Position numbers and translations under genes: made by a program | Part shown: piece after piece, positions 1 to 64,000 of the stretch | How positions within the stretch are numbered: position 1 is the first letter of the stretch | Layout of the letters: each line of letters opens with the position of its first letter | Sequence record: PV191315.1 | Source of the DNA: Escherichia phage vB_EcoM-P3322 | Strand: one strand, 5' to 3' | Length of the DNA stretch: 64,000 nucleotides | Notes under the pieces: generated by a model | Told to the model about the DNA's origin: nothing | The model's database searches: none | Seen by the model: only the letters and a program-made list of their open reading frames with translations

Positions 1-329
1 ACTGTAAACTTTGCAGTTTTTTCACTCTTAATATTCTTGACTAATAAGTATTCTCCTCCAGGGGCATCTTTATACTGTTTAATAGCTACTATTTCATTTT
101 TGCAAGTGGCTATAATCGAATAAAAAGGACGTTCCGTGTTATCTTCTTTTCCTGTATATGCCTCAACATCTTTACACTCTTCTAGAACACCATTTCCAGG
201 TGTATAGTAAAACTTGTTGCCTGTGATCACAACATCTTTACCAATATCTGTTTTAACTGCTACAAATTTTTGAGCGTAAGTGGTGAAGCTTACGGTAGCC
301 AGCAATGTGGCTAAGATTAATTTTTTCAT
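1..329 (-). CDS. secreted protein, 3' end cut by window edge
   Basis: ATG at 329 on minus strand; signal-peptide-like N-terminus MKKLILATLLATVSFTTYAQ; frame stays open to position 1; absent from ORF track because no stop in window. Confidence 0.45.
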   Translation of the reverse strand, partial: MKKLILATLLATVSFTTYAQKFVAVKTDIGKDVVITGNKFYYTPGNGVLEECKDVEAYTGKEDNTERPFYSIIATCKNEIVAIKQYKDAPGGEYLLVKNIKSEKTAKFT

Positions 330-340
330 AAACTTCCCTC

Positions 341-505
341 CTATTCCCACAACATACAAATCGCAGCGACAAACATATTAGCAATAGCCGCACCAAGAAC
401 TATAAACATCGCCAGTTCAGAACAATATTCACCAACCAGAGGGGATACTATTGCACAAAGTAGTCCCAATGTCAAACACAAGTTGATGATGAAGTTTAAA
501 ATCAT
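341..505 (-). CDS. small hydrophobic membrane protein (54 aa)
   Basis: Hand-translated MILNFIINLCLTLGLLCAIVSPLVGEYCSELAMFIVLGAAIANMFVAAICMLWE; AAGGAGAG Shine-Dalgarno upstream of ATG at 505; below track size cutoff. Confidence 0.4.
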   Translation of the reverse strand: MILNFIINLCLTLGLLCAIVSPLVGEYCSELAMFIVLGAAIANMFVAAICMLWE

Positions 506-514
506 ATTCTCTCC

Positions 515-679
515 TTACAACCAACCCTTTGCCTGGTAGCCTTTAGAAAATCCATCTTCCCATTCTTCGAATTCCTTTTTGTGTGTCTTTGGACAATATG
601 GATTTACTTTATTAAACATACCAAACTTGAACCCTGCGGTATACCCCTTCTTAAAAGCTATTGATTCTAAAGAGATCAT
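515..679 (-). CDS. hypothetical protein
   Basis: Track ORF 515..706; start moved to in-frame ATG at 679 preceded by AAGAGGAG. Confidence 0.45.
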   Translation of the reverse strand: MISLESIAFKKGYTAGFKFGMFNKVNPYCPKTHKKEFEEWEDGFSKGYQAKGWL

Positions 680-692
680 ATTCTTTCTCCTC

Positions 693-944
693 TTAGAATT
701 CGACAATGATTTTGTCTAAGTGTTCTGCTTCAACTTGGGATAATGTTAACACCTGCACCAAACCTCTGTCAATGCCTAATTTGATCACTTGCAAATAATC
801 ACCGAAAAGATCAGAGATTTCAATCTGGTGTTCAGTAACCACCACGACCTCGTTACCCTTGGTATACTCTCTCCAGATTCGTCCACACTTGTAAATGAAA
901 TCTTTCTGGTCTTCACTGATCATCTTAGGCTTAACGCTTAACAT
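693..944 (-). CDS. hypothetical protein
   Basis: Track ORF 83 aa, tightly packed in minus-strand gene array. Confidence 0.5.
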   Translation of the reverse strand: MLSVKPKMISEDQKDFIYKCGRIWREYTKGNEVVVVTEHQIEISDLFGDYLQVIKLGIDRGLVQVLTLSQVEAEHLDKIIVEF

Positions 945-1282
945 TACATACTCCCGTATTCTGGTTCAATATTATGTTTACGACAAATGGTATCCCAACG
1001 TTCATTACCAAAACTTCTTCCATGTAGAGCGTTAAATGCGAAATGCTCTGCCAACCACAATACTACATCATCAGGATCTGTGTCAAGAGGAATTCTAAAC
1101 TCTCGATCATAACGCATACGCAGAATAAAATCCTTATCATCTTCAAGGAGATACATGTGACTTTTAGCCCGTGATGCCAAATCAAAGAAAGGAGACTCAT
1201 CTTTCCAAACGTGACGCTCAACTTCAACACCATGATCAACTACCAGAGTAGCGATTACCTCTCTCATTTCTTTACTAAACAT
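944..1282 (-). CDS. hypothetical protein
   Basis: Track ORF 944..1300; start moved to ATG at 1282 (MFSKEM...) preceded by GGAGG. Confidence 0.5.
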   Translation of the reverse strand: MFSKEMREVIATLVVDHGVEVERHVWKDESPFFDLASRAKSHMYLLEDDKDFILRMRYDREFRIPLDTDPDDVVLWLAEHFAFNALHGRSFGNERWDTICRKHNIEPEYGSM

Positions 1283-1292
1283 ATTACCTCCA

Positions 1293-1469
1293 TTAACCAA
1301 TTAGTTCAACCGATTTGCAAATGTAAATCCAAACTGGAGTGAGCATAAGAGCTGTACCGAATACACAATTCCACTTAATTCCCATTTCCTCTATTAGAGA
1401 CATGATTAAGCCAACAGCACTAATAATCAGATAGATCCCTAAGAAAGCCATTGTGAAGAATTCAGACAT
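1293..1469 (-). CDS. small membrane protein (2 predicted TM helices)
   Basis: Track ORF 1293..1481; hydrophobic segments FLGIYLIISAVGLIMSLI and ALMLTPVWIYI; start at 1469 is a guess. Confidence 0.4.
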   Translation of the reverse strand: MSEFFTMAFLGIYLIISAVGLIMSLIEEMGIKWNCVFGTALMLTPVWIYICKSVELIG

Positions 1470-1471
1470 AT

Positions 1472-1828
1472 TTAGCTCCAAAGATTATCAAAATAACTAG
1501 CGAATAAAAGACGGCCCTCTAATCGTGCCTTCCTTTGATCTTCAGCATACACGATTTCTGGATTACCACTATCAATAAAAGCATTCTCCATCTTTTCTAA
1601 AATATTTAACCACTCTCTTCTACCTGTCTCCTCTTCTTCATCTGTATACGGCGCACTTCTATTTGGATACAAAACACGCATCAGTTTAGTGGGGATCATG
1701 ACAAACGTGCTATTGTTTGCCTTCTCACGGAAGGCTTTAATTCCTGCATAGATTACCTTCCCCAAAGCTGCATCCAAATCCATCAGGTCACTTTCTTCTA
1801 TTTGAATTTCATCGTGTACAATTTTCAT
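1472..1828 (-). CDS. hypothetical protein
   Basis: Track ORF 118 aa. Confidence 0.5.
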   Translation of the reverse strand: MKIVHDEIQIEESDLMDLDAALGKVIYAGIKAFREKANNSTFVMIPTKLMRVLYPNRSAPYTDEEEETGRREWLNILEKMENAFIDSGNPEIVYAEDQRKARLEGRLLFASYFDNLWS

Positions 1829-2112
1829 CGTGCCTTCTCCCGATCTGCATCTAATTTCAACAAGAAAGCTGTATACTCTTCCGAACCTTGGTGTAAAAAC
1901 ATGTGATAAGAGCTTACCAGTTTCTTCGTTGTCGTATAACGTTCCATTTCCCCAACAACACCTCCACCTAGTGTGTAGAGCACAATACCTTCAACTCCAA
2001 CATAGGTTACTACTTCAACCAAATCTGTGTTATCCCAATAGTAGTTAGGTGACACAATAAGATCGCCCACTGCCAGTTTAATGTTTGCTACTTCATCTTG
2101 TGAATAATACAT
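1825..2112 (-). CDS. hypothetical protein
   Basis: Track ORF 1825..2211; start moved to ATG at 2112 (MYYSQDE...) preceded by AGAGGAG. Confidence 0.45.
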   Translation of the reverse strand: MYYSQDEVANIKLAVGDLIVSPNYYWDNTDLVEVVTYVGVEGIVLYTLGGGVVGEMERYTTTKKLVSSYHMFLHQGSEEYTAFLLKLDADREKAR

Positions 2113-2149
2113 TTGGTTCTCCTCTCTTAATTGATGGAAATAGTATACC

Positions 2150-2641
2150 TTACCACATAATCTCGCGCAACTCTTTTTCTTCTTTAAAATTACGCAAGTT
2201 TTCCAGTGCACGGTTTAGGTCTTCTTCCGTCTCTGCTTTCTGGACTTTTTCCATCATTTTCGCAACAATATTTTTCTTAACTTGCAAATCTGGAACAGGC
2301 ATACGTTTTTCCATTTCATAAACTTCTCGTTTATGACGTTCCTCCATCTCTGCTTTTTCTTTTACCCAATCCGCCTCGTCCATTGCACCTTTGCAGACAC
2401 AAGTGTAACCTTTAATAGTATAATCACCATGTTCAATACCAGGTTGAAGAGCTAAGGCTTCATTACCACAATACGCGCACAACGGACGACCCGGCATTTT
2501 CAAAGTTTTGGTAGCCTTAGCGCCACATTGACTATCCCAGCTTGTTTTATAACTGGAACCATCATCTCCGTGAGAACGACCGACTAAGAAGTTACGGAAG
2601 AAGCCAGTAGCACGTTCGTCGATGTAGTCAGGGTAAGCCAT
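2150..2641 (-). CDS. hypothetical Cys-rich protein (possible zinc ribbon)
   Basis: Track ORF 163 aa; AAGGAG SD; Cys pairs CAYCGNE...CVCKG. Confidence 0.55.
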   Translation of the reverse strand: MAYPDYIDERATGFFRNFLVGRSHGDDGSSYKTSWDSQCGAKATKTLKMPGRPLCAYCGNEALALQPGIEHGDYTIKGYTCVCKGAMDEADWVKEKAEMEERHKREVYEMEKRMPVPDLQVKKNIVAKMMEKVQKAETEEDLNRALENLRNFKEEKELREIMW

Positions 2642-2654
2642 TGTATTTCTCCTT

Positions 2655-2948
2655 TCACATTAAGACACGTTTTGTGTCGATGGGTGCATTATCAAACATG
2701 TTAAGAACATTGTCAAGCAGTTTTACTAATTCGTTTGTAATTTGTTCCTTTGAACGGGAGGAAGTGAGCACTTTGCTTTCACCAACAATATGCATAACTT
2801 TTATAGGAGCGTCTAAAATGATGTTGTGCTGACGATCCTCTTCAAAAGAAGCCAACCATTTCTCATTGTTACCGTGCAAGGCTACAATCACACCAAAACC
2901 GTTAATTGTTTCAGAAATATTCTTAGTTGCTAAAGTAATGTTCATCAT
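2655..2948 (-). CDS. hypothetical protein
   Basis: Track ORF 97 aa; first gene of leftward block. Confidence 0.5.
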   Translation of the reverse strand: MMNITLATKNISETINGFGVIVALHGNNEKWLASFEEDRQHNIILDAPIKVMHIVGESKVLTSSRSKEQITNELVKLLDNVLNMFDNAPIDTKRVLM

Positions 2949-2973
2949 CTACCTCTCTTGTTAATGTTCATAC

Positions 2974-3001
2974 ATGATACCTGAAAATAATTTCAGATCA
3001 A
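2974..3001 (-). promoter_or_regulatory. candidate sigma70-type promoter for leftward block (TTGATC-N16-TATCAT on minus strand)
   Basis: Hexamers read on minus strand in the divergent intergenic region; near-palindrome CTGAAAATAATTTCAG (2981-2996) sits in the spacer. Confidence 0.3.
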
Positions 3002-3004
3002 GTA

Positions 3005-3032
3005 TTGACATACTTTTTAATCTTGTTAAGAT
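3005..3032 (+). promoter_or_regulatory. candidate sigma70-type promoter (TTGACA-N16-TAAGAT)
   Basis: Consensus -35 at 3005-3010, -10 at 3027-3032, about 30 nt before the first plus-strand gene. Confidence 0.4.
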
Positions 3033-3062
3033 CAACTCCTACCAAACAAAAGGAGAAAACAA

Positions 3063-3506
3063 ATGCAAAACATCCAAAACATCAAACTGACTTGGCCCGA
3101 AGCTAAAGAAGCAATGAAGGAAGGTAGACGTGTTGAGCACCGCCATTTTTGTGGTGGCGAATGGTTTGAGATGCGAGATGGTGTTATTCTCGACGAACAA
3201 GGTTATAACATGGAAACTTGGTTCAGAGGGGAAGCTTGGCAGGAAGAGGGTTGGTCTGTAATTGAAAAAGAAGACAGTAAGGAAGAAGGCGTGTTGTCTA
3301 ATGTAGAACGCGAGATGAGGGAAACAAAGATACCTGCTTTGGATTTTGTATACCTGGAAGAACTTGTGGCAGCATCTTTTGTAGCAGGAAACCTTTGGAA
3401 TACACCTGTTAGCCGACTGGAGAACCTAAATAACCCGTCTGCTCGTAATCACAAGCTTTATAAGGGTAAAGGTCACAACAAATTAAAGAAAGGAAAGAAG
3501 AAATGA
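3063..3506 (+). CDS. hypothetical early protein; N-terminus recalls DUF2829-type small phage proteins
   Basis: Track ORF 147 aa; strong SD AAAAGGAGAAAAC; motif WPEAKEAMKEGRRVEHRHF; Lys-rich tail. Confidence 0.5.
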   Translation: MQNIQNIKLTWPEAKEAMKEGRRVEHRHFCGGEWFEMRDGVILDEQGYNMETWFRGEAWQEEGWSVIEKEDSKEEGVLSNVEREMRETKIPALDFVYLEELVAASFVAGNLWNTPVSRLENLNNPSARNHKLYKGKGHNKLKKGKKK

Positions 3507-3652
3507 TCTACAAAAACAAGTTCACTGGTTGTCTCCGTAAATTTATCAATAAGAAAGGGTATGTTTCTCTTGACAAGGGTGTTACGTGGGTGCAAAATGG
3601 CACTTCAGAACAACTGATCAAGGCTTTACCTTACTATGAGGAGGTTTTATGA
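3503..3652 (+). CDS. small hypothetical protein (49 aa)
   Basis: Not in track; ATG 3503 overlaps upstream stop (ATGA) and its stop overlaps next start; MIYKNKFTGCLRKFINKKGYVSLDKGVTWVQNGTSEQLIKALPYYEEVL. Confidence 0.4.
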   Translation: MIYKNKFTGCLRKFINKKGYVSLDKGVTWVQNGTSEQLIKALPYYEEVL

Positions 3653-3909
3653 CACTTTATCACGTAACTACAGAAGGCGACTGTGAAGGCCGCACTACAA
3701 AAGATTTGGGGTATGTTGAAGCAGATTCACCTGAACATGCTATCAAATACCTGCATTCCATCGGGAAGTATGCGGGTTATGAGTATACTATCTACGAGGT
3801 TGAAATTATTAACCTTATACAAGTGGCAACTCCTATGGCAGAGTTGAAACATCTTAAGGCAAAAGTAAGACCTGGTATAGTGTCCGATTACAAAGGGGAA
3901 GTAAAGTGA
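3649..3909 (+). CDS. hypothetical protein
   Basis: Track ORF 86 aa; SD GAGGAGG. Confidence 0.5.
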   Translation: MTLYHVTTEGDCEGRTTKDLGYVEADSPEHAIKYLHSIGKYAGYEYTIYEVEIINLIQVATPMAELKHLKAKVRPGIVSDYKGEVK

Positions 3910-4118
3910 GTGGATGGATTAAAGTATCTGGTACCGAGGATGTTCCTATCGGAGAGTGGCTTGTAATCATGGCAAACGGCAAGAAGGGATTCTGTGAAGT
4001 TAACAAAACACGCAATGGCACGATAGCTGTTATCAATGGTCATTTTTATTTTGACTTGGCACCTGTGATCGCATACCATGCACTACCAACATATGAAGAG
4101 GAGATTAACAATGGCTAA
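3906..4118 (+). CDS. hypothetical protein
   Basis: Track ORF 70 aa; GTG start overlapping upstream stop. Confidence 0.45.
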   Translation: MSGWIKVSGTEDVPIGEWLVIMANGKKGFCEVNKTRNGTIAVINGHFYFDLAPVIAYHALPTYEEEINNG

Positions 4119-4428
4119 CAAAGAACCACATGTATATACTGCACTGGTAAAGCACTTGAACAAAGAACGTAACAGGATCATTGCAGATTATCGTAAATTT
4201 AAACGTAATAGTCTAAATCGTAAATACATGCCACATGCAGCTTTTGACGCTACACGTGCAGTATTTCGTGCAAAGATTGCGGAAATGGATAATCTGCTTA
4301 AGCTTGCACGATTATCTATTCATGCATCCAAAGTAACAGGAGTCACTCACTTCTTTGACTTCGATACTAAAGCACTATATGCACCAGAAGCAGGTGAACA
4401 ATTGATTTATCTACTTACCAAAAAATAA
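4111..4428 (+). CDS. hypothetical protein
   Basis: Track ORF 4078..4428; start moved to ATG 4111 (MANKEPHVY) after GAAGAGGAG. Confidence 0.5.
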   Translation: MANKEPHVYTALVKHLNKERNRIIADYRKFKRNSLNRKYMPHAAFDATRAVFRAKIAEMDNLLKLARLSIHASKVTGVTHFFDFDTKALYAPEAGEQLIYLLTKK

Positions 4429-4431
4429 GTG

Positions 4432-4460
4432 TTGACTTTTTTCAAAAAATATGCTACCCT
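4432..4460 (+). promoter_or_regulatory. possible promoter (TTGACT -35 with weak -10); shares 15-nt motif AAAATAAGTGTTGAC with 17354-17368
   Basis: Good -35 but only weak -10 candidates; lies at the start of a 175-nt structured intergenic region. Confidence 0.25.
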
Positions 4461-4604
4461 AACCCCGAAGGGTCGAGCGATAGCGAGTATAGATTATGTA
4501 ATAGATTAATCTCTATCGTTAGATGTTCGAAGAACAGAGATTTAAGTACTTGTTCTTATCGGTAGATGATCGTAAGATCAAGAACAATAATAGGAGAGTG
4601 TGTT

Positions 4605-4802
4605 ATGTTAGTCAGTGAAATACTACCTGACTCTAATGGTAATCAGATCACTGTTGATTGGTTTCCTGGTACTGGTACACTAGATCTAACTGCTGAATGG
4701 TCTGGTGATATTTATGGAGAAGGTGTATTATCATTGTCTACAGAACAAATGATCATCCTTCGTGACTTCTTAATTAGTTTAGATCTAGGAGAAAACAAAT
4801 GA
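4605..4802 (+). CDS. hypothetical protein
   Basis: Track ORF 4566..4802; start moved to ATG 4605 after TAGGAGAG. Confidence 0.45.
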   Translation: MLVSEILPDSNGNQITVDWFPGTGTLDLTAEWSGDIYGEGVLSLSTEQMIILRDFLISLDLGENK

Positions 4803-5068
4803 GTAAAACTTCTGTTGAGTTTATCGAGAAATCCCCTGTTCCAAAGTTATACCGTTTATCTGAAATTGAACCTATGTCTGTTTTCTACTACTACGATTCA
4901 GAAGTAAGTGAACAAGAACGGGACTACTACTTAGCTACAGATACAGGTGCAGTGTGCTTAACAGGTTCTCGTGCAGGAGAATACATTGTGACTAGTCGTT
5001 TTAATGAAGCAGATTACTGTTGGGCTAAGGTTGAAACTAAGATTGTCATCAACATCACTAATCATTAA
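4799..5068 (+). CDS. hypothetical protein
   Basis: Track ORF 89 aa; ATGA overlap with upstream gene. Confidence 0.5.
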   Translation: MSKTSVEFIEKSPVPKLYRLSEIEPMSVFYYYDSEVSEQERDYYLATDTGAVCLTGSRAGEYIVTSRFNEADYCWAKVETKIVINITNH

Positions 5069-5090
5069 GACTAATCTGACAAAGAGTTAC

Positions 5091-5120
5091 TTGACATGTG
5101 CAAAGCTCTTTGTGTAGAAT
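5091..5120 (+). promoter_or_regulatory. candidate sigma70-type promoter (TTGACA-N18-TAGAAT)
   Basis: Consensus hexamers 30 nt upstream of 5151; flanked by inverted repeat ACAAAGAG...CTCTTTGT. Confidence 0.4.
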
Positions 5121-5150
5121 AAAGATTCACTTACTAAGGAGATTTTATAA

Positions 5151-5348
5151 ATGGCTACAAAGAAACAGAAAATGAAATGTCTTACTCTCACTGAACTGGG
5201 TCAAGCTTCCAACTGCGTTACTGTTGGTAAGATTTATTCTACAGTTCTTGATAAAGACAACAACAGTTTTACTTTCAAAGATGATAACGGAAACCCTCAA
5301 GTTGGAATCTACCCTTCCTGTGCTTTTGGTACTTGGGAAAAAGTGTAA
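5151..5348 (+). CDS. hypothetical protein
   Basis: Track ORF 65 aa; SD AAGGAG. Confidence 0.5.
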   Translation: MATKKQKMKCLTLTELGQASNCVTVGKIYSTVLDKDNNSFTFKDDNGNPQVGIYPSCAFGTWEKV

Positions 5349-5391
5349 CTAATTAGAGGGTATACTTGTAAACAAGATTAAGGAGGCATTT

Positions 5392-5565
5392 ATGGGAGAT
5401 AAACAAAGTAACATCCGTTACGCGCTTTATGGAAGAATGGGTGCAGATTGTGAATGGATGCTTCTGTCGCAACGTATACCCTCTTACAAAGAGGCTCTTG
5501 AAAAAAGAGACTATTACAAACAAACATGGCGTTTTGTCATTTGTAAACACTATTTGGAGGCGTGA
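5392..5565 (+). CDS. small Cys-containing hypothetical protein (57 aa)
   Basis: Not in track; SD AAGGAGG 5 nt before ATG 5392; stop overlaps next start; preferred over alternative-frame track ORF 5429..5653. Confidence 0.4.
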   Translation: MGDKQSNIRYALYGRMGADCEWMLLSQRIPSYKEALEKRDYYKQTWRFVICKHYLEA

Positions 5566-5873
5566 TGAGTACATTATCATTAGCAGTTACGGTGCACCAG
5601 TATTACGAAGAAGCTGTAAAAGATTCAGAAAATCCATCTACATTAGTATTTGAAGATCGGACTGGTCTTAAGTGGGTAGAATCTTGTGGTGAACTTTACT
5701 TTTGGTATCCACAAGGTTGCACAAGTAATTCTAATTTGTATAGTTATGAATTGGAGTATCGTGCGCCTGTAGACGAAGATGATAATTACATCATGTATTA
5801 TGTTAATAATGGTTGCGGTGAAACGTTTAATGTAGTATTCTCTAAAGCCTTGAAGTCCGACGAGGAAATGTAA
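5565..5873 (+). CDS. hypothetical protein, tandem paralog 1
   Basis: Track ORF 5562..5873; shares LSLAV..H..Y...VKD...P..L.F and YELE(Y/H)RAP..EDD..IM with the next gene. Confidence 0.5.
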   Translation: MSTLSLAVTVHQYYEEAVKDSENPSTLVFEDRTGLKWVESCGELYFWYPQGCTSNSNLYSYELEYRAPVDEDDNYIMYYVNNGCGETFNVVFSKALKSDEEM

Positions 5874-6178
5874 TGCGGCACAATACGACTTTAAGTTTGG
5901 CAGTTGCAGCCCACATGCTGTACAATGATTCTGTGAAGGATGAGTTGTCGCCTGTGAGTTTAGCTTTCCATCTGATAGACAGGGATTGGATGTTCTCTGG
6001 TGAGGATGAAATCTACTACGTAAATTCACGCGGTTTTATTGAAAGTTTTGAACTTGAACATCGCGCACCAACAGCAGAAGATGATCGTTTTATTATGTTC
6101 TGTGTAAATGATGGTTACGGAGAGGTATATGACGTAGTATTCTTCAAAAACCGACAGAAGACTGAAGAGGAATTCTAA
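5873..6178 (+). CDS. hypothetical protein, tandem paralog 2
   Basis: Track ORF 101 aa; TAATG overlap; paralog of 5565..5873. Confidence 0.5.
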   Translation: MRHNTTLSLAVAAHMLYNDSVKDELSPVSLAFHLIDRDWMFSGEDEIYYVNSRGFIESFELEHRAPTAEDDRFIMFCVNDGYGEVYDVVFFKNRQKTEEEF

Positions 6179-6541
6179 ATGAAAAGGCTACTTTGTGTCC
6201 TGATGTTGATGATTGCCACCAATGCTACAGCCGCCCGTGATGGTTTCAAGATTGGGGTGGAAGGTAGCCAATTCTTCACTTGGTATGGTGGTGAAGCTGT
6301 CTACCAGGTGGATGATAAAAAGTATAACTGTAAGTTTGATCGTATAGATCGTGGAGTGGATAATTGGGGTGACGCTTACAAAGCCACAGGTTTCTATTGC
6401 ACAAAAGATTTATATATTACAGTCAAAGAACCACAAGACAACAGAAAGGTGTTGTTCATTGTGGTAAACCCTGCTAAATTTGAAGAACGTAAAGCTTACT
6501 ATGCAGATATGTTCATTGAATACAAAAAGGAGGAAAAATGA
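6179..6541 (+). CDS. secreted/periplasmic protein
   Basis: Track ORF 120 aa; signal peptide MKRLLCVLMLMIATNATAA. Confidence 0.5.
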   Translation: MKRLLCVLMLMIATNATAARDGFKIGVEGSQFFTWYGGEAVYQVDDKKYNCKFDRIDRGVDNWGDAYKATGFYCTKDLYITVKEPQDNRKVLFIVVNPAKFEERKAYYADMFIEYKKEEK

Positions 6542-6900
6542 GAGAAACAATCGTAGATGTTGTTATTAATGGTCAACGTTATGTGCCTGTTGTAGAGAAA
6601 GCTGAACCAGATGCTTTAGATGTTGTTTTTGAAGACGATGATCTTGGCACTGTTACTGTGCGTGAATATTTCAGACGACTGCTCTCTACGCTTTGGGAAG
6701 AAGAAGATAGTTTCAGTGGAAAACGCCCTTTCGGTAACTCTTGCTGGCAGTTCGATTTGATTATTGGTTTGATCGATGCTGGGTACCTGGAAGGTAAAGT
6801 TTATCGTGACGAAGATGGTGGTATAGAAGATACCGACTATGATCGGGAAGAAGCAGATAAACTCATCCAGGGTCTGATCGCACGTATGTGTTTAGGTTAA
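6538..6900 (+). CDS. hypothetical acidic protein
   Basis: Track ORF 120 aa; ATGA overlap. Confidence 0.5.
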   Translation: MRETIVDVVINGQRYVPVVEKAEPDALDVVFEDDDLGTVTVREYFRRLLSTLWEEEDSFSGKRPFGNSCWQFDLIIGLIDAGYLEGKVYRDEDGGIEDTDYDREEADKLIQGLIARMCLG

Positions 6901-6901
6901 T

Positions 6902-7270
6902 ATGAAGGTATTAAACTTTTACCATTTAGGCAAAACAATCCCAGAGGGTGCTGTTTATATTGGTAGAGCAATGCCACATATGGGACTAAAAGCCTCTAAG
7001 TTTGCAAATCCTTTTAAGTTAAAAGATGATGAACCACGAGGATCAACCATACAAAGGTATAAAGAGTGGTTGTGGGAGCAAATTCGTTGTGGTAAGATCA
7101 CTCTTGAAGATTTATTAGAGTTAGAAGCGAAAGATTTAGTTTGCTTCTGCTCACCTCAACCTTGTCATGGAGATGTATTGGTAGCAGCCGTAGCTTGGGC
7201 TAGAAAAGAGTGGGACAAAAGGCATCCTACTTATGTAGACAATTATTGGATTTGGGAGGAGAATTTTTGA
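6902..7270 (+). CDS. hypothetical protein, possibly DUF4326-like
   Basis: Track ORF 122 aa; motif LVCFCSPQPCHGDVL recalled as typical of that family; unverified. Confidence 0.45.
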   Translation: MKVLNFYHLGKTIPEGAVYIGRAMPHMGLKASKFANPFKLKDDEPRGSTIQRYKEWLWEQIRCGKITLEDLLELEAKDLVCFCSPQPCHGDVLVAAVAWARKEWDKRHPTYVDNYWIWEENF

Positions 7271-7620
7271 AAAATATTATTGATGTAGATGTGTTTGGTA
7301 TCACAACACTACAAGACAAACAAGCAACACTGTATTATCATAAAAAAGAGGACCAAGCTTACATCTACATCGGGGCAGAAAAGTTTGGTGTTGGAGATAT
7401 GGTTTTAAATGTTGAAGGAGATCTTCCTTTAGAACAAAAGTTGAAAGTTTTTCGTTTCACAGGAGATGTTAAACTAGACGGCGTTATCGCAATCCTACAA
7501 GAAGACCATTATTACATGGTAACTTTCGTTACTCCTGCTTTCTCTGGCCTTAATGGAGAAGAAGCTCTTAATGATGTTATTATCTTAAAGATTGGTAATG
7601 CTCTAAACGATGTAAACTAA
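7267..7620 (+). CDS. hypothetical protein
   Basis: Track ORF 7210..7620; start tentatively at in-frame TTG 7267 after GGGAGGAG. Confidence 0.4.
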   Translation: MKNIIDVDVFGITTLQDKQATLYYHKKEDQAYIYIGAEKFGVGDMVLNVEGDLPLEQKLKVFRFTGDVKLDGVIAILQEDHYYMVTFVTPAFSGLNGEEALNDVIILKIGNALNDVN

Positions 7621-7633
7621 AGGAGGAGTGAGT

Positions 7634-8143
7634 ATGTTCTTTGATGCAAATTCTCTTTTTGTATCTACAGCAGGGCAATCTGCTGTTAATGCAGAATTTG
7701 AGGAAAGAGAAGAATGGATTGATAATCACAACTACGATCCAAGTAATTTAAACTGGTGCAGTTTGGATGTTGGTAATCTTAGTAGAGATAATGCACTTAG
7801 AGCATACTACTCTGTATATACTGTTGACAATCTTTATCAATACTACGTGTTTCGTAGTCTTATTGTTAATCTTAATTTAGCTGGACGTTTAAAGAACAAT
7901 AAGGCATTCACATTGGGACATTATATTCCCTTCCGTAAAGGTGGTGTGCATTTTCCATGCAATTGGATTATTCAAACACGAAAAGAAAACAGTTTAGCAG
8001 GAGACACCATGCCAAGATTTAAAGATAAGTGGACATGGGAAAAACAAATGGGGTACATTAATGCACATTTGCCACCTAATCTAAAAGAACCTTACGCCAG
8101 CAGAGCTAAGGAAATGATGAGGATTGTCAAGAGTTTTTATTAA
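7634..8143 (+). CDS. hypothetical protein, possible HNH-type nuclease
   Basis: Track ORF 7628..8143, start ATG 7634 after AGGAGG; weak HNH-like stretch GHYIPFRKGGVHFPCNW. Confidence 0.45.
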   Translation: MFFDANSLFVSTAGQSAVNAEFEEREEWIDNHNYDPSNLNWCSLDVGNLSRDNALRAYYSVYTVDNLYQYYVFRSLIVNLNLAGRLKNNKAFTLGHYIPFRKGGVHFPCNWIIQTRKENSLAGDTMPRFKDKWTWEKQMGYINAHLPPNLKEPYASRAKEMMRIVKSFY

Positions 8144-8157
8144 GAGAGGAGAAATAC

Positions 8158-9750
8158 GTGTCTACACAATTGAGTTTTACACCTACTGATGAACAATACG
8201 CTATTGAAAGCGGGTATAAAGAAAATCGTTTCGTTACAATTCAAGCTAAATCTGGATCAGGTAAAACGTCAACACTGTATATGTTGGCTAATGGCACAAA
8301 TGATAGTATTCTATATTTGGCATTTAACAAAAGTATGGCAGAGGAAGCTCGACGTAAAATGCCGCCCAATGTTATGTGCCGAACGCTACATTCTATTTGT
8401 TACCAGCGTCTTCCACAAAACCTTCGACACAAATTATCTCGTCCAGAAGGTCAATATGTTAACGTAGCTGGAACTGGTAGTGAGATTGCCAAGAAATTCA
8501 AGATTCAGAACTTGATCGATAAGAATGGTAAAGTGCTACTGACTCGTGCAATGATCGGGTTAATGGTAAAACAAACTTTAGCTAAATATGAGTTTTCTGA
8601 CGATGAACATATCGGACATAAACATTTTCCTAAAGTGCACATGTCAGACCTAAAACGTAAAAACATCAACGAACAAAAACTTATTAACGAAGTTGTTAAA
8701 TATGCGAAGCAACTTTGGCGTGAGCGTATTGATCCTAAATCAGAAACCATTATGACTCATGACACCTATGTGAAACTCTTTGAATTGAGCAAAGAAGATT
8801 TAGGATACGATATTATTTTTGGAGATGAATTCCAGGATGTTAACCCTGCATTCCTGTCTATCCTTCGTAATGCTAAATCGGCTAAACGTATTGTTGTTGT
8901 GGGTGATGAATTTCAGAGTATTTATCAGTTCCGTGGAAGCCAGAACATGATGAAGCAAACGGCTACATATGGGGTTGAGTTGCCTCTGACAGCTTGTTTT
9001 CGCTTTGGTTCTAAAGTTGCGGACATTGCTAATGCGATCCTTTCTGATCGTTCACCTCTGAAGCATCCGCTGGTAGGCAAAGGTTATGATACTGTCACTG
9101 GAAGTTTTCATTCTGATGTGGTAGATTATAGTAAACCTTACACCATTATTTTCCGTAAGAATTTGACTCTGTTGCTCGAAGCTATGGACCGAATCGCTAA
9201 CGGAGAAGAGATTATTATTAACGTAGATACCAAAGATTTCATTTCTATGGTTGATAGTGTTAATGCTTTACGTAGAGGTGATTTGGACAAAGTTAAACAT
9301 GAGACAGTTCTCCCTTACACTTCTTGGGAAGAATTTGTAGAGTGTGCAGAATCAGATCCTGATGCAAAACGACTTTTAAACATTGTTGTTTCTGGTAAAG
9401 CTAATAATATTGCATATACTTTACGTATGCACCGTAACTCTCCAACGGCTAAAGTTACTTTAACTACAGCCCACAAATCAAAAGGTTTGGAGTGGGATCA
9501 GGTTATTGTTGCAAATGACTTCCCTTCCAATTATGATAAGAAGGGTGAGTGGGTAGGTCTTGAAGAATCAGAACGAAATCTTCTGTATGTTGCACATACA
9601 CGTTGTATTAAATGTCTGCAATGGAACCGAACTGTTCAAGAGATTTTAGACATGCATCGTTTAGGTAAGAGCACGGCTCCTGTATCTGAAGAAGATAAGC
9701 TTATAGCTGCCCTTGCTCGTAAGATTAATCAAATCAGAGAGGATCGTTAA
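8158..9750 (+). CDS. UvrD/Rep-like superfamily 1 DNA helicase
   Basis: Walker A AKSGSGKTS; motif II FGDEFQD; motif III VVVGDEFQSIYQFRG; motif VI-like TTAHKSKGLEWDQVIV; GTG start with SD. Confidence 0.7.
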   Translation: MSTQLSFTPTDEQYAIESGYKENRFVTIQAKSGSGKTSTLYMLANGTNDSILYLAFNKSMAEEARRKMPPNVMCRTLHSICYQRLPQNLRHKLSRPEGQYVNVAGTGSEIAKKFKIQNLIDKNGKVLLTRAMIGLMVKQTLAKYEFSDDEHIGHKHFPKVHMSDLKRKNINEQKLINEVVKYAKQLWRERIDPKSETIMTHDTYVKLFELSKEDLGYDIIFGDEFQDVNPAFLSILRNAKSAKRIVVVGDEFQSIYQFRGSQNMMKQTATYGVELPLTACFRFGSKVADIANAILSDRSPLKHPLVGKGYDTVTGSFHSDVVDYSKPYTIIFRKNLTLLLEAMDRIANGEEIIINVDTKDFISMVDSVNALRRGDLDKVKHETVLPYTSWEEFVECAESDPDAKRLLNIVVSGKANNIAYTLRMHRNSPTAKVTLTTAHKSKGLEWDQVIVANDFPSNYDKKGEWVGLEESERNLLYVAHTRCIKCLQWNRTVQEILDMHRLGKSTAPVSEEDKLIAALARKINQIREDR

Positions 9751-10002
9751 ATGGCAGGGTATCACATAACAGACATTAAGAAACAATCTTACGGAAGCAT
9801 AGAAAAGATTAAAGAGGAAGTGGAAGAACTTTTCGATGCTGTTGAACAGGATTGCAAAATAATGCAACTTGTTGAACTATCTGATATTATAGGTGCTGTC
9901 GAGGGAGTGTTAGAACAACAGTTCCCAGGTACGACTTTACAAGATTTGATCATTATGTCAAACATTACTAAACGTGCGTTTCGCACAGGAGGAAGGTCAT
10001 GA
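9751..10002 (+). CDS. MazG/HisE-like nucleotide pyrophosphohydrolase
   Basis: 83 aa; paired acidic motifs EEVEELFDAVEQD and ELSDIIGAVEGVLE fit the all-alpha NTP pyrophosphatase pattern. Confidence 0.4.
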   Translation: MAGYHITDIKKQSYGSIEKIKEEVEELFDAVEQDCKIMQLVELSDIIGAVEGVLEQQFPGTTLQDLIIMSNITKRAFRTGGRS

Positions 10003-10556
10003 ACACAGGTGTGATTGCCGAAGCCATCCAGAGTTATGGACGCTTTGCTGAAATGTTAGATGTTCCTTATTTAGTAGATGCAGATATTTTGGCATTCACA
10101 CTGCCACCTGGCAAAGAAGATGCTCCTTTGGGGCATCCTAATGGGAAGTTTTATGTTGCCAGTGCCGAGCAATCATTCTTGCAAATGGAAAAGGATGGCT
10201 ACGAGTTTATCGCTGGTCATCCCTACATGGCCCTGACACCATGTTACCGCACAGAGGAAGTGTTGGATGATTCTCACTTCAACATCTTCTTGAAGCTGGA
10301 GTTGATTGAGTTCTATCCCAGCTTTGGTGAAGTGAAAGAGTATGCCGAAGAAATGCGATACTTCTTCTGGACCTACTACAAAGTCCAAACAAGAATTGTA
10401 GAAACAGAAATAGGGCTTGACGTGGAAGACATGAATGGTTTAGAATTAGGGTCATTCGGAACAAGATTGTCCCCACAAGGTCATCCATATATTTATGCAA
10501 CAGCCATAGCCGAACCTCGTGCATCTATGGCAATTAACAGGAGGAATCATGATTAA
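9999..10556 (+). CDS. hypothetical protein
   Basis: Track ORF 185 aa; ATGA overlap. Confidence 0.5.
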   Translation: MNTGVIAEAIQSYGRFAEMLDVPYLVDADILAFTLPPGKEDAPLGHPNGKFYVASAEQSFLQMEKDGYEFIAGHPYMALTPCYRTEEVLDDSHFNIFLKLELIEFYPSFGEVKEYAEEMRYFFWTYYKVQTRIVETEIGLDVEDMNGLELGSFGTRLSPQGHPYIYATAIAEPRASMAINRRNHD

Positions 10557-11937
10557 TAAATTTGCCCGTAAACAGGAAGTTGCTGAAGCAGCACGTCGCG
10601 CTGGTGTGTATGACAAATTGTGTGAAGGTATTGTGAAGGTGTATGGCTGGGAGGGAGAAGATGATCCAACCTGTTCAGGTGATTTTGCAATGAACGATAT
10701 GACCTTCCCATATATTTCCTACAATGCCTCCACTGGTGAAATAAACGGTGTAACCAGCACCAGTGTTGATCGTTATCCAGACGCAGAACAAACCACAGGA
10801 GGTTACATGTTAGATCTGATTCTTAAGAAATCAGGGTTATTGGGAATCGAAGACGTTTTCGTAGATGCAGATAGTTTATCATTAAGAGATGTTGTTAAAC
10901 TACTGGTAGACTTTAGATTTGCAACAGGTAAAAGCTTCTGGAAGCCAGAAGATGCTGAACGTTTGAAGACAATCGACCCAAGTATGTATGAACTGCCACA
11001 ATATAAAGATAAACAATTCCGCAAGGTTATCTTCTTTGATCGTCAAGCAGGCTTAGATGCAATGCATATTGAAGTTGGGGATTTACCACGCCCACACTCT
11101 GCTGCTACTGGTGATCGCGGCCTTGTAGAAGTCACGGCCCAAGAATTTAAAAATATGTTTGCTGCGAAATACGATGAAGCTGCGCCTGTGCCAAGTATTG
11201 AGGAGCAAGAGGAAGAACAGTTTGTAGCGGAAGATACTGCATTTGAATATCTGCCGAACACAGGTGTTATGCCTTCAGAAGATTTCGTGCAGGTTCGCTT
11301 CAACAATGGTCAAACAGATGTTGCTAAGGGAACAGTATTCACTTGGAATATCGACAATCTGGAAGAGTGGGCGATTAAAGAATACTTCATTCTCCCGCGC
11401 ACGGCAAAATACAACTATAATAATGGTGGACACCGCCCTTGTGGTGGTCACGTAGAAGTTCTCTTTCGTGACGGAACTACGGATAGTGGATCGGCTACGC
11501 ATTTCACTTGGGGTCATGTTGGATATGATCGGGATATTGTTGGTTGGCTTCCAACTAACAACCCTAAACCACGTTACCGTAAGCCTCGTAAGAAGCCGCC
11601 AGTAGGTAAGAAGAGTGTCGTTCGTGTCCTTTACACTACACAGCAGACATACACATTTAAAAATGTGGTAGACGTGCAAGTGACCGAGGAGCGAGTTTAT
11701 ATCCAATATGATCGTGAAGTTACAGAGGGTATTAAAGAATCGGTTACTACCGAAATTGAAAATAAGCTTGTTATGGCAATCATTGTTGAAGAAAGTAAAG
11801 TAGAGAACGGTAAAGCCTACACTGTTCGTGATAGCTTCTTGCGTAACATTGATGGAACTTGGGATTATAATGGACACGATGGGACCGCTGTAAAGAACGG
11901 TAAGATCATGGGAAGACAATTCCTCTCCAAACGATAA
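10549..11937 (+). CDS. hypothetical protein (462 aa)
   Basis: Track ORF 10519..11937; start moved to ATG 10549 (MINKFARK) after AGGAGGAATC; followed by strong terminator. Confidence 0.55.
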   Translation: MINKFARKQEVAEAARRAGVYDKLCEGIVKVYGWEGEDDPTCSGDFAMNDMTFPYISYNASTGEINGVTSTSVDRYPDAEQTTGGYMLDLILKKSGLLGIEDVFVDADSLSLRDVVKLLVDFRFATGKSFWKPEDAERLKTIDPSMYELPQYKDKQFRKVIFFDRQAGLDAMHIEVGDLPRPHSAATGDRGLVEVTAQEFKNMFAAKYDEAAPVPSIEEQEEEQFVAEDTAFEYLPNTGVMPSEDFVQVRFNNGQTDVAKGTVFTWNIDNLEEWAIKEYFILPRTAKYNYNNGGHRPCGGHVEVLFRDGTTDSGSATHFTWGHVGYDRDIVGWLPTNNPKPRYRKPRKKPPVGKKSVVRVLYTTQQTYTFKNVVDVQVTEERVYIQYDREVTEGIKESVTTEIENKLVMAIIVEESKVENGKAYTVRDSFLRNIDGTWDYNGHDGTAVKNGKIMGRQFLSKR

Positions 11938-11943
11938 AACTTA

Positions 11944-11966
11944 AAGGCGCACTTTGCGCCTTTTTT
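11944..11966 (+). terminator. rho-independent terminator
   Basis: Stem AAGGCGCA / TGCGCCTT with 3-nt loop, followed by TTTTTT. Confidence 0.6.
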
Positions 11967-12006
11967 GATTTTCCTCAAAGCTTTTTTCGGTTGGAAGAGG
12001 TAGAAT
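11965..12006 (+). promoter_or_regulatory. nrdDG promoter with FNR-like box TTGAT-N4-CTCAA and -10 TAGAAT
   Basis: Box 11965-11978 (one mismatch to TTGAT-N4-ATCAA) centred about 41.5 nt upstream of the predicted start downstream of -10 (12001-12006); no good -35. Confidence 0.35.
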
Positions 12007-12037
12007 AATAGTTCTACTCACAAAATAAGGATTAATA

Positions 12038-13864
12038 ATGAAAGATTTGTACCAAGATGTTTTTTCTTTTTTAGATCGCACTTCAGAAACATACACTAGA
12101 GAGAATGCAAACAAACCTTCCCACCTCGTTAACACGCATAGGGATCTCTTGGCGGGGATTTTAAGCAAACATATGGCAATGACACAGATACTGCCAAAAA
12201 ACTTGTCAGAATGGCATACAGAAGGTTTTGGACATATTCACGACTTGGATTATCTGCTCTCTCCTCTTACAAACTGTTGTCTTGTTAATTATCAAGATAT
12301 GTTAGAAAATGGTTTTAAGATCGGTGCTGCACAGATAGAAAAACCAAAATCTATTGGAGTAGCTACCACAGTGCTAACTCAAATCATCCAAGCTGTAGCA
12401 TCGAGCCAGTATGGTGGACAGACTTGTGCGCATATTGACGAGGGATTAAAACAATACGTAGAAAAAAGCTACAACAAAATCTTTAATAATCTCAGCAAAA
12501 ATTATCGTGGTCCTAATACAGAGGACTTAGAGAAAAGGGCGATGGAAGTGGTGGACAGTCTTGTTTATGACGCAATGCAAACACTTCTGTATCAAGTTAA
12601 TACCTTGATGAGTGTGAATGGTCAATCACCATTCATCACTATCAGCCTCGGCTTGGACACCTCTGTTTTTGGACGAATGATCACTAAGAACTATTTAAAG
12701 GTTCATACAGGAGGTCTTGGGAAGGATCGCGTGACCCCAGTATTCCCGAAAGTCGTGTTCTTCCTGAAAGACGGGGTGAATATGAAACCGGGTGACCCGA
12801 ATTACGATCTCAAGCAACTGGCAATGGAATGTTGTGCAGAAAGGATTTACCCTGATTTCATCTCTGTTCCACTGAACATGGAAGTCACAGGATCTTCAGA
12901 TGGCAAGGTTACAAGCATGGGTTGCAGAAGCTTCCTTTCTCACTATGCCACCGAACAAGGAGAAAAATACGATGGACGATTCAACCTTGGAGTAGTTTCT
13001 ATCAACTTACCTCTGATCGCTGCGGAAGCGAGAAGTAAAGGAGAATCTTTCACCGATCTTCTTAATAAACATATGGAGATAGCCTACGATGCTCACATGC
13101 TACGTGTAAACCGTATCAGACATACCAAAGCATCTGAAAACCCTATTCTTTTCATGGAAGGGGCTTTAGCTCGTTTAAATGCCAACGATGAAATTGGTGT
13201 TTTGTTTGAAGGTGGTTATGCTTCTATTAGTATTGGTTATGTAGGTCTTGCCGAAGCTTTGGAAATCCTTTATCCAGAAGAAAAAGATAAAAAGGAACTT
13301 GGTAAAAACATTCTGCAACATATGAAAGATGTGTGTGCTGTGTTTAAAGAACGATCTAATTTGGCGTTTAGTCTCTATGGAACTCCAGCAGAATCTTTGT
13401 GCTATAAGTTTGCAACAGCTTTAAATGAAAAATACCCAGGTTTGGTAGAAAGAGACTATCTTACTAACTCTTTTCATCAACCTGTGTGGTTGGTAACAAA
13501 CCCTTTTGAAAAATGGGATTATGAAGCAGGTTTTGCACAGATTAGTAATGGTGGTAACATAAGTTATGTCGAAACACCAAACTTAAAGAATAACTTAGAA
13601 GCTTTGGAAACTTTAGTAGACTACGCTTATGAACATATTCACTATTTTGGTATTAATCAGCCCGTGGATCAATGCTTTAAGTGTGGTTTTCATGGGGAAT
13701 TTAAGGCAACGGCTAAAGGGTTTGAGTGTCCTGATTGTGGCAACCATGAAGAAGAAACTATTTCTGTAGTTAGACGTGTATCAGGGTATCTTTCTGCCCC
13801 TAATTCACGGCCTTATAACAAAGGTAAAATGCAGGAAGTTTTGCAAAGGGAGAAACATTTTTGA
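12038..13864 (+). CDS. nrdD: anaerobic ribonucleoside-triphosphate reductase (class III)
   Basis: 608 aa; C-terminal zinc ribbon CFKCGFHGEF...CPDCGNHEE followed by glycyl-radical-type RVSGYLS; next gene is a radical-SAM activase. Confidence 0.8.
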   Translation: MKDLYQDVFSFLDRTSETYTRENANKPSHLVNTHRDLLAGILSKHMAMTQILPKNLSEWHTEGFGHIHDLDYLLSPLTNCCLVNYQDMLENGFKIGAAQIEKPKSIGVATTVLTQIIQAVASSQYGGQTCAHIDEGLKQYVEKSYNKIFNNLSKNYRGPNTEDLEKRAMEVVDSLVYDAMQTLLYQVNTLMSVNGQSPFITISLGLDTSVFGRMITKNYLKVHTGGLGKDRVTPVFPKVVFFLKDGVNMKPGDPNYDLKQLAMECCAERIYPDFISVPLNMEVTGSSDGKVTSMGCRSFLSHYATEQGEKYDGRFNLGVVSINLPLIAAEARSKGESFTDLLNKHMEIAYDAHMLRVNRIRHTKASENPILFMEGALARLNANDEIGVLFEGGYASISIGYVGLAEALEILYPEEKDKKELGKNILQHMKDVCAVFKERSNLAFSLYGTPAESLCYKFATALNEKYPGLVERDYLTNSFHQPVWLVTNPFEKWDYEAGFAQISNGGNISYVETPNLKNNLEALETLVDYAYEHIHYFGINQPVDQCFKCGFHGEFKATAKGFECPDCGNHEEETISVVRRVSGYLSAPNSRPYNKGKMQEVLQREKHF

Positions 13865-14331
13865 ATTTTGCAGGATACGAACCTGTAGATCTTATTAATG
13901 GTGAGGGAGTTAGGTGCTCCCTCTGGGTTAGTGGTTGTAGCCACGGTTGTCGTGGCTGTTTTAACCAAAAAGCCTGGTCTTATTCTTATGGGAAACCGTT
14001 TACTCACGAAAATGTAGAGCAAGTTTTAAAAGATTTGTCAAGACCGTTTGTAAAAGGTTTAACAATTTTAGGAGGAGAGCCATTAGATCCACAGAATATT
14101 TACAATGTTAAAAACCTTATAGAAAAGGTTAGAGACGTTTATGGGTCAAGCAAAGATATAATGGTGTATACAGGGTATACTTTTGAGGAAGTGCCTTTGT
14201 ATATTAAAAATCTTGTTGACATTATTGTAGACGGAAAGTATGAAATAAACAATCCAACTGCAAAACCTTTCAGAGGGTCAGATAATCAAAGATTATGGAC
14301 CAAAACGGCAAGTGGTTGGCAATCAGATTAA
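13861..14331 (+). CDS. nrdG: anaerobic ribonucleotide reductase activating protein (radical SAM)
   Basis: 156 aa; CSHGCRGCFN cluster near N-terminus; TTG start overlapping nrdD stop. Confidence 0.7.
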   Translation: MNFAGYEPVDLINGEGVRCSLWVSGCSHGCRGCFNQKAWSYSYGKPFTHENVEQVLKDLSRPFVKGLTILGGEPLDPQNIYNVKNLIEKVRDVYGSSKDIMVYTGYTFEEVPLYIKNLVDIIVDGKYEINNPTAKPFRGSDNQRLWTKTASGWQSD

Positions 14332-14344
14332 CTTAGGAGGTTTC

Positions 14345-14536
14345 ATGGTTACATATTTTGCTGTAGGAGATAGAGTAGGGACGGCGGGAGAACTTTTGAA
14401 GAACAGTGATCGGGACGTTAAGGACATTCTTGCAACCCTTGTGGATATTTTACAAAGAAAAGAGTTGCTTTCTGATCGAGATGTTGCTAAATTACTTGAT
14501 ATCGGAGGAGATGAACTTCAAAGACTTCCATTTTAA
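14345..14536 (+). CDS. hypothetical protein
   Basis: Track ORF 14312..14536; start moved to ATG 14345 after AGGAGG. Confidence 0.45.
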   Translation: MVTYFAVGDRVGTAGELLKNSDRDVKDILATLVDILQRKELLSDRDVAKLLDIGGDELQRLPF

Positions 14537-14551
14537 GTGAGGAGATAAGTA

Positions 14552-15157
14552 ATGCAACATAGTGTAGTAGTCAACATGCCGAATAGTGGGGATAAATCTT
14601 TTGGTGTCCCTGCTAAAAAAGTGTGGAAAGCCCATTTTCATCTTACTTTATCTAATGTTAGTTCTGAAGAGTTGATGAAAGCAGCTAAGATTATTGGTGC
14701 CAAATGCACAACAATTGATTTACATCGGGATACAAAGTCTCAACGTGATCGTATGTTAACAAAGTATCAAAGCGATCTCGACACTACTTTAATGTTGCAG
14801 TGTGTAGAAAAACTTGAGAATGCAGGTTTCAATGTTGTTCGTTACAAACTGGAACGAATGTTTAAACATGTTGCCTGTGTTCTTTTCATGGATCTAAGTA
14901 AAGAAAATTACGGAGAAGTTCACATTAAGACTTCAGCAAGTGATCCCGAAGTAGAAACAAACTTCTTCCGTATTTCTTCTAATGCTGAAGAAGTTGATTA
15001 CCGATTTTATAATGCTCGCTTATATTCCGCAGAAGATAAGTTGCGTTTCAATGAAGCGTATGATATGCTCTTGAACAGTGGGATACAGATAAAAGGCTAC
15101 CACATAGAACAAGTGGTAGTGGACAGTAATCTTAACTTAGACGCATGGTGGGCTTAA
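14552..15157 (+). CDS. hypothetical protein
   Basis: Track ORF 201 aa; SD GAGGAG; no recognisable motif. Confidence 0.55.
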   Translation: MQHSVVVNMPNSGDKSFGVPAKKVWKAHFHLTLSNVSSEELMKAAKIIGAKCTTIDLHRDTKSQRDRMLTKYQSDLDTTLMLQCVEKLENAGFNVVRYKLERMFKHVACVLFMDLSKENYGEVHIKTSASDPEVETNFFRISSNAEEVDYRFYNARLYSAEDKLRFNEAYDMLLNSGIQIKGYHIEQVVVDSNLNLDAWWA

Positions 15158-15158
15158 T

Positions 15159-15815
15159 ATGACTATTAAACATATCTCTTTTGATGTATGGAACACACTG
15201 ATCACAGCAAACTCCAATTACGCAGACATGCGAGCCTGGACTATCGCAAAATATGGAGATATTACGGAAGTGGAAGCAAGAGCAGCTTATAAAAAGATCA
15301 AAAAGGAACTGGATAATGCAGCACTTCAAGGCAAAGCCGAGTGTGCAGCATATGCTTGGGAAAGACTTGGTTCTGAACTTGGGATAACGCCTTGGAAGTC
15401 TGCAAAGCTTCGTTTCGAGTGTGAACAGTGGTTCCTTAAGTTTCCACCACACGTAGCCGTGGATCTGCCGATGTACTTGCTGTATCTTTCGGGGCGTTAT
15501 GATTTGAGTATTAAGAGCAATACCAACTTCATATCAGGGGATATCCTGCGTCGTGCTTGTAAGTTTGATAGTTGGAATTGTTTTGAGTTCACCCATTTCT
15601 CGGATGAAGCTTTACTTTGTAAACCAGATCCGCGATTCTTTGCTCGCACGCTCACGTATTCTCCGATCCCTCTGTTAGGGCACGAAGTGTTGCACGTAGG
15701 CGATAGTGAAGAATATGATGGAAAATGTGTTGACTTAGGATTTAACTTCTGTCATATTAAGAACCCTAACGACTTACTAGAGAAACTTAAAAGAGGAGAA
15801 ATTGTAAATGCGTAA
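15159..15815 (+). CDS. HAD-superfamily phosphatase-like hydrolase
   Basis: Motif I-like ISFDVWNTLI near N-terminus and motif IV-like HVGDSEEYD. Confidence 0.5.
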   Translation: MTIKHISFDVWNTLITANSNYADMRAWTIAKYGDITEVEARAAYKKIKKELDNAALQGKAECAAYAWERLGSELGITPWKSAKLRFECEQWFLKFPPHVAVDLPMYLLYLSGRYDLSIKSNTNFISGDILRRACKFDSWNCFEFTHFSDEALLCKPDPRFFARTLTYSPIPLLGHEVLHVGDSEEYDGKCVDLGFNFCHIKNPNDLLEKLKRGEIVNA

Positions 15816-16635
15816 TCAAACTCAAATTTTTGCAAATAAATTTGATGACCTGGAAACTGCTACTTTTGATATCCAAGATTATTCAAAATTGAAATTTGGT
15901 AGTAACCAAGCTGCGCGTCGTATGGGTAAAGAATTGGCACTTCAGTTTTTTGCTCAAGTGGCAATGAAACATATTGGGGAACAATTTGTTATCATTCCTT
16001 CTCCTTATAACCATGTGCATAATGCTGCAACAATGATGACAGATCATTTTATTAATTACTTTAATATGTTGCAATCACAATATGATCAAGGTCGTTCAGC
16101 AGAACTGGACATTATTCATCGTAAAGTTAGCTATATCAACGATTATGGTTTCTTGGATAAAGCTAGTCGTAAGAAACTTATTGATGGGGATACATTCTAC
16201 TGCAACAAAGAATTCTGGGGTGATAAGAAGCTTGTATTCATTGATGATGTAAATATCACTGGAACGCATGAAGACAAACTGATTGAGATCCTTGATGAAA
16301 ATCAAGTTAAAAATGATGTTTACTTCCTGTATTTTGCAAAATACGAAGGTAATCAAGCAGATACCGAAGCTAAACTGAATTTTAACTACATTAATACACC
16401 AGAAGCGTTTGTTAAAATGATTAATGAAGAACGTGATGCACAGTGTCTTGTTCGTCCTATTAAGTATCTTATGGGCCAAAATCATGAAGACTTCAAAATC
16501 ATTCTTAGCCAATTGCCACATTACTATGTAGAGCAACTTTTCTTTGGATGCTTGGGAGAAGGTTACAACCGAATTTCAAAGTATGCTGAAAACTTTGAAT
16601 TCTTGGATCGTTACACAAAACAACACATTCTGTAA
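15808..16635 (+). CDS. phosphoribosyltransferase-like protein
   Basis: PRPP-binding-loop-like KLVFIDDVNITGTHED; overlaps HAD gene by 8 nt. Confidence 0.45.
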   Translation: MRNQTQIFANKFDDLETATFDIQDYSKLKFGSNQAARRMGKELALQFFAQVAMKHIGEQFVIIPSPYNHVHNAATMMTDHFINYFNMLQSQYDQGRSAELDIIHRKVSYINDYGFLDKASRKKLIDGDTFYCNKEFWGDKKLVFIDDVNITGTHEDKLIEILDENQVKNDVYFLYFAKYEGNQADTEAKLNFNYINTPEAFVKMINEERDAQCLVRPIKYLMGQNHEDFKIILSQLPHYYVEQLFFGCLGEGYNRISKYAENFEFLDRYTKQHIL

Positions 16636-16648
16636 TAAGGAGCTAAAA

Positions 16649-17122
16649 ATGCTTAAAATTAAAACAGGTAATCTTATTGATGCCGCTAAAGCAGGTGAAG
16701 TAACTGTTATTGCTCATTGTTGCAACTGTATGTGTAATATGGGGGCAGGTATTGCCCCACAAATCAAACGAGCATTTCCTTACGCATATGCAGCAGACTT
16801 AGACACAATGGCTGGTGATCAAAGTAAACTAGGTTGTTTTAGTTTAGGGGTGCCAGACGAACAATCCGACCCTTTGGTATATAATCTATACGGGCAATAC
16901 CGTTACGGATACAATGCTAAAGGTCGTCAGTTGGACTATGATGCACTTTACGATGCACTAATAGCTATGGCTAACGATTTGCTTCTCCGTGACCAAAAAT
17001 GTAAGATCGGCTTACCTATGATTGGCGCTGGATATGCTGGAGGTAATTGGGCTATCATCCAAGTGATGATTGAAGAAACTTTAGTAAAAACAGGTCACGA
17101 TGTGACTATTTATAAACTTTAA
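16649..17122 (+). CDS. macro-domain protein (ADP-ribose binding/processing)
   Basis: Track ORF 16544..17122, start moved to ATG 16649 after AAGGAG; VIAHCCNCMCNMGAGIAPQIKRAFP aligns with the macro-domain Gly-rich loop, second loop LPMIGAGYAGG. Confidence 0.5.
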   Translation: MLKIKTGNLIDAAKAGEVTVIAHCCNCMCNMGAGIAPQIKRAFPYAYAADLDTMAGDQSKLGCFSLGVPDEQSDPLVYNLYGQYRYGYNAKGRQLDYDALYDALIAMANDLLLRDQKCKIGLPMIGAGYAGGNWAIIQVMIEETLVKTGHDVTIYKL

Positions 17123-17134
17123 GAGGAGATTAGT

Positions 17135-17356
17135 ATGGGTGTTTTTGCAGGTATTGTTGCAGTGGTAAGCTTTTTTGTTATTGCTTTTATGCTTAGTTTG
17201 ATTCCAGCTTGGTTACTGTTGCTGGCTTACAACTATGTTGCTGAAGTTATGGGTCATGCAGATATCACTGTCCCAGTAACCTTCTGGACCGTGGTTTGTG
17301 TTTCGTTTATTCTGGCTGTATTACGAGGAATCTTTTCCTCTCATTCAACAAAATAA
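17135..17356 (+). CDS. small membrane protein (2 TM)
   Basis: Track ORF 73 aa; hydrophobic helices; SD AGGAGA. Confidence 0.5.
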   Translation: MGVFAGIVAVVSFFVIAFMLSLIPAWLLLLAYNYVAEVMGHADITVPVTFWTVVCVSFILAVLRGIFSSHSTK

Positions 17357-17359
17357 GTG

Positions 17360-17387
17360 TTGACATAGTTCTTAAAAAGAGTAAGAT
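17360..17387 (+). promoter_or_regulatory. candidate sigma70-type promoter (TTGACA-N16-TAAGAT) preceded by motif AAAATAAGTG
   Basis: Consensus hexamers in the 80-nt gap before the TerC-like gene. Confidence 0.4.
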
Positions 17388-17399
17388 GTATCACATGAA

Positions 17400-17418
17400 G
17401 CGGGGAATAGTTCCCCGC
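17400..17418 (+). promoter_or_regulatory. 5' leader stem-loop GCGGGGAA-TAG-TTCCCCGC
   Basis: Perfect 8-bp GC-rich stem between promoter and RBS, no T-run after it. Confidence 0.3.
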
Positions 17419-17435
17419 AAAGAGAGGAGAAAAGA

Positions 17436-18410
17436 ATGCAACTTGGTTTCCCAATTATTGATGTAGTTGTTTTAGTTGGTATTTTAGCATTGTCTATTGG
17501 TATTGATTTCTTTGGTCACAAAGAAAATAAAGAAATTTCATTCAAATCCGCAGTTGGTTGGTCGATCTTTTGGATTGGTGTATCATTAGCTTATTATGGT
17601 TTTGTATACTTCCAACATGGTGCCGATTTTGCTAACTTGTTTTTAAGTGGATATGTGTTGGAAAAATCTTTGTCGGTAGATAACTTGGTAGTATTTGTAG
17701 CAGTATTCGCAAGTTTTGGTATTAAAAGCACACACTTGCAGCACAAGATTCTACTTTGGGGTATTGCAGGTGCGATTGTCTTCCGAGGTGTGTTTGTAGC
17801 AGTAGGCACTTACTTGTTAAGTTTGGGCTGGTATGTTAATATCTTCTTCGGTGCGGTCATCCTTTTCTGTGCAGCTAAAATGGTATTTGCTGGAGATAAT
17901 GACGCAGAAGTTGATTACTCTAAACACTGGGCTACCCGTATTGTTCGTAAACTGTTCCCTGTATCTAATAAAATGGATGGGGAGAAGTTCTTCACAATCG
18001 AAAATGGTGTTCGTGTAGCAACTCCAGCTTTGGTTTGCGTATTCGTGATGGAAATGGTGGATGTAATCTTTGCAGTAGATTCGGTTCCAGCGGTGATCGC
18101 AGTGACACAAGAACCCCTGCTTGTATTCTCTTCGATGTTATGTGCAATCTTAGGTCTACGTGCTCTGTTCTTTGTTCTTAGTGTCGCACTGAAGTATCTG
18201 GTTCACTTGGAGAAAGCAGTTATTGTGGTTCTGGTGTTTGTAGGCGTTAAACTGATGTATCACCCGTTTGCAGAAACATTGCATGAGAAAATGAGTTTCC
18301 TGCCAGCACATATTGATCCAACTATTAGTATGTATATCGTGCTTGGTACTTTGGCCCTTGGTGTTATTGCAAGCTTTATCTTCCCTGAAAAAGAAGAAGC
18401 TACTGTTTAA
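17436..18410 (+). CDS. TerC-family integral membrane protein
   Basis: 324 aa polytopic membrane protein; SLSVDNLVVFVAVF motif and paired acidic/His TM segments fit TerC/Alx pattern. Confidence 0.55.
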   Translation: MQLGFPIIDVVVLVGILALSIGIDFFGHKENKEISFKSAVGWSIFWIGVSLAYYGFVYFQHGADFANLFLSGYVLEKSLSVDNLVVFVAVFASFGIKSTHLQHKILLWGIAGAIVFRGVFVAVGTYLLSLGWYVNIFFGAVILFCAAKMVFAGDNDAEVDYSKHWATRIVRKLFPVSNKMDGEKFFTIENGVRVATPALVCVFVMEMVDVIFAVDSVPAVIAVTQEPLLVFSSMLCAILGLRALFFVLSVALKYLVHLEKAVIVVLVFVGVKLMYHPFAETLHEKMSFLPAHIDPTISMYIVLGTLALGVIASFIFPEKEEATV

Positions 18411-18416
18411 TAAATG

Positions 18417-18440
18417 AGCCTCCTTCGGGAGGCTATTTTA
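18417..18440 (+). terminator. rho-independent terminator
   Basis: AGCCTCC-TTCG-GGAGGCT hairpin followed by ATTTTA. Confidence 0.55.
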
Positions 18441-18452
18441 TAGGAGAGACTT

Positions 18453-18803
18453 ATGAGTAATTTTGATGAAATTCAAGAACTTGTTTGGGATTTATCTGGT
18501 GATGTGGATTACATTTCAGATTATCTTTCAAAAGTTTACCCTGGGGTAAGCGTTATGATTGTGACCAAAGATCCAATTAATTTGCCTCCTAACGTGGTAG
18601 CTTGTTGTGGAAGTGGTTCAGGAGAAGTAGAGCCTGTATCTCGTTGGGAATTAACTAAAGCTGTTTCAAAACGAAATGGTGAAGTTTTGAATATTGATAT
18701 CGAACAAATATGGACTTCTCCAGCAGCCAAATGGAATGATCCTAATGGTTGGGATTTGTTCTTCTGGGATAATGAAACTGATGATGAGGTATTTTTAAAA
18801 TGA
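18453..18803 (+). CDS. hypothetical protein
   Basis: Track ORF 116 aa. Confidence 0.5.
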   Translation: MSNFDEIQELVWDLSGDVDYISDYLSKVYPGVSVMIVTKDPINLPPNVVACCGSGSGEVEPVSRWELTKAVSKRNGEVLNIDIEQIWTSPAAKWNDPNGWDLFFWDNETDDEVFLK

Positions 18804-19045
18804 AATACTTGTTGGTTGTGTTTGAAAATATTTGTTTTGCAATAGGGTTGTTTGTTGTAATTTTTGTATTGACAAGCGTAATCAACGGCAGTAAAGTGAG
18901 TTTATACCGAGATGGAGAGCAACTCTATTGCTTCTCTGGAGATTTCAAACACAGATGTATTAATAGTCAAAATGAGGAAAGCAAATATGAAAAAACTAGC
19001 CCTGATTTTAATTGGTTGTATCTTTTTAACAGCTTGCGAGGATGA
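18800..19045 (+). CDS. small protein with N-terminal TM helix; overlaps next gene in another frame
   Basis: Track ORF 81 aa; ATGA overlap with upstream gene; TM FAIGLFVVIFVLTSVI; reality uncertain because of 59-nt overlap. Confidence 0.3.
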   Translation: MKYLLVVFENICFAIGLFVVIFVLTSVINGSKVSLYRDGEQLYCFSGDFKHRCINSQNEESKYEKTSPDFNWLYLFNSLRG

Positions 19046-19424
19046 AACAAATCCTGCACAATACCAACAACCTCCTCAACAATACACTCAACAAGGATCT
19101 GACGGAGATACAACTATTATCAACAATGGTGGCGGTTCTAGTAGTAGTGGTGTTGGTGAGTTTGCTACAGGTATGTTGTTAGGGCATATGATGAGTGGCA
19201 GTAGTAATCGTAGCAGTGGTGATTATAACGATAACAGAACGATTATTAATAAGCATTATAATACACCTAAACCGAAAACTAATTTTTATGGTAAGCCTAA
19301 ACAAGAGATAAAAACTTATGAAAAGCCGAGACAAACTTTTAAAACAAATAGTAGCTATACAACTCGTAAATCTTACAATAGCCCTTTAAGTAAAAAGAGT
19401 TCATCTCGTAGCAAGCGACGTTAA
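18987..19424 (+). CDS. lipoprotein, low-complexity Q/S/N-rich with basic C-terminus
   Basis: Track ORF 18912..19424; start moved to ATG 18987 after GAGGAAAG; lipobox LTAC in MKKLALILIGCIFLTACEDE. Confidence 0.5.
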   Translation: MKKLALILIGCIFLTACEDETNPAQYQQPPQQYTQQGSDGDTTIINNGGGSSSSGVGEFATGMLLGHMMSGSSNRSSGDYNDNRTIINKHYNTPKPKTNFYGKPKQEIKTYEKPRQTFKTNSSYTTRKSYNSPLSKKSSSRSKRR

Positions 19425-19438
19425 TAAGGAGAAAAACA

Positions 19439-20032
19439 ATGACAATTTCTATTCGTACTTCCATCGTAGGTGTTAAAAGGTTGCCTAATGCTTTGCAAAT
19501 CACACGCGCTTTGAGGGATACATTCTCTGCTGTGGACGAGCATAAGATGCTTGATAATCTTTCAAATTGGCCCTATTTCCATTATTTTAAAAATGAAGAT
19601 GACGAGTTTATAGACGCTGTTTCTTATGGTTATGATTTCGGTAAGGAGGTTTCTGCTGAAGAATTTGTAGCTATGGTGTTCCCAAACGGTTTGCCTACTC
19701 GCAGTAAACGTAAAAAAGGACCAAAAAACAAGAAACGTGCTACTAATAAAGCTACCATTTTCTTTACTGATGGCACACAATATACGATTAAAGATTTTGA
19801 AGAGGTATCTTATACAGCAGGTGGGAATCTTTCTTTCTACACCATCAAAAAACAAAACTCTACGTTCAGCCATGTTTCTAACATGATTGAAATGTTAGTA
19901 GAAGATATTGAAAGCGTGGCTGTGTTAGGTATGCATAAAAGCTTTTTAATTACAAATATTTCAGATTTCAGTGCAAGTTTATCTGGCCCTGATTTTGAAG
20001 CCACGACCACGCATTTCGCTTTTAAGGTGTAA
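19439..20032 (+). CDS. hypothetical protein
   Basis: Track ORF 197 aa; SD AAGGAGAAAAAC. Confidence 0.55.
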   Translation: MTISIRTSIVGVKRLPNALQITRALRDTFSAVDEHKMLDNLSNWPYFHYFKNEDDEFIDAVSYGYDFGKEVSAEEFVAMVFPNGLPTRSKRKKGPKNKKRATNKATIFFTDGTQYTIKDFEEVSYTAGGNLSFYTIKKQNSTFSHVSNMIEMLVEDIESVAVLGMHKSFLITNISDFSASLSGPDFEATTTHFAFKV

Positions 20033-20035
20033 GTT

Positions 20036-20626
20036 ATGCATACCGAGAGAGACTTGCAACTCTTGTGGTGGGAAGTGATGCAGGAAATAAAAGAAGATTT
20101 TCCTGCTTACTACAACATGTTACGTGAAGCAGGATATAAAGCTTGTGTTAGAAACAAAGTGAATAACTCTTTCGGTTGGTGCAACTACCGAGATAAAATT
20201 GTTGTTGTAAATTGGCACTTGCATAAGAACTCCACAAGAGATATGATCGTGGATACAATGAAGCACGAAATTGCTCATGCTATTGATGGTTGTATGGGTA
20301 AGTTTAGTAGGCACGGTGCTCATTGGCAAAAACTGGCAGCAGAATTAGGGGCTAATCCTAAAGCCACTTCCAAAGAGCCGTTGAACCACGAATATAAATA
20401 TGTTCTTGTTCTGGTAGATAGGTTTGCGACAAGATGTGTTAGAGGTTATAATCGTAAACCTAATCGCATGTACCCAGGTAAGCAACCTAATATGTGGTTG
20501 AAATCAGATAAAGAAGGGACCGAAGGAAAATTATGGTTGTATAAATGGGACGATTGGGTTAAAGTAGCTAAAGAGTACGGTGTTTCACCATATATAAGAG
20601 ATGCAGAAGAGGAGAATGAAGAATGA
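20036..20626 (+). CDS. SprT-like zinc metalloprotease-domain protein
   Basis: HExxH in TMKHEIAHAI with downstream HGAHW and upstream GWCNYRDKIVVVNWHL, matching SprT-like layout. Confidence 0.5.
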   Translation: MHTERDLQLLWWEVMQEIKEDFPAYYNMLREAGYKACVRNKVNNSFGWCNYRDKIVVVNWHLHKNSTRDMIVDTMKHEIAHAIDGCMGKFSRHGAHWQKLAAELGANPKATSKEPLNHEYKYVLVLVDRFATRCVRGYNRKPNRMYPGKQPNMWLKSDKEGTEGKLWLYKWDDWVKVAKEYGVSPYIRDAEEENEE

Positions 20627-21735
20627 CAAGTCCATTTTTAAAAGCAGCTACTGGTGGTCAGAAGAAGCCTGAAATGAGCGTATTTGCTGCAACAACAGAT
20701 GCAAGTAAATCTGTATTCGCTCCAAGCGTGTTAGATGCCAGTCCTGTTTATGCACCAGCGGCACCGCAAGAAGTTCCAGTTTTGCCTTCTATGACCCGAC
20801 AAGAGATCGAAGAGATTGGGGCAGAGGCAGGAACAACCTTGCGTTCCTTGAATGCCGAGGTATTAAAACATCAACGTAGTAATCAAGGCGATCAGATGAG
20901 TGAACGACTCACAGCTTTGATTAAACAGGCAAAACAACTTGATCCAAACTCTATTAAACAAAGCAAGGGTATTACTAAACTCATTAAAAAAGTTATGGGT
21001 ATGAAAGAAGATCTGTTTGGGGAGTTTGATAATGTTAATAACCGTATTGAAGAGTTGGTAAAGAACCTTCAAATGGATATTCGCAAAGAAGAAGATTCCT
21101 TGGTATATCTTGAAAAGCTACATCAAGCTATTGGACAATATGCTGCAAGTTTGAACCGAGATATGCAGCTTCTAACAGCAACCTATGAAAAAGAAGAACA
21201 AGCTTTGGCTGCTCTTCCAGAAGATGCAGTAGAACAGCGACAAGTGATCCGAGATACTTTGGATCTTCTGGAGATTCGTATTGCAGATTTAAAAGCATTG
21301 CGCCTACTGTGTGTCCAAATGGGACCGCGTGTACAAGGTATGCAAAAAGTTTCTGCAAGCTTAATGCGATCTGCGCGTAACATAGTAAATAATGTTATTC
21401 CTGCTTACTCTGCTAACTTCTCAATGTATATCGAGAGCTTACGTCAAATGAAAGCAGCAGAGACGCAGAATAACGTTCTTGATGAATTTAACCTGGCAAT
21501 TAAACTGGGTAGCGATCTTGCCACACAGAATCAGATCGAAGCAGCAGCACTGGCTAACCGTCAAGTGTTGGATATTGAAACTCTGCGTCACGATCAGGAA
21601 AACTTGGTTAAGATGTTGGAAGAAACTAACCGCATCAATACGGAAGCCCGTGCTGCTCGTGTTGATTATATTAATGAAGTTCAATCTCTGGAAGACGGGA
21701 TGGTAGCTGCTGTGAAACGAGGGCTTGGTAAATGA
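20623..21735 (+). CDS. TelA-like (toxic anion resistance family) coiled-coil protein, tentative
   Basis: 370 aa helical, Gln/Leu-rich with heptad-like stretches; call by size, composition and Ter-gene context only. Confidence 0.35.
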   Translation: MTSPFLKAATGGQKKPEMSVFAATTDASKSVFAPSVLDASPVYAPAAPQEVPVLPSMTRQEIEEIGAEAGTTLRSLNAEVLKHQRSNQGDQMSERLTALIKQAKQLDPNSIKQSKGITKLIKKVMGMKEDLFGEFDNVNNRIEELVKNLQMDIRKEEDSLVYLEKLHQAIGQYAASLNRDMQLLTATYEKEEQALAALPEDAVEQRQVIRDTLDLLEIRIADLKALRLLCVQMGPRVQGMQKVSASLMRSARNIVNNVIPAYSANFSMYIESLRQMKAAETQNNVLDEFNLAIKLGSDLATQNQIEAAALANRQVLDIETLRHDQENLVKMLEETNRINTEARAARVDYINEVQSLEDGMVAAVKRGLGK

Positions 21736-21929
21736 GAATCCGTATCTATATAATTGATGAAGACATTGGTGTCCGTTATGATGACGAAAAACGATTCGCA
21801 CCGATGGGAGGTATATATCCCCCAAGTGTTCTAGCAGTTTGTCGTGATTGTTATATTTATGAAGGTTGTCGTAACTTCCGTAAATTCGAACTCCTTGCAG
21901 ATATTGACTTCAATGAGGAGGAGGAGTAA
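21732..21929 (+). CDS. hypothetical protein
   Basis: Track ORF 65 aa; ATGA overlap. Confidence 0.45.
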   Translation: MRIRIYIIDEDIGVRYDDEKRFAPMGGIYPPSVLAVCRDCYIYEGCRNFRKFELLADIDFNEEEE

Positions 21930-22099
21930 TGAAAATATTACGAGTGAATATTGAAACTGCTTGGTGTGGATGCAATGAGGTTGTGGATATCGAAATTGAA
22001 GATGATATGTCTCAAGAGGATATAGAAGATCTTGCGCACGAAACCTTTCAGGATTATTGTAATTACGGGTTCCATATTTTAGAGGAGGAAGAAGATGTT
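21929..22099 (+). CDS. small acidic hypothetical protein (56 aa)
   Basis: Not in track; TAATG overlap upstream, SD GAGGAGGAG, stop overlaps next start; MKILRVNIETAWCGCNEVVDIEIEDD... Confidence 0.4.
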
Positions 22100-22298
22100 T
22101 AACTACGATAACGATCCTAATATTATCCAGTTAACCCGACAAGAACTGATCACAATCATTGAAGATGCTTTTATTGATGGCTGGAATACACAAGATAATG
22201 ACTGGGGTGGACCCGAAGCTTTTCTGGAACATCATAAAACTTATGGAGACTCTTGTGAAACCACTGTAGCTCTTGATAATCTGAAGGAGGGTTTGTAA
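22095..22298 (+). CDS. hypothetical protein
   Basis: Track ORF 67 aa; SD GAGGAGG. Confidence 0.5.
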   Translation: MFNYDNDPNIIQLTRQELITIIEDAFIDGWNTQDNDWGGPEAFLEHHKTYGDSCETTVALDNLKEGL

Positions 22299-22861
22299 TG
22301 GGTTGTTTTAGCTTTTTGTGCAAAGAATCGGGCAAAGCTGCCCTTTCTACTTCTTTCGACGGATCACCTTGCTACCTCTTTCTTTTGAAGGACGGTGTTG
22401 TTATTGAAGAGATGTATGGCAACTATGATAGTTATGGTTGTGTTTTCTCTGGAAAGGAGGATGAAAACGGCGTTCGTGAACGGTTCGAATGGGCTATGGA
22501 TTGGGGTAAGGTTTGTGATTTGATGCATTCCTCAAATCCAAGGGACGGTATCGCTATGGTGCTGGAAGAGTACTTTACAGGTGAAATCCCTACAGAACAA
22601 TCTGACGGAGATCCTAACCAAGGTTGGGGTGATGGTGAAGAAGATCCAGATTGTTTTTTCAGCACAGAAAAGAATAAGTTTAAACGTGTTGACAACCCTT
22701 ATCACAAAGTGCATAATACTCTCATTGAAACAGAAGATGACAAGATGGAAATTGAAGAAGATGATCCTCTTGTAACACTTCCTATAAGTGAGTTACAAAA
22801 GATCACTAAGGAAGCTTACGATTTGGGCTTCAAAATTGGTAGAGGAGGTATGCGTGTTTAG
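22298..22861 (+). CDS. hypothetical protein
   Basis: Track ORF 187 aa. Confidence 0.5.
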   Translation: MGCFSFLCKESGKAALSTSFDGSPCYLFLLKDGVVIEEMYGNYDSYGCVFSGKEDENGVRERFEWAMDWGKVCDLMHSSNPRDGIAMVLEEYFTGEIPTEQSDGDPNQGWGDGEEDPDCFFSTEKNKFKRVDNPYHKVHNTLIETEDDKMEIEEDDPLVTLPISELQKITKEAYDLGFKIGRGGMRV

Positions 22862-23132
22862 ATTCAATATTCAAGAAGAAAAAAGTCAGGATTTACCTAT
22901 TGCTTTCGAAGATCTTGACGTAGGGGCCACATTCATGTATTATGATGCCTATGAAGACGCAGGGTTGGATACCTACCGTAACTTGGTGTTCATTAAAAAT
23001 TCCACAAACAGTGCGATTTGTATTAATGGATCACTAGCACAACGAGGCTATACTCATTGCATCCCACCAGATACAAATATGGTGGAAGTAGATTTAGAAG
23101 TTACCAATATTACACTTAAGAAGGAGAAATAA
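22854..23132 (+). CDS. small protein, paralog A (of 24154..24423)
   Basis: Track ORF 22788..23132; start moved to GTG 22854 after AGAGGAGG; shares DLDVG(A/D)TF and EV(D/E)L.VT.ITLK with paralog B. Confidence 0.45.
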   Translation: MFRFNIQEEKSQDLPIAFEDLDVGATFMYYDAYEDAGLDTYRNLVFIKNSTNSAICINGSLAQRGYTHCIPPDTNMVEVDLEVTNITLKKEK

Positions 23133-23133
23133 T

Positions 23134-23928
23134 ATGTCCGAGAAAATCAGCCTGAAAAAACGTCAAGAAAACCTTGCTTTCTCTCTGAAAAAGAATAAGA
23201 ACCTGAACGAAGGTAAGATTGTTCTTCGTGTAGCATGTGCTCTAGATATTTCTGGTAGTATGCATGGTCTATATTCTAGTGGGGTAGTGAGTGATTTTGT
23301 AGGTAAACTGCTTCCTTTTGGTATGCTGTTCGACGATAATCAACAAATTGATATGTGGGCCTTCAATACGAGTTCCCAAGAGCTTACTCCAGCAACAGCA
23401 GATGTTTACGATGACTATGTTGGTAAATGTATGCGTAATGTTCGTATCGGAGGTGGAACAAATTACGCCCCTGTAATGGCGGATATCTACGATGAGTATT
23501 TTGGCACTGTTACTAAATATATTACCACTAAACAAGTGGTACAAGAGGAGGCTCCAAAGAAAGGTTTCTTTAATCGTCTACTTGGTAAAACTGAAACAGT
23601 ATCTGTAGAGCGTGAAAAGGTCGTAGCTGTATCTGAACCAGGTGCTGACGTTACCCCTGGTGTTGTATTCTTCCAAACGGATGGTGAGAATGGTGATCCT
23701 AGTGCTGTTCGTCGTCTTATCGAAGAGAATAAGAATAAACCTATTTATTGGTTCATGGTTGGCGTTGGTAATGAGAAGTTTGGCTTCCTGAAAGAACTGG
23801 CAAATGCTTATGATAATGTTGGTTTTATTGGTATTAAAGATTTAGACTTGACAGATTCAGAGCTTTATGACAAACTCTTATCTGAAGAGTTCGGAGAGTG
23901 GGTTGTTAAAGTAGGTGCTAAAAAATGA
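23134..23928 (+). CDS. von Willebrand factor A domain protein, TerY-like
   Basis: MIDAS-type LDISGSMHG after hydrophobic strand VLRVACA; N-terminus EKISLKK echoes TerD N-terminal motif. Confidence 0.5.
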   Translation: MSEKISLKKRQENLAFSLKKNKNLNEGKIVLRVACALDISGSMHGLYSSGVVSDFVGKLLPFGMLFDDNQQIDMWAFNTSSQELTPATADVYDDYVGKCMRNVRIGGGTNYAPVMADIYDEYFGTVTKYITTKQVVQEEAPKKGFFNRLLGKTETVSVEREKVVAVSEPGADVTPGVVFFQTDGENGDPSAVRRLIEENKNKPIYWFMVGVGNEKFGFLKELANAYDNVGFIGIKDLDLTDSELYDKLLSEEFGEWVVKVGAKK

Positions 23929-24173
23929 TCGACGAGCTTGCCTCTCAAGTCATAGAAAATTATTGGCGCGAGAGAGAAGCTTTCATTATGCGCAGTCTCA
24001 AAGAGTATTTCATTGGGACTGTGCGAATGGAAGATATTGTAAGTAGAGTAGAGATTCATGTATGGCCTGATTATGAAGAATGGGTTGACAAAGAAAATGA
24101 AAATGCTATAATTCTTCGTATATACAAACCGGAGATAACATTAGGAGGAAGAAGTGTTAAACTTCGAAATTGA
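23925..24173 (+). CDS. hypothetical protein
   Basis: Track ORF 82 aa; ATGA overlap. Confidence 0.45.
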   Translation: MIDELASQVIENYWREREAFIMRSLKEYFIGTVRMEDIVSRVEIHVWPDYEEWVDKENENAIILRIYKPEITLGGRSVKLRN

Positions 24174-24423
24174 TGAGCAAAAAGTAAATAAACGATGCCT
24201 TACCATTAAAGATTTGGATGTAGGAGATACTTTCGTCTATGAAAATGCATTTGACGAAAATGGTTTAGACCTTAGTGAAATCATTGTTTATTTAAAAGTA
24301 GATGATGGGGAAAACGATTATTCTGCTGTAGAACTAAACCATCATGCACAATTAGTATCAATCCAAAACACATCTAAGCTTTTGGAAGTAGAATTGACTG
24401 TAACTGGTATTACACTTAAATAA
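24154..24423 (+). CDS. small protein, paralog B (of 22854..23132)
   Basis: Track ORF 89 aa; GTG start after AGGAGG; paralog motifs as above. Confidence 0.45.
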   Translation: MLNFEIDEQKVNKRCLTIKDLDVGDTFVYENAFDENGLDLSEIIVYLKVDDGENDYSAVELNHHAQLVSIQNTSKLLEVELTVTGITLK

Positions 24424-24438
24424 TAGAGGAGACAAAAG

Positions 24439-25041
24439 ATGACTGATAAAATTTCCCTGAAAAAAGGCTCTAGCGAAAAAATTTCCCTGAAGAAAGTTGC
24501 TCCGGCTCTGAAAGAACTGCGCCTGGAATTCTCTTGGAAATCTGATTCTAAACTGGATCTGGATGTAAGTGCACTGGTTTGTCGTCATAATGCCGCTGGC
24601 AATCCTGAAATGTTGTCTGCACGTCATCTGGTTTGCTATGCTAACAAGTTTGATCCTGAACGTTCTACCTTCGCTGGTGACGATGTTCGTGATGGAACTG
24701 GTAGCATGGAGCAGATTGATATTACTCTGGCTAAAATCTCTCCTGATGCACAAGAGATTGCCTTTGTTCTGACCATTGATGATGATACAGGTCTGAAACG
24801 TTTTGGTCATGCTTCTGAAGGTATGCTTAAAATCTTCGACTCCGAGCGCAATGTGGAAATTCTGGATTTTGACTTCCTGGCTCCTGAAGTAGCTGGCAAC
24901 ACAATCTGCCACGTGGCTTCCTTGGTTCGTGAAGATGGGGAATGGAAGCTGAAAGCATATGGTGTAGGTAAAGCTGGTCTGGATATTTGTGATGTGGTGA
25001 TGGCCTTCGGTGGTAAAAAAGAATGGTATGAATGTCCATAA
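24439..25041 (+). CDS. TerD-domain protein
   Basis: N-terminal KISLKKG..EKISLKK, central Ca-binding-type AGDDVRDGTGS, C-terminal EWKLKAYGVGKAGL all fit TerD; strong host-like codon bias. Confidence 0.65.
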   Translation: MTDKISLKKGSSEKISLKKVAPALKELRLEFSWKSDSKLDLDVSALVCRHNAAGNPEMLSARHLVCYANKFDPERSTFAGDDVRDGTGSMEQIDITLAKISPDAQEIAFVLTIDDDTGLKRFGHASEGMLKIFDSERNVEILDFDFLAPEVAGNTICHVASLVREDGEWKLKAYGVGKAGLDICDVVMAFGGKKEWYECP

Positions 25042-25059
25042 TAATTAACAAATGATTTT

Positions 25060-25079
25060 GAGGGGGAGAAATCCCCCTC
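25060..25079 (+). terminator. hairpin terminator candidate (GAGGGGGA-GAAA-TCCCCCTC)
   Basis: 8-bp GC stem with tetraloop right after TerD gene; weak T-tract; same stem recurs at 42912-42930. Confidence 0.35.
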
Positions 25080-25108
25080 TTGCAATAAAGCCTCTATCGT
25101 GTTATACT
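25080..25108 (+). promoter_or_regulatory. candidate sigma70-type promoter (TTGCAA-N17-TATACT)
   Basis: Near-consensus hexamers 30 nt upstream of endolysin-like gene. Confidence 0.45.
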
Positions 25109-25140
25109 AGAAATTCGTTAACTTAAAAAGGAGGCAAAAT

Positions 25141-25662
25141 TTGCTGATAAAAAACTTTGTAACAGTTGCGTTACTATCCTTAACTGCTTTTACATTTACA
25201 CCTGTTGTGGCGAAAGCCGAAGCTGCAAACGTAAAAACCGCTAAAGTAGTTCACAAATGTACAAAGCAATATAATGATAAAATTCTATTAGCTTGTGCAA
25301 TTTACGCAGAAGGTCGCGGTCTGGGTAAAAAAGGAATGAATGCCGTTGGGAATGTGGTAATCAACAGAAGAAATGATACATACTTCCCTAACACAGTCAG
25401 AGGAGTCTTGTTCCAGAAAGGGCAATTCTCATATGCGAAAACTTTTAACGTAACAGAGAAAGATAAGTGGCAGGAAGCAAAAGCAATAGCGGAGCGTTTA
25501 CTTTATTTAGAGAAACATTTTCCTGAATTGCGGTCTGTTTTAGATGTTACTAAAGGTGCTCTATACTTCAAGAAACGGAATATAAGAACACACTGGGAAC
25601 GTGATATGCGTCTTGTTTATCGAGATAAAGTGCATGGTTTCTATCTACCAAAGGGGAGTTAA
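25141..25662 (+). CDS. SleB-like cell wall hydrolase (putative endolysin) with N-terminal signal peptide
   Basis: TTG start after AAAGGAGG; signal sequence LIKNFVTVALLSLTAFTFTPVVAKA; core LLACAIYAEGRGLGKKGMNAVGNVVINRRN typical of SleB-type hydrolases. Confidence 0.55.
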   Translation: MLIKNFVTVALLSLTAFTFTPVVAKAEAANVKTAKVVHKCTKQYNDKILLACAIYAEGRGLGKKGMNAVGNVVINRRNDTYFPNTVRGVLFQKGQFSYAKTFNVTEKDKWQEAKAIAERLLYLEKHFPELRSVLDVTKGALYFKKRNIRTHWERDMRLVYRDKVHGFYLPKGS

Positions 25663-25663
25663 A

Positions 25664-25948
25664 ATGCAAGAAGATAATACTGTTGTTGTAGCAAGTTACC
25701 TGGTTGTCGGTCTTACTGAAGAGGATGTATACTACACCCGTAAGCATTTAGAAGCATACGCTACTTTGTTTATGGAAGATGAAAAGGATGTAGATAAATA
25801 TAGCATTGACATGATCAACGACAGTATTTATCCTTGTATGGTTCTTAAAGTAGATGCTGTGTTGTGGGAGCGTTTTGCAAGGACTCATGATGCTGTAGAA
25901 TGCTCCGCAGTAATGTCTCAAAACAACATTTTAGGGGAGATTCATTGA
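25664..25948 (+). CDS. hypothetical protein
   Basis: Track ORF 25601..25948; start moved to ATG 25664 after AAGGGGAG. Confidence 0.45.
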   Translation: MQEDNTVVVASYLVVGLTEEDVYYTRKHLEAYATLFMEDEKDVDKYSIDMINDSIYPCMVLKVDAVLWERFARTHDAVECSAVMSQNNILGEIH

Positions 25949-26178
25949 TGGGAGAAGTCATTGAAGTCAATTTTCGCACTAAACAGAAAGTGCAAAAATA
26001 TGTCGTTATTAAAAACATTTGCGTTGTCTGCTTCAATACGGTAATATACGACTCACGACGCGGAGAAAACGAAAATGAACCTTACATTGAAATTTCTAAG
26101 AACAAAGGTCAATGTATTTGTAAGAACTGTGCAGTAGCTATTAAGGAGGTTGTAAATGAAAACGCTTGGGACCAATGA
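25948..26178 (+). CDS. small Cys-rich zinc-finger-like protein
   Basis: Track ORF 25900..26178; start ATG 25948 overlapping upstream stop; CVVCFN...CICKNC. Confidence 0.45.
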   Translation: MGEVIEVNFRTKQKVQKYVVIKNICVVCFNTVIYDSRRGENENEPYIEISKNKGQCICKNCAVAIKEVVNENAWDQ

Positions 26179-26347
26179 AACTGGCGAGATCTCTCTTCAA
26201 GAAGTGACAAACGACAAACTGATTAAACTACGGGACGTAGCCCGTGACCATCTCCAAGAATCTTTTAAAGAATATATGGAAGCACGAGATCGTGTGATCC
26301 AAATCCAACAAGAAATGATTAAACGTGGGATTGTAGCTGACAGTTAA
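26156..26347 (+). CDS. hypothetical protein
   Basis: Track ORF 63 aa; SD AAGGAGG. Confidence 0.45.
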   Translation: MKTLGTNETGEISLQEVTNDKLIKLRDVARDHLQESFKEYMEARDRVIQIQQEMIKRGIVADS

Positions 26348-26363
26348 TATAACGGAGGGGAGA

Positions 26364-26927
26364 ATGATTTATTATATTACTCCCTATCTGACAGGAAATA
26401 TCGGCAAGGCTATCAATGAAGCCATTGCCGTTCTTCCAGATGATAGTTGGGTGTGTTTAAGAGATACCGATACAATGTTCCTCCTACCTGATCAACCGTC
26501 TATGCTTGAAGAGCTTGTTATGTCAAACCCGCCTTTTGATGTAATAGGTGCAACTTGTAACAGGTTAGGCAGTGGTTATCAACTTTTCTCTAACCAAATT
26601 AACGATGATCCAGATATTCTAAACCATATAGAATATGCTAAGATTGCAAGAGAATATCATAAAGTGAGTGTTGAAGAAGTTCCTTTCGGAACACCTCTGG
26701 CAGGTTTCTTTTTGCTTTTTAGAAAATCATTGTGGAATGAAATTCCTTTCGAAGAAAAATCTATCCAATTCGACTTAATTTTCTCTCGCACTTTACATGA
26801 AAAAGGAAAGAGGTTAGGATTGATGCGGGGAATGTATCTGTTTCACATTTACAGATTAGGTCAAACAAATCCTCAACGGTCTATACATCATTTATTACAC
26901 TGTCATGATCACAGTAAAACTATTTAG
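26364..26927 (+). CDS. glycosyltransferase-like protein (tentative)
   Basis: 187 aa; LRDTDTMF acidic motif; first of four adjacent sugar-transferase-like genes. Confidence 0.3.
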   Translation: MIYYITPYLTGNIGKAINEAIAVLPDDSWVCLRDTDTMFLLPDQPSMLEELVMSNPPFDVIGATCNRLGSGYQLFSNQINDDPDILNHIEYAKIAREYHKVSVEEVPFGTPLAGFFLLFRKSLWNEIPFEEKSIQFDLIFSRTLHEKGKRLGLMRGMYLFHIYRLGQTNPQRSIHHLLHCHDHSKTI

Positions 26928-26935
26928 GAGAGAAA

Positions 26936-27619
26936 ATGGAAAATATTAAAATCGGAGTGGGTGTTATCACTGTAGGTGTCCGTCCACTTAAAGACTACCT
27001 TGTAACAGATCCACGTGCAGATTTTCGAGTATTCAACGATCCAGATCGTAAAGGTGTAGCTTATGCCAGGAATGAACTTATGCACCAGTTTTATGAAGAA
27101 GGTTATGATTATTGGTTTATTTTTGACGATGATTGCTACCCAGTCATGGAGGGATGGGAAACATACTTTGTAGATCAAGCTGTCTCTGGAGGATGGGATT
27201 TCTTTGGTATGCCGGAGTATTTCAAAGATAAAGTTGTTGGAAGCAAAGGAGAAGTTATTCTCTGGGAACTTGCAATGTGTCAATTTGCAATGTATTCTCG
27301 TGCCGTTGTTGAGAAGATGGGTTATTTCCGTCCTTACACTCACGGTTATGGTTTTGAAGATGCTGAATGGGGACACCGTTTGCAAGCTGCTGGTTTGAAT
27401 CATGGTATTCAGGCAACACCTTGTCCACTTCGTATCATGGCTTATATCCACCCAGACGATGTTTTTGGAAACAATCCTATGCCTTTTGCTAACCTGACAA
27501 AAGAAGAGAAAGAGGCTGCTATTGGGATTAACTGGGAAGAATATAAAGCATCTTTAGAGGATATTAAAAATGGGAAAATCCGAATTTCCTATGAGGAGGC
27601 ACTAGCACATGTCAAATAA
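26936..27619 (+). CDS. glycosyltransferase, GT-A-like (tentative)
   Basis: 227 aa; DxD-type YWFIFDDDCYP after a beta-strand. Confidence 0.35.
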   Translation: MENIKIGVGVITVGVRPLKDYLVTDPRADFRVFNDPDRKGVAYARNELMHQFYEEGYDYWFIFDDDCYPVMEGWETYFVDQAVSGGWDFFGMPEYFKDKVVGSKGEVILWELAMCQFAMYSRAVVEKMGYFRPYTHGYGFEDAEWGHRLQAAGLNHGIQATPCPLRIMAYIHPDDVFGNNPMPFANLTKEEKEAAIGINWEEYKASLEDIKNGKIRISYEEALAHVK

Positions 27620-28559
27620 AAAATGGTCTAAACTAAAAATTGATGCAAAACCTCACAGCGGTTGTGACTATCATCGTATTGTTATACCATTTAACAACAA
27701 CAATAATATTCAACCTAAGAAAGATGTTGTTGTGTTTAACCGTATCCACTCTAAAGGTGCAGAATACGTTTTATCTTTGAAACGTCAAGGTGTTAAGGTT
27801 GTTGTAGACTTAGATGATTTTTACCAACTTAATCCAGAACATTATTTAGCAAGTCTATACGAGTCAAACACTCATGCTATTGTAGCTATGGTTAAGCTTG
27901 CTGATGTGGTTATTGTGACTACGGAATATTTGGCATATAAGATCCGTCACTTAAATAGGAATGTTGTTGTGATCCGAAATGCACTTCCTTTTGATAGCGG
28001 ACAATTCACTTTGTCAAATGATCGTTCATCCGGTACCCCTGTTGTATGGGCTGGCGGTGCTAGTCACGAACCAGACTTACGACTAGTCTCTAATACTTTC
28101 GATGATGAACTTCTTACTATTGCGGGATATGAAGCATCACAAAGCATCACGGGACAAGAGTGGATTAAGATTCGCAGAAATTTACCAAATGCCAAATATA
28201 AAGCCGCTGTAAAAGATTTAGATAATTACATGAGTGTTTACGAAAGTCATGCTATTGCTATAGCTCCTTTGGTAGATAATGATTTTAATAATTGTAAAAG
28301 TAATCTCAAAATCCTGGAAGCTGGAGCAAAAGGTATTCCAATTGTTTGTTCTAAGGTATTACCTTATTTTAACCCTGTAGATGCTCGCGCTGTTGCTTAC
28401 GCAGAGAATAAAGCAGAATGGCATTACGAAATTGTTAAGCTTCTTCGCAATCCAAACTATCGGGAAGATCGTGGCTTGTTCTTGGCTGAACATGTTCGAA
28501 CACATTATAATCTGGCAGATGCAAACGAGTTGCGACGCCAGGTTATTGAAAGTTTGTAG
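27609..28559 (+). CDS. glycosyltransferase, GT-B fold, paralog 1
   Basis: 316 aa; C-terminal NNCKSNLKILEAGAKGIPIVCS resembles the GT4-type EGFGL..LEAMA.G.PVI motif. Confidence 0.45.
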   Translation: MSNKKWSKLKIDAKPHSGCDYHRIVIPFNNNNNIQPKKDVVVFNRIHSKGAEYVLSLKRQGVKVVVDLDDFYQLNPEHYLASLYESNTHAIVAMVKLADVVIVTTEYLAYKIRHLNRNVVVIRNALPFDSGQFTLSNDRSSGTPVVWAGGASHEPDLRLVSNTFDDELLTIAGYEASQSITGQEWIKIRRNLPNAKYKAAVKDLDNYMSVYESHAIAIAPLVDNDFNNCKSNLKILEAGAKGIPIVCSKVLPYFNPVDARAVAYAENKAEWHYEIVKLLRNPNYREDRGLFLAEHVRTHYNLADANELRRQVIESL

Positions 28560-28566
28560 GTGAAGT

Positions 28567-29511
28567 ATGGGACAAATAATTCTTGACAATCGTAACGGAA
28601 TCAATTATAGTGTCTGCGATTTCCATAGGGTAGTGCTGCCTTACTCAAGGCAGTTCTCTTCACAACCTAAACACAACGTTTTCGTTTTTAACGGGGTGCC
28701 AACAAAAGGTAAAGAGGGCTTTTTAGCCCTTAAAAACCTAGGCTTTAAAATGGTTATGGATTTGGATGACTCTTTAGTTATTCCAAAAGGACACATGTTA
28801 GAAGGTATTTTTGAATCAGGTATTCGTGAACATTTAAAATGGTTTTTAGAGCACAGCGATCTCGTTACAACTACGACACCTGCTTTGCAAGTTGAACTTT
28901 CACAATACAATGATAATGTGCACATAATCCCTAATGGACTTCCTTACGATGAAGGTCAATTTGTGTTGACCCGTGATCGCTACTCCAAAACTCCATTAGT
29001 CTGGGCTGGAAGTGAAACACATAAACAAGACTTGGCTATCTTGCCCGATTTTGGTAAAGATCTTACAATATGTGGTTTTCGTAGGGATTCTGAAGTTTTA
29101 AGTAGTCGTGAATGGTCTGTGATCAGAGAAAATGTAGCACCAACTTGTGTTTATGAAGGTGTAAGACCATATGCCAACTACATGGAATCTTACGATGGTC
29201 ATCAAATCAGTCTTGCGCCATTGATTGATAACGTGTTTAATAATGCAAAAAGCAATCTTAAAATTCTTGAGGCAGGTGCTAAGGGTTTACCTTTGATCTG
29301 TTCTCCTCGTGAGAATTATCATACACAAGAGTTTAAAGATTTGTTATTCTTTGCTGAAACACCTTCCGAGTGGAAAGATATTACGGAATACTTATTAAGT
29401 GCTCCCGATGTTTGCATGGAGAAAGGATTAGCATTAGCTAAGTATGTCAGGACTCATTATCACATTGATGTGTTGAATGAGCGTCGTAGACTTTTATTTG
29501 AGGAGCTATAA
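28567..29511 (+). CDS. glycosyltransferase, GT-B fold, paralog 2
   Basis: 314 aa; NNAKSNLKILEAGAKGLPLICS; collinear similarity to 27609..28559 (CD(Y/F)HR(I/V)V.P, VVWAG/LVWAG). Confidence 0.45.
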   Translation: MGQIILDNRNGINYSVCDFHRVVLPYSRQFSSQPKHNVFVFNGVPTKGKEGFLALKNLGFKMVMDLDDSLVIPKGHMLEGIFESGIREHLKWFLEHSDLVTTTTPALQVELSQYNDNVHIIPNGLPYDEGQFVLTRDRYSKTPLVWAGSETHKQDLAILPDFGKDLTICGFRRDSEVLSSREWSVIRENVAPTCVYEGVRPYANYMESYDGHQISLAPLIDNVFNNAKSNLKILEAGAKGLPLICSPRENYHTQEFKDLLFFAETPSEWKDITEYLLSAPDVCMEKGLALAKYVRTHYHIDVLNERRRLLFEEL

Positions 29512-29789
29512 TGATTAACACTTTTGATTTTGAATACACCACTCGTAACGGGAAAGCTTTAGTCGTGGAGGTGGATTACTATTATGAAGAGCCTAACCCG
29601 CTTTCTCGTGAAAGTGATTGGGATTACCACGGAGGGCTTTTAATTGACGGTATTCGTTTTTATGAAGGCTCTACAGAAGTTTTTGAAAAAGATTTAAATG
29701 TAACTGTAGCAGAAATTGCTTTCCAATTTAGAAAGCATATGGAAGAACTAGAAGCAGAATATATGATGGAGACTAACGAACCATTTTAA
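29511..29789 (+). CDS. hypothetical protein
   Basis: Track ORF 92 aa; TAATG overlap. Confidence 0.5.
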   Translation: MINTFDFEYTTRNGKALVVEVDYYYEEPNPLSRESDWDYHGGLLIDGIRFYEGSTEVFEKDLNVTVAEIAFQFRKHMEELEAEYMMETNEPF

Positions 29790-29801
29790 CAGGAGAACAA
29801 A

Positions 29802-31580
29802 GTGTCGCACATTATAACTAAATATGGATTTGATGTTGATCTTAGCAAGGAAGGACATACAGGTTGTCCGCGCTGCATGAAAAATGGCAAGGATCGCTCT
29901 CGTAATAACCTGATGGTTTATGGATTAGATTCTAATGGAGAGCATAAAGGTGCTAAGTGCTTTGCGTGTGAATACACTATTCCTAGCGTAGAATGGTTAC
30001 GAGAAAATGGTGAAGTTTTAGAAGAAGAGGAGGAGATTGTGGGTTCGGAATTTAATAAACAGATTCATCGTAAAATTGTTCAAGAAACATCAACCAACCC
30101 ACGTGGTTATCGAGGCATTAAAGAAAAAGTTTCATCTTTCTATGGTGTTCGTTATGAATACCGCCAGGAAGGGGATCAGATGGTAGTAGAAAGTTGTTTA
30201 TATCCAACTACTATCGGTAAAGAATTAGTTGGTTTTAAGCGTCGTATTCATCCTAAAGATTTCAGTAAACCTATTGGTCAAGTAGGTAAAGATGTAGATC
30301 TTTTTGGACAAATTCGTTTTGCAGACCGTTCTCATACTGTGGTAATTACAGGTGGTGAACACGATGCTCTGGCAGCTTATCAAATGCTGTCTGAAAACTT
30401 GGACAACAAATATGAACTTCCAGCAGTAGTTAGTGGCACAACTGGTGAAACCAGTATGTATAAACAAGTTCAGGCACAATATCCTTTCTTTGAAAAATTT
30501 AAGAAGATTATTGTTTGCATGGATAATGACAAAGCAGGTAATGAGGCATTTGAAAATATTGTTAAGGTGTTGCCTCGTAACAAAGTCTACCGTATGCAGA
30601 TGGATCTTAAGGATGCCAATCAGTATCTGGAAGAAGGTCGTGCAAAAGATTTCGTAAAAGCTTTTTGGAGTGCTCGTCTATACACCCCAGCAGGTGTTTA
30701 TGCTTCTAATGTCTTGTATGAAGCTGCATTAGAATGCTTGGAATCCAAGATGATTACCTTGCCTCCTTTTATGCGTGTTGCTGCAAATATGCTGGGTGGT
30801 GGTTTAGTAGAGGAAGAGATTACAGTTATCCTGGCGAAGACCAGTATCGGTAAAACTTTGATGGTGAACGAGATCACCAAACATATTATTGTTGCGCACC
30901 CAGAACATACCCTAGGTATTCTGTCCTTGGAAGCAACTTATAAGAAATATTCTCGTAACCTGTTGTCCTCGTTCCTGCATATTCCTCTACACAGGAAAAC
31001 ACCGGAAGAGAAATTTCAAATCTTGGAAGAGAATAAAGAAAAAATCCTAGATTTTTACGAAAGAGAAGATGGATCACCACGTTTTTATGTGTGTGATGAT
31101 CGTGGAGCAGATGTGGAGTCTATCAAAGAAAAAGTTTTGGAGATGATCATCTATTTTGGAGTAACAATTCTTGTTATCGACCCTTATTCTGATTTGCTTT
31201 CTGGTATGGATGTTCAAGCCCAGGAAGAGTTAGCAACATGGTTGAAGCGCATCATGAAAGAGTATGCTATAACTATTATTGTCATCTCACACGTTAAGAA
31301 ATCGGCTAATGGTGGCAATGAACACTTAACAGAGGACGATGCAATGGGTAGTAGTTTCTTGGCTAAAGGTGCTGGTATTACCTTGGCTTTGGAACGAGAT
31401 AAAGCCGCTGAAGACCCTGTAGAACGCAATACGACTCATTGCTTTATCCTAAAAAACCGTGAGTTCTCAGAAACTGGTCCGGCAGGGCAGTTTTACTATG
31501 ACATTAGAACTGCAACTCTGCATGACAAAGAGCAGTATTTCAACAATCCTGCTAATTTGCCTACGGATAGCAACTATTAA
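29802..31580 (+). CDS. bifunctional DNA primase-helicase (T7 gp4-like)
   Basis: N-terminal zinc ribbon CPRCMKNGKD...CFACEY; TOPRIM-like VVITGGEHDALAAYQ and CMDNDKAGNEA; helicase Walker A AKTSIGKT and Walker B-like LVIDPY. Confidence 0.7.
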   Translation: MSHIITKYGFDVDLSKEGHTGCPRCMKNGKDRSRNNLMVYGLDSNGEHKGAKCFACEYTIPSVEWLRENGEVLEEEEEIVGSEFNKQIHRKIVQETSTNPRGYRGIKEKVSSFYGVRYEYRQEGDQMVVESCLYPTTIGKELVGFKRRIHPKDFSKPIGQVGKDVDLFGQIRFADRSHTVVITGGEHDALAAYQMLSENLDNKYELPAVVSGTTGETSMYKQVQAQYPFFEKFKKIIVCMDNDKAGNEAFENIVKVLPRNKVYRMQMDLKDANQYLEEGRAKDFVKAFWSARLYTPAGVYASNVLYEAALECLESKMITLPPFMRVAANMLGGGLVEEEITVILAKTSIGKTLMVNEITKHIIVAHPEHTLGILSLEATYKKYSRNLLSSFLHIPLHRKTPEEKFQILEENKEKILDFYEREDGSPRFYVCDDRGADVESIKEKVLEMIIYFGVTILVIDPYSDLLSGMDVQAQEELATWLKRIMKEYAITIIVISHVKKSANGGNEHLTEDDAMGSSFLAKGAGITLALERDKAAEDPVERNTTHCFILKNREFSETGPAGQFYYDIRTATLHDKEQYFNNPANLPTDSNY

Positions 31581-31599
31581 GGGCTTCGGCCCTTTTATT
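31581..31599 (+). terminator. rho-independent terminator
   Basis: GGGCTTCGGCCC hairpin followed by TTTTATT directly after primase-helicase stop. Confidence 0.65.
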
Positions 31600-31610
31600 A
31601 AAAATACCTG

Positions 31611-31639
31611 TTGACAACTTTACGGAAGAGACTTATACT
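31611..31639 (+). promoter_or_regulatory. strong candidate sigma70-type promoter (TTGACA-N17-TATACT)
   Basis: Near-consensus hexamers with optimal spacing, about 30 nt before 31673. Confidence 0.55.
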
Positions 31640-31672
31640 TGTCTCATCAACCAAACAAGAGGAGAAGTAAAA

Positions 31673-32104
31673 ATGCGTATGACAATCGATCTGAATGCAA
31701 AAGTTAAAGCTGCTGGTGCTCTGGGTGCTGGTGTTATTAAACACAAACAAGCGTTGGCATTTGCCATCCCACATATGATTGTTGAGGATCATCCTGAAGA
31801 GTTTGCTGTAAAAGTTGTTGAGAACAATGTCTCTGTTATTGAACATCTTCCAACTGGACGTTCTTACCGTGTTGTTTCTTCTAAAGGTTTCCGTTTCGAT
31901 GTAAGCCCTTCTTTCACAAAAGGTGCTGGTCGTAGTAAAGTGGGTATTCTTTCTTACAAATATTATATCGATAAAGTTGCAGATGGTGTCGCATTCTGTC
32001 GTGTAAGTGAAGGTAAAGTAGATATCATCTTTAAAAATACCAAAAACATGGTTATTTCTGACGATGGTAAAGTTGACCTCACTATTGAGTTCGCTAACAA
32101 CTAA
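31673..32104 (+). CDS. hypothetical protein, expression-optimised (143 aa)
   Basis: SD AGGAGAAG; heavy CTG/GGT/GCT/CGT codon usage like TerD and SSB genes; strongest promoter in window. Confidence 0.6.
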   Translation: MRMTIDLNAKVKAAGALGAGVIKHKQALAFAIPHMIVEDHPEEFAVKVVENNVSVIEHLPTGRSYRVVSSKGFRFDVSPSFTKGAGRSKVGILSYKYYIDKVADGVAFCRVSEGKVDIIFKNTKNMVISDDGKVDLTIEFANN

Positions 32105-32113
32105 GGAGGACTA

Positions 32114-32908
32114 TTGAGCAAGTTGAATACACTTGATCAATATTACACTAACCCCGCTTATGCGGGGTTCTTATGTGATAAGATCAAAGAAATTTTTGGA
32201 GAGGAAGCTAACTACGTAGAACCATCTGCGGGAGAAGGAGCTTTCTCTTCTTGTTTTAAAAACATAACTTCTTTTGATATTGACCCTAAGTTTGAAGATT
32301 GTATTGAGGCAGATTTTTTAGCTCAATCTGTTGAGTCTGTTGGCAGTGTAACTGCTTTTGTCGGTAATCCTCCGTTTGGAAAAAATGCTAGTCTTGCCAT
32401 TAAGTTCTTTAACCATTGTGCTGAAATGTTGGATAACGAAGGTGGTATTTGTTTTATCTTGCCTCGCACATTTCAAAAAATCTTTTTTGCACACAAACTA
32501 AATCCCCACATGCATCTTCTTTACGAAGAAGAATGTCCAAAAGGATCTTTTATTCTTCATGGGGAACCTTGGGATGTTCCTTGTGTATTCCAGATATGGA
32601 TTAAACGCAACGAGAAGCGTTCTCCCGTTGTTTTAGGAGAGAATAGACTGTTCGTATTAGGTAACAGTAAAGACTACGATATAGCCGTTAGGAGAGCGGG
32701 AGCAAGTGCAGGTAAAGTGTTATCAGAAGAAGATTCTTTATCTGAAGCATCTACCTACTTTTTAAAAGCCTTGACTTCTGATCTTAAAACACGTATCATT
32801 GAGGCTTACCCGTTACTTAAAGCTGAAGCTAGTAAAACTGCGGGAGTAAGAAGTTTAAGTTTAAAAGAACTTCAGTGGGTTCTGGAGAACATTAGAAAGG
32901 AGGAATAG
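32114..32908 (+). CDS. DNA N6-adenine methyltransferase-like protein
   Basis: 264 aa; catalytic-type FVGNPPFGKN; N-terminal YYTNP..AGFLCD consistent with AdoMet-binding region; TTG start after AAGGAGG. Confidence 0.5.
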   Translation: MSKLNTLDQYYTNPAYAGFLCDKIKEIFGEEANYVEPSAGEGAFSSCFKNITSFDIDPKFEDCIEADFLAQSVESVGSVTAFVGNPPFGKNASLAIKFFNHCAEMLDNEGGICFILPRTFQKIFFAHKLNPHMHLLYEEECPKGSFILHGEPWDVPCVFQIWIKRNEKRSPVVLGENRLFVLGNSKDYDIAVRRAGASAGKVLSEEDSLSEASTYFLKALTSDLKTRIIEAYPLLKAEASKTAGVRSLSLKELQWVLENIRKEE

Positions 32909-35505
32909 TGAGTAAGTTTACATGGGATATTGAAGCAAACGGATTGTTGAATAATGACACTATTGATTATTTAGCTAGTCCTTATCGTCTCAAAGACACA
33001 TTTCAAATGCACTGTATTGTCTTAGAGAACCATGAAACAGGAGAAATAGTAGCTTTCCACGATGGCCCTAAATACATCTTTGATGGGCGTCCTTATGAAG
33101 AGTCAGATGGTAAATACACATATGTTCTTAAAGAGTATGTGGCGCAAGATTACACACATTTTCAACTAAAAGATTTCCCAGATTTTATTAATCATGAAGG
33201 TTATTTTAAAGACAAGCCTGAATATCTGGTTGAAATGGCTGTGGCTCACAACGGTATCAACTACGACTGGTTGGCTACAAAACTGTTTTATGGATTAGAT
33301 TACAGTGTTAAATATAATACGTGGGGCAAAAATAAGGTAAAACTTATTGACTCTTTGATTTTGAGTAAAGTGTTAAACCCAGATAGAAAGATTGAGGGCA
33401 AATCAGGACATAGTTTGGCAGCACTTTCTCGAAAAGCAGGTGGTGATGTAAAAATAGATTTCCGTAAAGAGATTCCAGAAGAAGATCGATTTAAGACTTT
33501 TGCTGCGGATATGCTTTATTACTGTATCTATGACAACAAAGCCAATACGAGCGTATATAATTACCTTATGGAAGAATGGGGTGATTATGATAAATGGGAA
33601 GGTCCATTTGAACTTGAACAACGTGTAGCAGACATTATTACACGCCAGGAACACCGTGGGTTTGCTTTTAACATGAAACAAGCAGAAGAGAACCTTGCTT
33701 TTTTGGATGCAGAAATGGAGCGTCTTCGTTTACTCGTTGAGCCTATTTTGCCACCTAAACCAGCAACAAAAGGTTATCTTAAGGCTTTTATTCCACCTAA
33801 GTTGCAAATTAAAAAGAACTTAGAGCCAACTAACCATATGATCAATTTTGCTAAGAAACACGATGGTCATTTGGAAGAGAGGGATGGCGATTGGTGGTTA
33901 GTTATGTTGGGGAAAGAGTGGAAACTGCCAGTTGCAGCAGATGAACCTCTATGTGATCCTAACATCCCTGCAACATTGAACGATACAACCCATATTAAAA
34001 ACTGGCTTGTAGGATTAGGTTGGGTACCGTCTGAATATAAAGATAAAGACTTGACTCTTAAATCTGGCACCAAGATTAAAAAGAGCGAGGAAGAACTTCA
34101 GAAAGGTATTCGAGCTTACGTTGAGCAAACTCTATCTTCTAATTTTTGTCAGGATCGTTGTGATCATCTGGAGTGCACACCGGAAACCCTGGAAAGGAAG
34201 ATTCAAGAGCGTATAGCAAAAGGTAAAGGTCGCGGTCTTAAAGTATTGACTAACCCATGTTTTACCAAAGGTCAGGAAAAAGAAATTTGTCCTAACCTGC
34301 AAGCTTTGGGTGAGAAGTTTCCTTATGCTACACAGATTGTAGAATACTTAACGTATAAGCATCGTAGGAACTCTATTTTAGGTGGCGGTGCTGATTGGGA
34401 AGAAGACGAAGAAGATCAAGAATACGATAAAGGTTTCTTAGCCGCAGTAAGGGCGGATGGGCGTATTCCTACCCCAGCCGCTACATGTGATGCTGCAACC
34501 TCTCGTATGAAGCATAGATCTGTAGCTAATATTCCTCGTGTCACATCTTTGTTTGGATGGGAGATGCGTAACTTGTTTGGTGTAGAAGTTCCTAAATACT
34601 TCCAGATCGGCTACGACTTCGACTCTTTGGAAGCAAAAATTGAATCACACTACTGTTGGCGGTACGAGCCGGAGCCACACGAATATTGTAACGCTCTGTT
34701 GTTAGAGAAACCTAACGATGTTCACACAATGATGGCAAAACGTATCACTGAAACTATTGGACGTAAATTTGAACGTAGTCCTGCTAAATCTGTTAAGTAT
34801 GGTATTACCTATGGTGCACAAGCCGACAAGGTTGCTAAAACAATTGGTAGCGATAAGTTTACAGGTCAATTGGTGTTTGATGCTTTCTGGGAAGCTGCAT
34901 TCCCATTGGCGCGTCTTAAAGAACGTTTAAACGATTTCTGGGTTAAGACTGGTAAACAATATGTTTTGGGTATTGACGGTCGTAAGGTTCCTACTCGTTC
35001 TGCTCACGCGATTCTTAACTCTCTGTTCCAAAGTGGTGGGGTTATCTGTGCTAAACGTGCAATGGTTATTTATGACGACATGATCGAAGAAGAAGGACTA
35101 AGTGTTGACTTCTTTAAAGATGACTGGAAGAATAAAGACTTCGTACAACAAATGATTGCATATCACGATGAAGCCCAGCTTGAAGTTTCTCGTAACCTTG
35201 TAGAATTCAAATGGTTTTCACCTGAATCGTTAGGTTGGAAGAAAGTGGACGATCCTGAAGAACAAAAGAAAATTGATAAAGAATGCCTTGCTAAAGTTGA
35301 AGAATGGAAGCATAATAAGGAAAAAGAGACGGGGCAAATTTGGGCTAACATTCATGAATCTCCCAAAGGTGGATGGTTTACAGCTTATAGTCGAGCAGGA
35401 GAACTTGCTGCTTTAGCTGTTACTAAAGCCGGAGAATTCTACAATCTTAATGTTCAGCTTACTGCTGGATATGATGTGGGTAACTCCTGGGCCAGTTGTC
35501 ACTGA
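32908..35505 (+). CDS. family A DNA polymerase with 3'-5' exonuclease domain
   Basis: Exo I FTWDIEANGL; motif B RSPAKSVKYGITYGAQ; motif C IAYHDEAQLEV; GTG start after GGAGGAA. Confidence 0.8.
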   Translation: MSKFTWDIEANGLLNNDTIDYLASPYRLKDTFQMHCIVLENHETGEIVAFHDGPKYIFDGRPYEESDGKYTYVLKEYVAQDYTHFQLKDFPDFINHEGYFKDKPEYLVEMAVAHNGINYDWLATKLFYGLDYSVKYNTWGKNKVKLIDSLILSKVLNPDRKIEGKSGHSLAALSRKAGGDVKIDFRKEIPEEDRFKTFAADMLYYCIYDNKANTSVYNYLMEEWGDYDKWEGPFELEQRVADIITRQEHRGFAFNMKQAEENLAFLDAEMERLRLLVEPILPPKPATKGYLKAFIPPKLQIKKNLEPTNHMINFAKKHDGHLEERDGDWWLVMLGKEWKLPVAADEPLCDPNIPATLNDTTHIKNWLVGLGWVPSEYKDKDLTLKSGTKIKKSEEELQKGIRAYVEQTLSSNFCQDRCDHLECTPETLERKIQERIAKGKGRGLKVLTNPCFTKGQEKEICPNLQALGEKFPYATQIVEYLTYKHRRNSILGGGADWEEDEEDQEYDKGFLAAVRADGRIPTPAATCDAATSRMKHRSVANIPRVTSLFGWEMRNLFGVEVPKYFQIGYDFDSLEAKIESHYCWRYEPEPHEYCNALLLEKPNDVHTMMAKRITETIGRKFERSPAKSVKYGITYGAQADKVAKTIGSDKFTGQLVFDAFWEAAFPLARLKERLNDFWVKTGKQYVLGIDGRKVPTRSAHAILNSLFQSGGVICAKRAMVIYDDMIEEEGLSVDFFKDDWKNKDFVQQMIAYHDEAQLEVSRNLVEFKWFSPESLGWKKVDDPEEQKKIDKECLAKVEEWKHNKEKETGQIWANIHESPKGGWFTAYSRAGELAALAVTKAGEFYNLNVQLTAGYDVGNSWASCH

Positions 35506-35523
35506 TCTAACGTATTGTTTTAT

Positions 35524-35543
35524 AAGGGGCTTCTGCCCCTTTA
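35524..35543 (+). terminator. weak terminator/attenuator hairpin
   Basis: AAGGGGC-TTCT-GCCCCTT stem-loop followed by TATAGG; short T-tract only. Confidence 0.3.
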
Positions 35544-35554
35544 TAGGAGAAGAT

Positions 35555-35746
35555 ATGGGTTACGATTTAGATTGTCTTGGTATGCCTTACCTACCAGATG
35601 AATTTGAAGGTGAAGAAGAACGTGAATGGGACGATGGGGATATCCGTTGTTGGTCTTGTGGTAAAGATATGTCTTATGAACAACATATGCACAATGATGG
35701 TTTCTGCATACATTGTTATAATGAAATTGATCTGGAGGAAGATTAA
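35555..35746 (+). CDS. small acidic Cys-rich zinc-ribbon-like protein
   Basis: Track ORF 35450..35746; start moved to ATG 35555 after AGGAG; CWSCGKD...CIHCYNE. Confidence 0.45.
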   Translation: MGYDLDCLGMPYLPDEFEGEEEREWDDGDIRCWSCGKDMSYEQHMHNDGFCIHCYNEIDLEED

Positions 35747-35913
35747 TGGGAAATGGTATCATGATTTGCTATAAAATTGTGCGTATTGTCGGAGACGAAG
35801 TTATCACTCGTTATTTTATGATAGAGTCTCAAGCCGATGAGGTTTACAATGACTGGCTTGAAAAAGGTGGATACGATTTTGTATCTAAAGAAACTTTCCG
35901 TTTAGAAGTATAA
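35746..35913 (+). CDS. small hypothetical protein (55 aa)
   Basis: Not in track; TAATG overlap upstream, SD GGAGGAAG; MGNGIMICYKIVRIVGDEVITRYFMIESQADEVYNDWLEKGGYDFVSKETFRLEV. Confidence 0.4.
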   Translation: MGNGIMICYKIVRIVGDEVITRYFMIESQADEVYNDWLEKGGYDFVSKETFRLEV

Positions 35914-35923
35914 GGAGAAAACA

Positions 35924-36142
35924 ATGCGTAAATTAGTGAGCTTTAATGTTTCAATTCTTGTTGATGAACAAAATGAAGATGTTATTAAAGGTCTTGCAAA
36001 TAAGATTGCAGGTGGAATGACGGAAGCTGAAGTGTGGGAAGAATGTGCTCGACTTTATGAGGAAGGTGTTATTGAGGTCTTGGGAGATGAGATTAATATG
36101 GACGATATTGTTAAAGTAACTGTGGAGCGTATCAATGACTAA
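35924..36142 (+). CDS. hypothetical protein
   Basis: Track ORF 72 aa; SD AAGGAGAAAAC. Confidence 0.5.
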   Translation: MRKLVSFNVSILVDEQNEDVIKGLANKIAGGMTEAEVWEECARLYEEGVIEVLGDEINMDDIVKVTVERIND

Positions 36143-36728
36143 ATCAAAACAAATCAATATTGCCAAAGAAATTCTTACCGTATTAAAGATCGCTGATCCT
36201 AATTCTGTCTTGGCTGGCGGTGCTGTTCGTGATTGGCGTATTCTTGATATTGCTGGACGTGATCTGGATTTCTATACATCCCTTCCTGCACATCGGACTG
36301 AAGAACAAATACAAGGATTAATTGCATCTGCTTTAATGGGAACCAATATTCGTAAACTAGGAAACAAAGAGGCTTCTGACAATTATGAAGGTGTTACTGG
36401 TCTTAAACACGTTTTTGAGTTTGAACGTGATGGTCAGCTTTGCAACCTTATGATTATGGAACCAAGCGTAATGACAACCTTTCTAAATGAGTTCGATCTG
36501 TCCATCTGCCAGGCTGCATTTGATGGGAAGGACTGTTATTATTCTAAAGATTTTGAAACAACCTTGGAAACAGGGATCTGCTTCTTGCACAAAGATGTTA
36601 GAGAAGATGCCAAACATGTTATTAAAATTGCTACACGTTTCCCATATCTTCGTTTTGTGAAAGAGGTTAAGGTTCCACGTCCACCTCAAGTAGATACCAG
36701 ATTGGAAGAAGATGATATTCCTTGGTAA
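36135..36728 (+). CDS. minimal nucleotidyltransferase of the CCA-adding/poly(A) polymerase head-domain type, with SSB-like C-terminal tail
   Basis: 197 aa; LAGGAVRDWRILDIAGRDLDFY matches the GGxVRD...D.D catalytic signature; C-terminus LEEDDIPW resembles the SSB tail DDDIPF. Confidence 0.5.
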   Translation: MTKSKQINIAKEILTVLKIADPNSVLAGGAVRDWRILDIAGRDLDFYTSLPAHRTEEQIQGLIASALMGTNIRKLGNKEASDNYEGVTGLKHVFEFERDGQLCNLMIMEPSVMTTFLNEFDLSICQAAFDGKDCYYSKDFETTLETGICFLHKDVREDAKHVIKIATRFPYLRFVKEVKVPRPPQVDTRLEEDDIPW

Positions 36729-36735
36729 TTAAAGC

Positions 36736-36765
36736 TTGACAATATTAAACATTTTATGATAGGAT
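36736..36765 (+). promoter_or_regulatory. possible promoter (TTGACA-N18-TAGGAT)
   Basis: Good -35, mediocre -10; predicted start almost at the ATG of 36774 and no SD, so the downstream gene may be leaderless. Confidence 0.25.
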
Positions 36766-36773
36766 AGCATTCA

Positions 36774-37166
36774 ATGACTGAACGTTCTAAGATAGCTGTT
36801 GAAACTGTTTATGGAAACTATACCAGTTTGACACTAGTTGAGAAAAATGTTGTAGGTCTTGACAACTCTTTTTATTTTCAAATTTTGGTTATTCAAGGTG
36901 GAAACAAGAAGCTAACTGCTCGTGTTGAAACATCTGAAATAATTGAAACCACTGTTACAAACAAAGAATTCATTTCACTGCAAGATACAATCCGAAACGT
37001 TATAGACGAAGAAGGCAAAGCTGCCACAATTAAACTCGGAGGTTTCCCAGTGCAAATAGTTCATTTTCCTAATGGTGAAATTGGAGTTGGAATAGGTAAA
37101 GGTAAATACCTGTTAGAGCAAGATGATATGGAAAGACTCCGCTCTTTCTGTGCAAAATTAATGTAA
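36774..37166 (+). CDS. hypothetical protein
   Basis: Track ORF 130 aa; no obvious SD. Confidence 0.45.
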   Translation: MTERSKIAVETVYGNYTSLTLVEKNVVGLDNSFYFQILVIQGGNKKLTARVETSEIIETTVTNKEFISLQDTIRNVIDEEGKAATIKLGGFPVQIVHFPNGEIGVGIGKGKYLLEQDDMERLRSFCAKLM

Positions 37167-37182
37167 TGTAGAGGAGATAATA

Positions 37183-38070
37183 ATGTCCGTAATTAATACT
37201 GAAACTGATCGTAAAGGCAAAACCGTAACTTATGCAACTGGTATCGTAGACTACGTTAAACTGGATAAATTCGCTGAACCTAAAACTTTTCATTGGGAAG
37301 GAAAAACGATTGTTTCAACTCACCGAGCCTCTCTTGTTCTGAAAGAGAAAGGTGCTAAACCAGATGAGAAAGGTGTTTGGATTTCTCTTGGTGACATTGA
37401 ACTGAAAGAAGGTTATGAAAACCTGCAAGTCAAAGAAGGTGATAATTGGATCACTATTGAAAAAGGTGTAGAAGTAAGTATTGATATTGATCGCGTTGAT
37501 AATAAAGGCGGTAAAACTTACTACAATACTAAAAAATCTCGTATTACAGTATTGTCTACCGATGGTGTTCAGAAGTCTAACAAATCTTCTGGCAATAAAG
37601 GTTCCAACGATGCTGCTCCTAAGCAGTCCTATAAAAAACGTGATACTGTAGGTCTGGAAACTGGTCACGCAGTAAATGGTGCACTGGAACTGATTCGTAA
37701 TGGTGTTAAAGGCGATGCTTTCGATATCGCTGGGGTTGTTCAATCTGCAACTGTCACACTGAAATCTGAAATTGCTGAATCTCGTGGCGTTGATATTAAT
37801 GATTATGATCTTGGGGCATCTGTTGGTCACGCTATTCTCAATGCTTGTAAAGACCATACCATTAAGACTGTCTCTGTAGAAGATCTGATTGATTCTGCTC
37901 GTAAAGTTCTGGCTCTGTCTGATAAAGTTGCTGCTGCCATTCGTGGTTCCGCAGAACAGCCTAAGAAAGAAGAGAAGAAAGAAGTTAAGAAACCTGAACC
38001 ACAACCAGAACCAACTCCAAGTAATCAAGAAGAACCTCCAATGGACTTCGACGATGATATTCCATTCTGA
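37183..38070 (+). CDS. single-stranded DNA-binding protein-like, with E. coli SSB-type C-terminal tail
   Basis: 295 aa; last residues PMDFDDDIPF match the conserved E. coli SSB tip; Pro/Glu/Lys-rich linker before it; host-like optimal codons; SD AGAGGAG. Confidence 0.5.
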   Translation: MSVINTETDRKGKTVTYATGIVDYVKLDKFAEPKTFHWEGKTIVSTHRASLVLKEKGAKPDEKGVWISLGDIELKEGYENLQVKEGDNWITIEKGVEVSIDIDRVDNKGGKTYYNTKKSRITVLSTDGVQKSNKSSGNKGSNDAAPKQSYKKRDTVGLETGHAVNGALELIRNGVKGDAFDIAGVVQSATVTLKSEIAESRGVDINDYDLGASVGHAILNACKDHTIKTVSVEDLIDSARKVLALSDKVAAAIRGSAEQPKKEEKKEVKKPEPQPEPTPSNQEEPPMDFDDDIPF

Positions 38071-38102
38071 TCTTATTGATTTATAAAGAGTTTTTATAAA
38101 AG

Positions 38103-38132
38103 AAAAGGGAACCTTTGCGGGTTCCCTTTTTT
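38103..38132. terminator. bidirectional rho-independent terminator between convergent early/middle and tail modules
   Basis: GGGAACC-loop-GGTTCCC hairpin flanked by AAAA upstream and TTTTTT downstream, between plus-strand stop (38070) and minus-strand stop (38134). Confidence 0.7.
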
Positions 38133-38133
38133 A

Positions 38134-40809
38134 TTAGTCGTAATATTTCAAACCTGTAATGAACTTCGATCCCCAATCCGCACTTGCGGCGGTGAACGTC
38201 AACATCCAAGTTGTAGCTGTACCAGTGAAGACCTCTCGTTGCACAGTACCATCAGTGTGGTAAATGTCCACGCCAGTATGTCCATTCTTAGGAATAGTGA
38301 AGGTAACAGCACTGGTAGTGTCTCGTGCATAAGAACAAACAAATGGTGTCCCCGCCCAAACTGGATTTGTCATATCACCCATCTCAAGCTGTGGAACCCA
38401 AGCAATAAGACCTGCCGTACCATCTCCTGCGAAAGTGTCTGATCCACTTGCATTCAAAGCTATAATCTCATAGGTTATAGATGCTTGTTTGGCAACTGTC
38501 ACTTTGTGTAGAATTACACGATACCAACCATTCCCCATATCGATTATGTTTGCATCTGCACCTGTAAATGTTCCAGCTACAAGATCATAAGTCCCTTCGT
38601 TAATCTCATCTCCTGAAGTCAATTTGAGTTTCACTTTAGTGATCCCATCTGGCTTCAAGAATACGGATGCCGCCCAGTGCTTACCTGCTGTAATATCAGA
38701 AGCTGTATTCACTGCTGATAAAATATGTTGTCCTGAAGTTGTAGAAGGTGTTAACTTGTAAGTGTTAGCCGTAGTTCCAACCGGAGAGTTGATTGTTGAT
38801 GCTGTGACTGTCAAGTTCGTCTTCAACCACGGGGAAGCTGTTGTCAAGTTATTGTTGATAAAGATATGTGTACGGTTGGCTGCTACAACACGTCTACCTT
38901 GTGGAGTTGTACCAACATATTCTAAAGGTGCTACGGGAGCAGAACTCTCTGTAGGTACAAGGATATCTCCAGAAGCCCTGGCATAACGGTTACTCCTGTT
39001 GACCTTTACATCCGCCGGAATAGTTTCTTGCGTCAAATCATAATCCATCACAATCACCACAGCATTCACTGTGAGATAAGAACTATCTTCGGCAGTTACC
39101 ACACCTTGATAAGTTGCTCTACAACCGATACGACAACCTCCATCAGCAACCGCTGTAATAACGCCTGTAACAGGGTCAACTGTTGCTACCGTAGGGTCAT
39201 TAGAGAAATACTCAACAACCATACCAGGTAAGCTTGCTGCTCCTGTTGGCGTTATTTCTGCTACCATTGTTTGTGTTGTTCCTACATCCATCGCAGATAA
39301 GCTAGGGGTGTAAACACTCAATGTTGAAGCATATCCTCCAGAGGTATCTGATAAAGTTGTTCCTTCGGCGTTTAAGGCTGTCATACCTGCATCAAAACCA
39401 CCTTCTGCATGGAAAGTCATTAAACCAGTAGATGATATTGTCATGTTTGCAGGGGCAGAAGAAGTGTATTTAATATTGAAAAGTTTACCTCCTTCTGGGC
39501 TAACAGAATGTGTCAACTGTTTAGTTCCACCTACAATACAAATTCCTAAAGAATCTGTAGTTAAGCCAGTTGCCAGAATATCACCCGTAATCACGGAGCT
39601 TGCTATTGGTGTGAATTTATTATAGTTTAGACCGCTATTGAACAGATACGAGGCTTTCCCATCTTTCCAAATACCGGAATAATACATATCTCCATTATAA
39701 ACGAAAAAGGTTCCTTGATAACCTAATTGGTTAGTAACATCCATATTCAGCGTATGAACGCTTGTGAGCTTGTTTATATCCCAAGAACCAACTCCTTCAG
39801 GTTTAACTGGTTTTCCCACTTGGAGTGGATCTCCGCTCGCAGAATCATACCCCAAACCTAAGTTTGCAGTGTAGTTCTTACCAATAGCCCACAAGGAATT
39901 ATTGATCCCAACGAAAAAAGAGTGGCGGCTTGGTGGAAACTTCCATGTTGAGAAACCTGCTGCAAAGGTATCCAGTTTAGTGTAGGTTGTTTCTGTATTA
40001 GACCTAACATATAAGTAGTTTACTGTACCCGTGCCACCGGAGGTATCTCCTACAACTATTGTCTGGGAAACTGTATTGATGTAATCTTTGACATACACTG
40101 TTTCAGTAGCGGATATCTTAGCATTGACAAAAGCTGTTGTTGTGTTATTATTACCTGCTAAACCTTTACTAGCTCCACAAACACGCAAGGTTCCCACATT
40201 GTTGACATAAGAGCATTGGTTGTAACCTGCATCAAAAGCAACTGCTGCACTTGTTATCTGACGAGGAGTAGAAACTTCGTTAGTAGTACTTGCACCTAAA
40301 CTGCCTACTGTGTTTTGACCTGATCCATAAAGAACACCACTATTCATTAACCAGAGAGTGTTGTTATATCCTCCCTTAACCTCTTTAAGATTAGCTAAAG
40401 AGATAGTCCCTGTTATTACAGATGGAAAGCTGGTCCAAGTAGTTACACATGCGTCCGTACCACCTGCTGCTATAGATCCTACCAATCCTGCTGTCAATCC
40501 TGAATATTGCCATCCTCCACTGTTAGTTTTAATAACAAAACAACGATCTGCGGTAAACACATCCGCTACTACAGTAGAAGCCAAGTGGAAATTATTGAAT
40601 CGTGCACTACGAGTTCCATCTGCAATCTCACCAAAAAGGTTTGCGCCTTGAGTAAACAATCTACCATCATTAAGCAAAATTGCTAAACTGCTGTTAGAAT
40701 TACCAGCATTATCTGGGTAATCTAAAGTGATTACTTTTTTAACAATACCCGCTGGCAGAGGAACGACACCAGTGCTGGTCATAATAGTAAATATTGGAAT
40801 TGGAAACAT
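38134..40809 (-). CDS. tail fibre / receptor-binding protein (891 aa)
   Basis: Large Gly/Thr/Ser/Asn-rich beta-type protein at the distal end of the tail module; SD GGAGGG. Confidence 0.45.
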   Translation of the reverse strand: MFPIPIFTIMTSTGVVPLPAGIVKKVITLDYPDNAGNSNSSLAILLNDGRLFTQGANLFGEIADGTRSARFNNFHLASTVVADVFTADRCFVIKTNSGGWQYSGLTAGLVGSIAAGGTDACVTTWTSFPSVITGTISLANLKEVKGGYNNTLWLMNSGVLYGSGQNTVGSLGASTTNEVSTPRQITSAAVAFDAGYNQCSYVNNVGTLRVCGASKGLAGNNNTTTAFVNAKISATETVYVKDYINTVSQTIVVGDTSGGTGTVNYLYVRSNTETTYTKLDTFAAGFSTWKFPPSRHSFFVGINNSLWAIGKNYTANLGLGYDSASGDPLQVGKPVKPEGVGSWDINKLTSVHTLNMDVTNQLGYQGTFFVYNGDMYYSGIWKDGKASYLFNSGLNYNKFTPIASSVITGDILATGLTTDSLGICIVGGTKQLTHSVSPEGGKLFNIKYTSSAPANMTISSTGLMTFHAEGGFDAGMTALNAEGTTLSDTSGGYASTLSVYTPSLSAMDVGTTQTMVAEITPTGAASLPGMVVEYFSNDPTVATVDPVTGVITAVADGGCRIGCRATYQGVVTAEDSSYLTVNAVVIVMDYDLTQETIPADVKVNRSNRYARASGDILVPTESSAPVAPLEYVGTTPQGRRVVAANRTHIFINNNLTTASPWLKTNLTVTASTINSPVGTTANTYKLTPSTTSGQHILSAVNTASDITAGKHWAASVFLKPDGITKVKLKLTSGDEINEGTYDLVAGTFTGADANIIDMGNGWYRVILHKVTVAKQASITYEIIALNASGSDTFAGDGTAGLIAWVPQLEMGDMTNPVWAGTPFVCSYARDTTSAVTFTIPKNGHTGVDIYHTDGTVQREVFTGTATTWMLTFTAASADWGSKFITGLKYYD

Positions 40810-40820
40810 TTAAACCCTCC

Positions 40821-40849
40821 ATAAAAAGAAAGCCCCTTTCGGGGCTTCT
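40821..40849 (-). terminator. intercistronic terminator/attenuator (minus strand)
   Basis: On minus strand GAAGCCCCGAAAGGGGCTTTC hairpin followed by TTTTTAT, then RBS of next gene. Confidence 0.45.
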
Positions 40850-40850
40850 G

Positions 40851-42875
40851 TTATCGTGTTACAACAACCATGTCCACGATATCACCCACACCAGGATACG
40901 TTAATTGCAAAATTGTTACTGCGTTAGCAGTAGTTGCTATTTCTGTATCATTTAGTGCTCCATAAGACGCATCTAGTGTAACCGTGTGTCCCGTTGTATC
41001 TTGAATCAAATAAATCATTGCTGAAAACGCTTTAGGTTTTGTAGAGCCAGTGACACCAGGCCATGCTCCAACTGTCAGAGCGTCAGTTACTGTAACAACA
41101 TACATATTGGAAGTTCCAGGAGGAGTCCAAGATGCTCCAGAGTTGGCAGTAGTTGTTTCAAGTTCCATGAAACCTGCTGTAACTCTAGTTGGTGTTATAG
41201 CTTCCGTAGGATCTGATCCTGATATTTCGATCCAGTTTCCATCAGAACGACCATACGTCAAGCCGTCTTGAGGGGCTTCTGGTATACTAGGAAGAGTTCC
41301 TATAAGTGTCCACGTAGAAGAATCTGTTTTCTTAAACACTGCTCCAGTGGTAGTATTGAAGGCGTAATCATTGATAACACCGTCTCCTGCGACTGGATTA
41401 GTTGTTGCTACAAACCACTGTGCGCCGTCCTTACCGTTGGTCCCATCAGTACCGTTGGTTCCATTTGTTCCAGGATCACCCTTATCACCTTTGTCGCCCT
41501 TCTCACCTTTGTCACCTTTAATACTTCCCATGTCAACAAAAGATGCGGAATTGGTGTCTTGATCGTAAGTATAGATGTAAAGATTACTAGTGTCTTCAGT
41601 TAAGTAAGCATCACCATAGTTATTGTAAACAGGGAGAGCTTCACTGTTCGGAACATGACCTTTAGCTGTAATTGATGTTCCTCCAAGACTGCCAACATTC
41701 ATCCATTCCGTAGCATCTTGGACCCAAACATACAAATCATTATTAATTTTATATGCATCACCTACTTCTCCAGTCGGGGGAAGTTCAGCTTCGCTGTTCA
41801 GAACCCCGATAATCTCTAAGCCTGATCCTGTTGCACCAACTGGTCCTTGTGGACCTAATTCACCTTGTGGACCTTGCTCTCCTTGATCACCCTTGTCTCC
41901 TTTTGGACCTTTAAGCGAGGCAATGAAATCTACTTCTGTCCCTTCATTACCAGCATCCAGCCAACTTTGATATGCAGATTTCCCTTCATCTCCATCTGTT
42001 CCATCTAGACCGTCTTTACCTGCCTCACCTTGTGGACCTTGAGGACCAACAATATTACCCATGTTGACCCAAGCTGTCCCATTAGAGACATAAAGATTAC
42101 CATTGATAGAGTAAGCTTGGCTTACGTTTTCAGAGTTAGGTTGTGGTAAGTTACTTGTAGAAGGCAAATCCCCACGATAATCAAAACCGTTGGCGTTAAC
42201 ACCAGGTGCTCCCTGTGGCCCTGTAGGACCAACATCGCCTTTATCACCTTTTATAGAGGTAAGAAAATCATAAACAGACCCTGTATTACCATCTGCCAAC
42301 CATACCTCGTAAGCTGATTTACCTTCTGGCCCAAGAGAAGAAATAAGTTTCCAAACAGAACCATCCCAAGCGTAGATTACATCACCTACGATATAACCAT
42401 CCCCTGCAACGTTACCTGTAGATGGTAGTTCACTAGTGCTTGCTAATGATCCTTTAATATTAAGTTGAGCACCAGTATCCCCTTTCAAAGAAGCAAGCCA
42501 TTGTGCTTCTGTTCCAACAAAACCATTATCAAGTGCGATCTGATAAGCCGATTTACCAGCTTCAGGTATTGTTTCCGACAGATCATCAATCTGTTGCTGC
42601 ATTGCCGTAAACTTGGCATTGATAATTGCTATATCATCAGCGGTCCCAACACTTTGCCATGCAAGGGAAGAAATACCACCTGTGGTGGCTGGCGTAGAGT
42701 TTGCTGGAACTACTTTAGGAAAAGTTCCTTTCCATTGGTAATAATTCCCTTCTGCTGCTAACAGCAAAACTTCACGGGAATTACGTAATGTAAAACCTGC
42801 CTCAAAGCTGCGACGTTTTCGATAAGTAGCTTCTACCAGATCGGCTATCGCACTATTAGGTCTTGTTAAATTCAT
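40851..42875 (-). CDS. tail fibre protein with collagen-like Gly-X-Y repeats
   Basis: Four interrupted Gly-X-Y runs; a module GKSAY(Q/E)..L..G..G....(F/W)L.S(L/I)KG repeated three times, as in many phage side tail fibres. Confidence 0.55.
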   Translation of the reverse strand: MNLTRPNSAIADLVEATYRKRRSFEAGFTLRNSREVLLLAAEGNYYQWKGTFPKVVPANSTPATTGGISSLAWQSVGTADDIAIINAKFTAMQQQIDDLSETIPEAGKSAYQIALDNGFVGTEAQWLASLKGDTGAQLNIKGSLASTSELPSTGNVAGDGYIVGDVIYAWDGSVWKLISSLGPEGKSAYEVWLADGNTGSVYDFLTSIKGDKGDVGPTGPQGAPGVNANGFDYRGDLPSTSNLPQPNSENVSQAYSINGNLYVSNGTAWVNMGNIVGPQGPQGEAGKDGLDGTDGDEGKSAYQSWLDAGNEGTEVDFIASLKGPKGDKGDQGEQGPQGELGPQGPVGATGSGLEIIGVLNSEAELPPTGEVGDAYKINNDLYVWVQDATEWMNVGSLGGTSITAKGHVPNSEALPVYNNYGDAYLTEDTSNLYIYTYDQDTNSASFVDMGSIKGDKGEKGDKGDKGDPGTNGTNGTDGTNGKDGAQWFVATTNPVAGDGVINDYAFNTTTGAVFKKTDSSTWTLIGTLPSIPEAPQDGLTYGRSDGNWIEISGSDPTEAITPTRVTAGFMELETTTANSGASWTPPGTSNMYVVTVTDALTVGAWPGVTGSTKPKAFSAMIYLIQDTTGHTVTLDASYGALNDTEIATTANAVTILQLTYPGVGDIVDMVVVTR
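41427..42251 (-). repeat. collagen-like Gly-X-Y repeat-encoding segments within tail fibre gene
   Basis: Runs KGDKGDVGPTGPQGAPG, GPQGPQGEAGKDGLDGTDGDEG, GPKGDKGDQGEQGPQGELGPQGPVGATG, KGDKGEKGDKGDKGDPGTNGTNGTDGTNGKDG; opposite strand gives a Pro/Leu/Ser-rich pseudo-ORF. Confidence 0.6.
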
Positions 42876-42911
42876 TTATCTCTCCTATCATTAGACCATT
42901 CTATTGGAAGA

Positions 42912-42930
42912 AGAGGGGGAATCCCCCTCT
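42912..42930 (-). terminator. intercistronic hairpin (AGAGGGGGA / TCCCCCTCT)
   Basis: GC-rich inverted repeat between tailspike-like and collagen-like fibre genes; no clear U-tract. Confidence 0.3.
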
Positions 42931-42936
42931 ATTCCA

Positions 42937-45900
42937 TTAGGTTGTTGGCACATCTACTACTGGCGTTGGGCGAATAACCGCAGTATTACCTACAGAAACA
43001 TTACTGGAATCATTAGGTATGGTTTTAATTCTAACTCCAGCACTTGTAGGCGTTACAATTGGATCTGCAATGTCTATTTTAACTGGGTTAGTCCACGTAT
43101 CATTATCTTGATAAGGTGCACGAGTAATAACTGTGTCCAAATCTGCTCCACCTACGCCAGCACCAGGAATACGGATACGTGTCCCTGCTGACAGAGGGTA
43201 ATGATACAACCAAGAAGCATTTGTTGCTGTCCCGTTAGGAGTCAAGTTCTGTGTCAGGAAGGTATCTCCTGCCTGTGTAGCTCGAATACCGAAAGCTGGG
43301 ATATCTGGAATATATGCCCCACTTGTTGTTACAAGGAAGAACGTATTATCCGCCTTGACTATCATATCACCTTTGTCAAACTCTTTCCCTGTTGGGAAAT
43401 GCATTCCATCAATGTTTCGACTAGGATTAGGCTCTAAGTAATAAACTTTGCCCGTTGTCCCTACAATAGCTCCAATACCACCTGCGATATTGGTATACAT
43501 ATTAGCTTCAACATTACAGTTGACACGATGAATATCCGAGTAACGGCAACGGCTCCACTGTGGACGACCAGTAACCATCGTCTTGCCATCTGGGTAACAG
43601 TTTACGTTAACCATTTCAAGAACAGATTTTTCTCTACGGAAGAATCCATCATAAAATGTCCCTGGACCAGATTCAGGTTGACCAACACAATCGAAGATAT
43701 TACAGGTGATGTTAGACATTGAAAGCCAAGAAGCTATACCGAACAACTGCAATGCAGCGCAACGAATATTTTCAAAGCTAACTCTGTTTTCATAACCTGG
43801 CCCAGCGGAAACTCCCGCAAAAACACGCCCAGTTTTGGTGTGAATGTTACGAACAGAATAGTTAAAGCATGGGTTTGAAGGTCTACCCTGTGCCGGAACT
43901 ACCGGATTACCCTCTTCGTCCAGAACTGCGTTAGTTCCCCACTCCAAATAAATCATACGGATATTACTTGCAAGTGTGCTACCGTCTGTTTTAGGCTCTC
44001 CGTAAACACCGTCAATCGTAAAATCTTTACTTCCATACATTACAACTGCGCCAGTTGCCAAACCTGTCCCAACAGATACGGTTTGATCTGGATCGCCATG
44101 AATGTTTTCGATAGAGATATTACGACCAACTTCTACGTGGACAATCTGACGACAACGTTTTGCAAAAACGTTACGAATTGTAATATTCTTGCAATATTGA
44201 TCATCAGGGATTCCGTAACCATATGGTCCTTTACCAGCTACACCGATACCGATACCCCAGTTGGACAGAGGAATAGGAGCGTTAGTCCCATCGATATTAG
44301 ACAGGTAAATATTCTCAATCACACAACCATCGTCATAATGTTTATTGATGACGTTCAGTTCTATTGCATCACCTTGCATGTCCATGAAGGTAAGGTTACG
44401 GAAGACACCACGTGTTACTGGTTCCCCTGTTCCTTGTTGAAGGATGCCATACAACCCGTTTTTAAAAGTACAGTTATCAATTTCAAAAGTACCTGATATT
44501 GGGTTGCCTTGGAATACCAAGCTACCAACTTGACCTGGGCGAGGAGCACCGTCCCACAAACAATCGAACATGCGCACAGCACCACCCCAATACATAACAC
44601 GAGAGTTACGGAAAGTTGTGCCTTCTACTGTAGCATTCTGCACACGATAGTCGCGTTGACCACGGAACACACCACCACGCAAAGTGATATCTTGAATATC
44701 AAAAGAGCTTGTCGTGAAAGTCATATCGCAACCATAAGCATCGAGAATCTTGCTTTTCGAAGCTTTTGCTGCTAACAGTGCCGCTTGGAAAGCTGCTTCT
44801 GGTGTGGTATATGTTGTTGTGTTGTTAGCAAATTCTGATAAGTAGACAACATCGAATAAATCGTTGTATGTTCCACCACGAGGGGTTAACAGTCCTTCTG
44901 TATTGGTCAGAACCCATGCATTTGGACCTAATCCACCGCTTGTCTCCAATGTATCGGAGGCCAAAATACTTTTTGGTAAACTTCCAGCCCAACGATAACG
45001 ACCAGCACCACGCCCAATCGTCTGATTTTTAGCTGTCAGAGTTACGTTATTACCAAAGCTTGTAGGCAAATGAACAAACTGTCCACGTTCAACAGCTAGT
45101 GCAGAAAGATCTACAGACCCCCCAGAATAAGTCATTACTCCAGAAACAGACAAGGATGTTAAAGTTCCTGTGATGTTAGGAGGTAATGTGTAGGAAGACT
45201 GTGCTACTGGATCATACAGAGCTTTAATCCCTGTTAACGATTGACCTGCTGTTGCGTAAGCCACCTCATCATCTAACAAACCATATTTACGAGCAATAGT
45301 TTGCAGAGGGACTTTATCCATGCTTTCTGTTAGTTCTTCCGTTTTTGTTTCTAAACTAACAAGACGGTTCTCTAGATTAGGATCTGTATCTGCTGAAGCT
45401 ACGATTTTACCAATATAAGCAAAAAGCTTGTTTGGCAGTCCTGTTGCAGGATCGTGTCCCAAAGGTTCAGATAAGATGATCTTACTATCTTCTATACGGA
45501 AAGCTTCCCCCAGAACCTGAATAACACCATTGATCGTAACAATAGCACTATCAAAGATGTAAGGAGGACTAATTACTGTTTCATAACCAGTTGCACCAGA
45601 ATATACCCAAGGGGTGACTTCTGTTGCCAATTGTTCTGTCTTCAGTCCCCACAATACCCAGTTGTTATCTCCTACTGGAGTCCCTTGCATAGGGATAGGG
45701 TTAACCAATGTAGCGTTAGGAGCATAGTAATAACCGCTCAATACTCCATTCTGGAAATAACGAAGTTGGTTAAAAACCGTTTCATTTGTGCCTTGCGCCC
45801 AATCCAATGGGCTTTTAAAGAAAAAGTTATCAACAAGGGCTTTTCTCAGGGTTGGTATCAACCCTGATTCTGTTTCAATACTCTCTGTAGCACTTCCATT

Positions 45901-45990
45901 AATAACGTCATGGAGTTGGTTAGATGAGAAAATAACCAGGTCTACGCCCTGTTCGAGAGACGTTGCTGGATATGTTGGGAATGTTGCCAT
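42937..45990 (-). CDS. large tailspike-like protein (1017 aa)
   Basis: Very long beta-rich protein with many N-x-T/S and Gly-rich turns; possible depolymerase, enzymatic motif not confirmed. Confidence 0.45.
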   Translation of the reverse strand: MATFPTYPATSLEQGVDLVIFSSNQLHDVINGSATESIETESGLIPTLRKALVDNFFFKSPLDWAQGTNETVFNQLRYFQNGVLSGYYYAPNATLVNPIPMQGTPVGDNNWVLWGLKTEQLATEVTPWVYSGATGYETVISPPYIFDSAIVTINGVIQVLGEAFRIEDSKIILSEPLGHDPATGLPNKLFAYIGKIVASADTDPNLENRLVSLETKTEELTESMDKVPLQTIARKYGLLDDEVAYATAGQSLTGIKALYDPVAQSSYTLPPNITGTLTSLSVSGVMTYSGGSVDLSALAVERGQFVHLPTSFGNNVTLTAKNQTIGRGAGRYRWAGSLPKSILASDTLETSGGLGPNAWVLTNTEGLLTPRGGTYNDLFDVVYLSEFANNTTTYTTPEAAFQAALLAAKASKSKILDAYGCDMTFTTSSFDIQDITLRGGVFRGQRDYRVQNATVEGTTFRNSRVMYWGGAVRMFDCLWDGAPRPGQVGSLVFQGNPISGTFEIDNCTFKNGLYGILQQGTGEPVTRGVFRNLTFMDMQGDAIELNVINKHYDDGCVIENIYLSNIDGTNAPIPLSNWGIGIGVAGKGPYGYGIPDDQYCKNITIRNVFAKRCRQIVHVEVGRNISIENIHGDPDQTVSVGTGLATGAVVMYGSKDFTIDGVYGEPKTDGSTLASNIRMIYLEWGTNAVLDEEGNPVVPAQGRPSNPCFNYSVRNIHTKTGRVFAGVSAGPGYENRVSFENIRCAALQLFGIASWLSMSNITCNIFDCVGQPESGPGTFYDGFFRREKSVLEMVNVNCYPDGKTMVTGRPQWSRCRYSDIHRVNCNVEANMYTNIAGGIGAIVGTTGKVYYLEPNPSRNIDGMHFPTGKEFDKGDMIVKADNTFFLVTTSGAYIPDIPAFGIRATQAGDTFLTQNLTPNGTATNASWLYHYPLSAGTRIRIPGAGVGGADLDTVITRAPYQDNDTWTNPVKIDIADPIVTPTSAGVRIKTIPNDSSNVSVGNTAVIRPTPVVDVPTT

Positions 45991-45993
45991 TAA

Positions 45994-46329
45994 TTACCCC
46001 TTATTCTGTGTACGTTTAACTATGTCATCTAGCATCATTTGGATAGTCGCATTCTTGAGGTCCATAATCTTTTCAATTTTTTGCTCAAGGGTGTTGTTAT
46101 TTGCCATTAATGTAGAGTTAATTTGATTTAGCATCTGGGTAAGTTCGGCTTTAGTTGCGTAAGTTGATTCAACAAAGACCAACTTCTTCTCTAGCTCTCG
46201 ACTTTTCTCCTCCATTTCCTCAAGATCAGAGCCGAATTTATCCATTTTTTGTTTGAAAAAGAACCAGATGACTCCGATTAAAGGGATTATTGCATCCTTT
46301 GCAAGTCCCCATGCTTCTTGAAATTCCAT
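45994..46329 (-). CDS. small protein with N-terminal TM helix and coiled coil
   Basis: Track ORF 111 aa; IIPLIGVIWFFF then heptad-rich charged region. Confidence 0.45.
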   Translation of the reverse strand: MEFQEAWGLAKDAIIPLIGVIWFFFKQKMDKFGSDLEEMEEKSRELEKKLVFVESTYATKAELTQMLNQINSTLMANNNTLEQKIEKIMDLKNATIQMMLDDIVKRTQNKG

Positions 46330-46338
46330 AATGATCCC

Positions 46339-46884
46339 TTATTCCGTTGGTAATGTAGGCCAATCTATAGTGTAAGGATAGTCTTTTTGAAGCGGAACAC
46401 GGTTTAGTTTAACCACATAAACTTGAAGATTTTTAAGATAAGCTAATTCATCTTCAGTAGCCATTTCTAAATCTTTAGCATACTGTAAAGGTGTTATAAG
46501 TGCTACCGCTGTTTCTTGTAAAGAGCGAATTTTTGCACTAACTTGTGTCATCAACTCTTCACGGGAATACTCTTTATCCTTAAGAGTCAAAGTTTCTAAA
46601 TCCAGAACCTTGTTTCTAATATCCTCAAAAGTGTCTATATTAAAGTCCACTTGTGCTATAGAAAGATCTTCAGGGCAAAGTAATGTAGGATCAGTGTTCC
46701 AAAACACAATACGATTTTGATCGTCAAAAACGACTTTCATTTTATCGTTATTGAATTCTGTGCTACGTAAATCATACCAATCGTAACCTTGATCGCAACG
46801 AAGAAAAAGAATGTTCTCTACTTCTACCAATTCTTTTAGTTCGGGATCTTCGGGAATATATCTTTTAAAATTTGTAAATATCAT
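46339..46884 (-). CDS. tail fibre assembly/chaperone-like protein (tentative)
   Basis: 181 aa immediately after a fibre gene; call by position only. Confidence 0.3.
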   Translation of the reverse strand: MIFTNFKRYIPEDPELKELVEVENILFLRCDQGYDWYDLRSTEFNNDKMKVVFDDQNRIVFWNTDPTLLCPEDLSIAQVDFNIDTFEDIRNKVLDLETLTLKDKEYSREELMTQVSAKIRSLQETAVALITPLQYAKDLEMATEDELAYLKNLQVYVVKLNRVPLQKDYPYTIDWPTLPTE

Positions 46885-47946
46885 TTAGCCTCCGATATCG
46901 TACCAGTTTCCGTTAACGTTGCGCTGGAGGCGTTTGAAATAAACCCCACCGATGTTATCCGCAGAACTACGTCCTGTTTCCTGTACAATAATACCAGAAA
47001 GAACATAACCAGAAGAACAGATATAAGTCCAAGAAACCTCGTTCCCTGGTGGATAATACACACCTTGGCTAGTATAACGAATATCTCTTACAAAGGTTCC
47101 GTTAGCATAATTGTAGTTGTTTGTAATCTGACTTTGATGATTACTTTCTACATTGTTTATACGGGAAGAGAGGTTGCTGTTAACACTATTCAGGTTGTTT
47201 TGAACAGTGTTAATATTCGTCTGCAATGTGTTCTGAAGAGAAGTCAAACGAGAATTCAGATAATCTAAGCGAACTAAAGCATTTCCGTTAGAAGTATCTT
47301 GTCCACTGTTTGATCTTGGACTGTCTATTAGAACATAACCTGCATCATATAAACGAACACCTGCTGATACACTACCTGTGCTAGGATTTCTACGATAGAT
47401 GTAAAGCTGACCTCCGCTTTGATACTCGGCAGAAATCTCACCATTTGTTTGTCCTGCAAAGTTTTTGAAGAACAGTGTTGCAGGATCTGTTGTGGAAGTA
47501 CCGTTAACATAAACATCACCACCATAAATAGCACCACCCGCATCACGTTTTACCAACACGTTTGGTGTTACTGTTGAACTAGTAGCATCTGTAATGTTTG
47601 CTGACAAGTGATTATGACTGTTATCTTGAACTTGGATAGATAAAGTAACTTCTTTGTTACCGTTCCAAGTGGCCTCACCAGTAGCATCACCCGCCATTGT
47701 AATCTTAGTTCCCACTAAAGGCAAGTAGGTATTAGGTAAAGTTGGAAGAAAATCATCCACCAAATAGCGAATCCATAAACCGATATTATTAAGAATCCAG
47801 TTCATCTCTTCGCAAGTCATGATTTGACCATAATCCATACCAATTGTGCGGATGGTTTCTTTAGGTCTAATTTTGTTTGTGTTTAAAGTTCCTGGGAGCG
47901 TTACAGTTTGTGTAGCCCAGTCAGGATAATATATTGGCTTCGCCAT
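46885..47946 (-). CDS. tail fibre protein
   Basis: 353 aa; Asn/Ser/Thr/Gly-rich with repetitive N..N..S tracts; follows baseplate-like genes. Confidence 0.4.
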   Translation of the reverse strand: MAKPIYYPDWATQTVTLPGTLNTNKIRPKETIRTIGMDYGQIMTCEEMNWILNNIGLWIRYLVDDFLPTLPNTYLPLVGTKITMAGDATGEATWNGNKEVTLSIQVQDNSHNHLSANITDATSSTVTPNVLVKRDAGGAIYGGDVYVNGTSTTDPATLFFKNFAGQTNGEISAEYQSGGQLYIYRRNPSTGSVSAGVRLYDAGYVLIDSPRSNSGQDTSNGNALVRLDYLNSRLTSLQNTLQTNINTVQNNLNSVNSNLSSRINNVESNHQSQITNNYNYANGTFVRDIRYTSQGVYYPPGNEVSWTYICSSGYVLSGIIVQETGRSSADNIGGVYFKRLQRNVNGNWYDIGG

Positions 47947-47955
47947 TTAAACTCC

Positions 47956-48585
47956 TTAATCTATTTGCTTGAGAAGCGTACACATGCGTCCTGTTTCATC
48001 CCCAGTAGATTCCATGTACAGGGAACCTAAACCACCAATACCATGAGGCGGTTTGGTAGCATAATAAGAACTAAAACCAAAAGCTGATCCTGCTTTTGCT
48101 CCAAGACGGTAGCTACTAATAATAGGGAAAACACTTAGCAACTGCTCTAAAGCTTGATCAGATTGAAGACACAGGTTGTAGAAAAACACATCAAAGGTTT
48201 TATTCAAACCTACGTAAGTATTAAGCGTTTCACGTTCTGTTCCTGTGAAACGGGCGAAGATATCAATTATGTCACCACGAGTCCCCGACGAGGCTACGCG
48301 GTAAGCCCTGATTTTTAATATTGTTCTATACTCTTCATCATCAGAGCCATTACGTTCGATCCCCATTTCTTCTCCTAAGATATCTAGGTATTTGCCTGTG
48401 GCTGTGGAGATCAAGCGGTGTTTAGCAAGATAGATCATTGCCTGATCTATCTTTTGCTTTTCACTGGATACGATGTAGAGGAGCTTGACAATGTTAGGAG
48501 AAGATTTAAAATCTTCAATCAGAAGGTTTTTAACGTCTTCATTGATACTGGCCCAAGTTGTTACATGGTCAACACTCACTGCCAT
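47956..48585 (-). CDS. baseplate protein, gpI/YmfQ-like (tentative)
   Basis: 209 aa; YLDILGEEMGIERNGSDDEEYRTILK resembles the family signature. Confidence 0.35.
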   Translation of the reverse strand: MAVSVDHVTTWASINEDVKNLLIEDFKSSPNIVKLLYIVSSEKQKIDQAMIYLAKHRLISTATGKYLDILGEEMGIERNGSDDEEYRTILKIRAYRVASSGTRGDIIDIFARFTGTERETLNTYVGLNKTFDVFFYNLCLQSDQALEQLLSVFPIISSYRLGAKAGSAFGFSSYYATKPPHGIGGLGSLYMESTGDETGRMCTLLKQID

Positions 48586-48587
48586 TT

Positions 48588-50075
48588 TTACACTCCATAC
48601 TCGTAAGAAATGTTATCAAGGTCAAAAGAAGGGACAACATTATAAGCAGGAACTATATTATTCTCTGTATATTTACTGTCATCCTCAGTATTAAGTTTAA
48701 CATAAACACGAAGAGAAGTCAAGCGTCCAAAAGCAAGTGCTGCATAAATAACACCTTTGATTTGATCGTTCGTTACTGAAGAACCTAACTCAAAGTAAGC
48801 TTGTAGGTTTTGTAGAGCTTCTACGATGTTTTGTTTTTCTGTTCCACTTAAAGTTGTTCCGTTGACAGTTTGATAAACAAGTTTTACGGAATACATAGCA
48901 GAAGCACCAGGAGAGAAGCGAATAATTTCTTGTCCTCCGTCTTCTGTTGTAACTGTTATGTTAGTTGTTCCGTGTGTCAAAGTGTTGATTGGCTTGGTTT
49001 TATAGATAACATTTGCAATTTCTTCTGCACTGCCACCATAAACTATAGTCTGGAAAGTCATAGCTGGAGCATGTTCTTGATCATGTAATGTAGGGTTATC
49101 ATAAATCTTCACCTTAGTAACACCATCTGTAAGTAGCAGAGCTTTCACAATAGCTGCTCGTGTCCCTGCGTTAGCTTCGTCAACGTTGTCATTGAAACGA
49201 GAGCGGAATTCTGCGTCTGTCTCAACATCTCGACCAGGGGAAAATGAATAGAAGTTACCACTATCAAGATAACCTGTAAAGGTAGAAGATATCCCTGTAA
49301 TAGACTCCACACCAACAGGATTGTATCCTTTCTCTGCTGCAACTACCGGAATCTCACTCCACTTGGTTCCAACCGGAACACTAGCATAAAATTTAATAGG
49401 AGTTACCAGCCCCACTGGAGTATCACTGGTTAAAGAAGTAAAACCAATTGATAAGTTACCTGAATCAGAAAATACAAGACTACGATCAGCTTCTGTTAAA
49501 TTCGCCTTGATAAAAGTTTCAAGATCGGTTATAAATGTAGAAGAACCAGGTGCAAGTGTTTTACTGTTTAGTCCTCCATCCACCGCACTTTGTGCATAAA
49601 AAGTAATATTTGGAACACCTGTAGCAGTTGCATTAGCACGAGAGATTTGATAAGCTGCAATCTTAGCATTCAACATAGTTGGTGTGCTAACATAGTAGTT
49701 CATATCACTATCAGAGTTGAAGTAAATATCCGTGCCTAACTCATAAGTCCAAGCTGCTTTGTTATTACTCTTAACATATGCATAACCTGTACTTGCTGCT
49801 GCCCCTGCTCGATAGAAACCGCGTTTAGAAAAGATTTCGTCAAGATAAATACCTTCTGCACCATCCAGTGTTTGAGTATTATAAACACCTTGCATACCTT
49901 CCCACAATGTGTAATCTGTGTATGCAATTATTCTAAACAGTTGCCCGATCACAGTATCTTCCGAAGTGGCTGCATCTGCACCAAATGTGTTTTTTACTGC
50001 TGTCATGTAGTTGTTTAAAACATCGTCAAAAGTCGGGATTACAAATCCCGCATCTGTCAAACCATATTCGTCCAT
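48588..50075 (-). CDS. baseplate J-like protein (tentative)
   Basis: 495 aa directly upstream of gpI-like gene; N-terminal region of the J type. Confidence 0.35.
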   Translation of the reverse strand: MDEYGLTDAGFVIPTFDDVLNNYMTAVKNTFGADAATSEDTVIGQLFRIIAYTDYTLWEGMQGVYNTQTLDGAEGIYLDEIFSKRGFYRAGAAASTGYAYVKSNNKAAWTYELGTDIYFNSDSDMNYYVSTPTMLNAKIAAYQISRANATATGVPNITFYAQSAVDGGLNSKTLAPGSSTFITDLETFIKANLTEADRSLVFSDSGNLSIGFTSLTSDTPVGLVTPIKFYASVPVGTKWSEIPVVAAEKGYNPVGVESITGISSTFTGYLDSGNFYSFSPGRDVETDAEFRSRFNDNVDEANAGTRAAIVKALLLTDGVTKVKIYDNPTLHDQEHAPAMTFQTIVYGGSAEEIANVIYKTKPINTLTHGTTNITVTTEDGGQEIIRFSPGASAMYSVKLVYQTVNGTTLSGTEKQNIVEALQNLQAYFELGSSVTNDQIKGVIYAALAFGRLTSLRVYVKLNTEDDSKYTENNIVPAYNVVPSFDLDNISYEYGV

Positions 50076-50317
50076 TAGTCATCCTCTTTGGTAGATTGTG
50101 ATCTGCCCCAACGTAAATCAATAAGATTTTTCATGAGGCGAGAAGGGGTTATCATGAAAACAAAAGCCCAACCCATCCATTCAGGAATTTCTTTTTCTAT
50201 TCCTAAAAAGATAAACATGCCTGTCATAACCGACATGCCTACAGCGTTCCAGACTTTCGTAGAACTGACTTTATTATCAGGATATGTACAGAACATACCT
50301 ATTAAAAATTTTCTCAT
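50075..50317 (-). CDS. small membrane protein (2 predicted TM), holin-like topology
   Basis: 80 aa; hydrophobic segments MSVMTGMFIFLGI and WMGWAFVFMI; charged C-terminus. Confidence 0.4.
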   Translation of the reverse strand: MRKFLIGMFCTYPDNKVSSTKVWNAVGMSVMTGMFIFLGIEKEIPEWMGWAFVFMITPSRLMKNLIDLRWGRSQSTKEDD

Positions 50318-50622
50318 AGTGCGTTCTCATTACTTTTTAAATCACGATATACAGCTAATTCCCCAAGGTCTACAAAACCCGCTGAATGCACAAGTACAGC
50401 AGCACTAAGACTAATGGCAGTAGTACCTGGGGCAATATCAGCAGGTAGGGAATACGCCCTTTGCGTCTCCTTATCATAGATAACCTTATACCCACCCAAA
50501 TCCACACCTACTGAGAAGTAAACAACCTCAGATTGTTTAACTCCAAAGTGACGGGCTACTGCTTGTTTATTGGTTAAGATTCCGGTTGAACCTTTACCAC
50601 CTTGGGAGAACATTTCGTTCAT
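50314..50622 (-). CDS. hypothetical protein
   Basis: Track ORF 102 aa; SD AAGAGG; preceded by leader hairpin. Confidence 0.5.
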   Translation of the reverse strand: MNEMFSQGGKGSTGILTNKQAVARHFGVKQSEVVYFSVGVDLGGYKVIYDKETQRAYSLPADIAPGTTAISLSAAVLVHSAGFVDLGELAVYRDLKSNENAL

Positions 50623-50644
50623 AACAACCTCTTTGTTTTTCTAA

Positions 50645-50670
50645 GTAAGCCCCTCCAAAGAGGGGCTTAC
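50645..50670 (-). promoter_or_regulatory. 5' leader stem-loop (11-bp stem) just upstream of RBS of 50314..50622
   Basis: GTAAGCCCCTC-CAAA-GAGGGGCTTAC inverted repeat; no U-tract; same position relative to RBS as the TerC leader hairpin. Confidence 0.3.
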
Positions 50671-50849
50671 AGTGGTAGTGACAACACTTTGAGTTAGTAC
50701 GATAGTAACTAAAGACAAGATTAACCCTGCTACGATATGTTTTCATCATTTTATCACATGGCGATGATATGCGCTTGCAGGACATAGCTTGTGTGGATTG
50801 TGCTGAATGCAATTTTGGCCTATTGTCATCAGTAAGAAAGCATTCATTC

Positions 50850-50873
50850 CCCCGCCGAAGCGGGGTTTTTGTT
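50850..50873 (-). terminator. hairpin terminator after 50872..53160 (A-tract/hairpin/T-tract, possibly bidirectional)
   Basis: CCCCGC-CGAA-GCGGGG stem; T5 on plus side, A-run on the other; related stem at 62283-62298. Confidence 0.4.
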
Positions 50874-53160
50874 ATATAACTGAAGTAACAACACCATTGA
50901 TTGTTGCTTTTATCTGTGCAGTTGGATGAGGTCTAACATTAATGGTGCCTCTATTACTTGATGCCCCAATAAATACATCATACCCTGAAGTTGCGTTGAA
51001 ATCCGAGAACAGGCTAACCGGGCTTGCATTCTGAGTGGCAGGCACAGCAGATGAGGTTCCACAACGCTTCAGGATACCTGGTGTTGCTAAGGATGATGCA
51101 GCATCGCGACGGCAAGTAACGTCAAGATCAAATGTGTATCCATCAAATCCGTATTGTGTTGAATCCTGATAAAGTTTCATTACTTCTACTGTTGAACCTC
51201 CGGCAGAAGAGTTATGGTTGAGTCCTGTGAACTTCATTCTGGTAAATCGATTGTCCTGCACAACTGTATCGAATGTCTTTTCAATTTTAAGACTGCTTAA
51301 ACCGTATACACCGTTCAGAAGTATAGGGTTCTGGACACGCGTACTCATGCTTATATCAATAGTCGGCGCGTTATACAGGTCAATCCTGTCACCAATGGAA
51401 CCTGAACGATCTTTGATATTTACGGCAATAGAAAATGTAGCATCATTATTATCAATTTTTATTGTCGATCTCTTATCTACCTCTATTGTCATAGATGGAG
51501 ATGACTCTGCTACTGAAGTTCCTGTTATTGTCAAAGAACGTGGATATTTAGTTACATATATTTTTGCTTCTTCGCTATAGTTTCCCGCCACAAAGGTTGC
51601 CTGGCTGTCTCCTATGCGTATTTCACCAGTTTCAACAGTTGCAGCAATGACAGACGTTCCAATAATCGGAACCTCTACTTTAGTTCCGGAAGGGAAATCA
51701 GATGTCATTGCTCGATCAAGAGTAATGACGTTTCCCGATATTGCTGTAATTCTTCGAGTCTCAACACCGCCAGTCGAGTTTGTAAAAGCAATCTCAAACC
51801 AGGTATCAAAACCAGAGGCATCTGCAACAGTAACAGTGTTGTCATTGATAGATGCTGGCGATGTCAGTGTGGTGCTCATACCCTCAATAGACAAAGTACA
51901 TTGGGCTTTGTCACTACTACCAATGTAACCCATCAACTTGATGGAGTTATTACGAACTCGAACACCGTACTTAGTTCTGGTGGAGCCGTTTTTTGTTCCC
52001 TGTGAGTGTCCATACCAATACATAACAAGATGTAAAAGATCGTAGTTGCTGATACGGTGATCAATTGATTTATTACGAACAGTAGCATAAGGCGCAGTAT
52101 AGATAGCTCTGGCTGCTGCGCTGGCACCATTATTAGAAATGTTTCCATTTACGGTGAAACCTTCAACTGTTTGGTGCCAGTGGAGACGATCTCTGCTCCT
52201 GTCACGCGGATCAATTCCGACATGGTGCAGTGAAATGTCAGATGACGTTGACATGATTATTGTTGCGTCATTTCCGGCACCGGAAAAAGTAAATCCTCGA
52301 CGATCAACATCAAGGTTGATTGTATTTGATAGATAGCTTCCGGAAGGGAATGATAACTTAGATATTATACTGTTAGCCCTTGCAACCCTGTTTGCTTCAT
52401 CTATAGCAACTGAGTTTTCATCTGCGTCTGCACCGCCAAAACCAAATTCATCATACCCCATGCTCTCTCTTACAATTAAGTTGGCATTAAACCCGCCCGC
52501 TATTGGGATTGAGTATGTATCATCATTTTGTGTTGTTGATATTAACCATTCTGACTCAGATCTTATTCCATGTTTGTTTTTATATGTTTTTACAATCATC
52601 CCTTCGCTGAATGTGGCACCATCCCCTGATGGCAGAATTCCAGATATTAACTCTGAAACGCTATTAAATATTATAGTTGTGTTTTTATTAACCCACAATC
52701 TCAAAGAAGCATCGCCAACACTAACCCACGCACTAGGACCAACGCCACCAGTTGATGTAGGGGTTGATTTAGGTGGTACATCTTTAGGGAAACCAGACCC
52801 CCATGTGTAGCACTGAGCACCCGCTATGTACCAGACAGCATCAGTTACACTGCCCACTGTAGCCCCTTCTTCAAAACTACCATCAACAAGAGTTAACCCA
52901 GCCTCGGCAAGACTACGACGCCACTGTTCACGATCATTAAGAAGATTGTTATTCAACTCTTCCTGAACAGTATTACCATTTGAAGATTGTATGAAATCTG
53001 CTCCATCTGTATCTTTCAACTGGGTGGCTAAAACCACCCCAGTGTCAGTAAGAAAGTTGGAAACTGTGCTTTTAACAGTCTTATCAGGTTGGTCTAAAAC
53101 CAGGTAATCAGAATCATTAACTTTTGATGTTTCGGGTAAATTAGTAATTGTAGTTGACAT
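50872..53160 (-). CDS. tail fibre/tailspike-like protein (762 aa)
   Basis: Large beta-rich Ser/Thr/Asn/Gly-rich protein in the tail module. Confidence 0.4.
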   Translation of the reverse strand: MSTTITNLPETSKVNDSDYLVLDQPDKTVKSTVSNFLTDTGVVLATQLKDTDGADFIQSSNGNTVQEELNNNLLNDREQWRRSLAEAGLTLVDGSFEEGATVGSVTDAVWYIAGAQCYTWGSGFPKDVPPKSTPTSTGGVGPSAWVSVGDASLRLWVNKNTTIIFNSVSELISGILPSGDGATFSEGMIVKTYKNKHGIRSESEWLISTTQNDDTYSIPIAGGFNANLIVRESMGYDEFGFGGADADENSVAIDEANRVARANSIISKLSFPSGSYLSNTINLDVDRRGFTFSGAGNDATIIMSTSSDISLHHVGIDPRDRSRDRLHWHQTVEGFTVNGNISNNGASAAARAIYTAPYATVRNKSIDHRISNYDLLHLVMYWYGHSQGTKNGSTRTKYGVRVRNNSIKLMGYIGSSDKAQCTLSIEGMSTTLTSPASINDNTVTVADASGFDTWFEIAFTNSTGGVETRRITAISGNVITLDRAMTSDFPSGTKVEVPIIGTSVIAATVETGEIRIGDSQATFVAGNYSEEAKIYVTKYPRSLTITGTSVAESSPSMTIEVDKRSTIKIDNNDATFSIAVNIKDRSGSIGDRIDLYNAPTIDISMSTRVQNPILLNGVYGLSSLKIEKTFDTVVQDNRFTRMKFTGLNHNSSAGGSTVEVMKLYQDSTQYGFDGYTFDLDVTCRRDAASSLATPGILKRCGTSSAVPATQNASPVSLFSDFNATSGYDVFIGASSNRGTINVRPHPTAQIKATINGVVTSVI

Positions 53161-53168
53161 TTTTACTC

Positions 53169-55322
53169 CTATATATAAAATTTTTGTGTTGTTACTAAAT
53201 CTTCTCCAGATTTAGTAGCTAATGTAATTCCACTTATGGTAGCAATCTCAACATTTGCTTGTTTAAGAGTGATATCTTGCAAATAACAATTCAAAGGCAC
53301 ATTACCCATATAGAAAACTTGGGATTGAGAATTAACTACCGTGATGGAATCATGCATTATTTGAGGATAGGCCCATATATATTGTGTAAGCCCATTGAAC
53401 TTATTGGCGTTCAACACTATATTACCTATAATCATTTTCCAAAGATACGTGCGGTAGTTTGATTCAGGATCGAAGCCATACAAAGGTGCAAGAGTAGCAT
53501 CTGGAACAAAACCCGAAAGATAGTGAATATCAGAATATTCAAAACCTAATTTTTCATGTGGTATGGTAATTGCATCGAATGCTTTCATCATTTTACCTTC
53601 CAGAAGCCAGTCGTAACACTCTGAACAGTAAAAATCAAAAGTTTCAGGAATGTAGTAATCAGACGGAAAGTTAACTTTCTCCATCAAACCGTTGCCAATA
53701 ATTGACGGTAAGAACGGAAGCAATGTTACTTTAGCTCCTGGATAAGTTGCTCTAGTGTCTGTTGCAAACTTTGTAACTCTTAATCCTAGTTTACGAGACA
53801 AAAATGCATAGTATTCGTCAAACGGTGTTCCTGTTTTATAATTATCTATTGTTCCTGCATCTTGTGCAAATAAGCCTGTTTCTGTATTGAATGCTAGTTT
53901 GGTAGTGTAATCATATATACAAGGCATTTTACTTGCTGTATTATACCACCACCAAGGTTCACCAATTTGAATGACGACTGGAATATTGTTAGTTTGAGAA
54001 ATAGATGCTATTTTGTTAATAACATTTTGCAAATATTCCATACCTTCATCAATAGTTGGAGACAACACGTAACTAGGAGGCTTATACCCTGTTGCTGCAA
54101 GAGCATCGTTCCAATCATGCTGGACCCATTCAACAGGACAAACTGTGCTCATCAACTCAAAACTCAAAGAGTTCATTATTGTGTAGCCATTTTCATTAGC
54201 TATAGAATGGAAACTGTTAAGCCAAGCTTCTGTAGCCGGATTCAGGAAAACAGATCTATTTAAAGCCCAAGATGTTCCGTTCCATGAGAACTCATAATAG
54301 TGAGACATTCCGTTGTAATGGTTAATCATTCCACGATAACCTAGTGCATATGTATTATAAATAACTCTCTCTGGAGTCAGGTTATACATATCATCATAAG
54401 ATGTGCACATGCGAATATCATGTTCAGGCTGGACAAGGTTGCTGACTTTCATCATACTGTAACCAGAAGTAGGTTCAAGAAGAGTGAAAGTAAACCAAGC
54501 CTCTTGACTGGCAATAGGTACAATCTCTTCTATTTCTTCATACCTTGCTGTAATCAAAGAGAAGAAAATATTATCTACAGCATTCATATCCAAAGGAATA
54601 TCATTATTAGGGCCAGAAAAGATATTACCAAAATCTAACTTTATTGTGGCTGTTTTACCATCTTCTGAAATATCTGAAGCGTAGAATCCTAAACTGACAT
54701 AATGAACACTTTTATCCAGGAGAGTTACAGTCAAAGTCGGCACCAAAGGTTCTTCTTTAAAACCTGGCATGTTTTGACTAATTTCCATTTTAAACCAAAG
54801 TTTCTCTGAACTTAAATCTGTGTGAGGCAAATACCCAACACCTTTATGGTCATATTTGTCAACTGTGCTCCAGATAACCCCTGCCAAACCTGCTGTTGTT
54901 CTGTTTACAAATCTTGCAGTAAAAGAGTCTCCATGAGATACAATAGAACAACTTTCCGTTGCTTGAGAATCTATTGTCCAATACATAGGAGAGAACATTT
55001 TAACGTCTTTTGTAGTCCAAGTTATTGGAGTAGTGTTTTCTTGGATAGTAGTTATAATACAATTGATGGTTGTTTCAACCATCATGTTATTTTGACTAAT
55101 CCCTGAAACTTGGAGGGAGAAGTTAAGATCTATTGAGTTCTTTGGTCGTTCAAATACTTCAACCACAATAGTAGCAGAATCAGCATCATCAGGGAACACA
55201 AGTGTTCCCGATTTTGCAATATAATCTCTACCAGCGACTGCTGTTCCGTCAACAGTCGTGTAGTTAAATGAACTCGCATTTACTCTCTTGTCTCGCGTGA
55301 CAGTAAATATAGCTTGTTTCAT
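53169..55322 (-). CDS. large virion structural protein (717 aa)
   Basis: Track ORF with strong coding continuity in structural operon; no motif recognised. Confidence 0.45.
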   Translation of the reverse strand: MKQAIFTVTRDKRVNASSFNYTTVDGTAVAGRDYIAKSGTLVFPDDADSATIVVEVFERPKNSIDLNFSLQVSGISQNNMMVETTINCIITTIQENTTPITWTTKDVKMFSPMYWTIDSQATESCSIVSHGDSFTARFVNRTTAGLAGVIWSTVDKYDHKGVGYLPHTDLSSEKLWFKMEISQNMPGFKEEPLVPTLTVTLLDKSVHYVSLGFYASDISEDGKTATIKLDFGNIFSGPNNDIPLDMNAVDNIFFSLITARYEEIEEIVPIASQEAWFTFTLLEPTSGYSMMKVSNLVQPEHDIRMCTSYDDMYNLTPERVIYNTYALGYRGMINHYNGMSHYYEFSWNGTSWALNRSVFLNPATEAWLNSFHSIANENGYTIMNSLSFELMSTVCPVEWVQHDWNDALAATGYKPPSYVLSPTIDEGMEYLQNVINKIASISQTNNIPVVIQIGEPWWWYNTASKMPCIYDYTTKLAFNTETGLFAQDAGTIDNYKTGTPFDEYYAFLSRKLGLRVTKFATDTRATYPGAKVTLLPFLPSIIGNGLMEKVNFPSDYYIPETFDFYCSECYDWLLEGKMMKAFDAITIPHEKLGFEYSDIHYLSGFVPDATLAPLYGFDPESNYRTYLWKMIIGNIVLNANKFNGLTQYIWAYPQIMHDSITVVNSQSQVFYMGNVPLNCYLQDITLKQANVEIATISGITLATKSGEDLVTTQKFYI

Positions 55323-55330
55323 TTTACCCC

Positions 55331-58207
55331 TTACTCGGTAACGTCCACACTAATGTTTGCCATTGTCAAAACAGTAAGTGCAGGAATATTGCTCGAATCC
55401 AAAACAGGTAATGCATTTTGGGGATTAAGTTTTTTGTATAAAGCATACAACCCAAAACCACGTAACAACTCTCCGGCGTGGAAGCCAAAGAAGACTCCGT
55501 TATCACTGTCTGGTCTAGGGGCAGCACTCCAACAACCATTCATAACGTGATTAGGACCAAGAACAATATAATTTTCCTGAATAAGTTCAAAACAGCGATC
55601 TGCTACTATTTTAATGTTAGGAATTTCTGAATCATATCCAGCCATCCCCATTATAGCACATCCCGCCATAAAGAGCGCAGACATGTGACTTGTAAAGTCA
55701 TCTACAGGCGCAGCCACTTCTCCGTTGGGATAAAATATTGTTGGTGTTCTTCCTTCGTTGTTATCTTGGAACCACTTCAGATAATTGATCCAGTTTTTAC
55801 AAACTGTTAAAAGTTTTGCAGGAACTTCTGCTCCTCGTTGCTTCAGTTCGTATACTGTATGACACGCACAGAAGAATGCTCGTGCTTCATAACCATCCCA
55901 AGCTTTATCGTTCCAATGATACATTGTGAACTCATTCTTGTTTCCGTATTTATGAGCATCCCAACGATCCCAAACATAAGCTTGTGCCATTGGCCCAGGC
56001 ATCACAGGGGCAAACTTATTATAAAACCACATTTGTGAATCATATAAAAAGTCTATACTGTTGTTCATACGAACCCAATCAATATCTCTCCCTTTAAAAC
56101 AATATAAGGATGGGTATTGATAACCTGGGTAAGGAATACCACGCCAACCGTCATATAAGGCTGTGTTAGGATCACTGATATTGGAAAATGGAATGATTCC
56201 TGGAGTATAATTCAAACTGTTAAGTTTGTAGTCCAGTATTGTACAATCTCCAAGTTTTGCTGTATAAGGATTTTCAGATGAAACTGTAACCCTGAAATAC
56301 ATTGTGTAATCATCACCAGTGGCTGAAGAATACAAAGATGGGATATCGTTAACGCAATAAAAATCGATTGCCCCTGTCAAGCCATTTGCAGGTTCAGAAT
56401 CCAATGCAATATTGATCTGATCAACAGCAGTCAGGTTTATTGACGAAGGTTTTGCCTCTGTGTCTTCGTGATTAGGTTGCCAAGTACTTAATTTGAAATC
56501 GGCAGGACTTAAAGCTTTAGTAACCCATGCAGAATTTGTTTTTTCTAACATGGCCCACCATCTCCAACCTGCGGAATCCGTAATAGTGATGTTAAAATCA
56601 TCTGCGTATGAACGATACGTAATAGATTTTAAATTGGCTGTTTTAGTTGGTGTTAACCAAAACCCAACAGTAAAACCACCATCTGAATCCATATTAGCAG
56701 AAACTATCTGATCACTATTTGTCCCAGCAATACCAGTTGCATATTTATATTGTATCACAGTATTGCTTCCCCAGTCAACAATAATTCTGGGTTCAGCAAT
56801 AATATATACACCACCTCCAGGAGGTTCGGTGCGCATAAAACTAGATAAAGGTATATCCATCTTAGTCATATTAGCTGCACCAAGAGGTAAGCCACAACGA
56901 TATGTCACTGTGTCTGTTTCACTCTTAGTTTTGCTTAATTCTAGCTCTGGACGGAAAAGAACACCTTCCCCTGCATCATCTACACCTTGAAACTCAATAC
57001 GCAGTTTTGAATTCTGATCTACTCTGAACCAAACTGCCTGTTGTTCTAGAGTTGTTTGTGCTGCAACATCTTGGCGAATTACTGTGTATCCTAACTCGTC
57101 ACGAGAATATTTAGGTATTGCTGTAGATGGGTATGAGTAATCATACGAGATACCATCTGTAAAAGGAATTATTGCTGTCGTAGATCTACGGAAGAATTTA
57201 TCAAACATATCGATGTTTGAGTAGTCTTGACACAACAATAAAGAAGATTGCCAGCAAAGCCAGTATTTTCTCTCTCCTGTGATTTGATACATCAAGTAGT
57301 TTGCATCACACCACCACGTTTCAGCATCGGAAGCATTATCTTGATAGCCTAACTCTACCGGAACGTTTACAGGACGGTTATGCCACATCTCATTACGCTT
57401 AAGCAGATATCCACCGTGTTCTACAGGATTGCATGTAGCGTAGTTGAATTTATAGTCCCCGTTCACAGAAGCATTTTTAAGTTGCACTGTTCCATATTCT
57501 GCAAAGCTATGACCAGTAGATAAAATGTTACCATCCCAATCAACTTTACGTCCTAGACGGTCTATAATCCATTCAACGTCCCACTGATCTCCATATTCTT
57601 TCCAGTTGGTTGAACCATCTGGGTTAGTTGCATAAACTGTTGCGTTAACGGAGTTCCAACCAAGATTGCCATTGAAAGCAAACCAAGCTTTATCTAAGTA
57701 TTCCCCCCAATGCGGTGCACCTTTAGGAATAACAGTCCTTCCGTTAATCCAAGTCATCATGCTACCTTTGAACCCGCCGTGCGTAGGATACCCATCATCT
57801 GTGAGAGGGTAATGTGCTAAACGTGGTTCTTTACCATTGATGATCCAATTGGGACGATATTTAGCTGGAGGATCAGGAATAGGTTGGCCCCCGAAGAAGT
57901 GATCTATATAGGCTTGCCAATACTTCTCGGCAGATTCAAGATATTTTTTATCCCCTGTAGCCAAATATGCATAAGCAAAACCAGTGATAAGCACAGATTG
58001 ACCTTCGGTAGTAGCGTCACCGTTTGGTTGCCCTTCCTGCGCTGTCCAGTTAATAAAGTGTCTGTTGTTCGCCAATACGTTTTGTGGGTTGATAATGTAA
58101 TGCTGAACCGTAGGATCTATGGTAAGCCCAGTATTTCTTTCCAAAAACTGAACCAACCCTTCAATCAACTGAAACGTGTTGTCAATATTGTGCTTAACTC
58201 TTGACAT
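55331..58207 (-). CDS. large virion structural protein (958 aa), aromatic-rich, possible carbohydrate-active domain
   Basis: Trp/Tyr/Asn-rich composition typical of glycan-binding or glycosidase-like tail proteins; unverified. Confidence 0.45.
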   Translation of the reverse strand: MSRVKHNIDNTFQLIEGLVQFLERNTGLTIDPTVQHYIINPQNVLANNRHFINWTAQEGQPNGDATTEGQSVLITGFAYAYLATGDKKYLESAEKYWQAYIDHFFGGQPIPDPPAKYRPNWIINGKEPRLAHYPLTDDGYPTHGGFKGSMMTWINGRTVIPKGAPHWGEYLDKAWFAFNGNLGWNSVNATVYATNPDGSTNWKEYGDQWDVEWIIDRLGRKVDWDGNILSTGHSFAEYGTVQLKNASVNGDYKFNYATCNPVEHGGYLLKRNEMWHNRPVNVPVELGYQDNASDAETWWCDANYLMYQITGERKYWLCWQSSLLLCQDYSNIDMFDKFFRRSTTAIIPFTDGISYDYSYPSTAIPKYSRDELGYTVIRQDVAAQTTLEQQAVWFRVDQNSKLRIEFQGVDDAGEGVLFRPELELSKTKSETDTVTYRCGLPLGAANMTKMDIPLSSFMRTEPPGGGVYIIAEPRIIVDWGSNTVIQYKYATGIAGTNSDQIVSANMDSDGGFTVGFWLTPTKTANLKSITYRSYADDFNITITDSAGWRWWAMLEKTNSAWVTKALSPADFKLSTWQPNHEDTEAKPSSINLTAVDQINIALDSEPANGLTGAIDFYCVNDIPSLYSSATGDDYTMYFRVTVSSENPYTAKLGDCTILDYKLNSLNYTPGIIPFSNISDPNTALYDGWRGIPYPGYQYPSLYCFKGRDIDWVRMNNSIDFLYDSQMWFYNKFAPVMPGPMAQAYVWDRWDAHKYGNKNEFTMYHWNDKAWDGYEARAFFCACHTVYELKQRGAEVPAKLLTVCKNWINYLKWFQDNNEGRTPTIFYPNGEVAAPVDDFTSHMSALFMAGCAIMGMAGYDSEIPNIKIVADRCFELIQENYIVLGPNHVMNGCWSAAPRPDSDNGVFFGFHAGELLRGFGLYALYKKLNPQNALPVLDSSNIPALTVLTMANISVDVTE

Positions 58208-58680
58208 TAAATAACTCCTGCTAAAACTAAGCTACCTGTCCAAGTTGCTCCATTATCATAACTGATAAACTCAAAAGTGTCTGTTGCACCTTGACGATAA
58301 CTCAAAACTGGGGAACGACCAAAACTCCATTTTACAGAAGAAGGCCATACGACTTTATTTGCACCACTTCCTTGACGCAAAGCTAAAGTAAAGTTTAAAA
58401 CTGCATTTGTTGCTACTGGAATATTAGTAAAACTAATTGTGCATGTTGCAGAAGATAAAGTTGCCGAAAAATATTCTGCTGAACTAATATCTAATGCCAA
58501 GGTGCTAGTTACTGTTCCACGTGCATTTAAACGGTTTCTAGTTACCCCTGCACCACTCAACAGCACTTTCAAAGAAGTTTTCTTTGTTATTCCAGCCTGA
58601 TCTGTTACAAAGAAATCTGTATCAGACACAGAGGTTGTTTGTGTAAGATCAGAAATTTTGATCGTAGTTAAATCTGCCAT
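58207..58680 (-). CDS. hypothetical structural protein
   Basis: Track ORF 157 aa; ATGA-type coupling to neighbours. Confidence 0.45.
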   Translation of the reverse strand: MADLTTIKISDLTQTTSVSDTDFFVTDQAGITKKTSLKVLLSGAGVTRNRLNARGTVTSTLALDISSAEYFSATLSSATCTISFTNIPVATNAVLNFTLALRQGSGANKVVWPSSVKWSFGRSPVLSYRQGATDTFEFISYDNGATWTGSLVLAGVI

Positions 58681-59306
58681 TACTCTTCTACTCCTGTCAT
58701 AGCTGTTATACCGAAATTATTGTTTGTAGCTAATGCATCACCTTTTTCGTTAACCATGATTCTTTCCACTGATGACTCTGTAGACCATTCATTCCACCAA
58801 GTAGAGTAGGTATCACGTGGCAAACCAACAAAGTTGATAAAGCGATAAAGTCTATTCGAATTCTCAACAATACTGTAAGCTTCACAAATGATCGCTGCAT
58901 TGTCTTCACCAGCTTCAGGGTAAATAAACTCTTCAGAAGGTTGAGTATTGAATATAGATGTTACTGTATCTGCTCCAACTGTGACCATAACTGTCATTGA
59001 GTAATAACGTTGATCCATGTCATAAGCAGATTTATAACTGTTTATTGTATCTATGTAAACGTTTTTGGCAATCTCTGCTAAAAATATTCTGTCTACAATA
59101 TCTTTCTTTCTAGCAACACCAATAATCTCTTGTAAGTAAGGAACACCGAAGTTAGTATTTAAAAACCACTCCCCACGATACGTGTTCAGAGTTATCCCAA
59201 GAGTTTGTGCTGCAATTTCTGTTCTGGTTGTAGTGAGGACCAAATCCCCATCATCCATGATGAGGTCGTTGTTTGGTCCAAGTTTTAAGTCAAAAGGGAT
59301 TCCCAT
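58680..59306 (-). CDS. baseplate wedge-like protein (gp25/GpW-type region, tentative)
   Basis: 208 aa; N-terminal DDGDLVLTTTRTEIAAQTLGITLNTYRGEWFLNTNFGVPY resembles the small baseplate wedge family. Confidence 0.3.
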   Translation of the reverse strand: MGIPFDLKLGPNNDLIMDDGDLVLTTTRTEIAAQTLGITLNTYRGEWFLNTNFGVPYLQEIIGVARKKDIVDRIFLAEIAKNVYIDTINSYKSAYDMDQRYYSMTVMVTVGADTVTSIFNTQPSEEFIYPEAGEDNAAIICEAYSIVENSNRLYRFINFVGLPRDTYSTWWNEWSTESSVERIMVNEKGDALATNNNFGITAMTGVEE

Positions 59307-59307
59307 G

Positions 59308-60042
59308 TTAGGCTCCTGTTGGTTTTAAGGACTCGGCACTTGAGCTACCGCTCTGAATGTTACGAACCGTGTGCGTGTGAGTATGGAATCCGATGCCATT
59401 ACCATCTGTCATCAAACCGTTCTGATCTATTTTAAGACCATTGATATCTGCCACGCCGCCTTTGAAAGTTAAATTACCACCTTTTAGATCCAAAGTCCCT
59501 GTGCCATCTGTAATAGTAATACCGGAGGTAGTAATATCTATTTTCATCCCTTGACTATTCCATATTGAAATATTACCTGTAGGGTCGAAAGAAGCGTACG
59601 TGTTTTTGTTATTAGAAATAACTACCTTTTCAGAATCTACAGCTTCTGTTGAATCTGTTCCTGTAGCTATTTTGGGAATAAAACAAATAGGGTATAATCC
59701 ACAAGGCTGCATAAAAGTGGATGATGAAGAGGTTTCTCCACTAGTTTGCAGTGCATTAGAAGGATCTCTTTCAGAAAATATAACAGTTCCTAAATCGCCA
59801 GCTTTAATAGGGAATGAGATTCTTCCTGTCCCACCACCATTAACCATAAAAGGAACATCTTCAAAAGTAGGGTAATCTATTTCATCTTCGCTAGATCGTG
59901 TGTTTTTAACAATAGATTCTAAGGTGACAGTCTTAGCACCATAATTAACACCAGTCACACGGACTGGCAGGGCTGTATGGACTTCTGCTAATTGTTCTGT
60001 CATTAAGCCACGCATTGCTGTGACAAAATTCAATGCATCCAT
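59308..60042 (-). CDS. baseplate central spike protein (gpV/gp5-like)
   Basis: 244 aa; OB-fold-like N-terminus, Gly/Thr-rich beta-helix-like repeats, C-terminal HTHTHT as in metal-binding spike apex domains. Confidence 0.4.
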   Translation of the reverse strand: MDALNFVTAMRGLMTEQLAEVHTALPVRVTGVNYGAKTVTLESIVKNTRSSEDEIDYPTFEDVPFMVNGGGTGRISFPIKAGDLGTVIFSERDPSNALQTSGETSSSSTFMQPCGLYPICFIPKIATGTDSTEAVDSEKVVISNNKNTYASFDPTGNISIWNSQGMKIDITTSGITITDGTGTLDLKGGNLTFKGGVADINGLKIDQNGLMTDGNGIGFHTHTHTVRNIQSGSSSAESLKPTGA

Positions 60043-61052
60043 TATTTCTCCTTAGTCATTATTTCAGACACGGATACACACTCCACTTCAGTAACCCACT
60101 CTTTACCCTCTTTATCCCCATTGTGAGAAACAGAAACAACTTTAAACGGACCATCATAATCTCGGCTTTTTAACCAGATTGTTTTTTCTGGTAATATTGC
60201 ACCATTCATTTGGCATTTGAATTTAACACCGTCTGTAGGTTTCTTTGCCTTCTTAGAGGATTTGGTAACTTTTTTAGTAGGTTTTATATCGTTGTGGAAT
60301 GGTTCTGGACTTCCTATCAGACCAGTTTCAGGGCTAATATAGGCGCTACGTGCACTAGACATTTGTGAACGAGGAGTGACATAAACAGATCCATCTTGTA
60401 TTGACACATTGTGATCAATACTTTTACAAATATGTTCTAGGTAATGTGAAGTGTTTCCACACATAGCTGTTGCTGAAGATAAGGTTTGATCATTATCTAC
60501 GTGTATATTACCTTCTGTAGTTCCTAAATCCTTTACCAAATCTGTCACAACACGTTTGATTTTAGTTCCTTTTGGATAACTGCGGCTTGTTCTTGCTTCT
60601 GCAATGTTAATACCGCCATCCAAACAGTGTAAAGTGGTTTTCCTGTCTACCGAGTCAAAAGTATCACTAACCCACTGGATAGTTCCTTTGAAGATCATAA
60701 CCAACTCTTCACCTTCGTATCCTACCGCTAAAGCAACAGCCAAGTTATTTCGGATACCACGGTTTATATAGTTAACAGTATCATCTGAAAGGTTATAAAC
60801 TACAATCTCTGCTTGGTTAGGATCTTTGTTATTATCTTTCTTAATACTGAAGGTTATTTGATGGTCTTGCAACAAATACAAATTAGAAGAGGATTTTTCT
60901 GTTGTCCCTAACTTGGTATCCAAATCTACTGTAGATTTAAATGCCGAGTTCTTAGTTCTCTTCTGTATTGTGTTTGTGGCAGAACCAATTAATAATTTGT
61001 ATGCCCTGTTTAAATTAGGGGCAGGAGCTTTTGTATACTCTCTTTCTGCCAT
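60042..61052 (-). CDS. baseplate hub-like protein (tentative)
   Basis: 336 aa between tail-completion-like genes and spike. Confidence 0.3.
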   Translation of the reverse strand: MAEREYTKAPAPNLNRAYKLLIGSATNTIQKRTKNSAFKSTVDLDTKLGTTEKSSSNLYLLQDHQITFSIKKDNNKDPNQAEIVVYNLSDDTVNYINRGIRNNLAVALAVGYEGEELVMIFKGTIQWVSDTFDSVDRKTTLHCLDGGINIAEARTSRSYPKGTKIKRVVTDLVKDLGTTEGNIHVDNDQTLSSATAMCGNTSHYLEHICKSIDHNVSIQDGSVYVTPRSQMSSARSAYISPETGLIGSPEPFHNDIKPTKKVTKSSKKAKKPTDGVKFKCQMNGAILPEKTIWLKSRDYDGPFKVVSVSHNGDKEGKEWVTEVECVSVSEIMTKEK

Positions 61053-61061
61053 ATTATCTCC

Positions 61062-61475
61062 TTACGCCTGATTAGGTTTGTTATCAATATAAACCAATAC
61101 AAAACGTTTATCTCGACCTGTAGTTGTATACCCAGGACGACCATTAATCTTGACTGTATCTACTATATATAATTGACCATCTGGCACACTTTCAAGATAT
61201 TTATAAGGTTTAAGAAGATCTAAACCATTTGTAACTTTGAAACTTATACTCGGATCATCCCCAGATAATCCCATCTGACATTGCCAAGATTCGTCCCTAG
61301 TGTTCCACCTTAAACGAATGTCATAATCAACCCCATCCAATGTAACTGTATATGTTTGATCAGGGTACTCTTCAGTTTTCAGATACCATGCAAAATAAGT
61401 AGAATGGTCCTCCAGATAAACTGCACTGTAGCCAGTGTTACTTGTAGACCTTGTTGTTTTAGAATAAGTTGTCAC
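61062..61475 (-). CDS. hypothetical tail protein
   Basis: Track ORF 137 aa. Confidence 0.45.
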   Translation of the reverse strand: MTTYSKTTRSTSNTGYSAVYLEDHSTYFAWYLKTEEYPDQTYTVTLDGVDYDIRLRWNTRDESWQCQMGLSGDDPSISFKVTNGLDLLKPYKYLESVPDGQLYIVDTVKINGRPGYTTTGRDKRFVLVYIDNKPNQA

Positions 61476-61477
61476 TA

Positions 61478-62179
61478 TTAACCTCCGTTGTTTGTTGGGG
61501 TATTAGTAGCTTTGCCAGTTCTTACTGTAATATCTGACTTAGGACCATCTGAAGAAACTTGTCCTTTCACATCACCACCAGTTGACTTATTTGGTGCTGT
61601 TTTTACAGCGATAGCGTTAGTAGTGGCCTTAGAGACTAGACGGATTTGTTCGAACTCTAAATCAAATTGCATAGCAAATTCAGATTTATAATCATAAGAG
61701 TAGCCTTTGAGAATAACATTTTCAAAAGTTCTGTGTTCTGTCAAAAGAACTATTGGTTGTCTTGACTCAAATATTTGGTCCAGATATTCTATTGCTTGAG
61801 AAATCCTTGCTCCATTTACACCTGCACTATATAATTGATCTCGCATAAGTCGAATTGGTGTTTCGGTAATTATACCTGAAAGTTTAAATCTGTTATTTTT
61901 TATCTGAACGTGATCGCTTACATCCGATCCTGATTCCACAGGAAAACTTGTAACATCTGCTTCACGAGTTACACCTATTTCAGGGACTGAATCGAAAGTA
62001 ATTGCTTTAAAGTTTTGAATGTATTGATCGCTTGAACTATTATAAACACTTGCTAAAATACAGAAACCATTATCACCCTTTACGGTAGATGCCGAGGTAT
62101 TTTTATTCTCGGTAGAGTTGATTTCCTGTTCTGCCTTGTAGACGGCTCTCACCGACTGTTGTGGAGTCATTGCTGCCAT
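61478..62179 (-). CDS. hypothetical tail protein
   Basis: Track ORF 233 aa; first gene after internal promoter. Confidence 0.45.
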   Translation of the reverse strand: MAAMTPQQSVRAVYKAEQEINSTENKNTSASTVKGDNGFCILASVYNSSSDQYIQNFKAITFDSVPEIGVTREADVTSFPVESGSDVSDHVQIKNNRFKLSGIITETPIRLMRDQLYSAGVNGARISQAIEYLDQIFESRQPIVLLTEHRTFENVILKGYSYDYKSEFAMQFDLEFEQIRLVSKATTNAIAVKTAPNKSTGGDVKGQVSSDGPKSDITVRTGKATNTPTNNGG

Positions 62180-62238
62180 GATAACCTCGTGGTAATGATA
62201 ATGCCAAAAGGAAGATGCAAGATCTTCCCATATTGATT

Positions 62239-62268
62239 ATTGTAACACATATAGAAACTTCGTGTCAA
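62239..62268 (-). promoter_or_regulatory. candidate sigma70-type promoter inside tail module (TTGACA-N18-TACAAT on minus strand)
   Basis: Hexamers read on minus strand just downstream of the tape-measure terminator; inverted repeat GGAAGATCTTGCATCTTCC in the leader. Confidence 0.35.
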
Positions 62269-62276
62269 GGGAAACG

Positions 62277-62298
62277 AAAAAACCCCGCCGAAGCGAGG
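62277..62298 (-). terminator. rho-independent terminator after tape-measure gene (minus strand)
   Basis: On minus strand CCUCGC-UUCG-GCGGGG (one G-U pair) followed by UUUUUU. Confidence 0.5.
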
Positions 62299-62305
62299 TA
62301 TTTTA

Positions 62306-64000
62306 TTAACCACCAGTGTTAGATTGTCCACTTAGAGTTGAAAGAGATAAACGTTGGAAAATACTATTTCCGCTATTTTGAATTCTTGCATCAAGAATAT
62401 TTCCAAACTCTGAAGAAGGGCTGATCGTAACTTTGATAAGATCACTTGGTATTGCTACCGTATTCTCAACAACAGGTTGATTACGAGCCAAACTTACATT
62501 AGGTGTATATGCCGACTGACGTAAATCTTCCAGAGGATTACCAAATCCAAAAGCACGTGTCCTTGTTTGTTCTCCTCTCCACATACGACCAATATCTTGT
62601 GTATCAATACCTGTTAAATTGTACAACCAATCTGCTACAGGATTGCTGTCTCCACTTTGCGTTGCCTCGTATGCTTTTTGTGCCAAAGATTTATTAGGAT
62701 CTGTGTTGTCTCCGAAGGTATCTGGGAATGTTTCTTTAAGCCAATTGGTAAAAGATCCGAAACCATCTCCTAATTCTTTAGCAAAACCACCAAGTTGAAC
62801 TGTTGTTTTACCAAGTTCTTCACCTAAATCTTTGGCGAACTGATCTAGCACTTTAACGTTATCCAACCAAGAATCATCTTTAGGTAAAGCTTTTACAAAA
62901 CCTTCTAAGAAATGGTTCTGCATACCTTGACCTACAAGCTGAACTGTTGCAGCAAAACGAGTAAACTCTTTAGAAGCGTCTATTTGTTCTTGAGTTAATG
63001 TTGCACCTGTTCTTTGAAGCATTTTCAATGTTTCATTGTATCCTTCGCCGTTTTTACTAAACATTCGTTGGTAGTGCATAAGGTCGTCACCAAGGTTTTC
63101 AAGAAGTCGCCCGATTTGAGCAGAGTTCATACCTCGACGCTCACCCTCATTAACAGTAGCCTGAATAAAAGCTAAAGGATCGTTCTGTAAAGGTTTAAGC
63201 TGTTCTGGATTCCATCCAAACAAGTTCATAATGTCGTTTATGCCATTATCACCGCCTTTCCACTTCCCTTCTTTCTCATTCCATTTTGAGGCTAAAACTG
63301 TATTACCAAGACGTTCACGAACGTCTTTAATATTATCTATTGACTTAATAATATTTGCAGAGTCTACACCGTTCTGTTCACCCCAAGCTGTCATCGTTAA
63401 AATAGAGTTGGCGTTTGTCTGAACGTTTTCAGCGCCACGGCTTACAAGTTTAATTCTTTCGTTAGTATTCATCAAAGTGTTACCAACTACAGAACCACCT
63501 GCAAACAGTCCAGCACCGATCAAAGAGGATGCAATCATGCGTGGATTAAGACCTGCTGCACCTTCTTTTAATTGTCCATATCGACGATCACGATCACGTT
63601 TTTGTTGAGCTAATTCACGCTTACGGTTGCGTTCTATATCTCTAAGTTCACGATTTCGCATACGTATACGCATTTTAGCTTCTGCTTCTAGCTCTCTACG
63701 AATACGGCGACGACCGCGAACCTCGTCTTCTATTTCAGCATTCTTTTCACGATGAGATCTGCGTAAAGCATCCAACTGGTGAGCAAGAGCTTGGTTCATA
63801 CGTTGAAGAGTTATTTCACCCTTTTTGTATTGCTCTACAGCTTTACCCATAACGTCTCTAGCTTCTTGCATAGCGCCAGGACTAGCTTTACTAAATGCTC
63901 TTGCTCGATAGTTAAAGTTCTGCAAACGAAGATTACCTAAATCTTCCCTACGTGCTGCTGCTTTAGCTTCGCGTTCAGCAGCTTTACGAGCTTTTTCTTC
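62306..64000 (-). CDS. tail tape measure protein, N-terminal part beyond window
   Basis: Track ORF 62306..63925 begins at an internal TTG; frame stays open to 64000; Arg/Glu/Lys-rich coiled-coil stretches and Gly-rich hydrophobic segment IASSLIGAGLFAGG; sits upstream of baseplate genes. Confidence 0.45.
   Translation of the reverse strand, partial: EEKARKAAEREAKAAARREDLGNLRLQNFNYRARAFSKASPGAMQEARDVMGKAVEQYKKGEITLQRMNQALAHQLDALRRSHREKNAEIEDEVRGRRRIRRELEAEAKMRIRMRNRELRDIERNRKRELAQQKRDRDRRYGQLKEGAAGLNPRMIASSLIGAGLFAGGSVVGNTLMNTNERIKLVSRGAENVQTNANSILTMTAWGEQNGVDSANIIKSIDNIKDVRERLGNTVLASKWNEKEGKWKGGDNGINDIMNLFGWNPEQLKPLQNDPLAFIQATVNEGERRGMNSAQIGRLLENLGDDLMHYQRMFSKNGEGYNETLKMLQRTGATLTQEQIDASKEFTRFAATVQLVGQGMQNHFLEGFVKALPKDDSWLDNVKVLDQFAKDLGEELGKTTVQLGGFAKELGDGFGSFTNWLKETFPDTFGDNTDPNKSLAQKAYEATQSGDSNPVADWLYNLTGIDTQDIGRMWRGEQTRTRAFGFGNPLEDLRQSAYTPNVSLARNQPVVENTVAIPSDLIKVTISPSSEFGNILDARIQNSGNSIFQRLSLSTLSGQSNTGG

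Follow-up and report, generated by a model that had tools for sequence, protein, structure and literature searches.

Phage phi92 (Justusliebigvirus) has a multivalent adsorption apparatus, published with gp141, gp142, gp143, gp150, and gp151 as its five receptor-binding proteins (Schwarzer et al. 2012), of which the phi92 authors list gp141 and gp142 as glycosidases. Cryo-EM of phi92 distinguished three sets of fibers, with gp143 at the tip of fiber I and fiber II on the base of fiber I; fibers I and III attach separately to a wedge protein (PMC13450770). Such an apparatus has also been published for phAPEC8, rV5, and PVP-SE1, and both its description as a "Swiss army knife" and a deacetylase fiber similar to gp64 of phage N4 are found in published work.

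Here, we compare with these systems a 20,074-bp region of Escherichia phage vB_EcoM-P3322, which spans positions 38134 to 58207 of the window (the whole stretch of DNA that was analyzed, 64,000 nucleotides of record PV191315.1). Escherichia phage vB_EcoM-Ro121c4YLVW (Phapecoctavirus) matches the region over its whole length at 98.4 to 98.5% nucleotide identity, and 51 phage records span 80% or more of the region. A sequence-only reading of the region had listed seven large ORFs of 891, 674, 1017, 353, 762, 717, and 958 aa, whose lengths and outer coordinates agree exactly with the ORF list. All seven are on the minus strand, as are the other features located below, and have ATG starts. Because all of them have a CDS annotation in the 98.5%-identical Ro121c4YLVW RefSeq genome and each matches a PHROG tail family (E between 1e-23 and 0), they are real genes and not chance ORFs.

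The gene order equals that of phi92 gp140 to gp151, and likewise that of PaulScherrer and phAPEC8. Phi92 gp135 to gp151 have one-to-one orthologues with 60 to 87% amino acid identity (BLASTP), except for the spike in the gp143 slot (first 54 aa only), gp150 (75% at the N terminus and 33% in the helix), and gp148. P2/Mu-like wedge genes, encoding a 495-aa gpJ-like and a 209-aa gpI-like protein, sit between two blocks of genes for peripheral proteins. The upstream block encodes the 157-, 958-, and 717-aa proteins and a hypervariable 762-aa tailspike, and the downstream block a 353-aa short fiber with a 181-aa chaperone, a 1017-aa spike, a 674-aa fiber, and an 891-aa protein. An 11-bp-stem, terminator-like hairpin with a T-run (38103..38130) closes the tail operon, which there converges with plus-strand genes; phAPEC8 has an annotated terminator at the same place, and the GC skew switches sign near 38 kb. 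A second such hairpin, with an 8-bp stem and a T-run (40829..40848), lies between the 674-aa and 891-aa genes, where phAPEC8 also has an annotated terminator. At least five of the co-encoded proteins have distinct receptor-binding or glycan-active domains, counted among a beta-helix colanidase-like domain, an O-antigen spike module, a TIM barrel, an (alpha/alpha)6 fold, a collagen-like fiber, a short fiber, and a propeller with a knob. Judging from sequence and orthology, we consider it very likely that this is the module with which a Phapecoctavirus (Stephanstirmvirinae) builds its baseplate periphery and binds receptors, in other words, a phi92-type multivalent adsorption apparatus. The virion locations, stoichiometries, and enzyme activities suggested for P3322 proteins are transferred from relatives. 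Orthology to phi92 likewise supports, by analogy, the core idea of the sequence-only reading, which was that one virion carries an arsenal of receptor-binding or glycan-degrading proteins together with a chaperone.

Other parts of that reading held for some of the proteins only. A composition rich in Asn, Ser, Thr, and Gly was recovered in the 891-, 674-, 353-, and 762-aa proteins (37 to 39%) and in the 1017-aa protein (32%) but not in the 717- and 958-aa proteins (only 27 to 29%), which have 13 to 14% aromatic residues and the look of globular enzymes. Four of the seven are the predicted spikes (762 and 1017 aa) or fibers (674 and 353 aa), but the 958-, 717-, and 891-aa proteins are neither. 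Rather than a beta-helix or trimeric fiber fold, these three have an (alpha/alpha)6 fold, a TIM barrel, and an RCC1-like propeller with Ig domains, respectively. Nor is the set made up of baseplate wedge proteins only, because the same three all have glycan-enzyme or binding folds.

In the upstream block, the 157-aa small tail protein (58207..58680) is 83% identical to phi92 gp140 and matches phrog_9017 (E = 2.7e-68). In five of five unrelated phage or prophage contexts, the gene directly before a 958-like gene encodes a homologue of the C-terminal ~90 aa of this protein, which is a candidate adaptor for the 958-aa protein. The 157-like and 958-like genes constitute a portable pair that encodes a putative adaptor and a glycosidase-fold protein. 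The 958-aa lateral tail protein (55331..58207; 83% identity to gp141) has an (alpha/alpha)6 fold of the six-hairpin glycosidase type (GH8/GH76/GH88/GH105-like) interrupted by beta-sandwich inserts, although its sequence matched none of the GH families. Acidic residues D63, D171, D293, E295, D335, E387, D749, and E912 are invariant across 36 homologues (43 to 83% identity). The 717-aa protein (53169..55322; 76% identity to gp142) combines a Calx-beta domain (residues 4 to 82, E = 9e-11) with NCTSP_N (107 to 292) and an N4 gp64-like TIM barrel (299 to 658). Its matches to the NCTSP TIM barrel (PF23845, E = 2.2e-78) and NCTSP_N (PF23844, E = 2e-16) both pass the Pfam cutoffs of 27 (264.1 and 60.2 bits), and it also matches N4 gp64 in the PDB (9lc0_M, E = 2.3e-30) and part of N4 gp65 (E = 1.5e-12). 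We describe it as a putative glycan deacetylase or binder. The deacetylase assignment of the gp64-like fiber comes from a Phyre2 prediction in relatives, and dependence on wecB/nfrB (NGR glycan) has been shown in Vequintavirinae and phi92-like phages, not in Phapecoctavirus.

The 717-like and 958-like modules are fused in an SU10-like contig (P0098), and a P2-like prophage encodes a fusion of gpI with a 958-like module. Within the genus, the 958- and 717-aa proteins are 97 to 100% invariant, and they are 65 to 90% identical to those of Justusliebigvirus. Our tentative proposal, more doubtful than the assignment of the region as a whole, is that the 157-, 958-, and 717-aa proteins form one portable, nonfibrous glycan-processing arm common to myo-, sipho-, and podophage tails. 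Such a trio could account for unassigned phi92 density, namely the fiber I arm and/or the "short, thick, rigid" fiber II; the 2026 phi92 cryo-EM study screened fiber-shaped models only, and gp141 and gp142 were never considered (PMC13450770).

The 958- and 717-aa proteins might instead be catalytically dead folds that make up a scaffold arm for the distal spike, in which case there would be fewer receptor specificities than genes. Structural parts would be expected to show such invariance within the genus and such conservation toward Justusliebigvirus, N4 gp64 has been described as a subunit of the sheath, the prophage joins its 958-like module directly to gpI, and in phi92, fiber I has been described as an arm-like scaffold tipped by the enzyme (PMC13450770). 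However, the invariant acidic residues of the 958-aa protein would be in keeping with an active site or a sugar-binding site, relatives with a gp64-like protein need wecB/nfrB, and gp141 and gp142 were named glycosidases by those who described phi92. A purely structural arm is, in our assessment, possible but rather unlikely, and the 958-aa or the 717-aa protein could have a binding or scaffold role only.

As in the phi92-type apparatus, which we take as the preferred reading, the gp143 position holds an exchangeable distal spike on a conserved anchor. This 762-aa tailspike (50872..53160; Tail_spike_N, E = 8e-15) consists of an N-terminal anchor (residues 1 to 54, extending to 1 to 154), a TD2 domain (~91 to 157), and a receptor-binding module (~92 to 762). 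Its first 54 residues are 94% identical to phi92 gp143, and residues 1 to 154 are 83 to 97% identical in other Stephanstirmvirinae. Among the six Phapecoctavirus genomes compared, residues 155 to 762 are common only to Ro121c4YLVW, whose variable spike has 98.8% amino acid identity to the 762-aa protein. Residues 92 to 762 are 71% identical over 671 aa to AV101 TSP4, a spike that recognizes and degrades the O159 O-antigen and produces translucent zones on O159 strains, and the module is 67 to 72% identical to spikes of Kuttervirus, Agtrevirus, and the 39.7-kb phage ST31. Pfam and PDB searches returned no match to residues 154 to 762. We conclude that the receptor-binding module is horizontally acquired. 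From its identity to TSP4, it is predicted to be an exchangeable O-antigen-type depolymerase of the beta-helix tailspike class, for which 71% identity does not fix the O-antigen specificity.

Homology to phAPEC8 breaks off over positions 50313 to 52999 of the window. There, phAPEC8 has a 921-aa endosialidase-type spike and lacks the 102-aa ORF found in P3322, whereas the two are otherwise 98.2 to 98.3% identical outside this cassette. The 102-aa ORF (50314..50622) contains solely the TD1 ("head-binding" or docking) domain of Ackermannviridae-type tailspikes (phrog_7992 positions 327 to 420, E = 3.9e-61). It is 65% identical to TD1 of AV101 TSP3/TSP4, 42% identical to residues 230 to 302 of the 1017-aa protein, and ~90% identical to the N termini of spikes that are full length in Kuttervirus and in ~72-kb phages. 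This stand-alone docking-domain ORF within a spike cassette may, instead of being a dead gene remnant, code for a plug or adaptor that functions at a docking site. A noncoding spacer at the cassette boundary (50623..50871) contains the RBS of the ORF that follows, together with two GC-rich hairpins; the hairpin at 50850 to 50865 scored as terminator-like, with its T-run on the plus strand.

Between the two blocks, the 495-aa wedge protein (48588..50075; Baseplate_J, E = 4e-8) is 80% identical to gp145, which has been modeled in the phi92 wedge, and the 209-aa wedge protein (47956..48585; phrog_4056, E = 6.8e-81) is 87% identical to gp146. An 80-aa small protein with a hydrophobic stretch (50075..50317; phrog_1322, E = 1.8e-27) is 81% identical to gp144. 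Downstream of gpJ/gpI, a fiber gene is followed by a gene for a Caudo_TAP chaperone, which is the Mu/P2-type arrangement. The 353-aa Mu/P2-type short tail fiber (46885..47946; phrog_4465, E = 3.8e-107) is 74% identical over residues 1 to 267 to gp147, the protein fitted into the phi92 fiber III density (PMC13450770). The fiber chaperone that the sequence-only reading had proposed as a candidate is the 181-aa ORF (46339..46884; Caudo_TAP, E = 2e-12; phrog_136, "tail fiber assembly protein," E = 8.8e-41). It has no BLASTP match to gp148 at E ≤ 1e-5, and the orthology is assigned by gene position and Caudo_TAP only. We saw no invertible segment or alternative C termini at the short-fiber locus in the ORF map. 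The 111-aa protein encoded beside the chaperone (45994..46329; 76% identity to gp149) is annotated as a "lipoprotein" but contains no cysteine; a hydrophobic segment at the N terminus is followed by coiled-coil-like sequence.

The 1017-aa tailspike (42937..45990; phrog_6117, E = 6.8e-283; Tail_spike_N, E = 2.4e-9) has a conserved anchor (residues 1 to 215), TD1 (230 to 302), and TD2 (302 to 361), followed by a beta-helix. Residues 426 to 1000 align end to end with the crystal structure of phi92 gp150 (PDB 6e0v, E = 1.5e-78), which identifies the beta-helix catalytic domain and points to a depolymerase related to the gp150 colanidase. The anchor is 75% identical to that of gp150; the helix is only 33% identical to the phi92 colanidase, and the substrate of the 1017-aa protein is therefore uncertain. 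The 674-aa protein (40851..42875; 60% identity to gp151) is collagen-like, as the sequence-only reading had stated (Pfam Collagen, E = 3.9e-12). It has an N-terminal TD2 (Tail_spike_N, E = 1.3e-19), four runs of G-X-Y repeats (6, 8, 10, and 11 triplets), and a C-terminal knob, and its C terminus matches the tail fiber 9cuy_g.

The 891-aa protein (38134..40809; Pfam RCC1 and Big_2) comprises an RCC1-like propeller of the seven-blade type (residues ~1 to 400), two Big_2 Ig domains (~410 to 585), a poorly modeled linker, and a C-terminal beta-sandwich knob (~660 to 891). Its AF2 model (pLDDT 77.8) matches UVR8 and RCC1 in Foldseek (E = 2e-15, TMt 0.70). Because its C terminus matches the RcGTA head-spike fiber Rcc01080 (6tb9, E = 5.7e-14) and its Big_2 domains match the head-and-packaging family phrog_215, the protein could be read as a head or neck decoration fiber for loose, reversible adherence to the surface, outside the tail adsorption apparatus. 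Such a role would agree with the position of its gene, which comes last in the operon, behind a terminator-like hairpin, where phi92 has just the short gp152 and gp153. We find this improbable, since the gene is part of the tail module and the PHROG that it matches best is a "tail protein" (E = 0). Siphophage "minor tail proteins" and the RcapMu tail fiber have this C-terminal domain as well, the counterpart in PaulScherrer bears the annotation of a lateral tail fiber, and the 891-aa protein follows the pattern of tail receptor-binding proteins, with a conserved N terminus and a variable C terminus.

A single branched complex in the style of Ackermannviridae, with one anchor spike bearing Gp10-like XD domains, the others docked via TD1, and one stalk per baseplate vertex, is very improbable: TD2 (Tail_spike_N) is present in the 674-, 762-, and 1017-aa proteins, TD1 is present in the 1017-aa protein and the 102-aa ORF, XD3 is the docking site of TD1 in Ackermannviridae, and residues 265 to 321 of AV101 TSP4 (upstream of its TD1) align with residues 126 to 177 of the 1017-aa protein, but this alignment is weak (independent E = 0.22), residues 1 to 230 of the 1017-aa protein match no Pfam family even at E ≤ 1, TSP4-like PHROG profiles align to it only from residue ~207, the 762- and 674-aa proteins are without TD1, the spike genes are divided by wedge genes and do not form a single tandem cluster, and phi92 fibers I and III sit separately on the wedge protein in cryo-EM (PMC13450770). 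[quoted passage not shown] The recognition of several polysaccharides, also suggested by that reading, is supported by homology only, for colanic acid, an O-antigen, and the NGR glycan.

[quoted passage not shown] The C-terminal third of the 891-aa protein is allelic among relatives, and that of the 353-aa protein also varies among them, with the chaperone covarying in tuntematon. We propose that the conserved 958-, 717-, 1017-, and 674-aa proteins would engage or degrade glycans of wide occurrence, among them the NGR glycan and colanic acid, and that strain specificity would be set by the exchangeable 762-aa C terminus, 891-aa knob, and 353-aa tip. By degrading glycans, the phage would bring its baseplate down to the outer membrane, where the short fiber might then bind the LPS core irreversibly and reorient, leading to wedge expansion and sheath contraction, as modeled for phi92 fiber III. 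Host range would evolve via exchange of cassettes at TD2/anchor junctions with spikes of Ackermannviridae, podophages, and prophages.

This apparatus is already known, having been described for phi92 in 2012; the exact allele set is already present in Ro121c4YLVW, and the region adds nothing new to the published picture of multi-receptor-binding phages. A virion that carries several glycan-degrading receptor-binding proteins can by itself get through capsules, colanic acid, and O-antigen, which makes such phages attractive both for therapy and for the discovery of enzymes. The domain map, in which conserved proteins (958, 717, 1017, and 674 aa) are told apart from exchangeable parts (762-aa C terminus, 891-aa knob, and 353-aa tip with chaperone), marks sites for reengineering host range. 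It also offers a cheap and concrete hypothesis for the unassigned phi92 cryo-EM density, namely the orthologues of the 157-, 958-, and 717-aa proteins.

Compared with known systems, the P3322 locus departs from phi92 in several respects. Phi92 has the endosialidase gp143 in the variable slot, where P3322 has the O-antigen-type spike and the TD1 ORF, and the 1017-aa spike has a TD1-TD2 insert relative to gp150. Phi92 has no full counterpart of the 891-aa protein, gp152 matching its Ig domains only, and the presence of all fiber sets together on the virion, with a broad host range, is known for phi92 only. With Ackermannviridae (CBA120 and AV101), P3322 has the TD1 and TD2 domains in common, and TD2 appears to be a recombination joint with their spikes. 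In contrast to their four tandem tsp genes by a T4-like wedge, P3322 has two blocks around P2/Mu-like gpJ/gpI. The gp64-gp65 heterodimer of the N4 noncontractile sheath has the NCTSP_N and NCTSP TIM-barrel domains also found in the 717-aa protein, and N4, rV5-like, and phi92-like phages all require the wecB/nfrB (NGR) glycan pathway. Unlike in N4, the 717-aa protein belongs to a contractile-tail baseplate, has Calx-beta in front, and is partnered by an (alpha/alpha)6 protein and not by a gp65-like 10-domain sheath subunit. The 353- and 181-aa proteins have the fiber-and-chaperone arrangement of Mu GpS/GpU, to which the BASEL authors relate the short-fiber locus, and of P2 gpH/gpG, with a fiber shorter than gpH.

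The ORF map of the tail module contains seven large minus-strand ORFs with ATG starts, encoding proteins of 891 (38134-40809), 674 (40851-42875), 1017 (42937-45990), 353 (46885-47946), 762 (50872-53160), 717 (53169-55322), and 958 (55331-58207) aa, which is the same list as in the sequence-only reading; ORFs of 111, 181, 209, 495, 80, and 102 aa lie between them. The candidate fibre chaperone of that reading is the 181-aa protein, a tail-fibre assembly chaperone (Caudo_TAP, E = 2e-12; phrog_136, E = 8.8e-41), and the 674-aa protein is collagen-like, as proposed (Pfam Collagen, E = 3.9e-12), with four G-X-Y runs of 6-11 triplets each. The fibre-like composition attributed to all seven proteins holds for five of them (32-39% N+S+T+G) and fails for the 717- and 958-aa proteins (27-29% N+S+T+G; 13-14% aromatic residues).

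Transcription converges between 38070, the end of the plus-strand replication genes, and 38134, the end of the minus-strand tail operon. A terminator-like hairpin lies between the converging genes (38103-38130), and the GC skew changes sign at the same convergence, at ~38 kb. Terminator-like sites are marginally enriched (18 versus 13.1 ± 3.5 expected), and we relied on only two of them, both matching annotations of the Phapecoctavirus phAPEC8. A scan for sigma-70-like promoters was uninformative because it yielded no excess (45 sites versus 52.5 ± 6.6 expected).

The 20,074-bp region is 98.5% identical over its full length to that of vB_EcoM-Ro121c4YLVW (Phapecoctavirus, Stephanstirmvirinae), and at least 80% of it is covered by 51 phage records. 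The allele set of the tail module is already in GenBank. The region is syntenic, gene for gene, with phAPEC8, PaulScherrer, and the Justusliebigvirus phi92. By BLASTP, the proteins of 157, 958, 717, 495, 209, 111, and 674 aa are the counterparts of phi92 gp140 (83% identity), gp141 (83%), gp142 (76%), gp145 (80%), gp146 (87%), gp149 (76%), and gp151 (60%), respectively. The 353-aa protein matches gp147 over residues 1-267 (74%), the 1017-aa protein matches gp150 at 75% over residues 1-215 and at only 33% over the beta-helix, and the match of the 762-aa protein to gp143 is confined to its initial 54 residues (94%). For the 181-aa chaperone, BLASTP gave no match to gp148 at E ≤ 1e-5; the two correspond only in gene position and in the Caudo_TAP domain.

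The 1017-aa protein is a tailspike, with a conserved N-terminal anchor (residues 1-215), the domains TD1 (230-302) and TD2 (302-361) of Ackermannviridae-type tailspikes, and a beta-helix. Alignment of this helix with the crystal structure of the phi92 gp150 colanidase runs from end to end (E = 1.5e-78). The TD1+TD2 insert at residues ~216-454 of the 1017-aa spike has no counterpart in gp150. Given the low identity of the two helices, the label "colanic acid degradation" is a transferred annotation, and the substrate should be regarded as uncertain. The 674-aa protein is a fibre: TD2 lies at its N-terminus, the collagen repeats follow, and the knob at its C-terminus matches a tail fibre of known structure. 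The 353-aa protein and the 181-aa chaperone are a short fibre of the Mu/P2 type with its chaperone; in phi92, the corresponding protein, gp147, has been fitted into fibre III, a fibre that changes orientation when the tail contracts. The 111-aa protein (45994-46329, minus strand) is labelled "lipoprotein" in RefSeq and PHROGs; because it has zero cysteines, it cannot be lipid-modified. Its N-terminal hydrophobic segment is followed by a charged, coiled-coil-like region.

The 891-aa protein combines an RCC1-like beta-propeller (Foldseek E = 2e-15, TMt 0.70), two Big_2 Ig domains, and a C-terminal beta-sandwich with relatives in the RcGTA head-spike fibre, in siphophage "minor tail proteins," and in the RcapMu tail fibre. 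The first two-thirds of the protein are conserved, and the last third is allelic. At this position (comparison locus L013, 21321-22983) phi92 encodes only the 202-aa gp152, 62% identical to the Ig domains, and the 295-aa gp153, whereas a 939-aa protein of PaulScherrer resembles the 891-aa protein in the Ig domains and the C-terminal knob (about 60-67%) and does not share its propeller. Across the subfamily, the 891-aa locus is thus a mosaic, and the statement in one paper that "TfpM1 is absent in Justusliebigvirus" is true only in part.

Variation was evaluated by segment-wise tblastn against six Phapecoctavirus genomes and PaulScherrer. The 958-, 717-, 1017-, 495-, and 209-aa proteins are 94-100% conserved within the genus, as is the 674-aa protein except for a collagen-repeat segment in tuntematon (75%). 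Only three modules vary: residues 153-762 of the 762-aa protein, the C-terminus of the 891-aa protein (62-74% in ZCKP1; missing from tuntematon), and the last third of the 353-aa protein together with the chaperone. In tuntematon both parts of the last module (46339-47946, minus strand) are changed, the chaperone retaining 24% identity, a pattern consistent with exchange of fibre tip and chaperone as a pair. This distribution agrees with what the BASEL study observed in Vequintavirinae, a locus that is conserved for the most part and has a few allelic genes.

The 762-aa protein is a tailspike that fills the one hypervariable slot. Conservation across the subfamily extends over residues 1-154, and TD2 spans residues 91-157 (Pfam Tail_spike_N, E = 8e-15). 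Comparison with TSP4 of the Agtrevirus AV101 places the joint at residue ~92, the start of TD2. From there to the end (residues 92-762) the protein is 71% identical to AV101 TSP4, for which recognition and degradation of the O159 O-antigen are experimental, and 67-72% identical to spikes of one Kuttervirus and of the 39.7-kb phage ST31. Homology with phAPEC8 disappears precisely across 50313-52999, where phAPEC8 has a 921-aa endosialidase-type spike instead of the 762-aa cassette. A study of tailspike modularity (PMC10408124) makes no mention of Ro121, O121, ST31, or Phapecoctavirus and gives no specificity for the 762-aa module. O121 was considered as a target because Ro121c4YLVW was isolated on STEC O121; we rejected it as unsupported, since Ro121lw, which likewise came from an O121 host, covers no more of the region (85%) than does phAPEC8, which lacks the cassette. 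The spike gene is followed by a 249-nt non-coding spacer (50623-50871), which falls inside the interval without phAPEC8 homology and contains two GC-rich hairpins, CCCCGC-TTCG-GCGGGG and GTAAGCCCCTC-TTTG-GAGGGGCTTAC.

The 102-aa ORF (50314-50622, minus strand) encodes a TD1 docking domain alone, with a good RBS and a 4-nt overlap with the next gene. Its identity is about 90% with the N-terminal ends of full-length Kuttervirus spikes and of those of ~72-kb phages, and 42% with the TD1 of the 1017-aa spike (residues 230-302). Small ORFs of this type are kept in PaulScherrer, tuntematon, TSP7_1, and ZCKP1 and are absent from phAPEC8 and phi92, whose slot holds an endosialidase-type spike. The ORF may be a remnant, or it may be a functional plug or adaptor of a docking site.

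The description of the module as fibres and spikes is largely right, although the label is too general: the AF2 model of the 958-aa protein (pLDDT 87.4), a split (alpha/alpha)6 toroid with beta-sandwich inserts, indicates that it is no fibre. The 717-aa protein consists of Calx-beta, NCTSP_N, and an N4-gp64-like TIM barrel (PF23845, E = 2.2e-78; N4 gp64, E = 2.3e-30), and represents the type that the BASEL authors described as a conserved "deacetylase" fibre. The NGR glycan genes wecB and nfrB are needed by rV5- and phi92-like phages, as they are by N4. Two proteins annotated "tail fiber protein" were rejected as extra fibres. The 157-aa protein is adaptor-like, and the 233-aa protein (61478-62179, minus strand), so annotated in relatives and named TfpS2 in one paper, is a Dit-like tube initiator (PF21821, E = 9.4e-27) with 72% identity to phi92 gp135, which was modelled as the tube initiator.

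The 157- and 958-aa genes form a conserved adjacent pair (55331-58680, minus strand; comparison loci L010, L011, L012, L014, L015, and L016). In all five unrelated contexts examined, the gene directly upstream of the 958-like gene encodes a homologue of the C-terminal ~90 residues of the 157-aa protein. These contexts are a Pseudomonas P2/HP1-like prophage, an SU10-like contig, a marine prophage-like region with a 1713-aa tape-measure protein, Stenotrophomonas phage Philippe, and one further phage contig; by tail genes, two are P2-type or siphophage-type, two are SU10-type podophage, and one is an unclassified contig. A P2-like prophage (L011) carries the 958-like module as a fusion with the baseplate protein gpI. 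Moreover, a 1557-aa metagenomic protein (P0098; locus L010, 6691-11364) joins a 958-like module (residues 1-960) to a 717-like module (968-1552) that is 51% identical to residues 108-689 of the 717-aa protein. This Rosetta-stone-type link suggests that the products of the adjacent 958- and 717-aa genes make one assembly, although P0098 may be an assembly or frameshift artefact. Together, the two fusions argue that the 157-, 958-, and 717-aa proteins are one portable unit.

Gene content, domain folds, orthology to phi92 proteins located by cryo-EM, and cassette boundaries are the parts of the mechanism that are shown here. In the proposed further steps, conserved enzymes would act on widely shared glycans and exchangeable modules would give strain specificity. 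As in the phi92 model, binding of the short fibre to the LPS core would trigger wedge expansion and sheath contraction. Recombination at the joints of the anchor and of TD2 would let host range evolve.

A branched apparatus, as the sequence-only reading suggested, is partly borne out by phi92 cryo-EM: fibre II sits on the base of fibre I, but fibres I and III join the wedge protein separately, so that there is some branching and no single stalk, and the claim was over-general. Ackermannviridae-type TD1 and TD2 domains are present in the window proteins, and in Ackermannviridae TD1 docks on Gp10-like XD3 domains. A Pfam scan at E ≤ 1 of residues 1-230 of the 1017-aa and 1-95 of the 762-aa spike revealed nothing relevant to XD domains, and phmmer with AV101 TSP2 and TSP4 gave only a weak match upstream of TD1 (i-E 0.22); membership of an Ackermannviridae-type complex is therefore not established. 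The spike genes also differ from the tandem four-gene layout of that complex.

The known system to which the tail module belongs is that of phi92 and its relatives. The phi92 authors (Schwarzer et al. 2012) reportedly listed gp141, gp142, gp143, gp150, and gp151 as the receptor-binding proteins of a "multivalent adsorption apparatus." The BASEL study described three sets of lateral fibres as characteristic of the phAPEC8, phi92, and rV5 groups, a "nanosized Swiss army knife." Separate proteomics of the related rV5 confirmed many tail proteins in its virions. A 2025 paper named the Phapecoctavirus genes TfpL (958 aa), TfpM1 (891 aa), TfpS1 (353 aa), TfpS3 (157 aa), and TfpM2, the last being 681 aa there and 674 aa in the window. 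The 2026 phi92 cryo-EM paper left fibre II and the arm of fibre I without assignment, screened only fibre-shaped models, and never mentioned gp141 or gp142; that an adaptor-glycosidase-deacetylase arm (157/958/717) accounts for this density is a tentative and rather doubtful proposal. Because the same genes have been described for phi92, in BASEL, and in the 2025 paper, the finding is a rediscovery of a published system.

Follow-up and report, generated by a model that had tools for sequence, protein, structure and literature searches.

A predicted collagen-like lateral tail fibre with repeated GKSAY units in Escherichia phage vB_EcoM-P3322

What holds a phage tail fibre together when its collagen helices are only a few triplets long, and are the units repeated between those helices elements of the protein or substrates for DNA recombination? 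The question is raised by an open reading frame (positions 40851-42875, minus strand; 2025 nt, 674 aa; ORF listing) in a 64,000-nucleotide stretch of Escherichia phage vB_EcoM-P3322 (PV191315.1), here called the window. An initial annotation described the product as a tail fibre in which a unit running from GKSAY to S[IL]KG, followed by collagen, occurs three times, and took the copies for internal direct repeats through which the fibre could change length or exchange domains with prophage fibres. Here, we propose, at a probability of roughly 70%, that the shaft has a modular architecture in which short collagen helices would be kept in register by small trimerising nodes, with fibre length adjusted through Gly-X-Y triplets.

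A lateral tail fibre of the phAPEC8/phi92 type

Judged by its sequence, the product is a collagen-like lateral tail fibre from a myophage of the phAPEC8/phi92 type (Phapecoctavirus), and the gene is already annotated as a fibre in relatives. The annotated tail fibre genes of phAPEC8-like phages are 98-99% identical to it at the nucleotide level (98.5% for phAPEC8 G377_gp087, YP_007348547), the phi92 orthologue, gene 151 (gp151), is 63% identical in nucleotides, and the Justusliebigvirus and phi92 orthologues together lie at about 58-63% (protein or DNA). The phAPEC8/phi92-type lateral tail fibre group phrog_15437 matches the protein over aa 1-674 with 1339 bits. The gene sits among baseplate and fibre genes in the same order as in phAPEC8 and Bas60, with a colanidase-like spike upstream and an RCC1/Big_2 protein downstream. 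The identification as a tail fibre is thus upheld by location, by the fibre annotation in phAPEC8, phi92 (gp151) and Bas60, and by the Tail_spike_N anchor together with the collagen repeats. In Bas60 (PaulScherrer) the same gene, bas60_0036, is labelled “lateral tail fiber protein with type I collagen domain”. The phAPEC8, phi92 and Bas60 records say only “tail fibre” or “collagen domain” and do not describe the modules set out below, a cryo-EM paper on phi92 (2026) gives gp151 as a putative, unresolved fibre protein (PMC13450770), and a literature search on Phapecoctavirus tail fibres with collagen turned up no paper.

From the N-terminus, the protein consists of the anchor, a long helix, the first GKSAY unit (H1), a β module (B1), H2, a collagen run of 6 triplets, B2, a run of 8, H3, a run of 10, B3, B4, a run of 11, a B5-like segment, a foldon-like motif, and the tip domain (Table 1). 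The anchor lies above the gathering threshold of Tail_spike_N, and its PDB sequence matches are N-terminal parts of CBA120 TSP1, TSP3 and TSP4 and G7C gp63.1 (4qnl), with E values from 2e-13 to 3e-5. The helix that follows in the model is probably a short trimeric coiled coil. The four collagen runs reach 46.2 bits against a cut-off of 27.2 for Collagen (PF01391). At the far end, the tip domain, which is common to rV5-like and other fibres and carries a precomputed Pfam assignment (PF26209, Phage_phiTE_241_C) on 99%-identical relatives, is presumed to be the receptor-binding end. The full-length AF2 monomer (mean pLDDT 53; below 50 in the Gly-X-Y runs and about 40-53 in the H units) is usable only for local secondary structure.

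Table 1. Features of the fibre gene, from the N-terminus to the C-terminus of the protein, with positions in the window.
Feature	Residues (aa)	Position	Strand	Remarks
Whole gene, collagen-like side tail fibre	674 aa	40851..42875	-	Orthologue of G377_gp087 (YP_007348547), phi92 gp151 and Bas60_0036
N-terminal anchor, Tail_spike_N	12-77	42645..42842	-	Pfam PF18668, 70.5 bits against a cut-off of 25
Single long helix between anchor and H1	79-102	42570..42641	-	AF2 model, low pLDDT
H1, GKSAY…SLKG, subtype A (A8 / F13 / W20)	105-132	42480..42563	-	Predicted helices aa 110-116 and 123-130
B1, first β module (~50 aa)	135-184	42324..42473	-	Profile E = 1.4e-23
H2, GKSAY…SIKG, subtype W (W8 / N13 / F20)	183-210	42246..42329	-	Predicted helices aa 188-194 and 201-208
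Collagen run 1, 6 Gly-X-Y triplets	210-227	42195..42248	-	Length constant in all orthologues
B2, second β module	228-278	42042..42194	-	Profile E = 2e-24; four strands, pLDDT 70-83
Collagen run 2, 8 triplets	277-300	41976..42047	-	Leads directly into H3; 5-11 triplets in orthologues
H3, GKSAY…SLKG, subtype W	296-323	41907..41990	-	Predicted helices aa 301-307 and 314-322
Collagen run 3, 10 triplets	323-352	41820..41909	-	8-10 triplets in orthologues
B3, third β module	350-400	41676..41828	-	Profile E = 2.2e-24
B4, fourth β module	399-455	41511..41681	-	Immediately adjoins B3; profile E = 1.3e-20
Collagen run 4, 11 triplets	454-486	41418..41516	-	<4 to 13 triplets in orthologues
B5-like β segment	487-529	41289..41417	-	Model strands aa 487-527, four-strand pattern like B1-B4
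Foldon-like trimerisation motif, SIPEAPQDGLTYGRSDGNWIEISG	530-553	41217..41288	-	PDB foldon-construct matches
C-terminal tip domain	559-671	40863..41201	-	PDB 9cuy_g (phiTE putative tail fibre), E = 4.3e-8

Two of these elements were absent from the initial annotation. The β module of about 50 residues occurs four times (B1-B4; consensus G.G..i.G…LP…GDaY.v…LYvW.g..W.n.G…G), and B1 modelled alone by AF2 folds into four strands at pLDDT 82.8, which suggests that B is an independent four-stranded unit. The B5-like segment was rejected as a fifth copy on sequence (-1.1 bits against the B1-B4 profile). A weak match of B to the multiplexin (collagen XV/XVIII) trimerisation domains was not reproduced by Foldseek. 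For the whole-protein model, the best Foldseek match, and a poor one (TM 0.12-0.24, 14% identity, from a low-confidence model), is the triple β-helix of the Pa223 capsid spike gp52 (PDB 9ny6), a match likewise reported for gp151 (PMC13450770). In view of that fold, the B modules might intertwine as a β-prism in the trimer instead of forming separate nodes. Gp52 decorates the capsid, whereas the window fibre belongs to the tail, and the term “collagen” is absent from the Pa223 preprint.

The second element is the foldon-like motif that precedes the tip domain. Residues 530-553 (IPEAPQDGLTYGRSDGNWIEI) fit the pattern PEAPxDGxxYxRxDGxW of the T4 fibritin foldon (1rfo, 1nay); residues 531-552 find T4 foldon constructs, including (GPP)10-foldon (1nay), in a phmmer search of the PDB (E 0.003 to 0.2), and the AF2 model places a β-hairpin at aa 541-550. 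Pfam Fibritin_C (PF07921) gives no hit on the protein at E <= 0.1. In textbooks, the foldon clamps collagen-like helices at their C-terminal end. In the window fibre, the motif is instead internal, lying between a β segment (and not collagen itself) and a tip of 120 aa.

The GKSAY unit in this gene and across proteins

At the protein level the three-fold unit is real. EGKSAY occurs three times, each time with S[IL]KG 21 residues downstream, and any two units share 12-17 of 28 residues (43-61%). Because blastp self-comparison gave no off-diagonal HSPs at the settings used, we relied on Smith-Waterman alignment with shuffling, where the units score 59-88 against a shuffle mean of about 18 (sd about 4; z = 10.8-16.7). 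These z-scores, together with the profile search described below, refute a chance or compositional origin, by which short units (26-28 aa) in repetitive Gly-rich surroundings would resemble one another by convergence: the profile picks up 26,960 proteins, in which single modules score clearly above noise, the length of H is strictly conserved and its G, S, Y and G positions are invariant, so that we give this explanation a negligible chance. The collagen run said to follow each unit is there after the second copy (6 triplets) and the third (10), but the first copy is followed by two triplets (GDTGAQ) and then by a β module.

H itself is a 26-residue predicted helix-loop-helix with a glycine at each boundary, and AF2 places two short helices in each of the three copies. 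Its profile matches at least 26,960 protein clusters (representative proteins, E <= 1e-3), and a single protein may hold as many as 39 copies. Consecutive copies are spaced by 25+3n residues (25-40 among the arrays listed), and the linkers between them are pure Gly-X-Y in 810 of 1,226 cases, zero length included. A Gly-X-Y run continues in register from the last glycine in 84% of H units and leads in register to the first glycine in 62%. Positions 8, 13 and 20 co-vary as a triad with two states, either A-F/Y-W (about 1,045 modules) or W-N/H-F/Y (about 255), and none of the 1,337 modules mixes W8 with W20, as would fit a small core shared by helix 1, the turn and helix 2. These states mark two ancient subtypes, present across unrelated phages, with H1 belonging to one and H2 and H3 to the other. 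Both the sequences and the models suggest that H is an autonomous fold unit.

Is H a known domain? No Pfam or NCBIfam model covers any of the three units, the protein with 39 copies has zero Pfam hits, a PDB profile search with 62 H units returned noise only (no solved structure contains H), and a literature search for GKSAY-type motif strings found no paper. Phage tail fibre repeat 2 (PF03406) and other curated fibre repeats were rejected as identities for H, having no Pfam, NCBIfam or PDB match on the units. DUF2934 (PF11154), an A-Y-x-x-W…G…W helix-hairpin, was likewise set aside, with no hit on the window protein at E <= 0.1. On some multi-H homologues DUF2934 gives summed sub-threshold echoes, which we record as a resemblance and not as membership.

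Repeats in the DNA and length variation among relatives

The initial annotation read the GKSAY-collagen cassettes as internal direct repeats, open to recombination, or by extension slippage, that would change fibre length or allow exchange with prophages. At the nucleotide level, the H units are 54-63% identical (39-50% at third codon positions), and the longest exact in-register run between them is 7-8 nt. Gene self-blastn at word size 7 does recover the register (H2 with collagen run 1 against H3 with collagen run 3, 128 nt at 63%; H1 against H3, 77 nt at 65%), so nucleotide self-similarity of 63-65% exists in a sensitive search and the description as internal direct repeats is weakly borne out; with exact runs of at most 8 nt, it fails where close DNA repetition is meant. 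A direct-repeat search and TRF found only the 9- and 18-nt Gly-X-Y periodicity (in collagen run 4, an 18-nt unit in 1.9 copies at 94% matches) and one 14-nt match in GKSAY codons, with no cassette repeat. The DNA similarity among the units is only what amino-acid conservation imposes. H1-H3 are, as far as sequence tells, old paralogous modules kept by protein-level selection and not recent DNA duplications.

No exact direct repeat in the gene is longer than a 17-nt sequence (CAAGGTCCACAAGGTGA, encoding QGPQGE), which lies outside the GKSAY units. It is found at 42025-42041 in collagen run 2 and at 41860-41876 in collagen run 3, on either side of H3; codon-shuffled versions of the gene hold exact repeats of at most 14 nt. 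In principle this pair could mediate a rare 165-nt in-frame deletion, and recombination within the gene is not impossible.

Relatives of the gene bear directly on the matter. Exactly three H units, at conserved positions, are present in 13 of the 13 full-length orthologues examined (61-99% protein identity). Among orthologues, no segment of the protein is better conserved than H1 (mean column identity 0.89), and none varies more in length than collagen run 4 (0.47). Indels are mostly whole triplets inside the Gly-X-Y runs; the others are an insertion in a B3 loop, small C-terminal indels and, in the orthologue P0010, loss of the B5-like segment. Some 60 close relatives carry the same 2025-nt gene, with three exceptions. 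ASO2A lacks one GTN triplet (9 nt) of collagen run 4; EP57 has a 486-nt in-frame deletion whose junction is without homology; and the deposited sequence of SKA64 holds an exact duplication, of 77-nt period, of H1 alone, out of frame, which may be an assembly artefact. None of the three has an H-to-H junction. Searches of 5,426 complete E. coli genomes, whether for near or for distant matches, also gave no DNA similarity to the fibre gene.

How far do these results leave recombination between the units as an explanation? Elsewhere the cassette has multiplied: on an unrelated contig from a phage it forms a true DNA tandem array (120-nt period, 5.8 copies, 74-79% matches), and some proteins of the family hold as many as 39 copies. 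Within this gene and its close relatives, the 17-nt repeat around H3, the triplet loss in ASO2A and the SKA64 duplication are in its favour. Set against them are the low DNA identity of the units, the fixed copy number, the near-uniform gene length, the frame and doubtful status of the SKA64 duplication, and the silence of the E. coli genomes. Near-identical direct repeats of tens of base pairs, such as recombination can use, are lacking in this gene, as is copy-number polymorphism with junctions in the repeats among close relatives. Recombination between H units in this gene is thus largely refuted, and we consider the wider view of the cassettes as recombination substrates very improbable. 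Short exact runs, ancient subtypes and the lack of H-H junctions do not sustain the units as natural substrates for recombination, nor do the E. coli genomes searched show a DNA substrate for shuffling with prophage fibres. What stands of the earlier proposal is that fibre length evolves, mainly by triplet steps in the Gly-X-Y runs and not through recombination between H units.

A proposed shaft of collagen runs held by trimerising nodes

In light of H and B being protein modules, what might their role be in the fibre? Foldon and other trimerising domains nucleate and stabilise short collagen helices, as in (GPP)10-foldon (1nay) and the Scl2 V domain. We infer trimeric nodes for both modules: in a homotrimer, the three copies of each H would pack into a compact node of six helices and those of each B into a compact β node, and these, with the C-terminal foldon-like motif, would keep the three chains in register. 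Registration would allow stable triple helices to form from short, hydroxyproline-free Gly-X-Y segments of 6-11 triplets, the outcome being a segmented fibre of defined length. Length would shift mostly by gain or loss of Gly-X-Y triplets, probably through slippage on the 9- and 18-nt periodicity, with loss of whole modules a rare route and H-H recombination not a route.

One parallel is found in EPclA-D, the collagen-like tail fibre proteins of EHEC prophages (Ghosh et al. 2012, PMC3368898). These are trimeric, and their Gly-X-Y regions are capped or interrupted by the non-collagen trimerisation domains PCoil, PfC and Pf2 (PMC3368898), a collagen-plus-node layout like the one proposed for the window fibre. 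A domain beside the collagen seeds the refolding of its triple helix, PfC being an example of a trimerising domain in the prophage collagens of E. coli, and collagen lengths differ by multiples of three residues (PMC3368898), as they mostly do among orthologues of the window fibre. The two differ in that EPclA-D have one or two long collagen regions and the window fibre four short ones, and in that the window fibre has no PF08400, PF06820 or PF03406 hits, carrying H, B and the foldon-like motif in place of the EPclA-D flanking domains.

A second parallel is offered by streptococcal Scl1/Scl2, whose Gly-X-Y runs are, like those of the window fibre, hydroxyproline-free and charge-rich; the collagen parts of the fibre are matched by the SclA and SclB models of NCBIfam, well under their cut-offs. 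In Scl2.3, the V domain is reported to be a helix-loop-helix, to assemble as a six-helix bundle in the trimer and to favour folding of the triple helix. H has no sequence relationship to this V domain and is smaller (26 aa), repeated and internal, and Scl1/Scl2 are LPXTG-anchored adhesins whereas the window protein is a virion fibre. We tentatively suggest, at somewhat less than even odds, that H is a self-trimerising “staple” for the collagen-like helices of bacteria and phages, and that head-to-tail arrays of H form fibres by themselves.

Alternatively, the H units and other interruptions may be mainly flexible hinges or kinks, or docking sites for other fibre proteins, rather than registration nodes. 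Interruptions in collagens are classically linked to flexibility. The several fibre and spike proteins of phAPEC8/phi92-type phages must also attach to each other, and the neighbouring 1017-aa colanidase-like protein carries the same anchor domain as the fibre, there as an internal copy (aa 302-361); the phi92 fibres, in turn, were too flexible for resolution (PMC13450770). However, H stands in head-to-tail arrays with zero-length linkers and no partner-specific variation, and so resembles a part of the shaft that is sufficient to itself more than a docking site. Hydrophobic residues and glycine make up most of its conserved positions, which co-vary like a folded core. A dedicated partner is also hard to square with a unit that turns up in unrelated proteins by the tens of thousands, across many phage types. 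We regard a hinge or docking role as unlikely, though clearly less so than the recombination reading, and favour the registered collagen shaft.

The fibre is one of several in the multivalent adsorption apparatus of this phage. A shaft of fixed modules whose length is adjustable mainly in its Gly-X-Y runs would show engineers where to shorten, lengthen or re-tip it, the natural cut points being the module boundaries, the collagen runs and the junction between foldon-like motif and tip. Beyond this phage, H is a very common brick of phage and prophage collagen-like fibres, apparently without a Pfam, NCBIfam or PDB entry, and a structure together with a curated family would help to annotate tens of thousands of proteins now called “hypothetical” or “collagen-like”, and could yield a compact trimerisation tag for recombinant collagens. 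If the staple proposal is true, H would be a new family of collagen-registering domains, comparable in use to the foldon.

Modular organisation of the fibre

The gene is a single open reading frame of 674 aa on the minus strand (window 40851-42875). Along its whole length the DNA matches the annotated tail fibre gene of phAPEC8-like phages (Phapecoctavirus, Stephanstirmvirinae) at 98-99% identity, and about 60 public records are at least 90% identical to it; neither the gene nor its collagen-like character is new, both having been annotated before. In phAPEC8, the fibre gene is preceded by baseplate wedge genes, by a short fibre and its assembly protein, and by a spike that degrades colanic acid, and an 891-aa RCC1/Big_2 tail protein comes after it; the neighbours in the window are the same. 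The upstream neighbour (42937-45990, minus strand) is a 1017-aa colanidase-like β-helix protein with an internal Tail_spike_N domain at aa 302-361, whose N-terminal extension of ~300 aa may serve the other fibres as an adaptor or a branching region. The downstream neighbour (38134-40809, minus strand), the 891-aa protein, pairs Big_2 Ig-like domains with a β-propeller signature of RCC1 type that falls below the Pfam cut-off, a pairing that is unusual among phage fibre proteins. GC skew changes sign near window ~38000 (positive before, negative after), and the fibre genes lie on the minus strand past this switch.

The modular order of the protein is established, and it includes two repeat families, one more than the initial annotation saw: the GKSAY unit (H) and a β module of ~50 aa (B) present four times, with consensus G.G..i.G…LP…GDaY.v…LYvW.g..W.n.G…G.

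Modules of the fibre protein, with collagen run lengths in the window gene and in orthologues, and the copies of the longest exact repeat
Feature	Protein (aa)	Window	Strand	Description	Orthologues
Tail_spike_N anchor	12-77			PF18668, 70.5 bits
Long helix	79-102
H1	105-132			GKSAY unit, A state; AF2 helices 110-116/123-130
B1	135-184	42324-42473	-	β module, after H1
H2	183-210			GKSAY unit, W state; AF2 helices 188-194/201-208
Collagen run 1				6 triplets, between H2 and B2	6 triplets, fixed
B2	228-278	42042-42194	-	β module
Collagen run 2				8 triplets, between B2 and H3	5-11 triplets
H3	296-323			GKSAY unit, W state; AF2 helices 301-307/314-322
Collagen run 3				10 triplets, between H3 and B3	8-10 triplets
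B3	350-400	41676-41828	-	β module
B4	399-455	41511-41681	-	β module, after B3
Collagen run 4				11 triplets, between B4 and B5-like segment	fewer than 4 to 13 triplets
B5-like segment	487-529			four-strand pattern in model only
Foldon-like motif IPEAPQDGLTYGRSDGNWIEI	530-553	41217-41288	-	between shaft and tip domain
Tip domain	559-671			related to phiTE tail fibre 9cuy_g / PF26209
17-nt repeat, first copy		42025-42041		in collagen run 2; copies 165 nt apart, flanking H3
17-nt repeat, second copy		41860-41876		in collagen run 3

Each B copy matches a profile of the orthologous copies at E 1e-20 to 1e-24, and modelling of B1 alone with 34 homologous modules gave a confident four-stranded unit (pLDDT 82.8). 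The B5-like segment was considered as a fifth copy and rejected, having no sequence support. Small domains from several tailspike and nozzle proteins are further matches to B1, as is JBD30 DUF2793. A Foldseek search with the B module returned nothing significant, and its sequence profile matches phiKZ gp184 (8y6v_I, E = 5e-4), a minor capsid protein rich in β structure; a similarity to multiplexin is a lead only. The module recurs widely among other phage fibres.

Between shaft and tip, the foldon-like motif matches PDB entries of T4 fibritin foldon constructs, including (GPP)10-foldon 1nay (E 0.003 to 0.2). By tblastn, the protein is a mosaic, its anchor region being common to many tailspikes, its central modules to fibres of jumbo, Staphylococcus, Lactobacillus and crAss-like phages, and its tip region to rV5-like fibres.

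The GKSAY repeat in protein and in DNA

EGKSAY occurs three times, each time with S[IL]KG 21 residues on. The three copies share 43-61% amino-acid identity and their pairwise Smith-Waterman scores (59-88) exceed those of shuffled controls by 11-17 standard deviations, so the thrice-repeated unit described in the initial annotation is real at the protein level, and a chance likeness of the three can practically be dismissed. The collagen run said to follow each unit does so after copies 2 and 3, whereas copy 1 is followed by two triplets and then a β module.

The same units had been described as internal direct repeats, natural substrates for recombination that could change fibre length. As DNA they form a weak repeat, with 54-63% nucleotide identity (39-50% at third codon positions) and a longest exact in-register run of at most 8 nt; repeat detection, including TRF, returned nothing but the periods of 9 and 18 nt in the collagen tracts. 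The copies do align in register in a sensitive self-blastn (128 nt at 63%, 77 nt at 65%) and are hence homologous, but at a level that needs no more than amino-acid conservation to account for it. Among exact direct repeats in the gene the longest has 17 nt, CAAGGTCCACAAGGTGA, coding QGPQGE, as against a maximum of 14 nt in 100 codon shuffles; a deletion between its copies would stay in frame, and none was seen among relatives.

In all 13 full-length orthologues (61-99% protein identity) there are three H units, with H1 and H2 at identical positions and the subtypes in the order A, W, W, so that repeat number does not vary among these relatives. Length differs mainly in the collagen runs and by whole triplets, and we consider it established that indels are mainly restricted to Gly-X-Y runs; apart from these, there is an insertion in a B3 loop, there are small C-terminal indels, and one orthologue (P0010) is without the B5-like segment. 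The established conservation pattern runs from a mean column identity of 0.47 in collagen run 4, the lowest, to 0.89 in H1, the highest.

Among close relatives the gene measures 2025 nt in all but three deposited sequences. ASO2A (MZ726793), the sole triplet-step variant among the ~60, lacks 9 nt, one GTN triplet of collagen run 4 (corresponding to window ~41440-41460). In EP57 (OR544956, L004:1501-3039), 486 nt (162 aa) are deleted in frame; the deletion begins in mid-H3 and takes away the rest of that unit together with collagen run 3, B3, B4 and the whole of collagen run 4, and its junction shows no homology; this record is 130.7 kb long, compared with ~150 kb in relatives. SKA64 (OM362897, L001:3819-3972) carries an exact tandem duplication, with a 77-nt period, of the H1 coding segment; its net gain of 76 nt over the window gene puts it out of frame, its CDS is annotated as truncated (549 aa), and it may be a real pseudogenising event or an assembly artefact. 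None of the three variants has an H-to-H junction. Domain shuffling with prophage fibres, also suggested initially, found no counterpart either: 5,426 complete E. coli genomes (megablast and blastn modes) gave no match to the gene, and thus no visible prophage exchange partner.

With copies this divergent and fixed at three, and variants free of H-to-H junctions, the view of GKSAY-collagen cassettes as recombination substrates fails for the window gene, and we hold it to be improbable. In its favour, an unrelated high-GC phage contig (L006:7182-7872, SRR27313615_15480, the gene of P0016) has the H and collagen cassette genuinely repeated in tandem at the DNA level (period 120 nt, 5.8 copies, 74-79% matches), and cassette amplification therefore happens in the family, if not recently in the window gene.

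Some records bear host labels other than Escherichia: the fibre gene of Acinetobacter phage ABPW7 (OP562383) shares 99.0% identity with the window gene, and Campylobacter phages A150 and C3 (MG065639, MG065656) have the phi92-type orthologue at 63.6% identity. These labels could be erroneous or stem from contamination.

H as a widespread mini-domain

A search with the central region matched 3,235 proteins at E <= 1e-5; among the best 120 of these, 105 are other than close orthologues, and 83 of the 105 contain the H unit, in up to 11 copies each, with consensus G-K-S-A-Y-E-[ILV]-[AW]-[VL]-x-x-G-[FYN]-x-G-[TS]-x-x-x-[WF]-L-x-S-L-x-G. Run over 1.84 billion cluster representatives, an H profile of 31 positions matched 26,960 proteins at E <= 1e-3, 9,399 at E <= 1e-10 and 1,621 at E <= 1e-30, with a maximum of 39 units in one protein. 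No Pfam or NCBIfam model covers the H units, the 39-copy protein has zero Pfam matches, and the profile found nothing in the PDB; the sole echo in curated resources is a sub-threshold similarity to DUF2934 in some multi-copy homologues.

H has a fixed length of 26 residues, glycine to glycine. A Gly-X-Y run continues in register from its last glycine after 84% of copies and leads in register to its first before 62%; among the arrays listed, successive units are 25, 28, 31, 34, 37 or 40 residues apart (25+3n), and 810 of 1,226 linkers between units are pure Gly-X-Y, zero length included. In the set of 1,337 distinct units, positions 8, 13 and 20 vary together as a triad with two states, either A-F/Y-W (~1,045 units) or W-N/H-F/Y (~255), with W at both 8 and 20 in none, and the three pairs among them have the highest corrected mutual information in H. 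This covariation is probably the signature of a volume-compensated core joining helix 1, turn and helix 2, with which the helix-loop-helix predicted by AF2 for each copy is consistent. Fixed length and collagen context, regular spacing and the covarying core indicate that H is a small autonomous fold, and we regard both its autonomy and the core covariation as established. Since H1 is in the A state and H2 and H3 in the W state, the copies come from two subtypes far older than this phage lineage.

Three of the proteins matched by the H profile (P0121, P0124, P0137), none of them hit by a Pfam model, carry head-to-tail H arrays of up to 39 copies at the 25+3n spacing, often with no linker; H could thus build a fibre without collagen.

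A proposed register-holding role in the shaft

We propose that the chains of a homotrimer would be kept in register by H (as a six-helix node), by B and by the foldon-like element, and that such nodes would allow hydroxyproline-free collagen segments of just 6-11 triplets to form. Foldon fused to (GPP)10 and the V domain of Scl2 are known to behave in this way. With the collagen rise of 0.286 nm per residue, the 105 Gly-X-Y residues of the fibre would give ~30 nm of shaft. PfC and PCoil in the prophage collagens of EHEC are a further known case, and there, too, Col lengths differ by multiples of three (PMC3368898). That the H units, or the interruptions generally, are hinges or docking sites seems to us unlikely.

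The most useful by-product of the analysis is the H family, which is very large, apparently uncurated and structurally unsolved, and this domain family itself merits a structure.

What the first reader, a model, noticed from the sequence alone, without database searches (positions are those of the whole stretch)
50623..50871. 250-bp non-coding island inside the tail module with two hairpins
The only long non-coding gap in the otherwise tightly coupled structural operon. It holds a terminator-like hairpin flanked by an A-tract and a T-tract (50850-50873), an extended -10-like TGATAAAAT on the minus strand, and an 11-bp stem leader hairpin (50645-50670). It could encode a small RNA or be a regulated restart point.
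Basis: seen in the sequence. Interest (0 to 1): 0.45.

Follow-up and report, generated by a model that had tools for sequence, protein, structure and literature searches.

The report
Leftover joint behind a swapped tailspike
The 249-base gap is a real non-coding patch in a phage tail operon, best read as a recombination joint left by swapping of the tailspike's receptor-binding part, bounded by two conserved terminator-type hairpins; it is an ordinary feature of a kind already described.

Summary
Bases 50623-50871 are a 249-nt gap on the minus-strand tail operon of a Phapecoctavirus-like phage. It contains an 11-bp hairpin (hp1, 50645-50670), a 6-bp GC hairpin (hp2, 50850-50865) and TGATAAAAT (50756-50748).

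hp2's T-tract is on the antisense strand. On the operon strand there is only an upstream A5 tract.

Comparison explains the island:
- Only the first ~154 codons of the upstream 762-aa tailspike are shared with other phapecoctaviruses, so the gap is the 3' junction of a swapped receptor-binding cassette.
- hp2 plus the stop codon is 25/25 identical to the 3' flank of a Kuttervirus tailspike. It fits the published 'motif three' terminator/recombination hotspot.
- hp1 belongs to a covarying class of inter-tailspike terminators found just upstream of the tailspike anchor-domain gene in three phage groups.
- The ~180 nt between the hairpins is hitch-hiked flank. It holds a 19-codon mini-ORF (start lost here), a relic of an extended -10 spacer from BUCT618-like phages, and a frameshifted hydrophobic ORF.
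- Relatives show nested breakpoints and gaps of roughly 50 to 580 nt.

No Rfam family, tRNA or protein family matches. A small RNA or a restart promoter is possible but unsupported. Interest is low to moderate.

The parts
50872..52698 (-). Receptor-binding (C-terminal, ~610 aa) part of the 762-aa tailspike; this is the swapped cassette whose 3' end abuts the island
   Evidence: Only query positions 1828-2289 (window 52699-53160, the gene's 5' end) match other phapecoctaviruses. The rest matches only Ro121c4YLVW. The Tail_spike_N domain lies at residues 93-150.
50850..50871 (-). hp2: CCCCGC-UUCG-GCGGGG on the sense strand, preceded by CAAAAA (50866-50871). Conserved terminator-type hairpin directly after the tailspike stop codon. 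The U-tract is missing on the sense strand; T5 is present on the antisense strand.
   Evidence: It is 25/25 identical, including the stop codon, to the 3' flank of Kuttervirus EP75 ORF167, where TTTTTATTT follows. It is present after different tailspikes in PD114, TSP7_1, U1G and L070-L073.
50814..50849 (-). Variable spacer ('class A'), carrying a decayed Shine-Dalgarno sequence (AATAGG here, AAGAGG in relatives)
   Evidence: Alignments. Class A is shared with PD114, L071, L072 and L081. A shorter class B occurs in TSP7_1, U1G, UP17, W22 and L070/L073.
50754..50813 (-). Relic of a 19-codon mini-ORF (M-x-F-x-T-I-H-T-N-Y-V-L-Q-A-H-V-I-A-M, then TGA TAA). In this window the start codon is ATT.
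   Evidence: of the 15 copies compared, 9 keep an ATG at the start and 8 of those also carry a Shine-Dalgarno-like motif (U1G has AAATGTG). The start is lost in the window, Ro121c4 and UP17. The ORF is cut in EF1-1 and rejoined in EcG1/ZCKP1. L081 adds a further intact copy with Shine-Dalgarno.
50733..50757 (-). GTGATAAAATGATGAAAACATATCG: holds the extended -10-like TGATAAAAT (50756-50748). Relic of the short spacer upstream of a baseplate-J-like gene of BUCT618-like temperate phages.
   Evidence: BUCT618 reads GTGATATAATGATTAAAAATTACCGGGGGTGGCATG.
50641..50742 (-). Hydrophobic reading frame KHIVAGLILSLVTIVLTQSVVTTTVSPSLEGLT*, with no start codon. It is separated from the ATGs by a 1-nt frameshift relative to an intact 67-aa ORF in metagenome contig L071.
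   Evidence: There are no homologues in PHROGs, Pfam, the 5.8-billion-protein collection or phage genomes beyond the same island.
50645..50670 (-). hp1: GUAAGCCCCUC-UUUG-GAGGGGCUUAC. Member of the conserved inter-tailspike terminator-type class, 22 nt upstream of the ATG.
   Evidence: 5 of 7 pairs change on both sides across 14 distinct sequences. ARNold annotates the homologue in PhAPEC5 as a terminator.
50620..50644 (-). UUAGAAAAACAAAGAGGUUGUUAUG: conserved tail, Shine-Dalgarno sequence (AAGAGG, 50633-50628) and start codon of the anchor-domain gene
   Evidence: The TAGAAAAACAAAGAGG block is shared by most of the hairpin-bearing loci from Phapecocta-, Gamaleya- and Kuttervirus-like contigs, with minor variants.
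50314..50622 (-). 102-aa ORF, a tailspike N-terminal anchor domain only (truncated tailspike). It is the resident downstream homology arm.
   Evidence: PHROG tailspike families match residues 1-94 to the N-termini of 550-1160-aa profiles. Alignment to EP75 and PhAPEC5 tailspikes, and an in-frame deletion of residues 10-62 in UP17 and W22.

Best explanation
The island is a recombination joint: the downstream boundary of an exchangeable tailspike receptor-binding cassette. It is not a gene.

Shown:
1. The receptor-binding part of the upstream tailspike is foreign to the genus backbone.
2. hp2 is the conserved 'stop codon + A-tract + CCCCGCUUCGGCGGGG' motif that follows tailspike genes in Kuttervirus, Gamaleyavirus and Justusliebigvirus.
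3. hp1 is the conserved terminator-type hairpin that precedes the tailspike anchor-domain gene in the same groups.
4. The ~180 nt in between is a patchwork of flanks carried along by earlier exchanges. It contains a mini-ORF that has lost its start here, a spacer relic from BUCT618-like temperate phages, and a frameshifted hydrophobic ORF.
5. Relatives break homology at hp1, inside the mini-ORF, at its start, or at hp2.

Inferred:
- The two hairpins and the near-identical core act as short homology patches where crossovers resolve when a new receptor-binding domain is acquired.
- In this phage the operon transcript reads through both hairpins, because each has only 2 U in the 8 nt that follow it and essential baseplate genes lie downstream.
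- At most the hairpins act as weak attenuators or mRNA-stabilising stem-loops.
- The sense-strand UUCG loop of hp2 (and UUCG/UACG loops in many hp1 homologues) suggests the hairpins evolved as RNA elements of the operon strand. The antisense T5 of hp2 is then the leftover A-tract of a formerly bidirectional terminator.
For: - Cassette boundary. Only window 52699-53160 of the tailspike matches other phapecoctaviruses. Homology of relatives to the window ends at about 50666-50670, 50780, 50795, 50807 or 50870.
- hp2. It is 25/25 identical to the EP75 and L034 tailspike 3' flanks, which carry a proper T-tract. Pas et al. 2023 describe a 20-nt terminator-like 'motif three' starting 0-19 nt after receptor-binding-protein stop codons in Gamaleya-, Kutter- and Justusliebigviruses, and propose it as a recombination hotspot.
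- hp1. A GC-rich stem-loop lies 17-28 nt (mostly 21-28 nt) before the anchor-domain ATG in 22 of 36 IMG/VR loci, with at least 7 different stem sequences. Five of 7 pairs change on both sides, and 0 of 500 shuffles reach that. The homologue is annotated as a terminator in PhAPEC5.
- Hitch-hiking.
  - The same hp2 + mini-ORF block sits after unrelated tailspikes in Jedunavirus-like contigs, whereas JD001 itself has a 3-nt junction there.
  - It also occurs in BUCT618-like contigs L072 and L081, in L071 and in the N4-like phage U1G.
- Decay.
  - The mini-ORF start and Shine-Dalgarno sequence are lost in the window.
  - hp2 is broken in ukendt, where the gap is 580 nt.
  - A truncated N4 gp63 homologue is fused to the core in EcG1.
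- Not a known gene. No tRNA, no Rfam family above threshold, no protein family, and no E. coli genome match.
- The downstream 102-aa ORF is itself a truncated tailspike, and it is partly deleted in two relatives.
Against: - The core 50673-50790 is 96-99% identical in all ten relatives. In ukendt and U1G it is better conserved than the adjacent coding sequence. That could reflect function rather than recent spread.
- Nine of the 15 copies compared keep the mini-ORF's ATG, and three different upstream junction classes each supply a Shine-Dalgarno-like motif. L081 adds another intact copy. This hints at selection on the mini-ORF in other phages.
- An extended -10 is unlikely by chance (0.09 expected), and it descends from a perfect TGATATAAT.
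- No transcript data exist for this phage, so read-through, attenuation and restart are all inferred.
- I could not see the published logo of 'motif three', so its identity with hp2 rests on position and taxa only.
Confidence: 0.7

Rival explanations
1. The island is a working terminator-promoter restart module. hp2 ends or attenuates the tailspike transcript. The extended -10 TGATAAAAT (50756-50748) starts a new transcript near 50741. hp1 then acts as a 5'-UTR stem-loop or attenuator in front of the anchor-domain and baseplate genes.
For: - The extended -10 is rare (0.09 expected per 249 nt).
- It is invariant in every copy of the element.
- It is homologous to a perfect TGATATAAT 19 nt before a baseplate gene in BUCT618.
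- The same phage has a clear terminator + TTGACA-N18-TACAAT + UTR-hairpin module at 62180-62305.
Against: - There is no -35 element. The scan finds no sigma-70 site with 9 or more of 12 matches on the minus strand of the gap.
- hp2 lacks a sense-strand U-tract.
- Phapecoctaviruses without the core (nieznany, tuntematon, B15 and others) have only hp1 between the upstream gene and the same downstream genes, so a restart is not needed.
- EF1-1 and ukendt show breakpoints and decay around the site.
Confidence: 0.2
2. A sense-strand small RNA of about 95-100 nt is made from the extended -10 to hp1 (about 50741 to 50641).
For: - A promoter-like site and a strong stem-loop lie at a suitable spacing.
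- The segment is 96-99% identical in all relatives, including the N4-like phage U1G.
- The island is significantly structured.
Against: - No Rfam match reaches its threshold.
- hp1 has only UUAG after its stem.
- The Jedunavirus-like and BUCT618-like copies of the element lack this segment entirely.
- In L071 the segment lies elsewhere, as part of an ORF.
- No compensatory changes were found outside the two hairpins.
Confidence: 0.07
3. An antisense (+ strand) RNA ends at hp2, which acts as a Rho-independent terminator. This RNA would overlap the mini-ORF, in an Ibs/Sib-like type I toxin-antitoxin layout, or would shield the tailspike gene from antisense transcription.
For: - On the + strand, hp2 followed by TTTTTGTT heads the terminator-like list for 46000-56000 (six G-C pairs).
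- A 9/12 sigma-70-like site lies at 50678-50706 on the + strand.
- The mini-ORF is 19 codons, like the ibs genes (own knowledge).
Against: - The stable UUCG loop is on the minus strand.
- The + strand T-tract is absent in U1G and weak in L072.
- 9/12 promoter-like sites occur at the rate seen in shuffled sequence (29 found against 29.3 expected).
- The peptide is only moderately hydrophobic, and the mini-ORF is dead in this window.
Confidence: 0.04
4. The island encodes a very small protein in this phage: the mini-ORF, the 72-aa frame at 50594-50812, or the hydrophobic frame.
For: - One frame is open across the whole island.
- EcG1 annotates a 147-aa ORF running through it.
- Conservative V/I/L/A/T substitutions separate L071 from the window in the hydrophobic frame.
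Against: - In the window the mini-ORF starts with ATT and follows AATAGG.
- The hydrophobic frame is preceded by TGA TGA and has no start codon.
- Substitutions in the 72-aa frame are almost all non-synonymous.
- No homologues were found in any library.
- The EcG1 ORF is a truncated N4 gp63 homologue fused to the island by a 1-nt insertion in hp1.
Confidence: 0.03

Closest known systems
'Motif three' of Pas et al. 2023 (Virol J 20:174, PMC10408124): a conserved 20-nt terminator-like sequence downstream of tailspike/receptor-binding-protein genes, proposed as a recombination hotspot
   Same: The position matches: non-coding, starting 0-19 nt after the stop codon. It is terminator-like. It occurs in Gamaleya-, Kutter- and Justusliebigviruses, the same groups in which I find hp2. 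The proposed role is also the same, a downstream homology patch for exchange of the receptor-binding domain.
   Different: - Here the sense-strand U-tract is gone.
- The motif is followed by ~180 nt of additional shared flank and a second hairpin.
- Phapecoctavirus and Jedunavirus-like phages were not among the genera reported to carry the motif.
- The published logo could not be read, so sequence identity is unverified.
PeSLs (promoter-early stem-loops) of T4-like phages (Arbiol et al. 2010, PMC2839356; Comeau et al. 2014, PMC4122927)
   Same: Both are small composite terminator/promoter motifs that flank variable genes, and both serve as points of exchange between otherwise unrelated sequences.
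   Different: - PeSLs contain a strong sigma-70 promoter, are repeated many times per genome, and lie in early hyperplastic regions.
- This island has at best an extended -10 with no -35 element.
- Its core is single-copy in the window.
- It lies in a late tail operon of a non-T4 phage.
Inter-tailspike intrinsic terminators of N4-like (Gamaleyavirus) and Ackermannviridae tailspike clusters, for example the ARNold-predicted terminator between PhAPEC5 genes 68 and 67
   Same: hp1 is homologous to them in sequence and position. Each has a GC stem-loop, then a U-rich tail, then UAGAAAAACAAAGAGG and the ATG of the anchor domain.
   Different: - In the window the stem is lengthened to 11 bp at the expense of the U-tract.
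- The loop is flipped relative to its closest relatives.
- The gene it precedes is only a 102-aa stump.
Morons of lambdoid phages (promoter - small gene - terminator inserted in a late operon; own knowledge: Juhala et al. 2000, Hendrix et al. 2000)
   Same: The layout is similar: a hairpin, a promoter-like site, a small hydrophobic ORF and a terminator hairpin, inserted between two tail genes.
   Different: The ORF is not intact here and has no homologues. The promoter is unproven. The block travels with tailspike cassettes and is not an independent insertion.

Membership tests
Rho-independent (intrinsic) terminator, operon (minus) strand | GC-rich stem-loop | tested here: met
   hp2 has 6 G-C pairs and a UUCG loop, -12.7 kcal/mol. 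hp1 has 11 bp, about -20 kcal/mol.
Rho-independent (intrinsic) terminator, operon (minus) strand | U-rich tract immediately 3' of the stem | tested here: not met
   hp2 is followed by GAAUGAAU (2 U in 8). hp1 is followed by UUAGAAAA (2 U in 8). Homologues in other phages do have the tract, for example UUUUUAUUU in EP75 and UUUUUUUAG in L015.
Rho-independent terminator, antisense (+) strand, hp2 only | Stem-loop followed by a T-tract, and a transcript to terminate | tested here: inconclusive
   The stem plus TTTTTGTT is present. No convincing + strand promoter exists, and the T-tract is not conserved in U1G or L072.
Receptor-binding-protein downstream 'motif three' (Pas et al. 2023) | About 20 nt, non-coding, starting 0-19 nt after the stop codon, predicted to be a terminator | tested here: met
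   The hp2 stem starts 6 nt after the TAA, and its A-tract starts directly after it.
Receptor-binding-protein downstream 'motif three' (Pas et al. 2023) | Conserved across Gamaleya-, Kutter- and Justusliebigvirus receptor-binding-protein genes | tested here: met
   The same hairpin follows tailspikes in EP75 and L034 (Kuttervirus), in U1G (Gamaleyavirus), and in PD114 and W22 (Justusliebigvirus).
Receptor-binding-protein downstream 'motif three' (Pas et al. 2023) | Sequence identity with the published consensus logo | not testable with these tools
   The alignment and logo are held only as images.
PeSL (T4-like promoter-early stem-loop) | Strong sigma-70 promoter joined to the stem-loop | tested here: not met
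   No minus-strand site with 9 or more of 12 matches lies in the gap. There is only an extended -10 about 95 nt from hp2.
PeSL (T4-like promoter-early stem-loop) | Many dispersed copies flanking variable genes in one genome | tested here: not met
   The core is single-copy in the 64-kb window. The hairpin motif occurs at 4 sites. Only the 64-kb window was available, not the whole genome.
Moron | An intact accessory ORF between its own promoter and terminator | tested here: not met
   Both candidate ORFs lack a start codon in the window, and no homologues were found.
Any Rfam RNA family, tRNA or tmRNA | Covariance-model score at or above the gathering threshold, or an ARAGORN hit | tested here: not met
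   The best Rfam score is 17.5 bits against a threshold of 65, and all E-values are 0.1 or higher. ARAGORN finds no tRNA or tmRNA gene.
Type I toxin-antitoxin (Ibs/Sib-like) | A translatable small hydrophobic toxin ORF, fully overlapped by an antisense RNA with its own promoter and terminator | tested here: not met
   The ORF has ATT in place of ATG and a decayed Shine-Dalgarno sequence here. The peptide is MAFSTIHTNYVLQAHVIAM-like and only moderately hydrophobic. The antisense promoter is no better than chance.

The most novel reading that the evidence does not exclude
The invariant ~60-nt heart of the island may be a functional micro-cassette that travels with tailspike receptor-binding modules. 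It consists of the 19-codon mini-ORF with its double stop codon, overlapping the extended -10. Such copies occur in at least four unrelated phage lineages: Stephanstirmvirinae, the N4-like U1G, Jedunavirus-like phages and BUCT618-like phages. The cassette could be a translated leader or micro-protein, or a portable promoter that restores expression of genes downstream of a newly inserted tailspike. On this reading, the copy in this window is a decaying one.
Probability: 0.12. Interest if true: 0.55.

Novelty: new member of a known kind. Interest (0 to 1): 0.25.

Why it matters
The island is a well-preserved worked example of how tailspike specificity modules move between unrelated phages. Here the receptor-binding domain arrives with its terminator hairpin and a trail of donor flank. 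Crossovers resolve at short conserved hairpins or in the anchor-domain gene. For phage engineering it marks natural, tolerated junction points for swapping receptor-binding domains in phapecoctaviruses. It does not open a new biological question by itself.

Tried and rejected
- Known RNA genes. Rfam at a permissive E-value and tRNA/tmRNA search found nothing.
- Host origin. There is no match in 5,426 complete E. coli genomes for the island or for the L071 version. Two pattern scans of 185,579 species genomes also found nothing.
- Protein coding. PHROGs and Pfam on all candidate frames, tblastn against phages and the 5.8-billion-protein search with the intact L071 ORF gave no family.
- A 17-mer scan of IMG/VR returned 22 contigs sharing a 21-mer with 50711-50731. 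These proved to be one family of coding sequences with no further similarity, so the match is chance.
- Native 3' end of the EcG1 147-aa gene. I tested whether the island is that gene's own 3' end. It is not. That gene is an N4 gp63 homologue whose profile stops matching at residue 84, and gp63 downstream regions in Gamaleyaviruses are unrelated.
- Shared 3' end with EP75. I tested whether the tailspike C-terminus is homologous to EP75 ORF167, given the shared 25 nt. Only the N-terminal linker domain aligns.
- Attenuator. By eye I found no upstream anti-terminator complement to hp1.

Full report
**Context**

The window is a Phapecoctavirus-like (Stephanstirmvirinae) myovirus. The region around the finding is 98% identical to Escherichia phage vB_EcoM-Ro121c4YLVW.

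The tail and baseplate genes lie on the minus strand from 38134 to beyond 63925. They are packed with gaps of about 0-12 nt, with these exceptions: three 41-63-nt gaps, one of 126 nt (62180-62305), and the 249-nt gap at 50623-50871.

Upstream on the operon strand is a 762-aa tailspike (53160-50872) with a Tail_spike_N domain. Downstream is a 102-aa ORF (50622-50314) and then an 80-aa membrane protein. RefSeq leaves the homologous stretch of Ro121c4YLVW unannotated.

**The observation**

- hp1 is an 11-bp stem with a 4-nt loop at 50645-50670.
- hp2 is six G-C pairs with a 4-nt loop at 50850-50865, followed by TTTTTG on the + strand.
- TGATAAAAT lies at 50756-50748 on the minus strand.

The island folds better than every one of 200 shuffles on both strands (z -3.4 and -4.0). 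The hairpin motif gives 5 matches (4 sites) in the window against 0.02 expected. The extended -10 pattern is expected only 0.09 times in a stretch of this size.

One correction is needed. Because the operon is on the minus strand, hp2 has its run of A upstream and GAAUGAAU downstream. It is therefore a textbook terminator only for antisense transcription. Its extra-stable UUCG loop, however, is on the operon strand.

**What the hairpins are**

I fetched 36 viral-contig loci that encode relatives of the 102-aa protein.
- Twenty-two of them have a GC-rich stem-loop 17-28 nt (mostly 21-28 nt) upstream of the ATG, as does the window. A U-rich tail and a near-invariant UAGAAAAACAAAGAGG follow in most.
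- The stems differ: CCCCUC/GAGGGG, CCCCGC/GCGGGG, GGGUCAC/GUGACC, CCCCAUC/GAUGGGG, GCGGGGC/GCCCUGC and others.
- On 14 distinct sequences, 5 of 7 pairs change on both sides, and no shuffle or slid register comes close.
- A caveat applies: I picked these sequences by requiring six paired positions, so the percentage paired is partly built in.

The PhAPEC5 homologue is annotated as an ARNold terminator lying between its two tailspike genes. hp1 is therefore a member of a conserved class of inter-tailspike terminators shared by Phapecocta-, Gamaleya-, Ithaca- and Kutterviruses.

hp2 together with the stop codon and the A-tract (TAACAAAAACCCCGCTTCGGCGGGG) is 25/25 identical to the 3' flank of Kuttervirus EP75 ORF167 and of another Kuttervirus tailspike. 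In those phages it is followed by a good T-tract. In one N4-like contig (L014) the hp2 stem sits in the hp1 position.

This matches in position, predicted function and host genera the 20-nt 'motif three' of Pas et al. 2023. [quoted passage not shown] I could not see their logo.

**Why the island is there**

Only the first ~154 codons of the 762-aa tailspike are shared with other phapecoctaviruses. The receptor-binding part is found only in this phage and in Ro121c4YLVW. A published comparison links the Ro121c4YLVW tailspike to tailspikes of Agtrevirus, Kuttervirus and Kayfunavirus phages. The island is therefore the 3' junction of a swapped cassette.

Relatives lose homology to the window at nested points:
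- just past hp1 (about 50666-50670, many phapecoctaviruses and all Kutter- and N4-like hits);
- at about 50780 (EF1-1);
- at about 50795 (ZCKP1, EcG1);
- at about 50807 (TSP7_1, UP17, W22, ukendt, U1G);
- at 50870 (PD114, PD06).

Their gaps at this position range from roughly 50-75 nt to 580 nt.

In ukendt hp2 is mutated and lies far from any gene. In EcG1 a truncated homologue of N4 gp63 (phrog_5211) is fused to the island by a 1-nt insertion in hp1.

**The middle of the island**

Comparison with metagenome and viral contigs resolves it into leftovers.

(a) A 19-codon ORF ending TGA TAA. Nine of the 15 copies compared keep an ATG at the start, and eight of those also have a Shine-Dalgarno-like motif. 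Three different upstream junction classes occur. In the window and in Ro121c4YLVW the start is ATT and the Shine-Dalgarno sequence is AATAGG. L081 adds a further intact copy.

(b) The 25 nt that include TGATAAAAT. These are homologous to the 35-nt spacer upstream of a 388-aa baseplate-J-like gene of the temperate phage BUCT618. There the site reads TGATATAAT, a perfect extended -10, 19 nt before the ATG.
- Contigs L072 and L081 are BUCT618-like phages with a tailspike plus hp2 plus mini-ORF inserted in front of that spacer.
- The Jedunavirus-like contigs L070 and L073 carry the same block plus the first 24 codons of the J-like gene. JD001 itself has a 3-nt junction at that place.

(c) A hydrophobic frame (50742-50641) with no start codon. 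It is homologous to an intact 67-aa ORF behind a tailspike in contig L071 but offset by a 1-nt indel. That ORF has no homologue anywhere else.

The core 50673-50790 is 96-99% identical in all ten relatives, and divergence elsewhere in the locus is patchy. I read this as recent spread with tailspike cassettes, but selection cannot be excluded.

**Mechanism**

Shown: mosaic structure, conserved hairpin classes, foreign receptor-binding module, and decay of the small ORFs.

Inferred:
- The hairpins and the core act as the downstream homology arm for cassette exchange. The upstream arm is the conserved tailspike N-terminus.
- Operon transcription reads through both hairpins here, because both lack U-tracts and baseplate genes follow.
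- The antisense T5 of hp2 is the remnant of a bidirectional terminator.

A true restart module in this phage looks different. At 62305-62180 there is CCUCGCUUCGGCGGGG-U6, then TTGACA-N18-TACAAT, then a UTR hairpin and a Shine-Dalgarno sequence.

**Rivals**

A weak restart promoter, a sense small RNA ending at hp1, an antisense RNA ending at hp2, and a micro-protein are all weighed in their own sections of this report. None is excluded without transcript data, and none has positive support beyond motif matches.

**Verdict**

This is a real but ordinary feature: a new and well-resolved example of the conserved terminator-type boundaries of tailspike cassettes, with hitch-hiked relics in between. 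The only open curiosity is the widely carried mini-ORF and extended -10 core.

Noticed in passing
window 50656-50659 (hp1 loop): The 4-nt loop is inverted between very close relatives. On the sense strand it reads UUUG in the window and EcG1, and CAAA in Ro121c4YLVW, PD114, TSP7_1, U1G, UP17, W22 and ZCKP1. The stems are unchanged. This is a small inversion across a hairpin.
   Followed up: partly
window 50314-50622 (-): The 102-aa 'tail protein' is only the N-terminal anchor domain (residues 1-95) of full-length tailspikes of Kuttervirus EP75 and Gamaleyavirus PhAPEC5. UP17 and W22 carry an in-frame deletion of residues 10-62. It may be a dispensable stump of a lost second tailspike.
   Followed up: partly
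window 62180-62305 (-): A canonical terminator (CCTCGCTTCGGCGGGG followed by T6, almost the hp2 sequence) is followed by TTGACA-N18-TACAAT, a 5'-UTR hairpin and a Shine-Dalgarno sequence, in front of the 233-aa gene. This is a likely real restart point in the tail module.
   Followed up: no
L005 3997-4440 (phage vB_Ec-G1, EcG1_105) and L079 (ZCKP1): A truncated homologue of N4 gp63 (phrog_5211, 89% aa identity to Gamaleyaviruses) sits upstream of the island in two phapecoctaviruses. This is a further sign of exchange with N4-like phages. The annotated 147-aa EcG1 protein is a fusion with island sequence.
   Followed up: partly
L002 (phage U1G) 4830-5402: The N4-like phage U1G has the same arrangement as the window: a 107-aa tailspike stump preceded by a 249-nt gap that is 92% identical to the island. 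A podovirus and a myovirus therefore share this block.
   Followed up: yes
window 48485-48512 and 53154-53181 (+): Two 11/12 matches to TTGACA-N16-TAAAAT lie on the antisense strand inside or at the edge of minus-strand tail genes. They are unrelated to each other, and their significance is unknown.
   Followed up: no
window 40810-40850, 42876-42936, 38071-38133 (-): Each of the three large distal fibre/spike genes is followed by a canonical sense-strand intrinsic terminator (GC stem followed by a U-tract). Attenuators between receptor-binding genes thus appear to be the rule in this module.
   Followed up: no
L071 53-256 (-): A metagenome contig has an intact 67-aa hydrophobic ORF behind a 769-aa tailspike. 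It is followed by a weak hp1-like hairpin, hp2 and the mini-ORF, a circular permutation of the window's order that suggests tandem units. No homologues exist elsewhere.
   Followed up: partly
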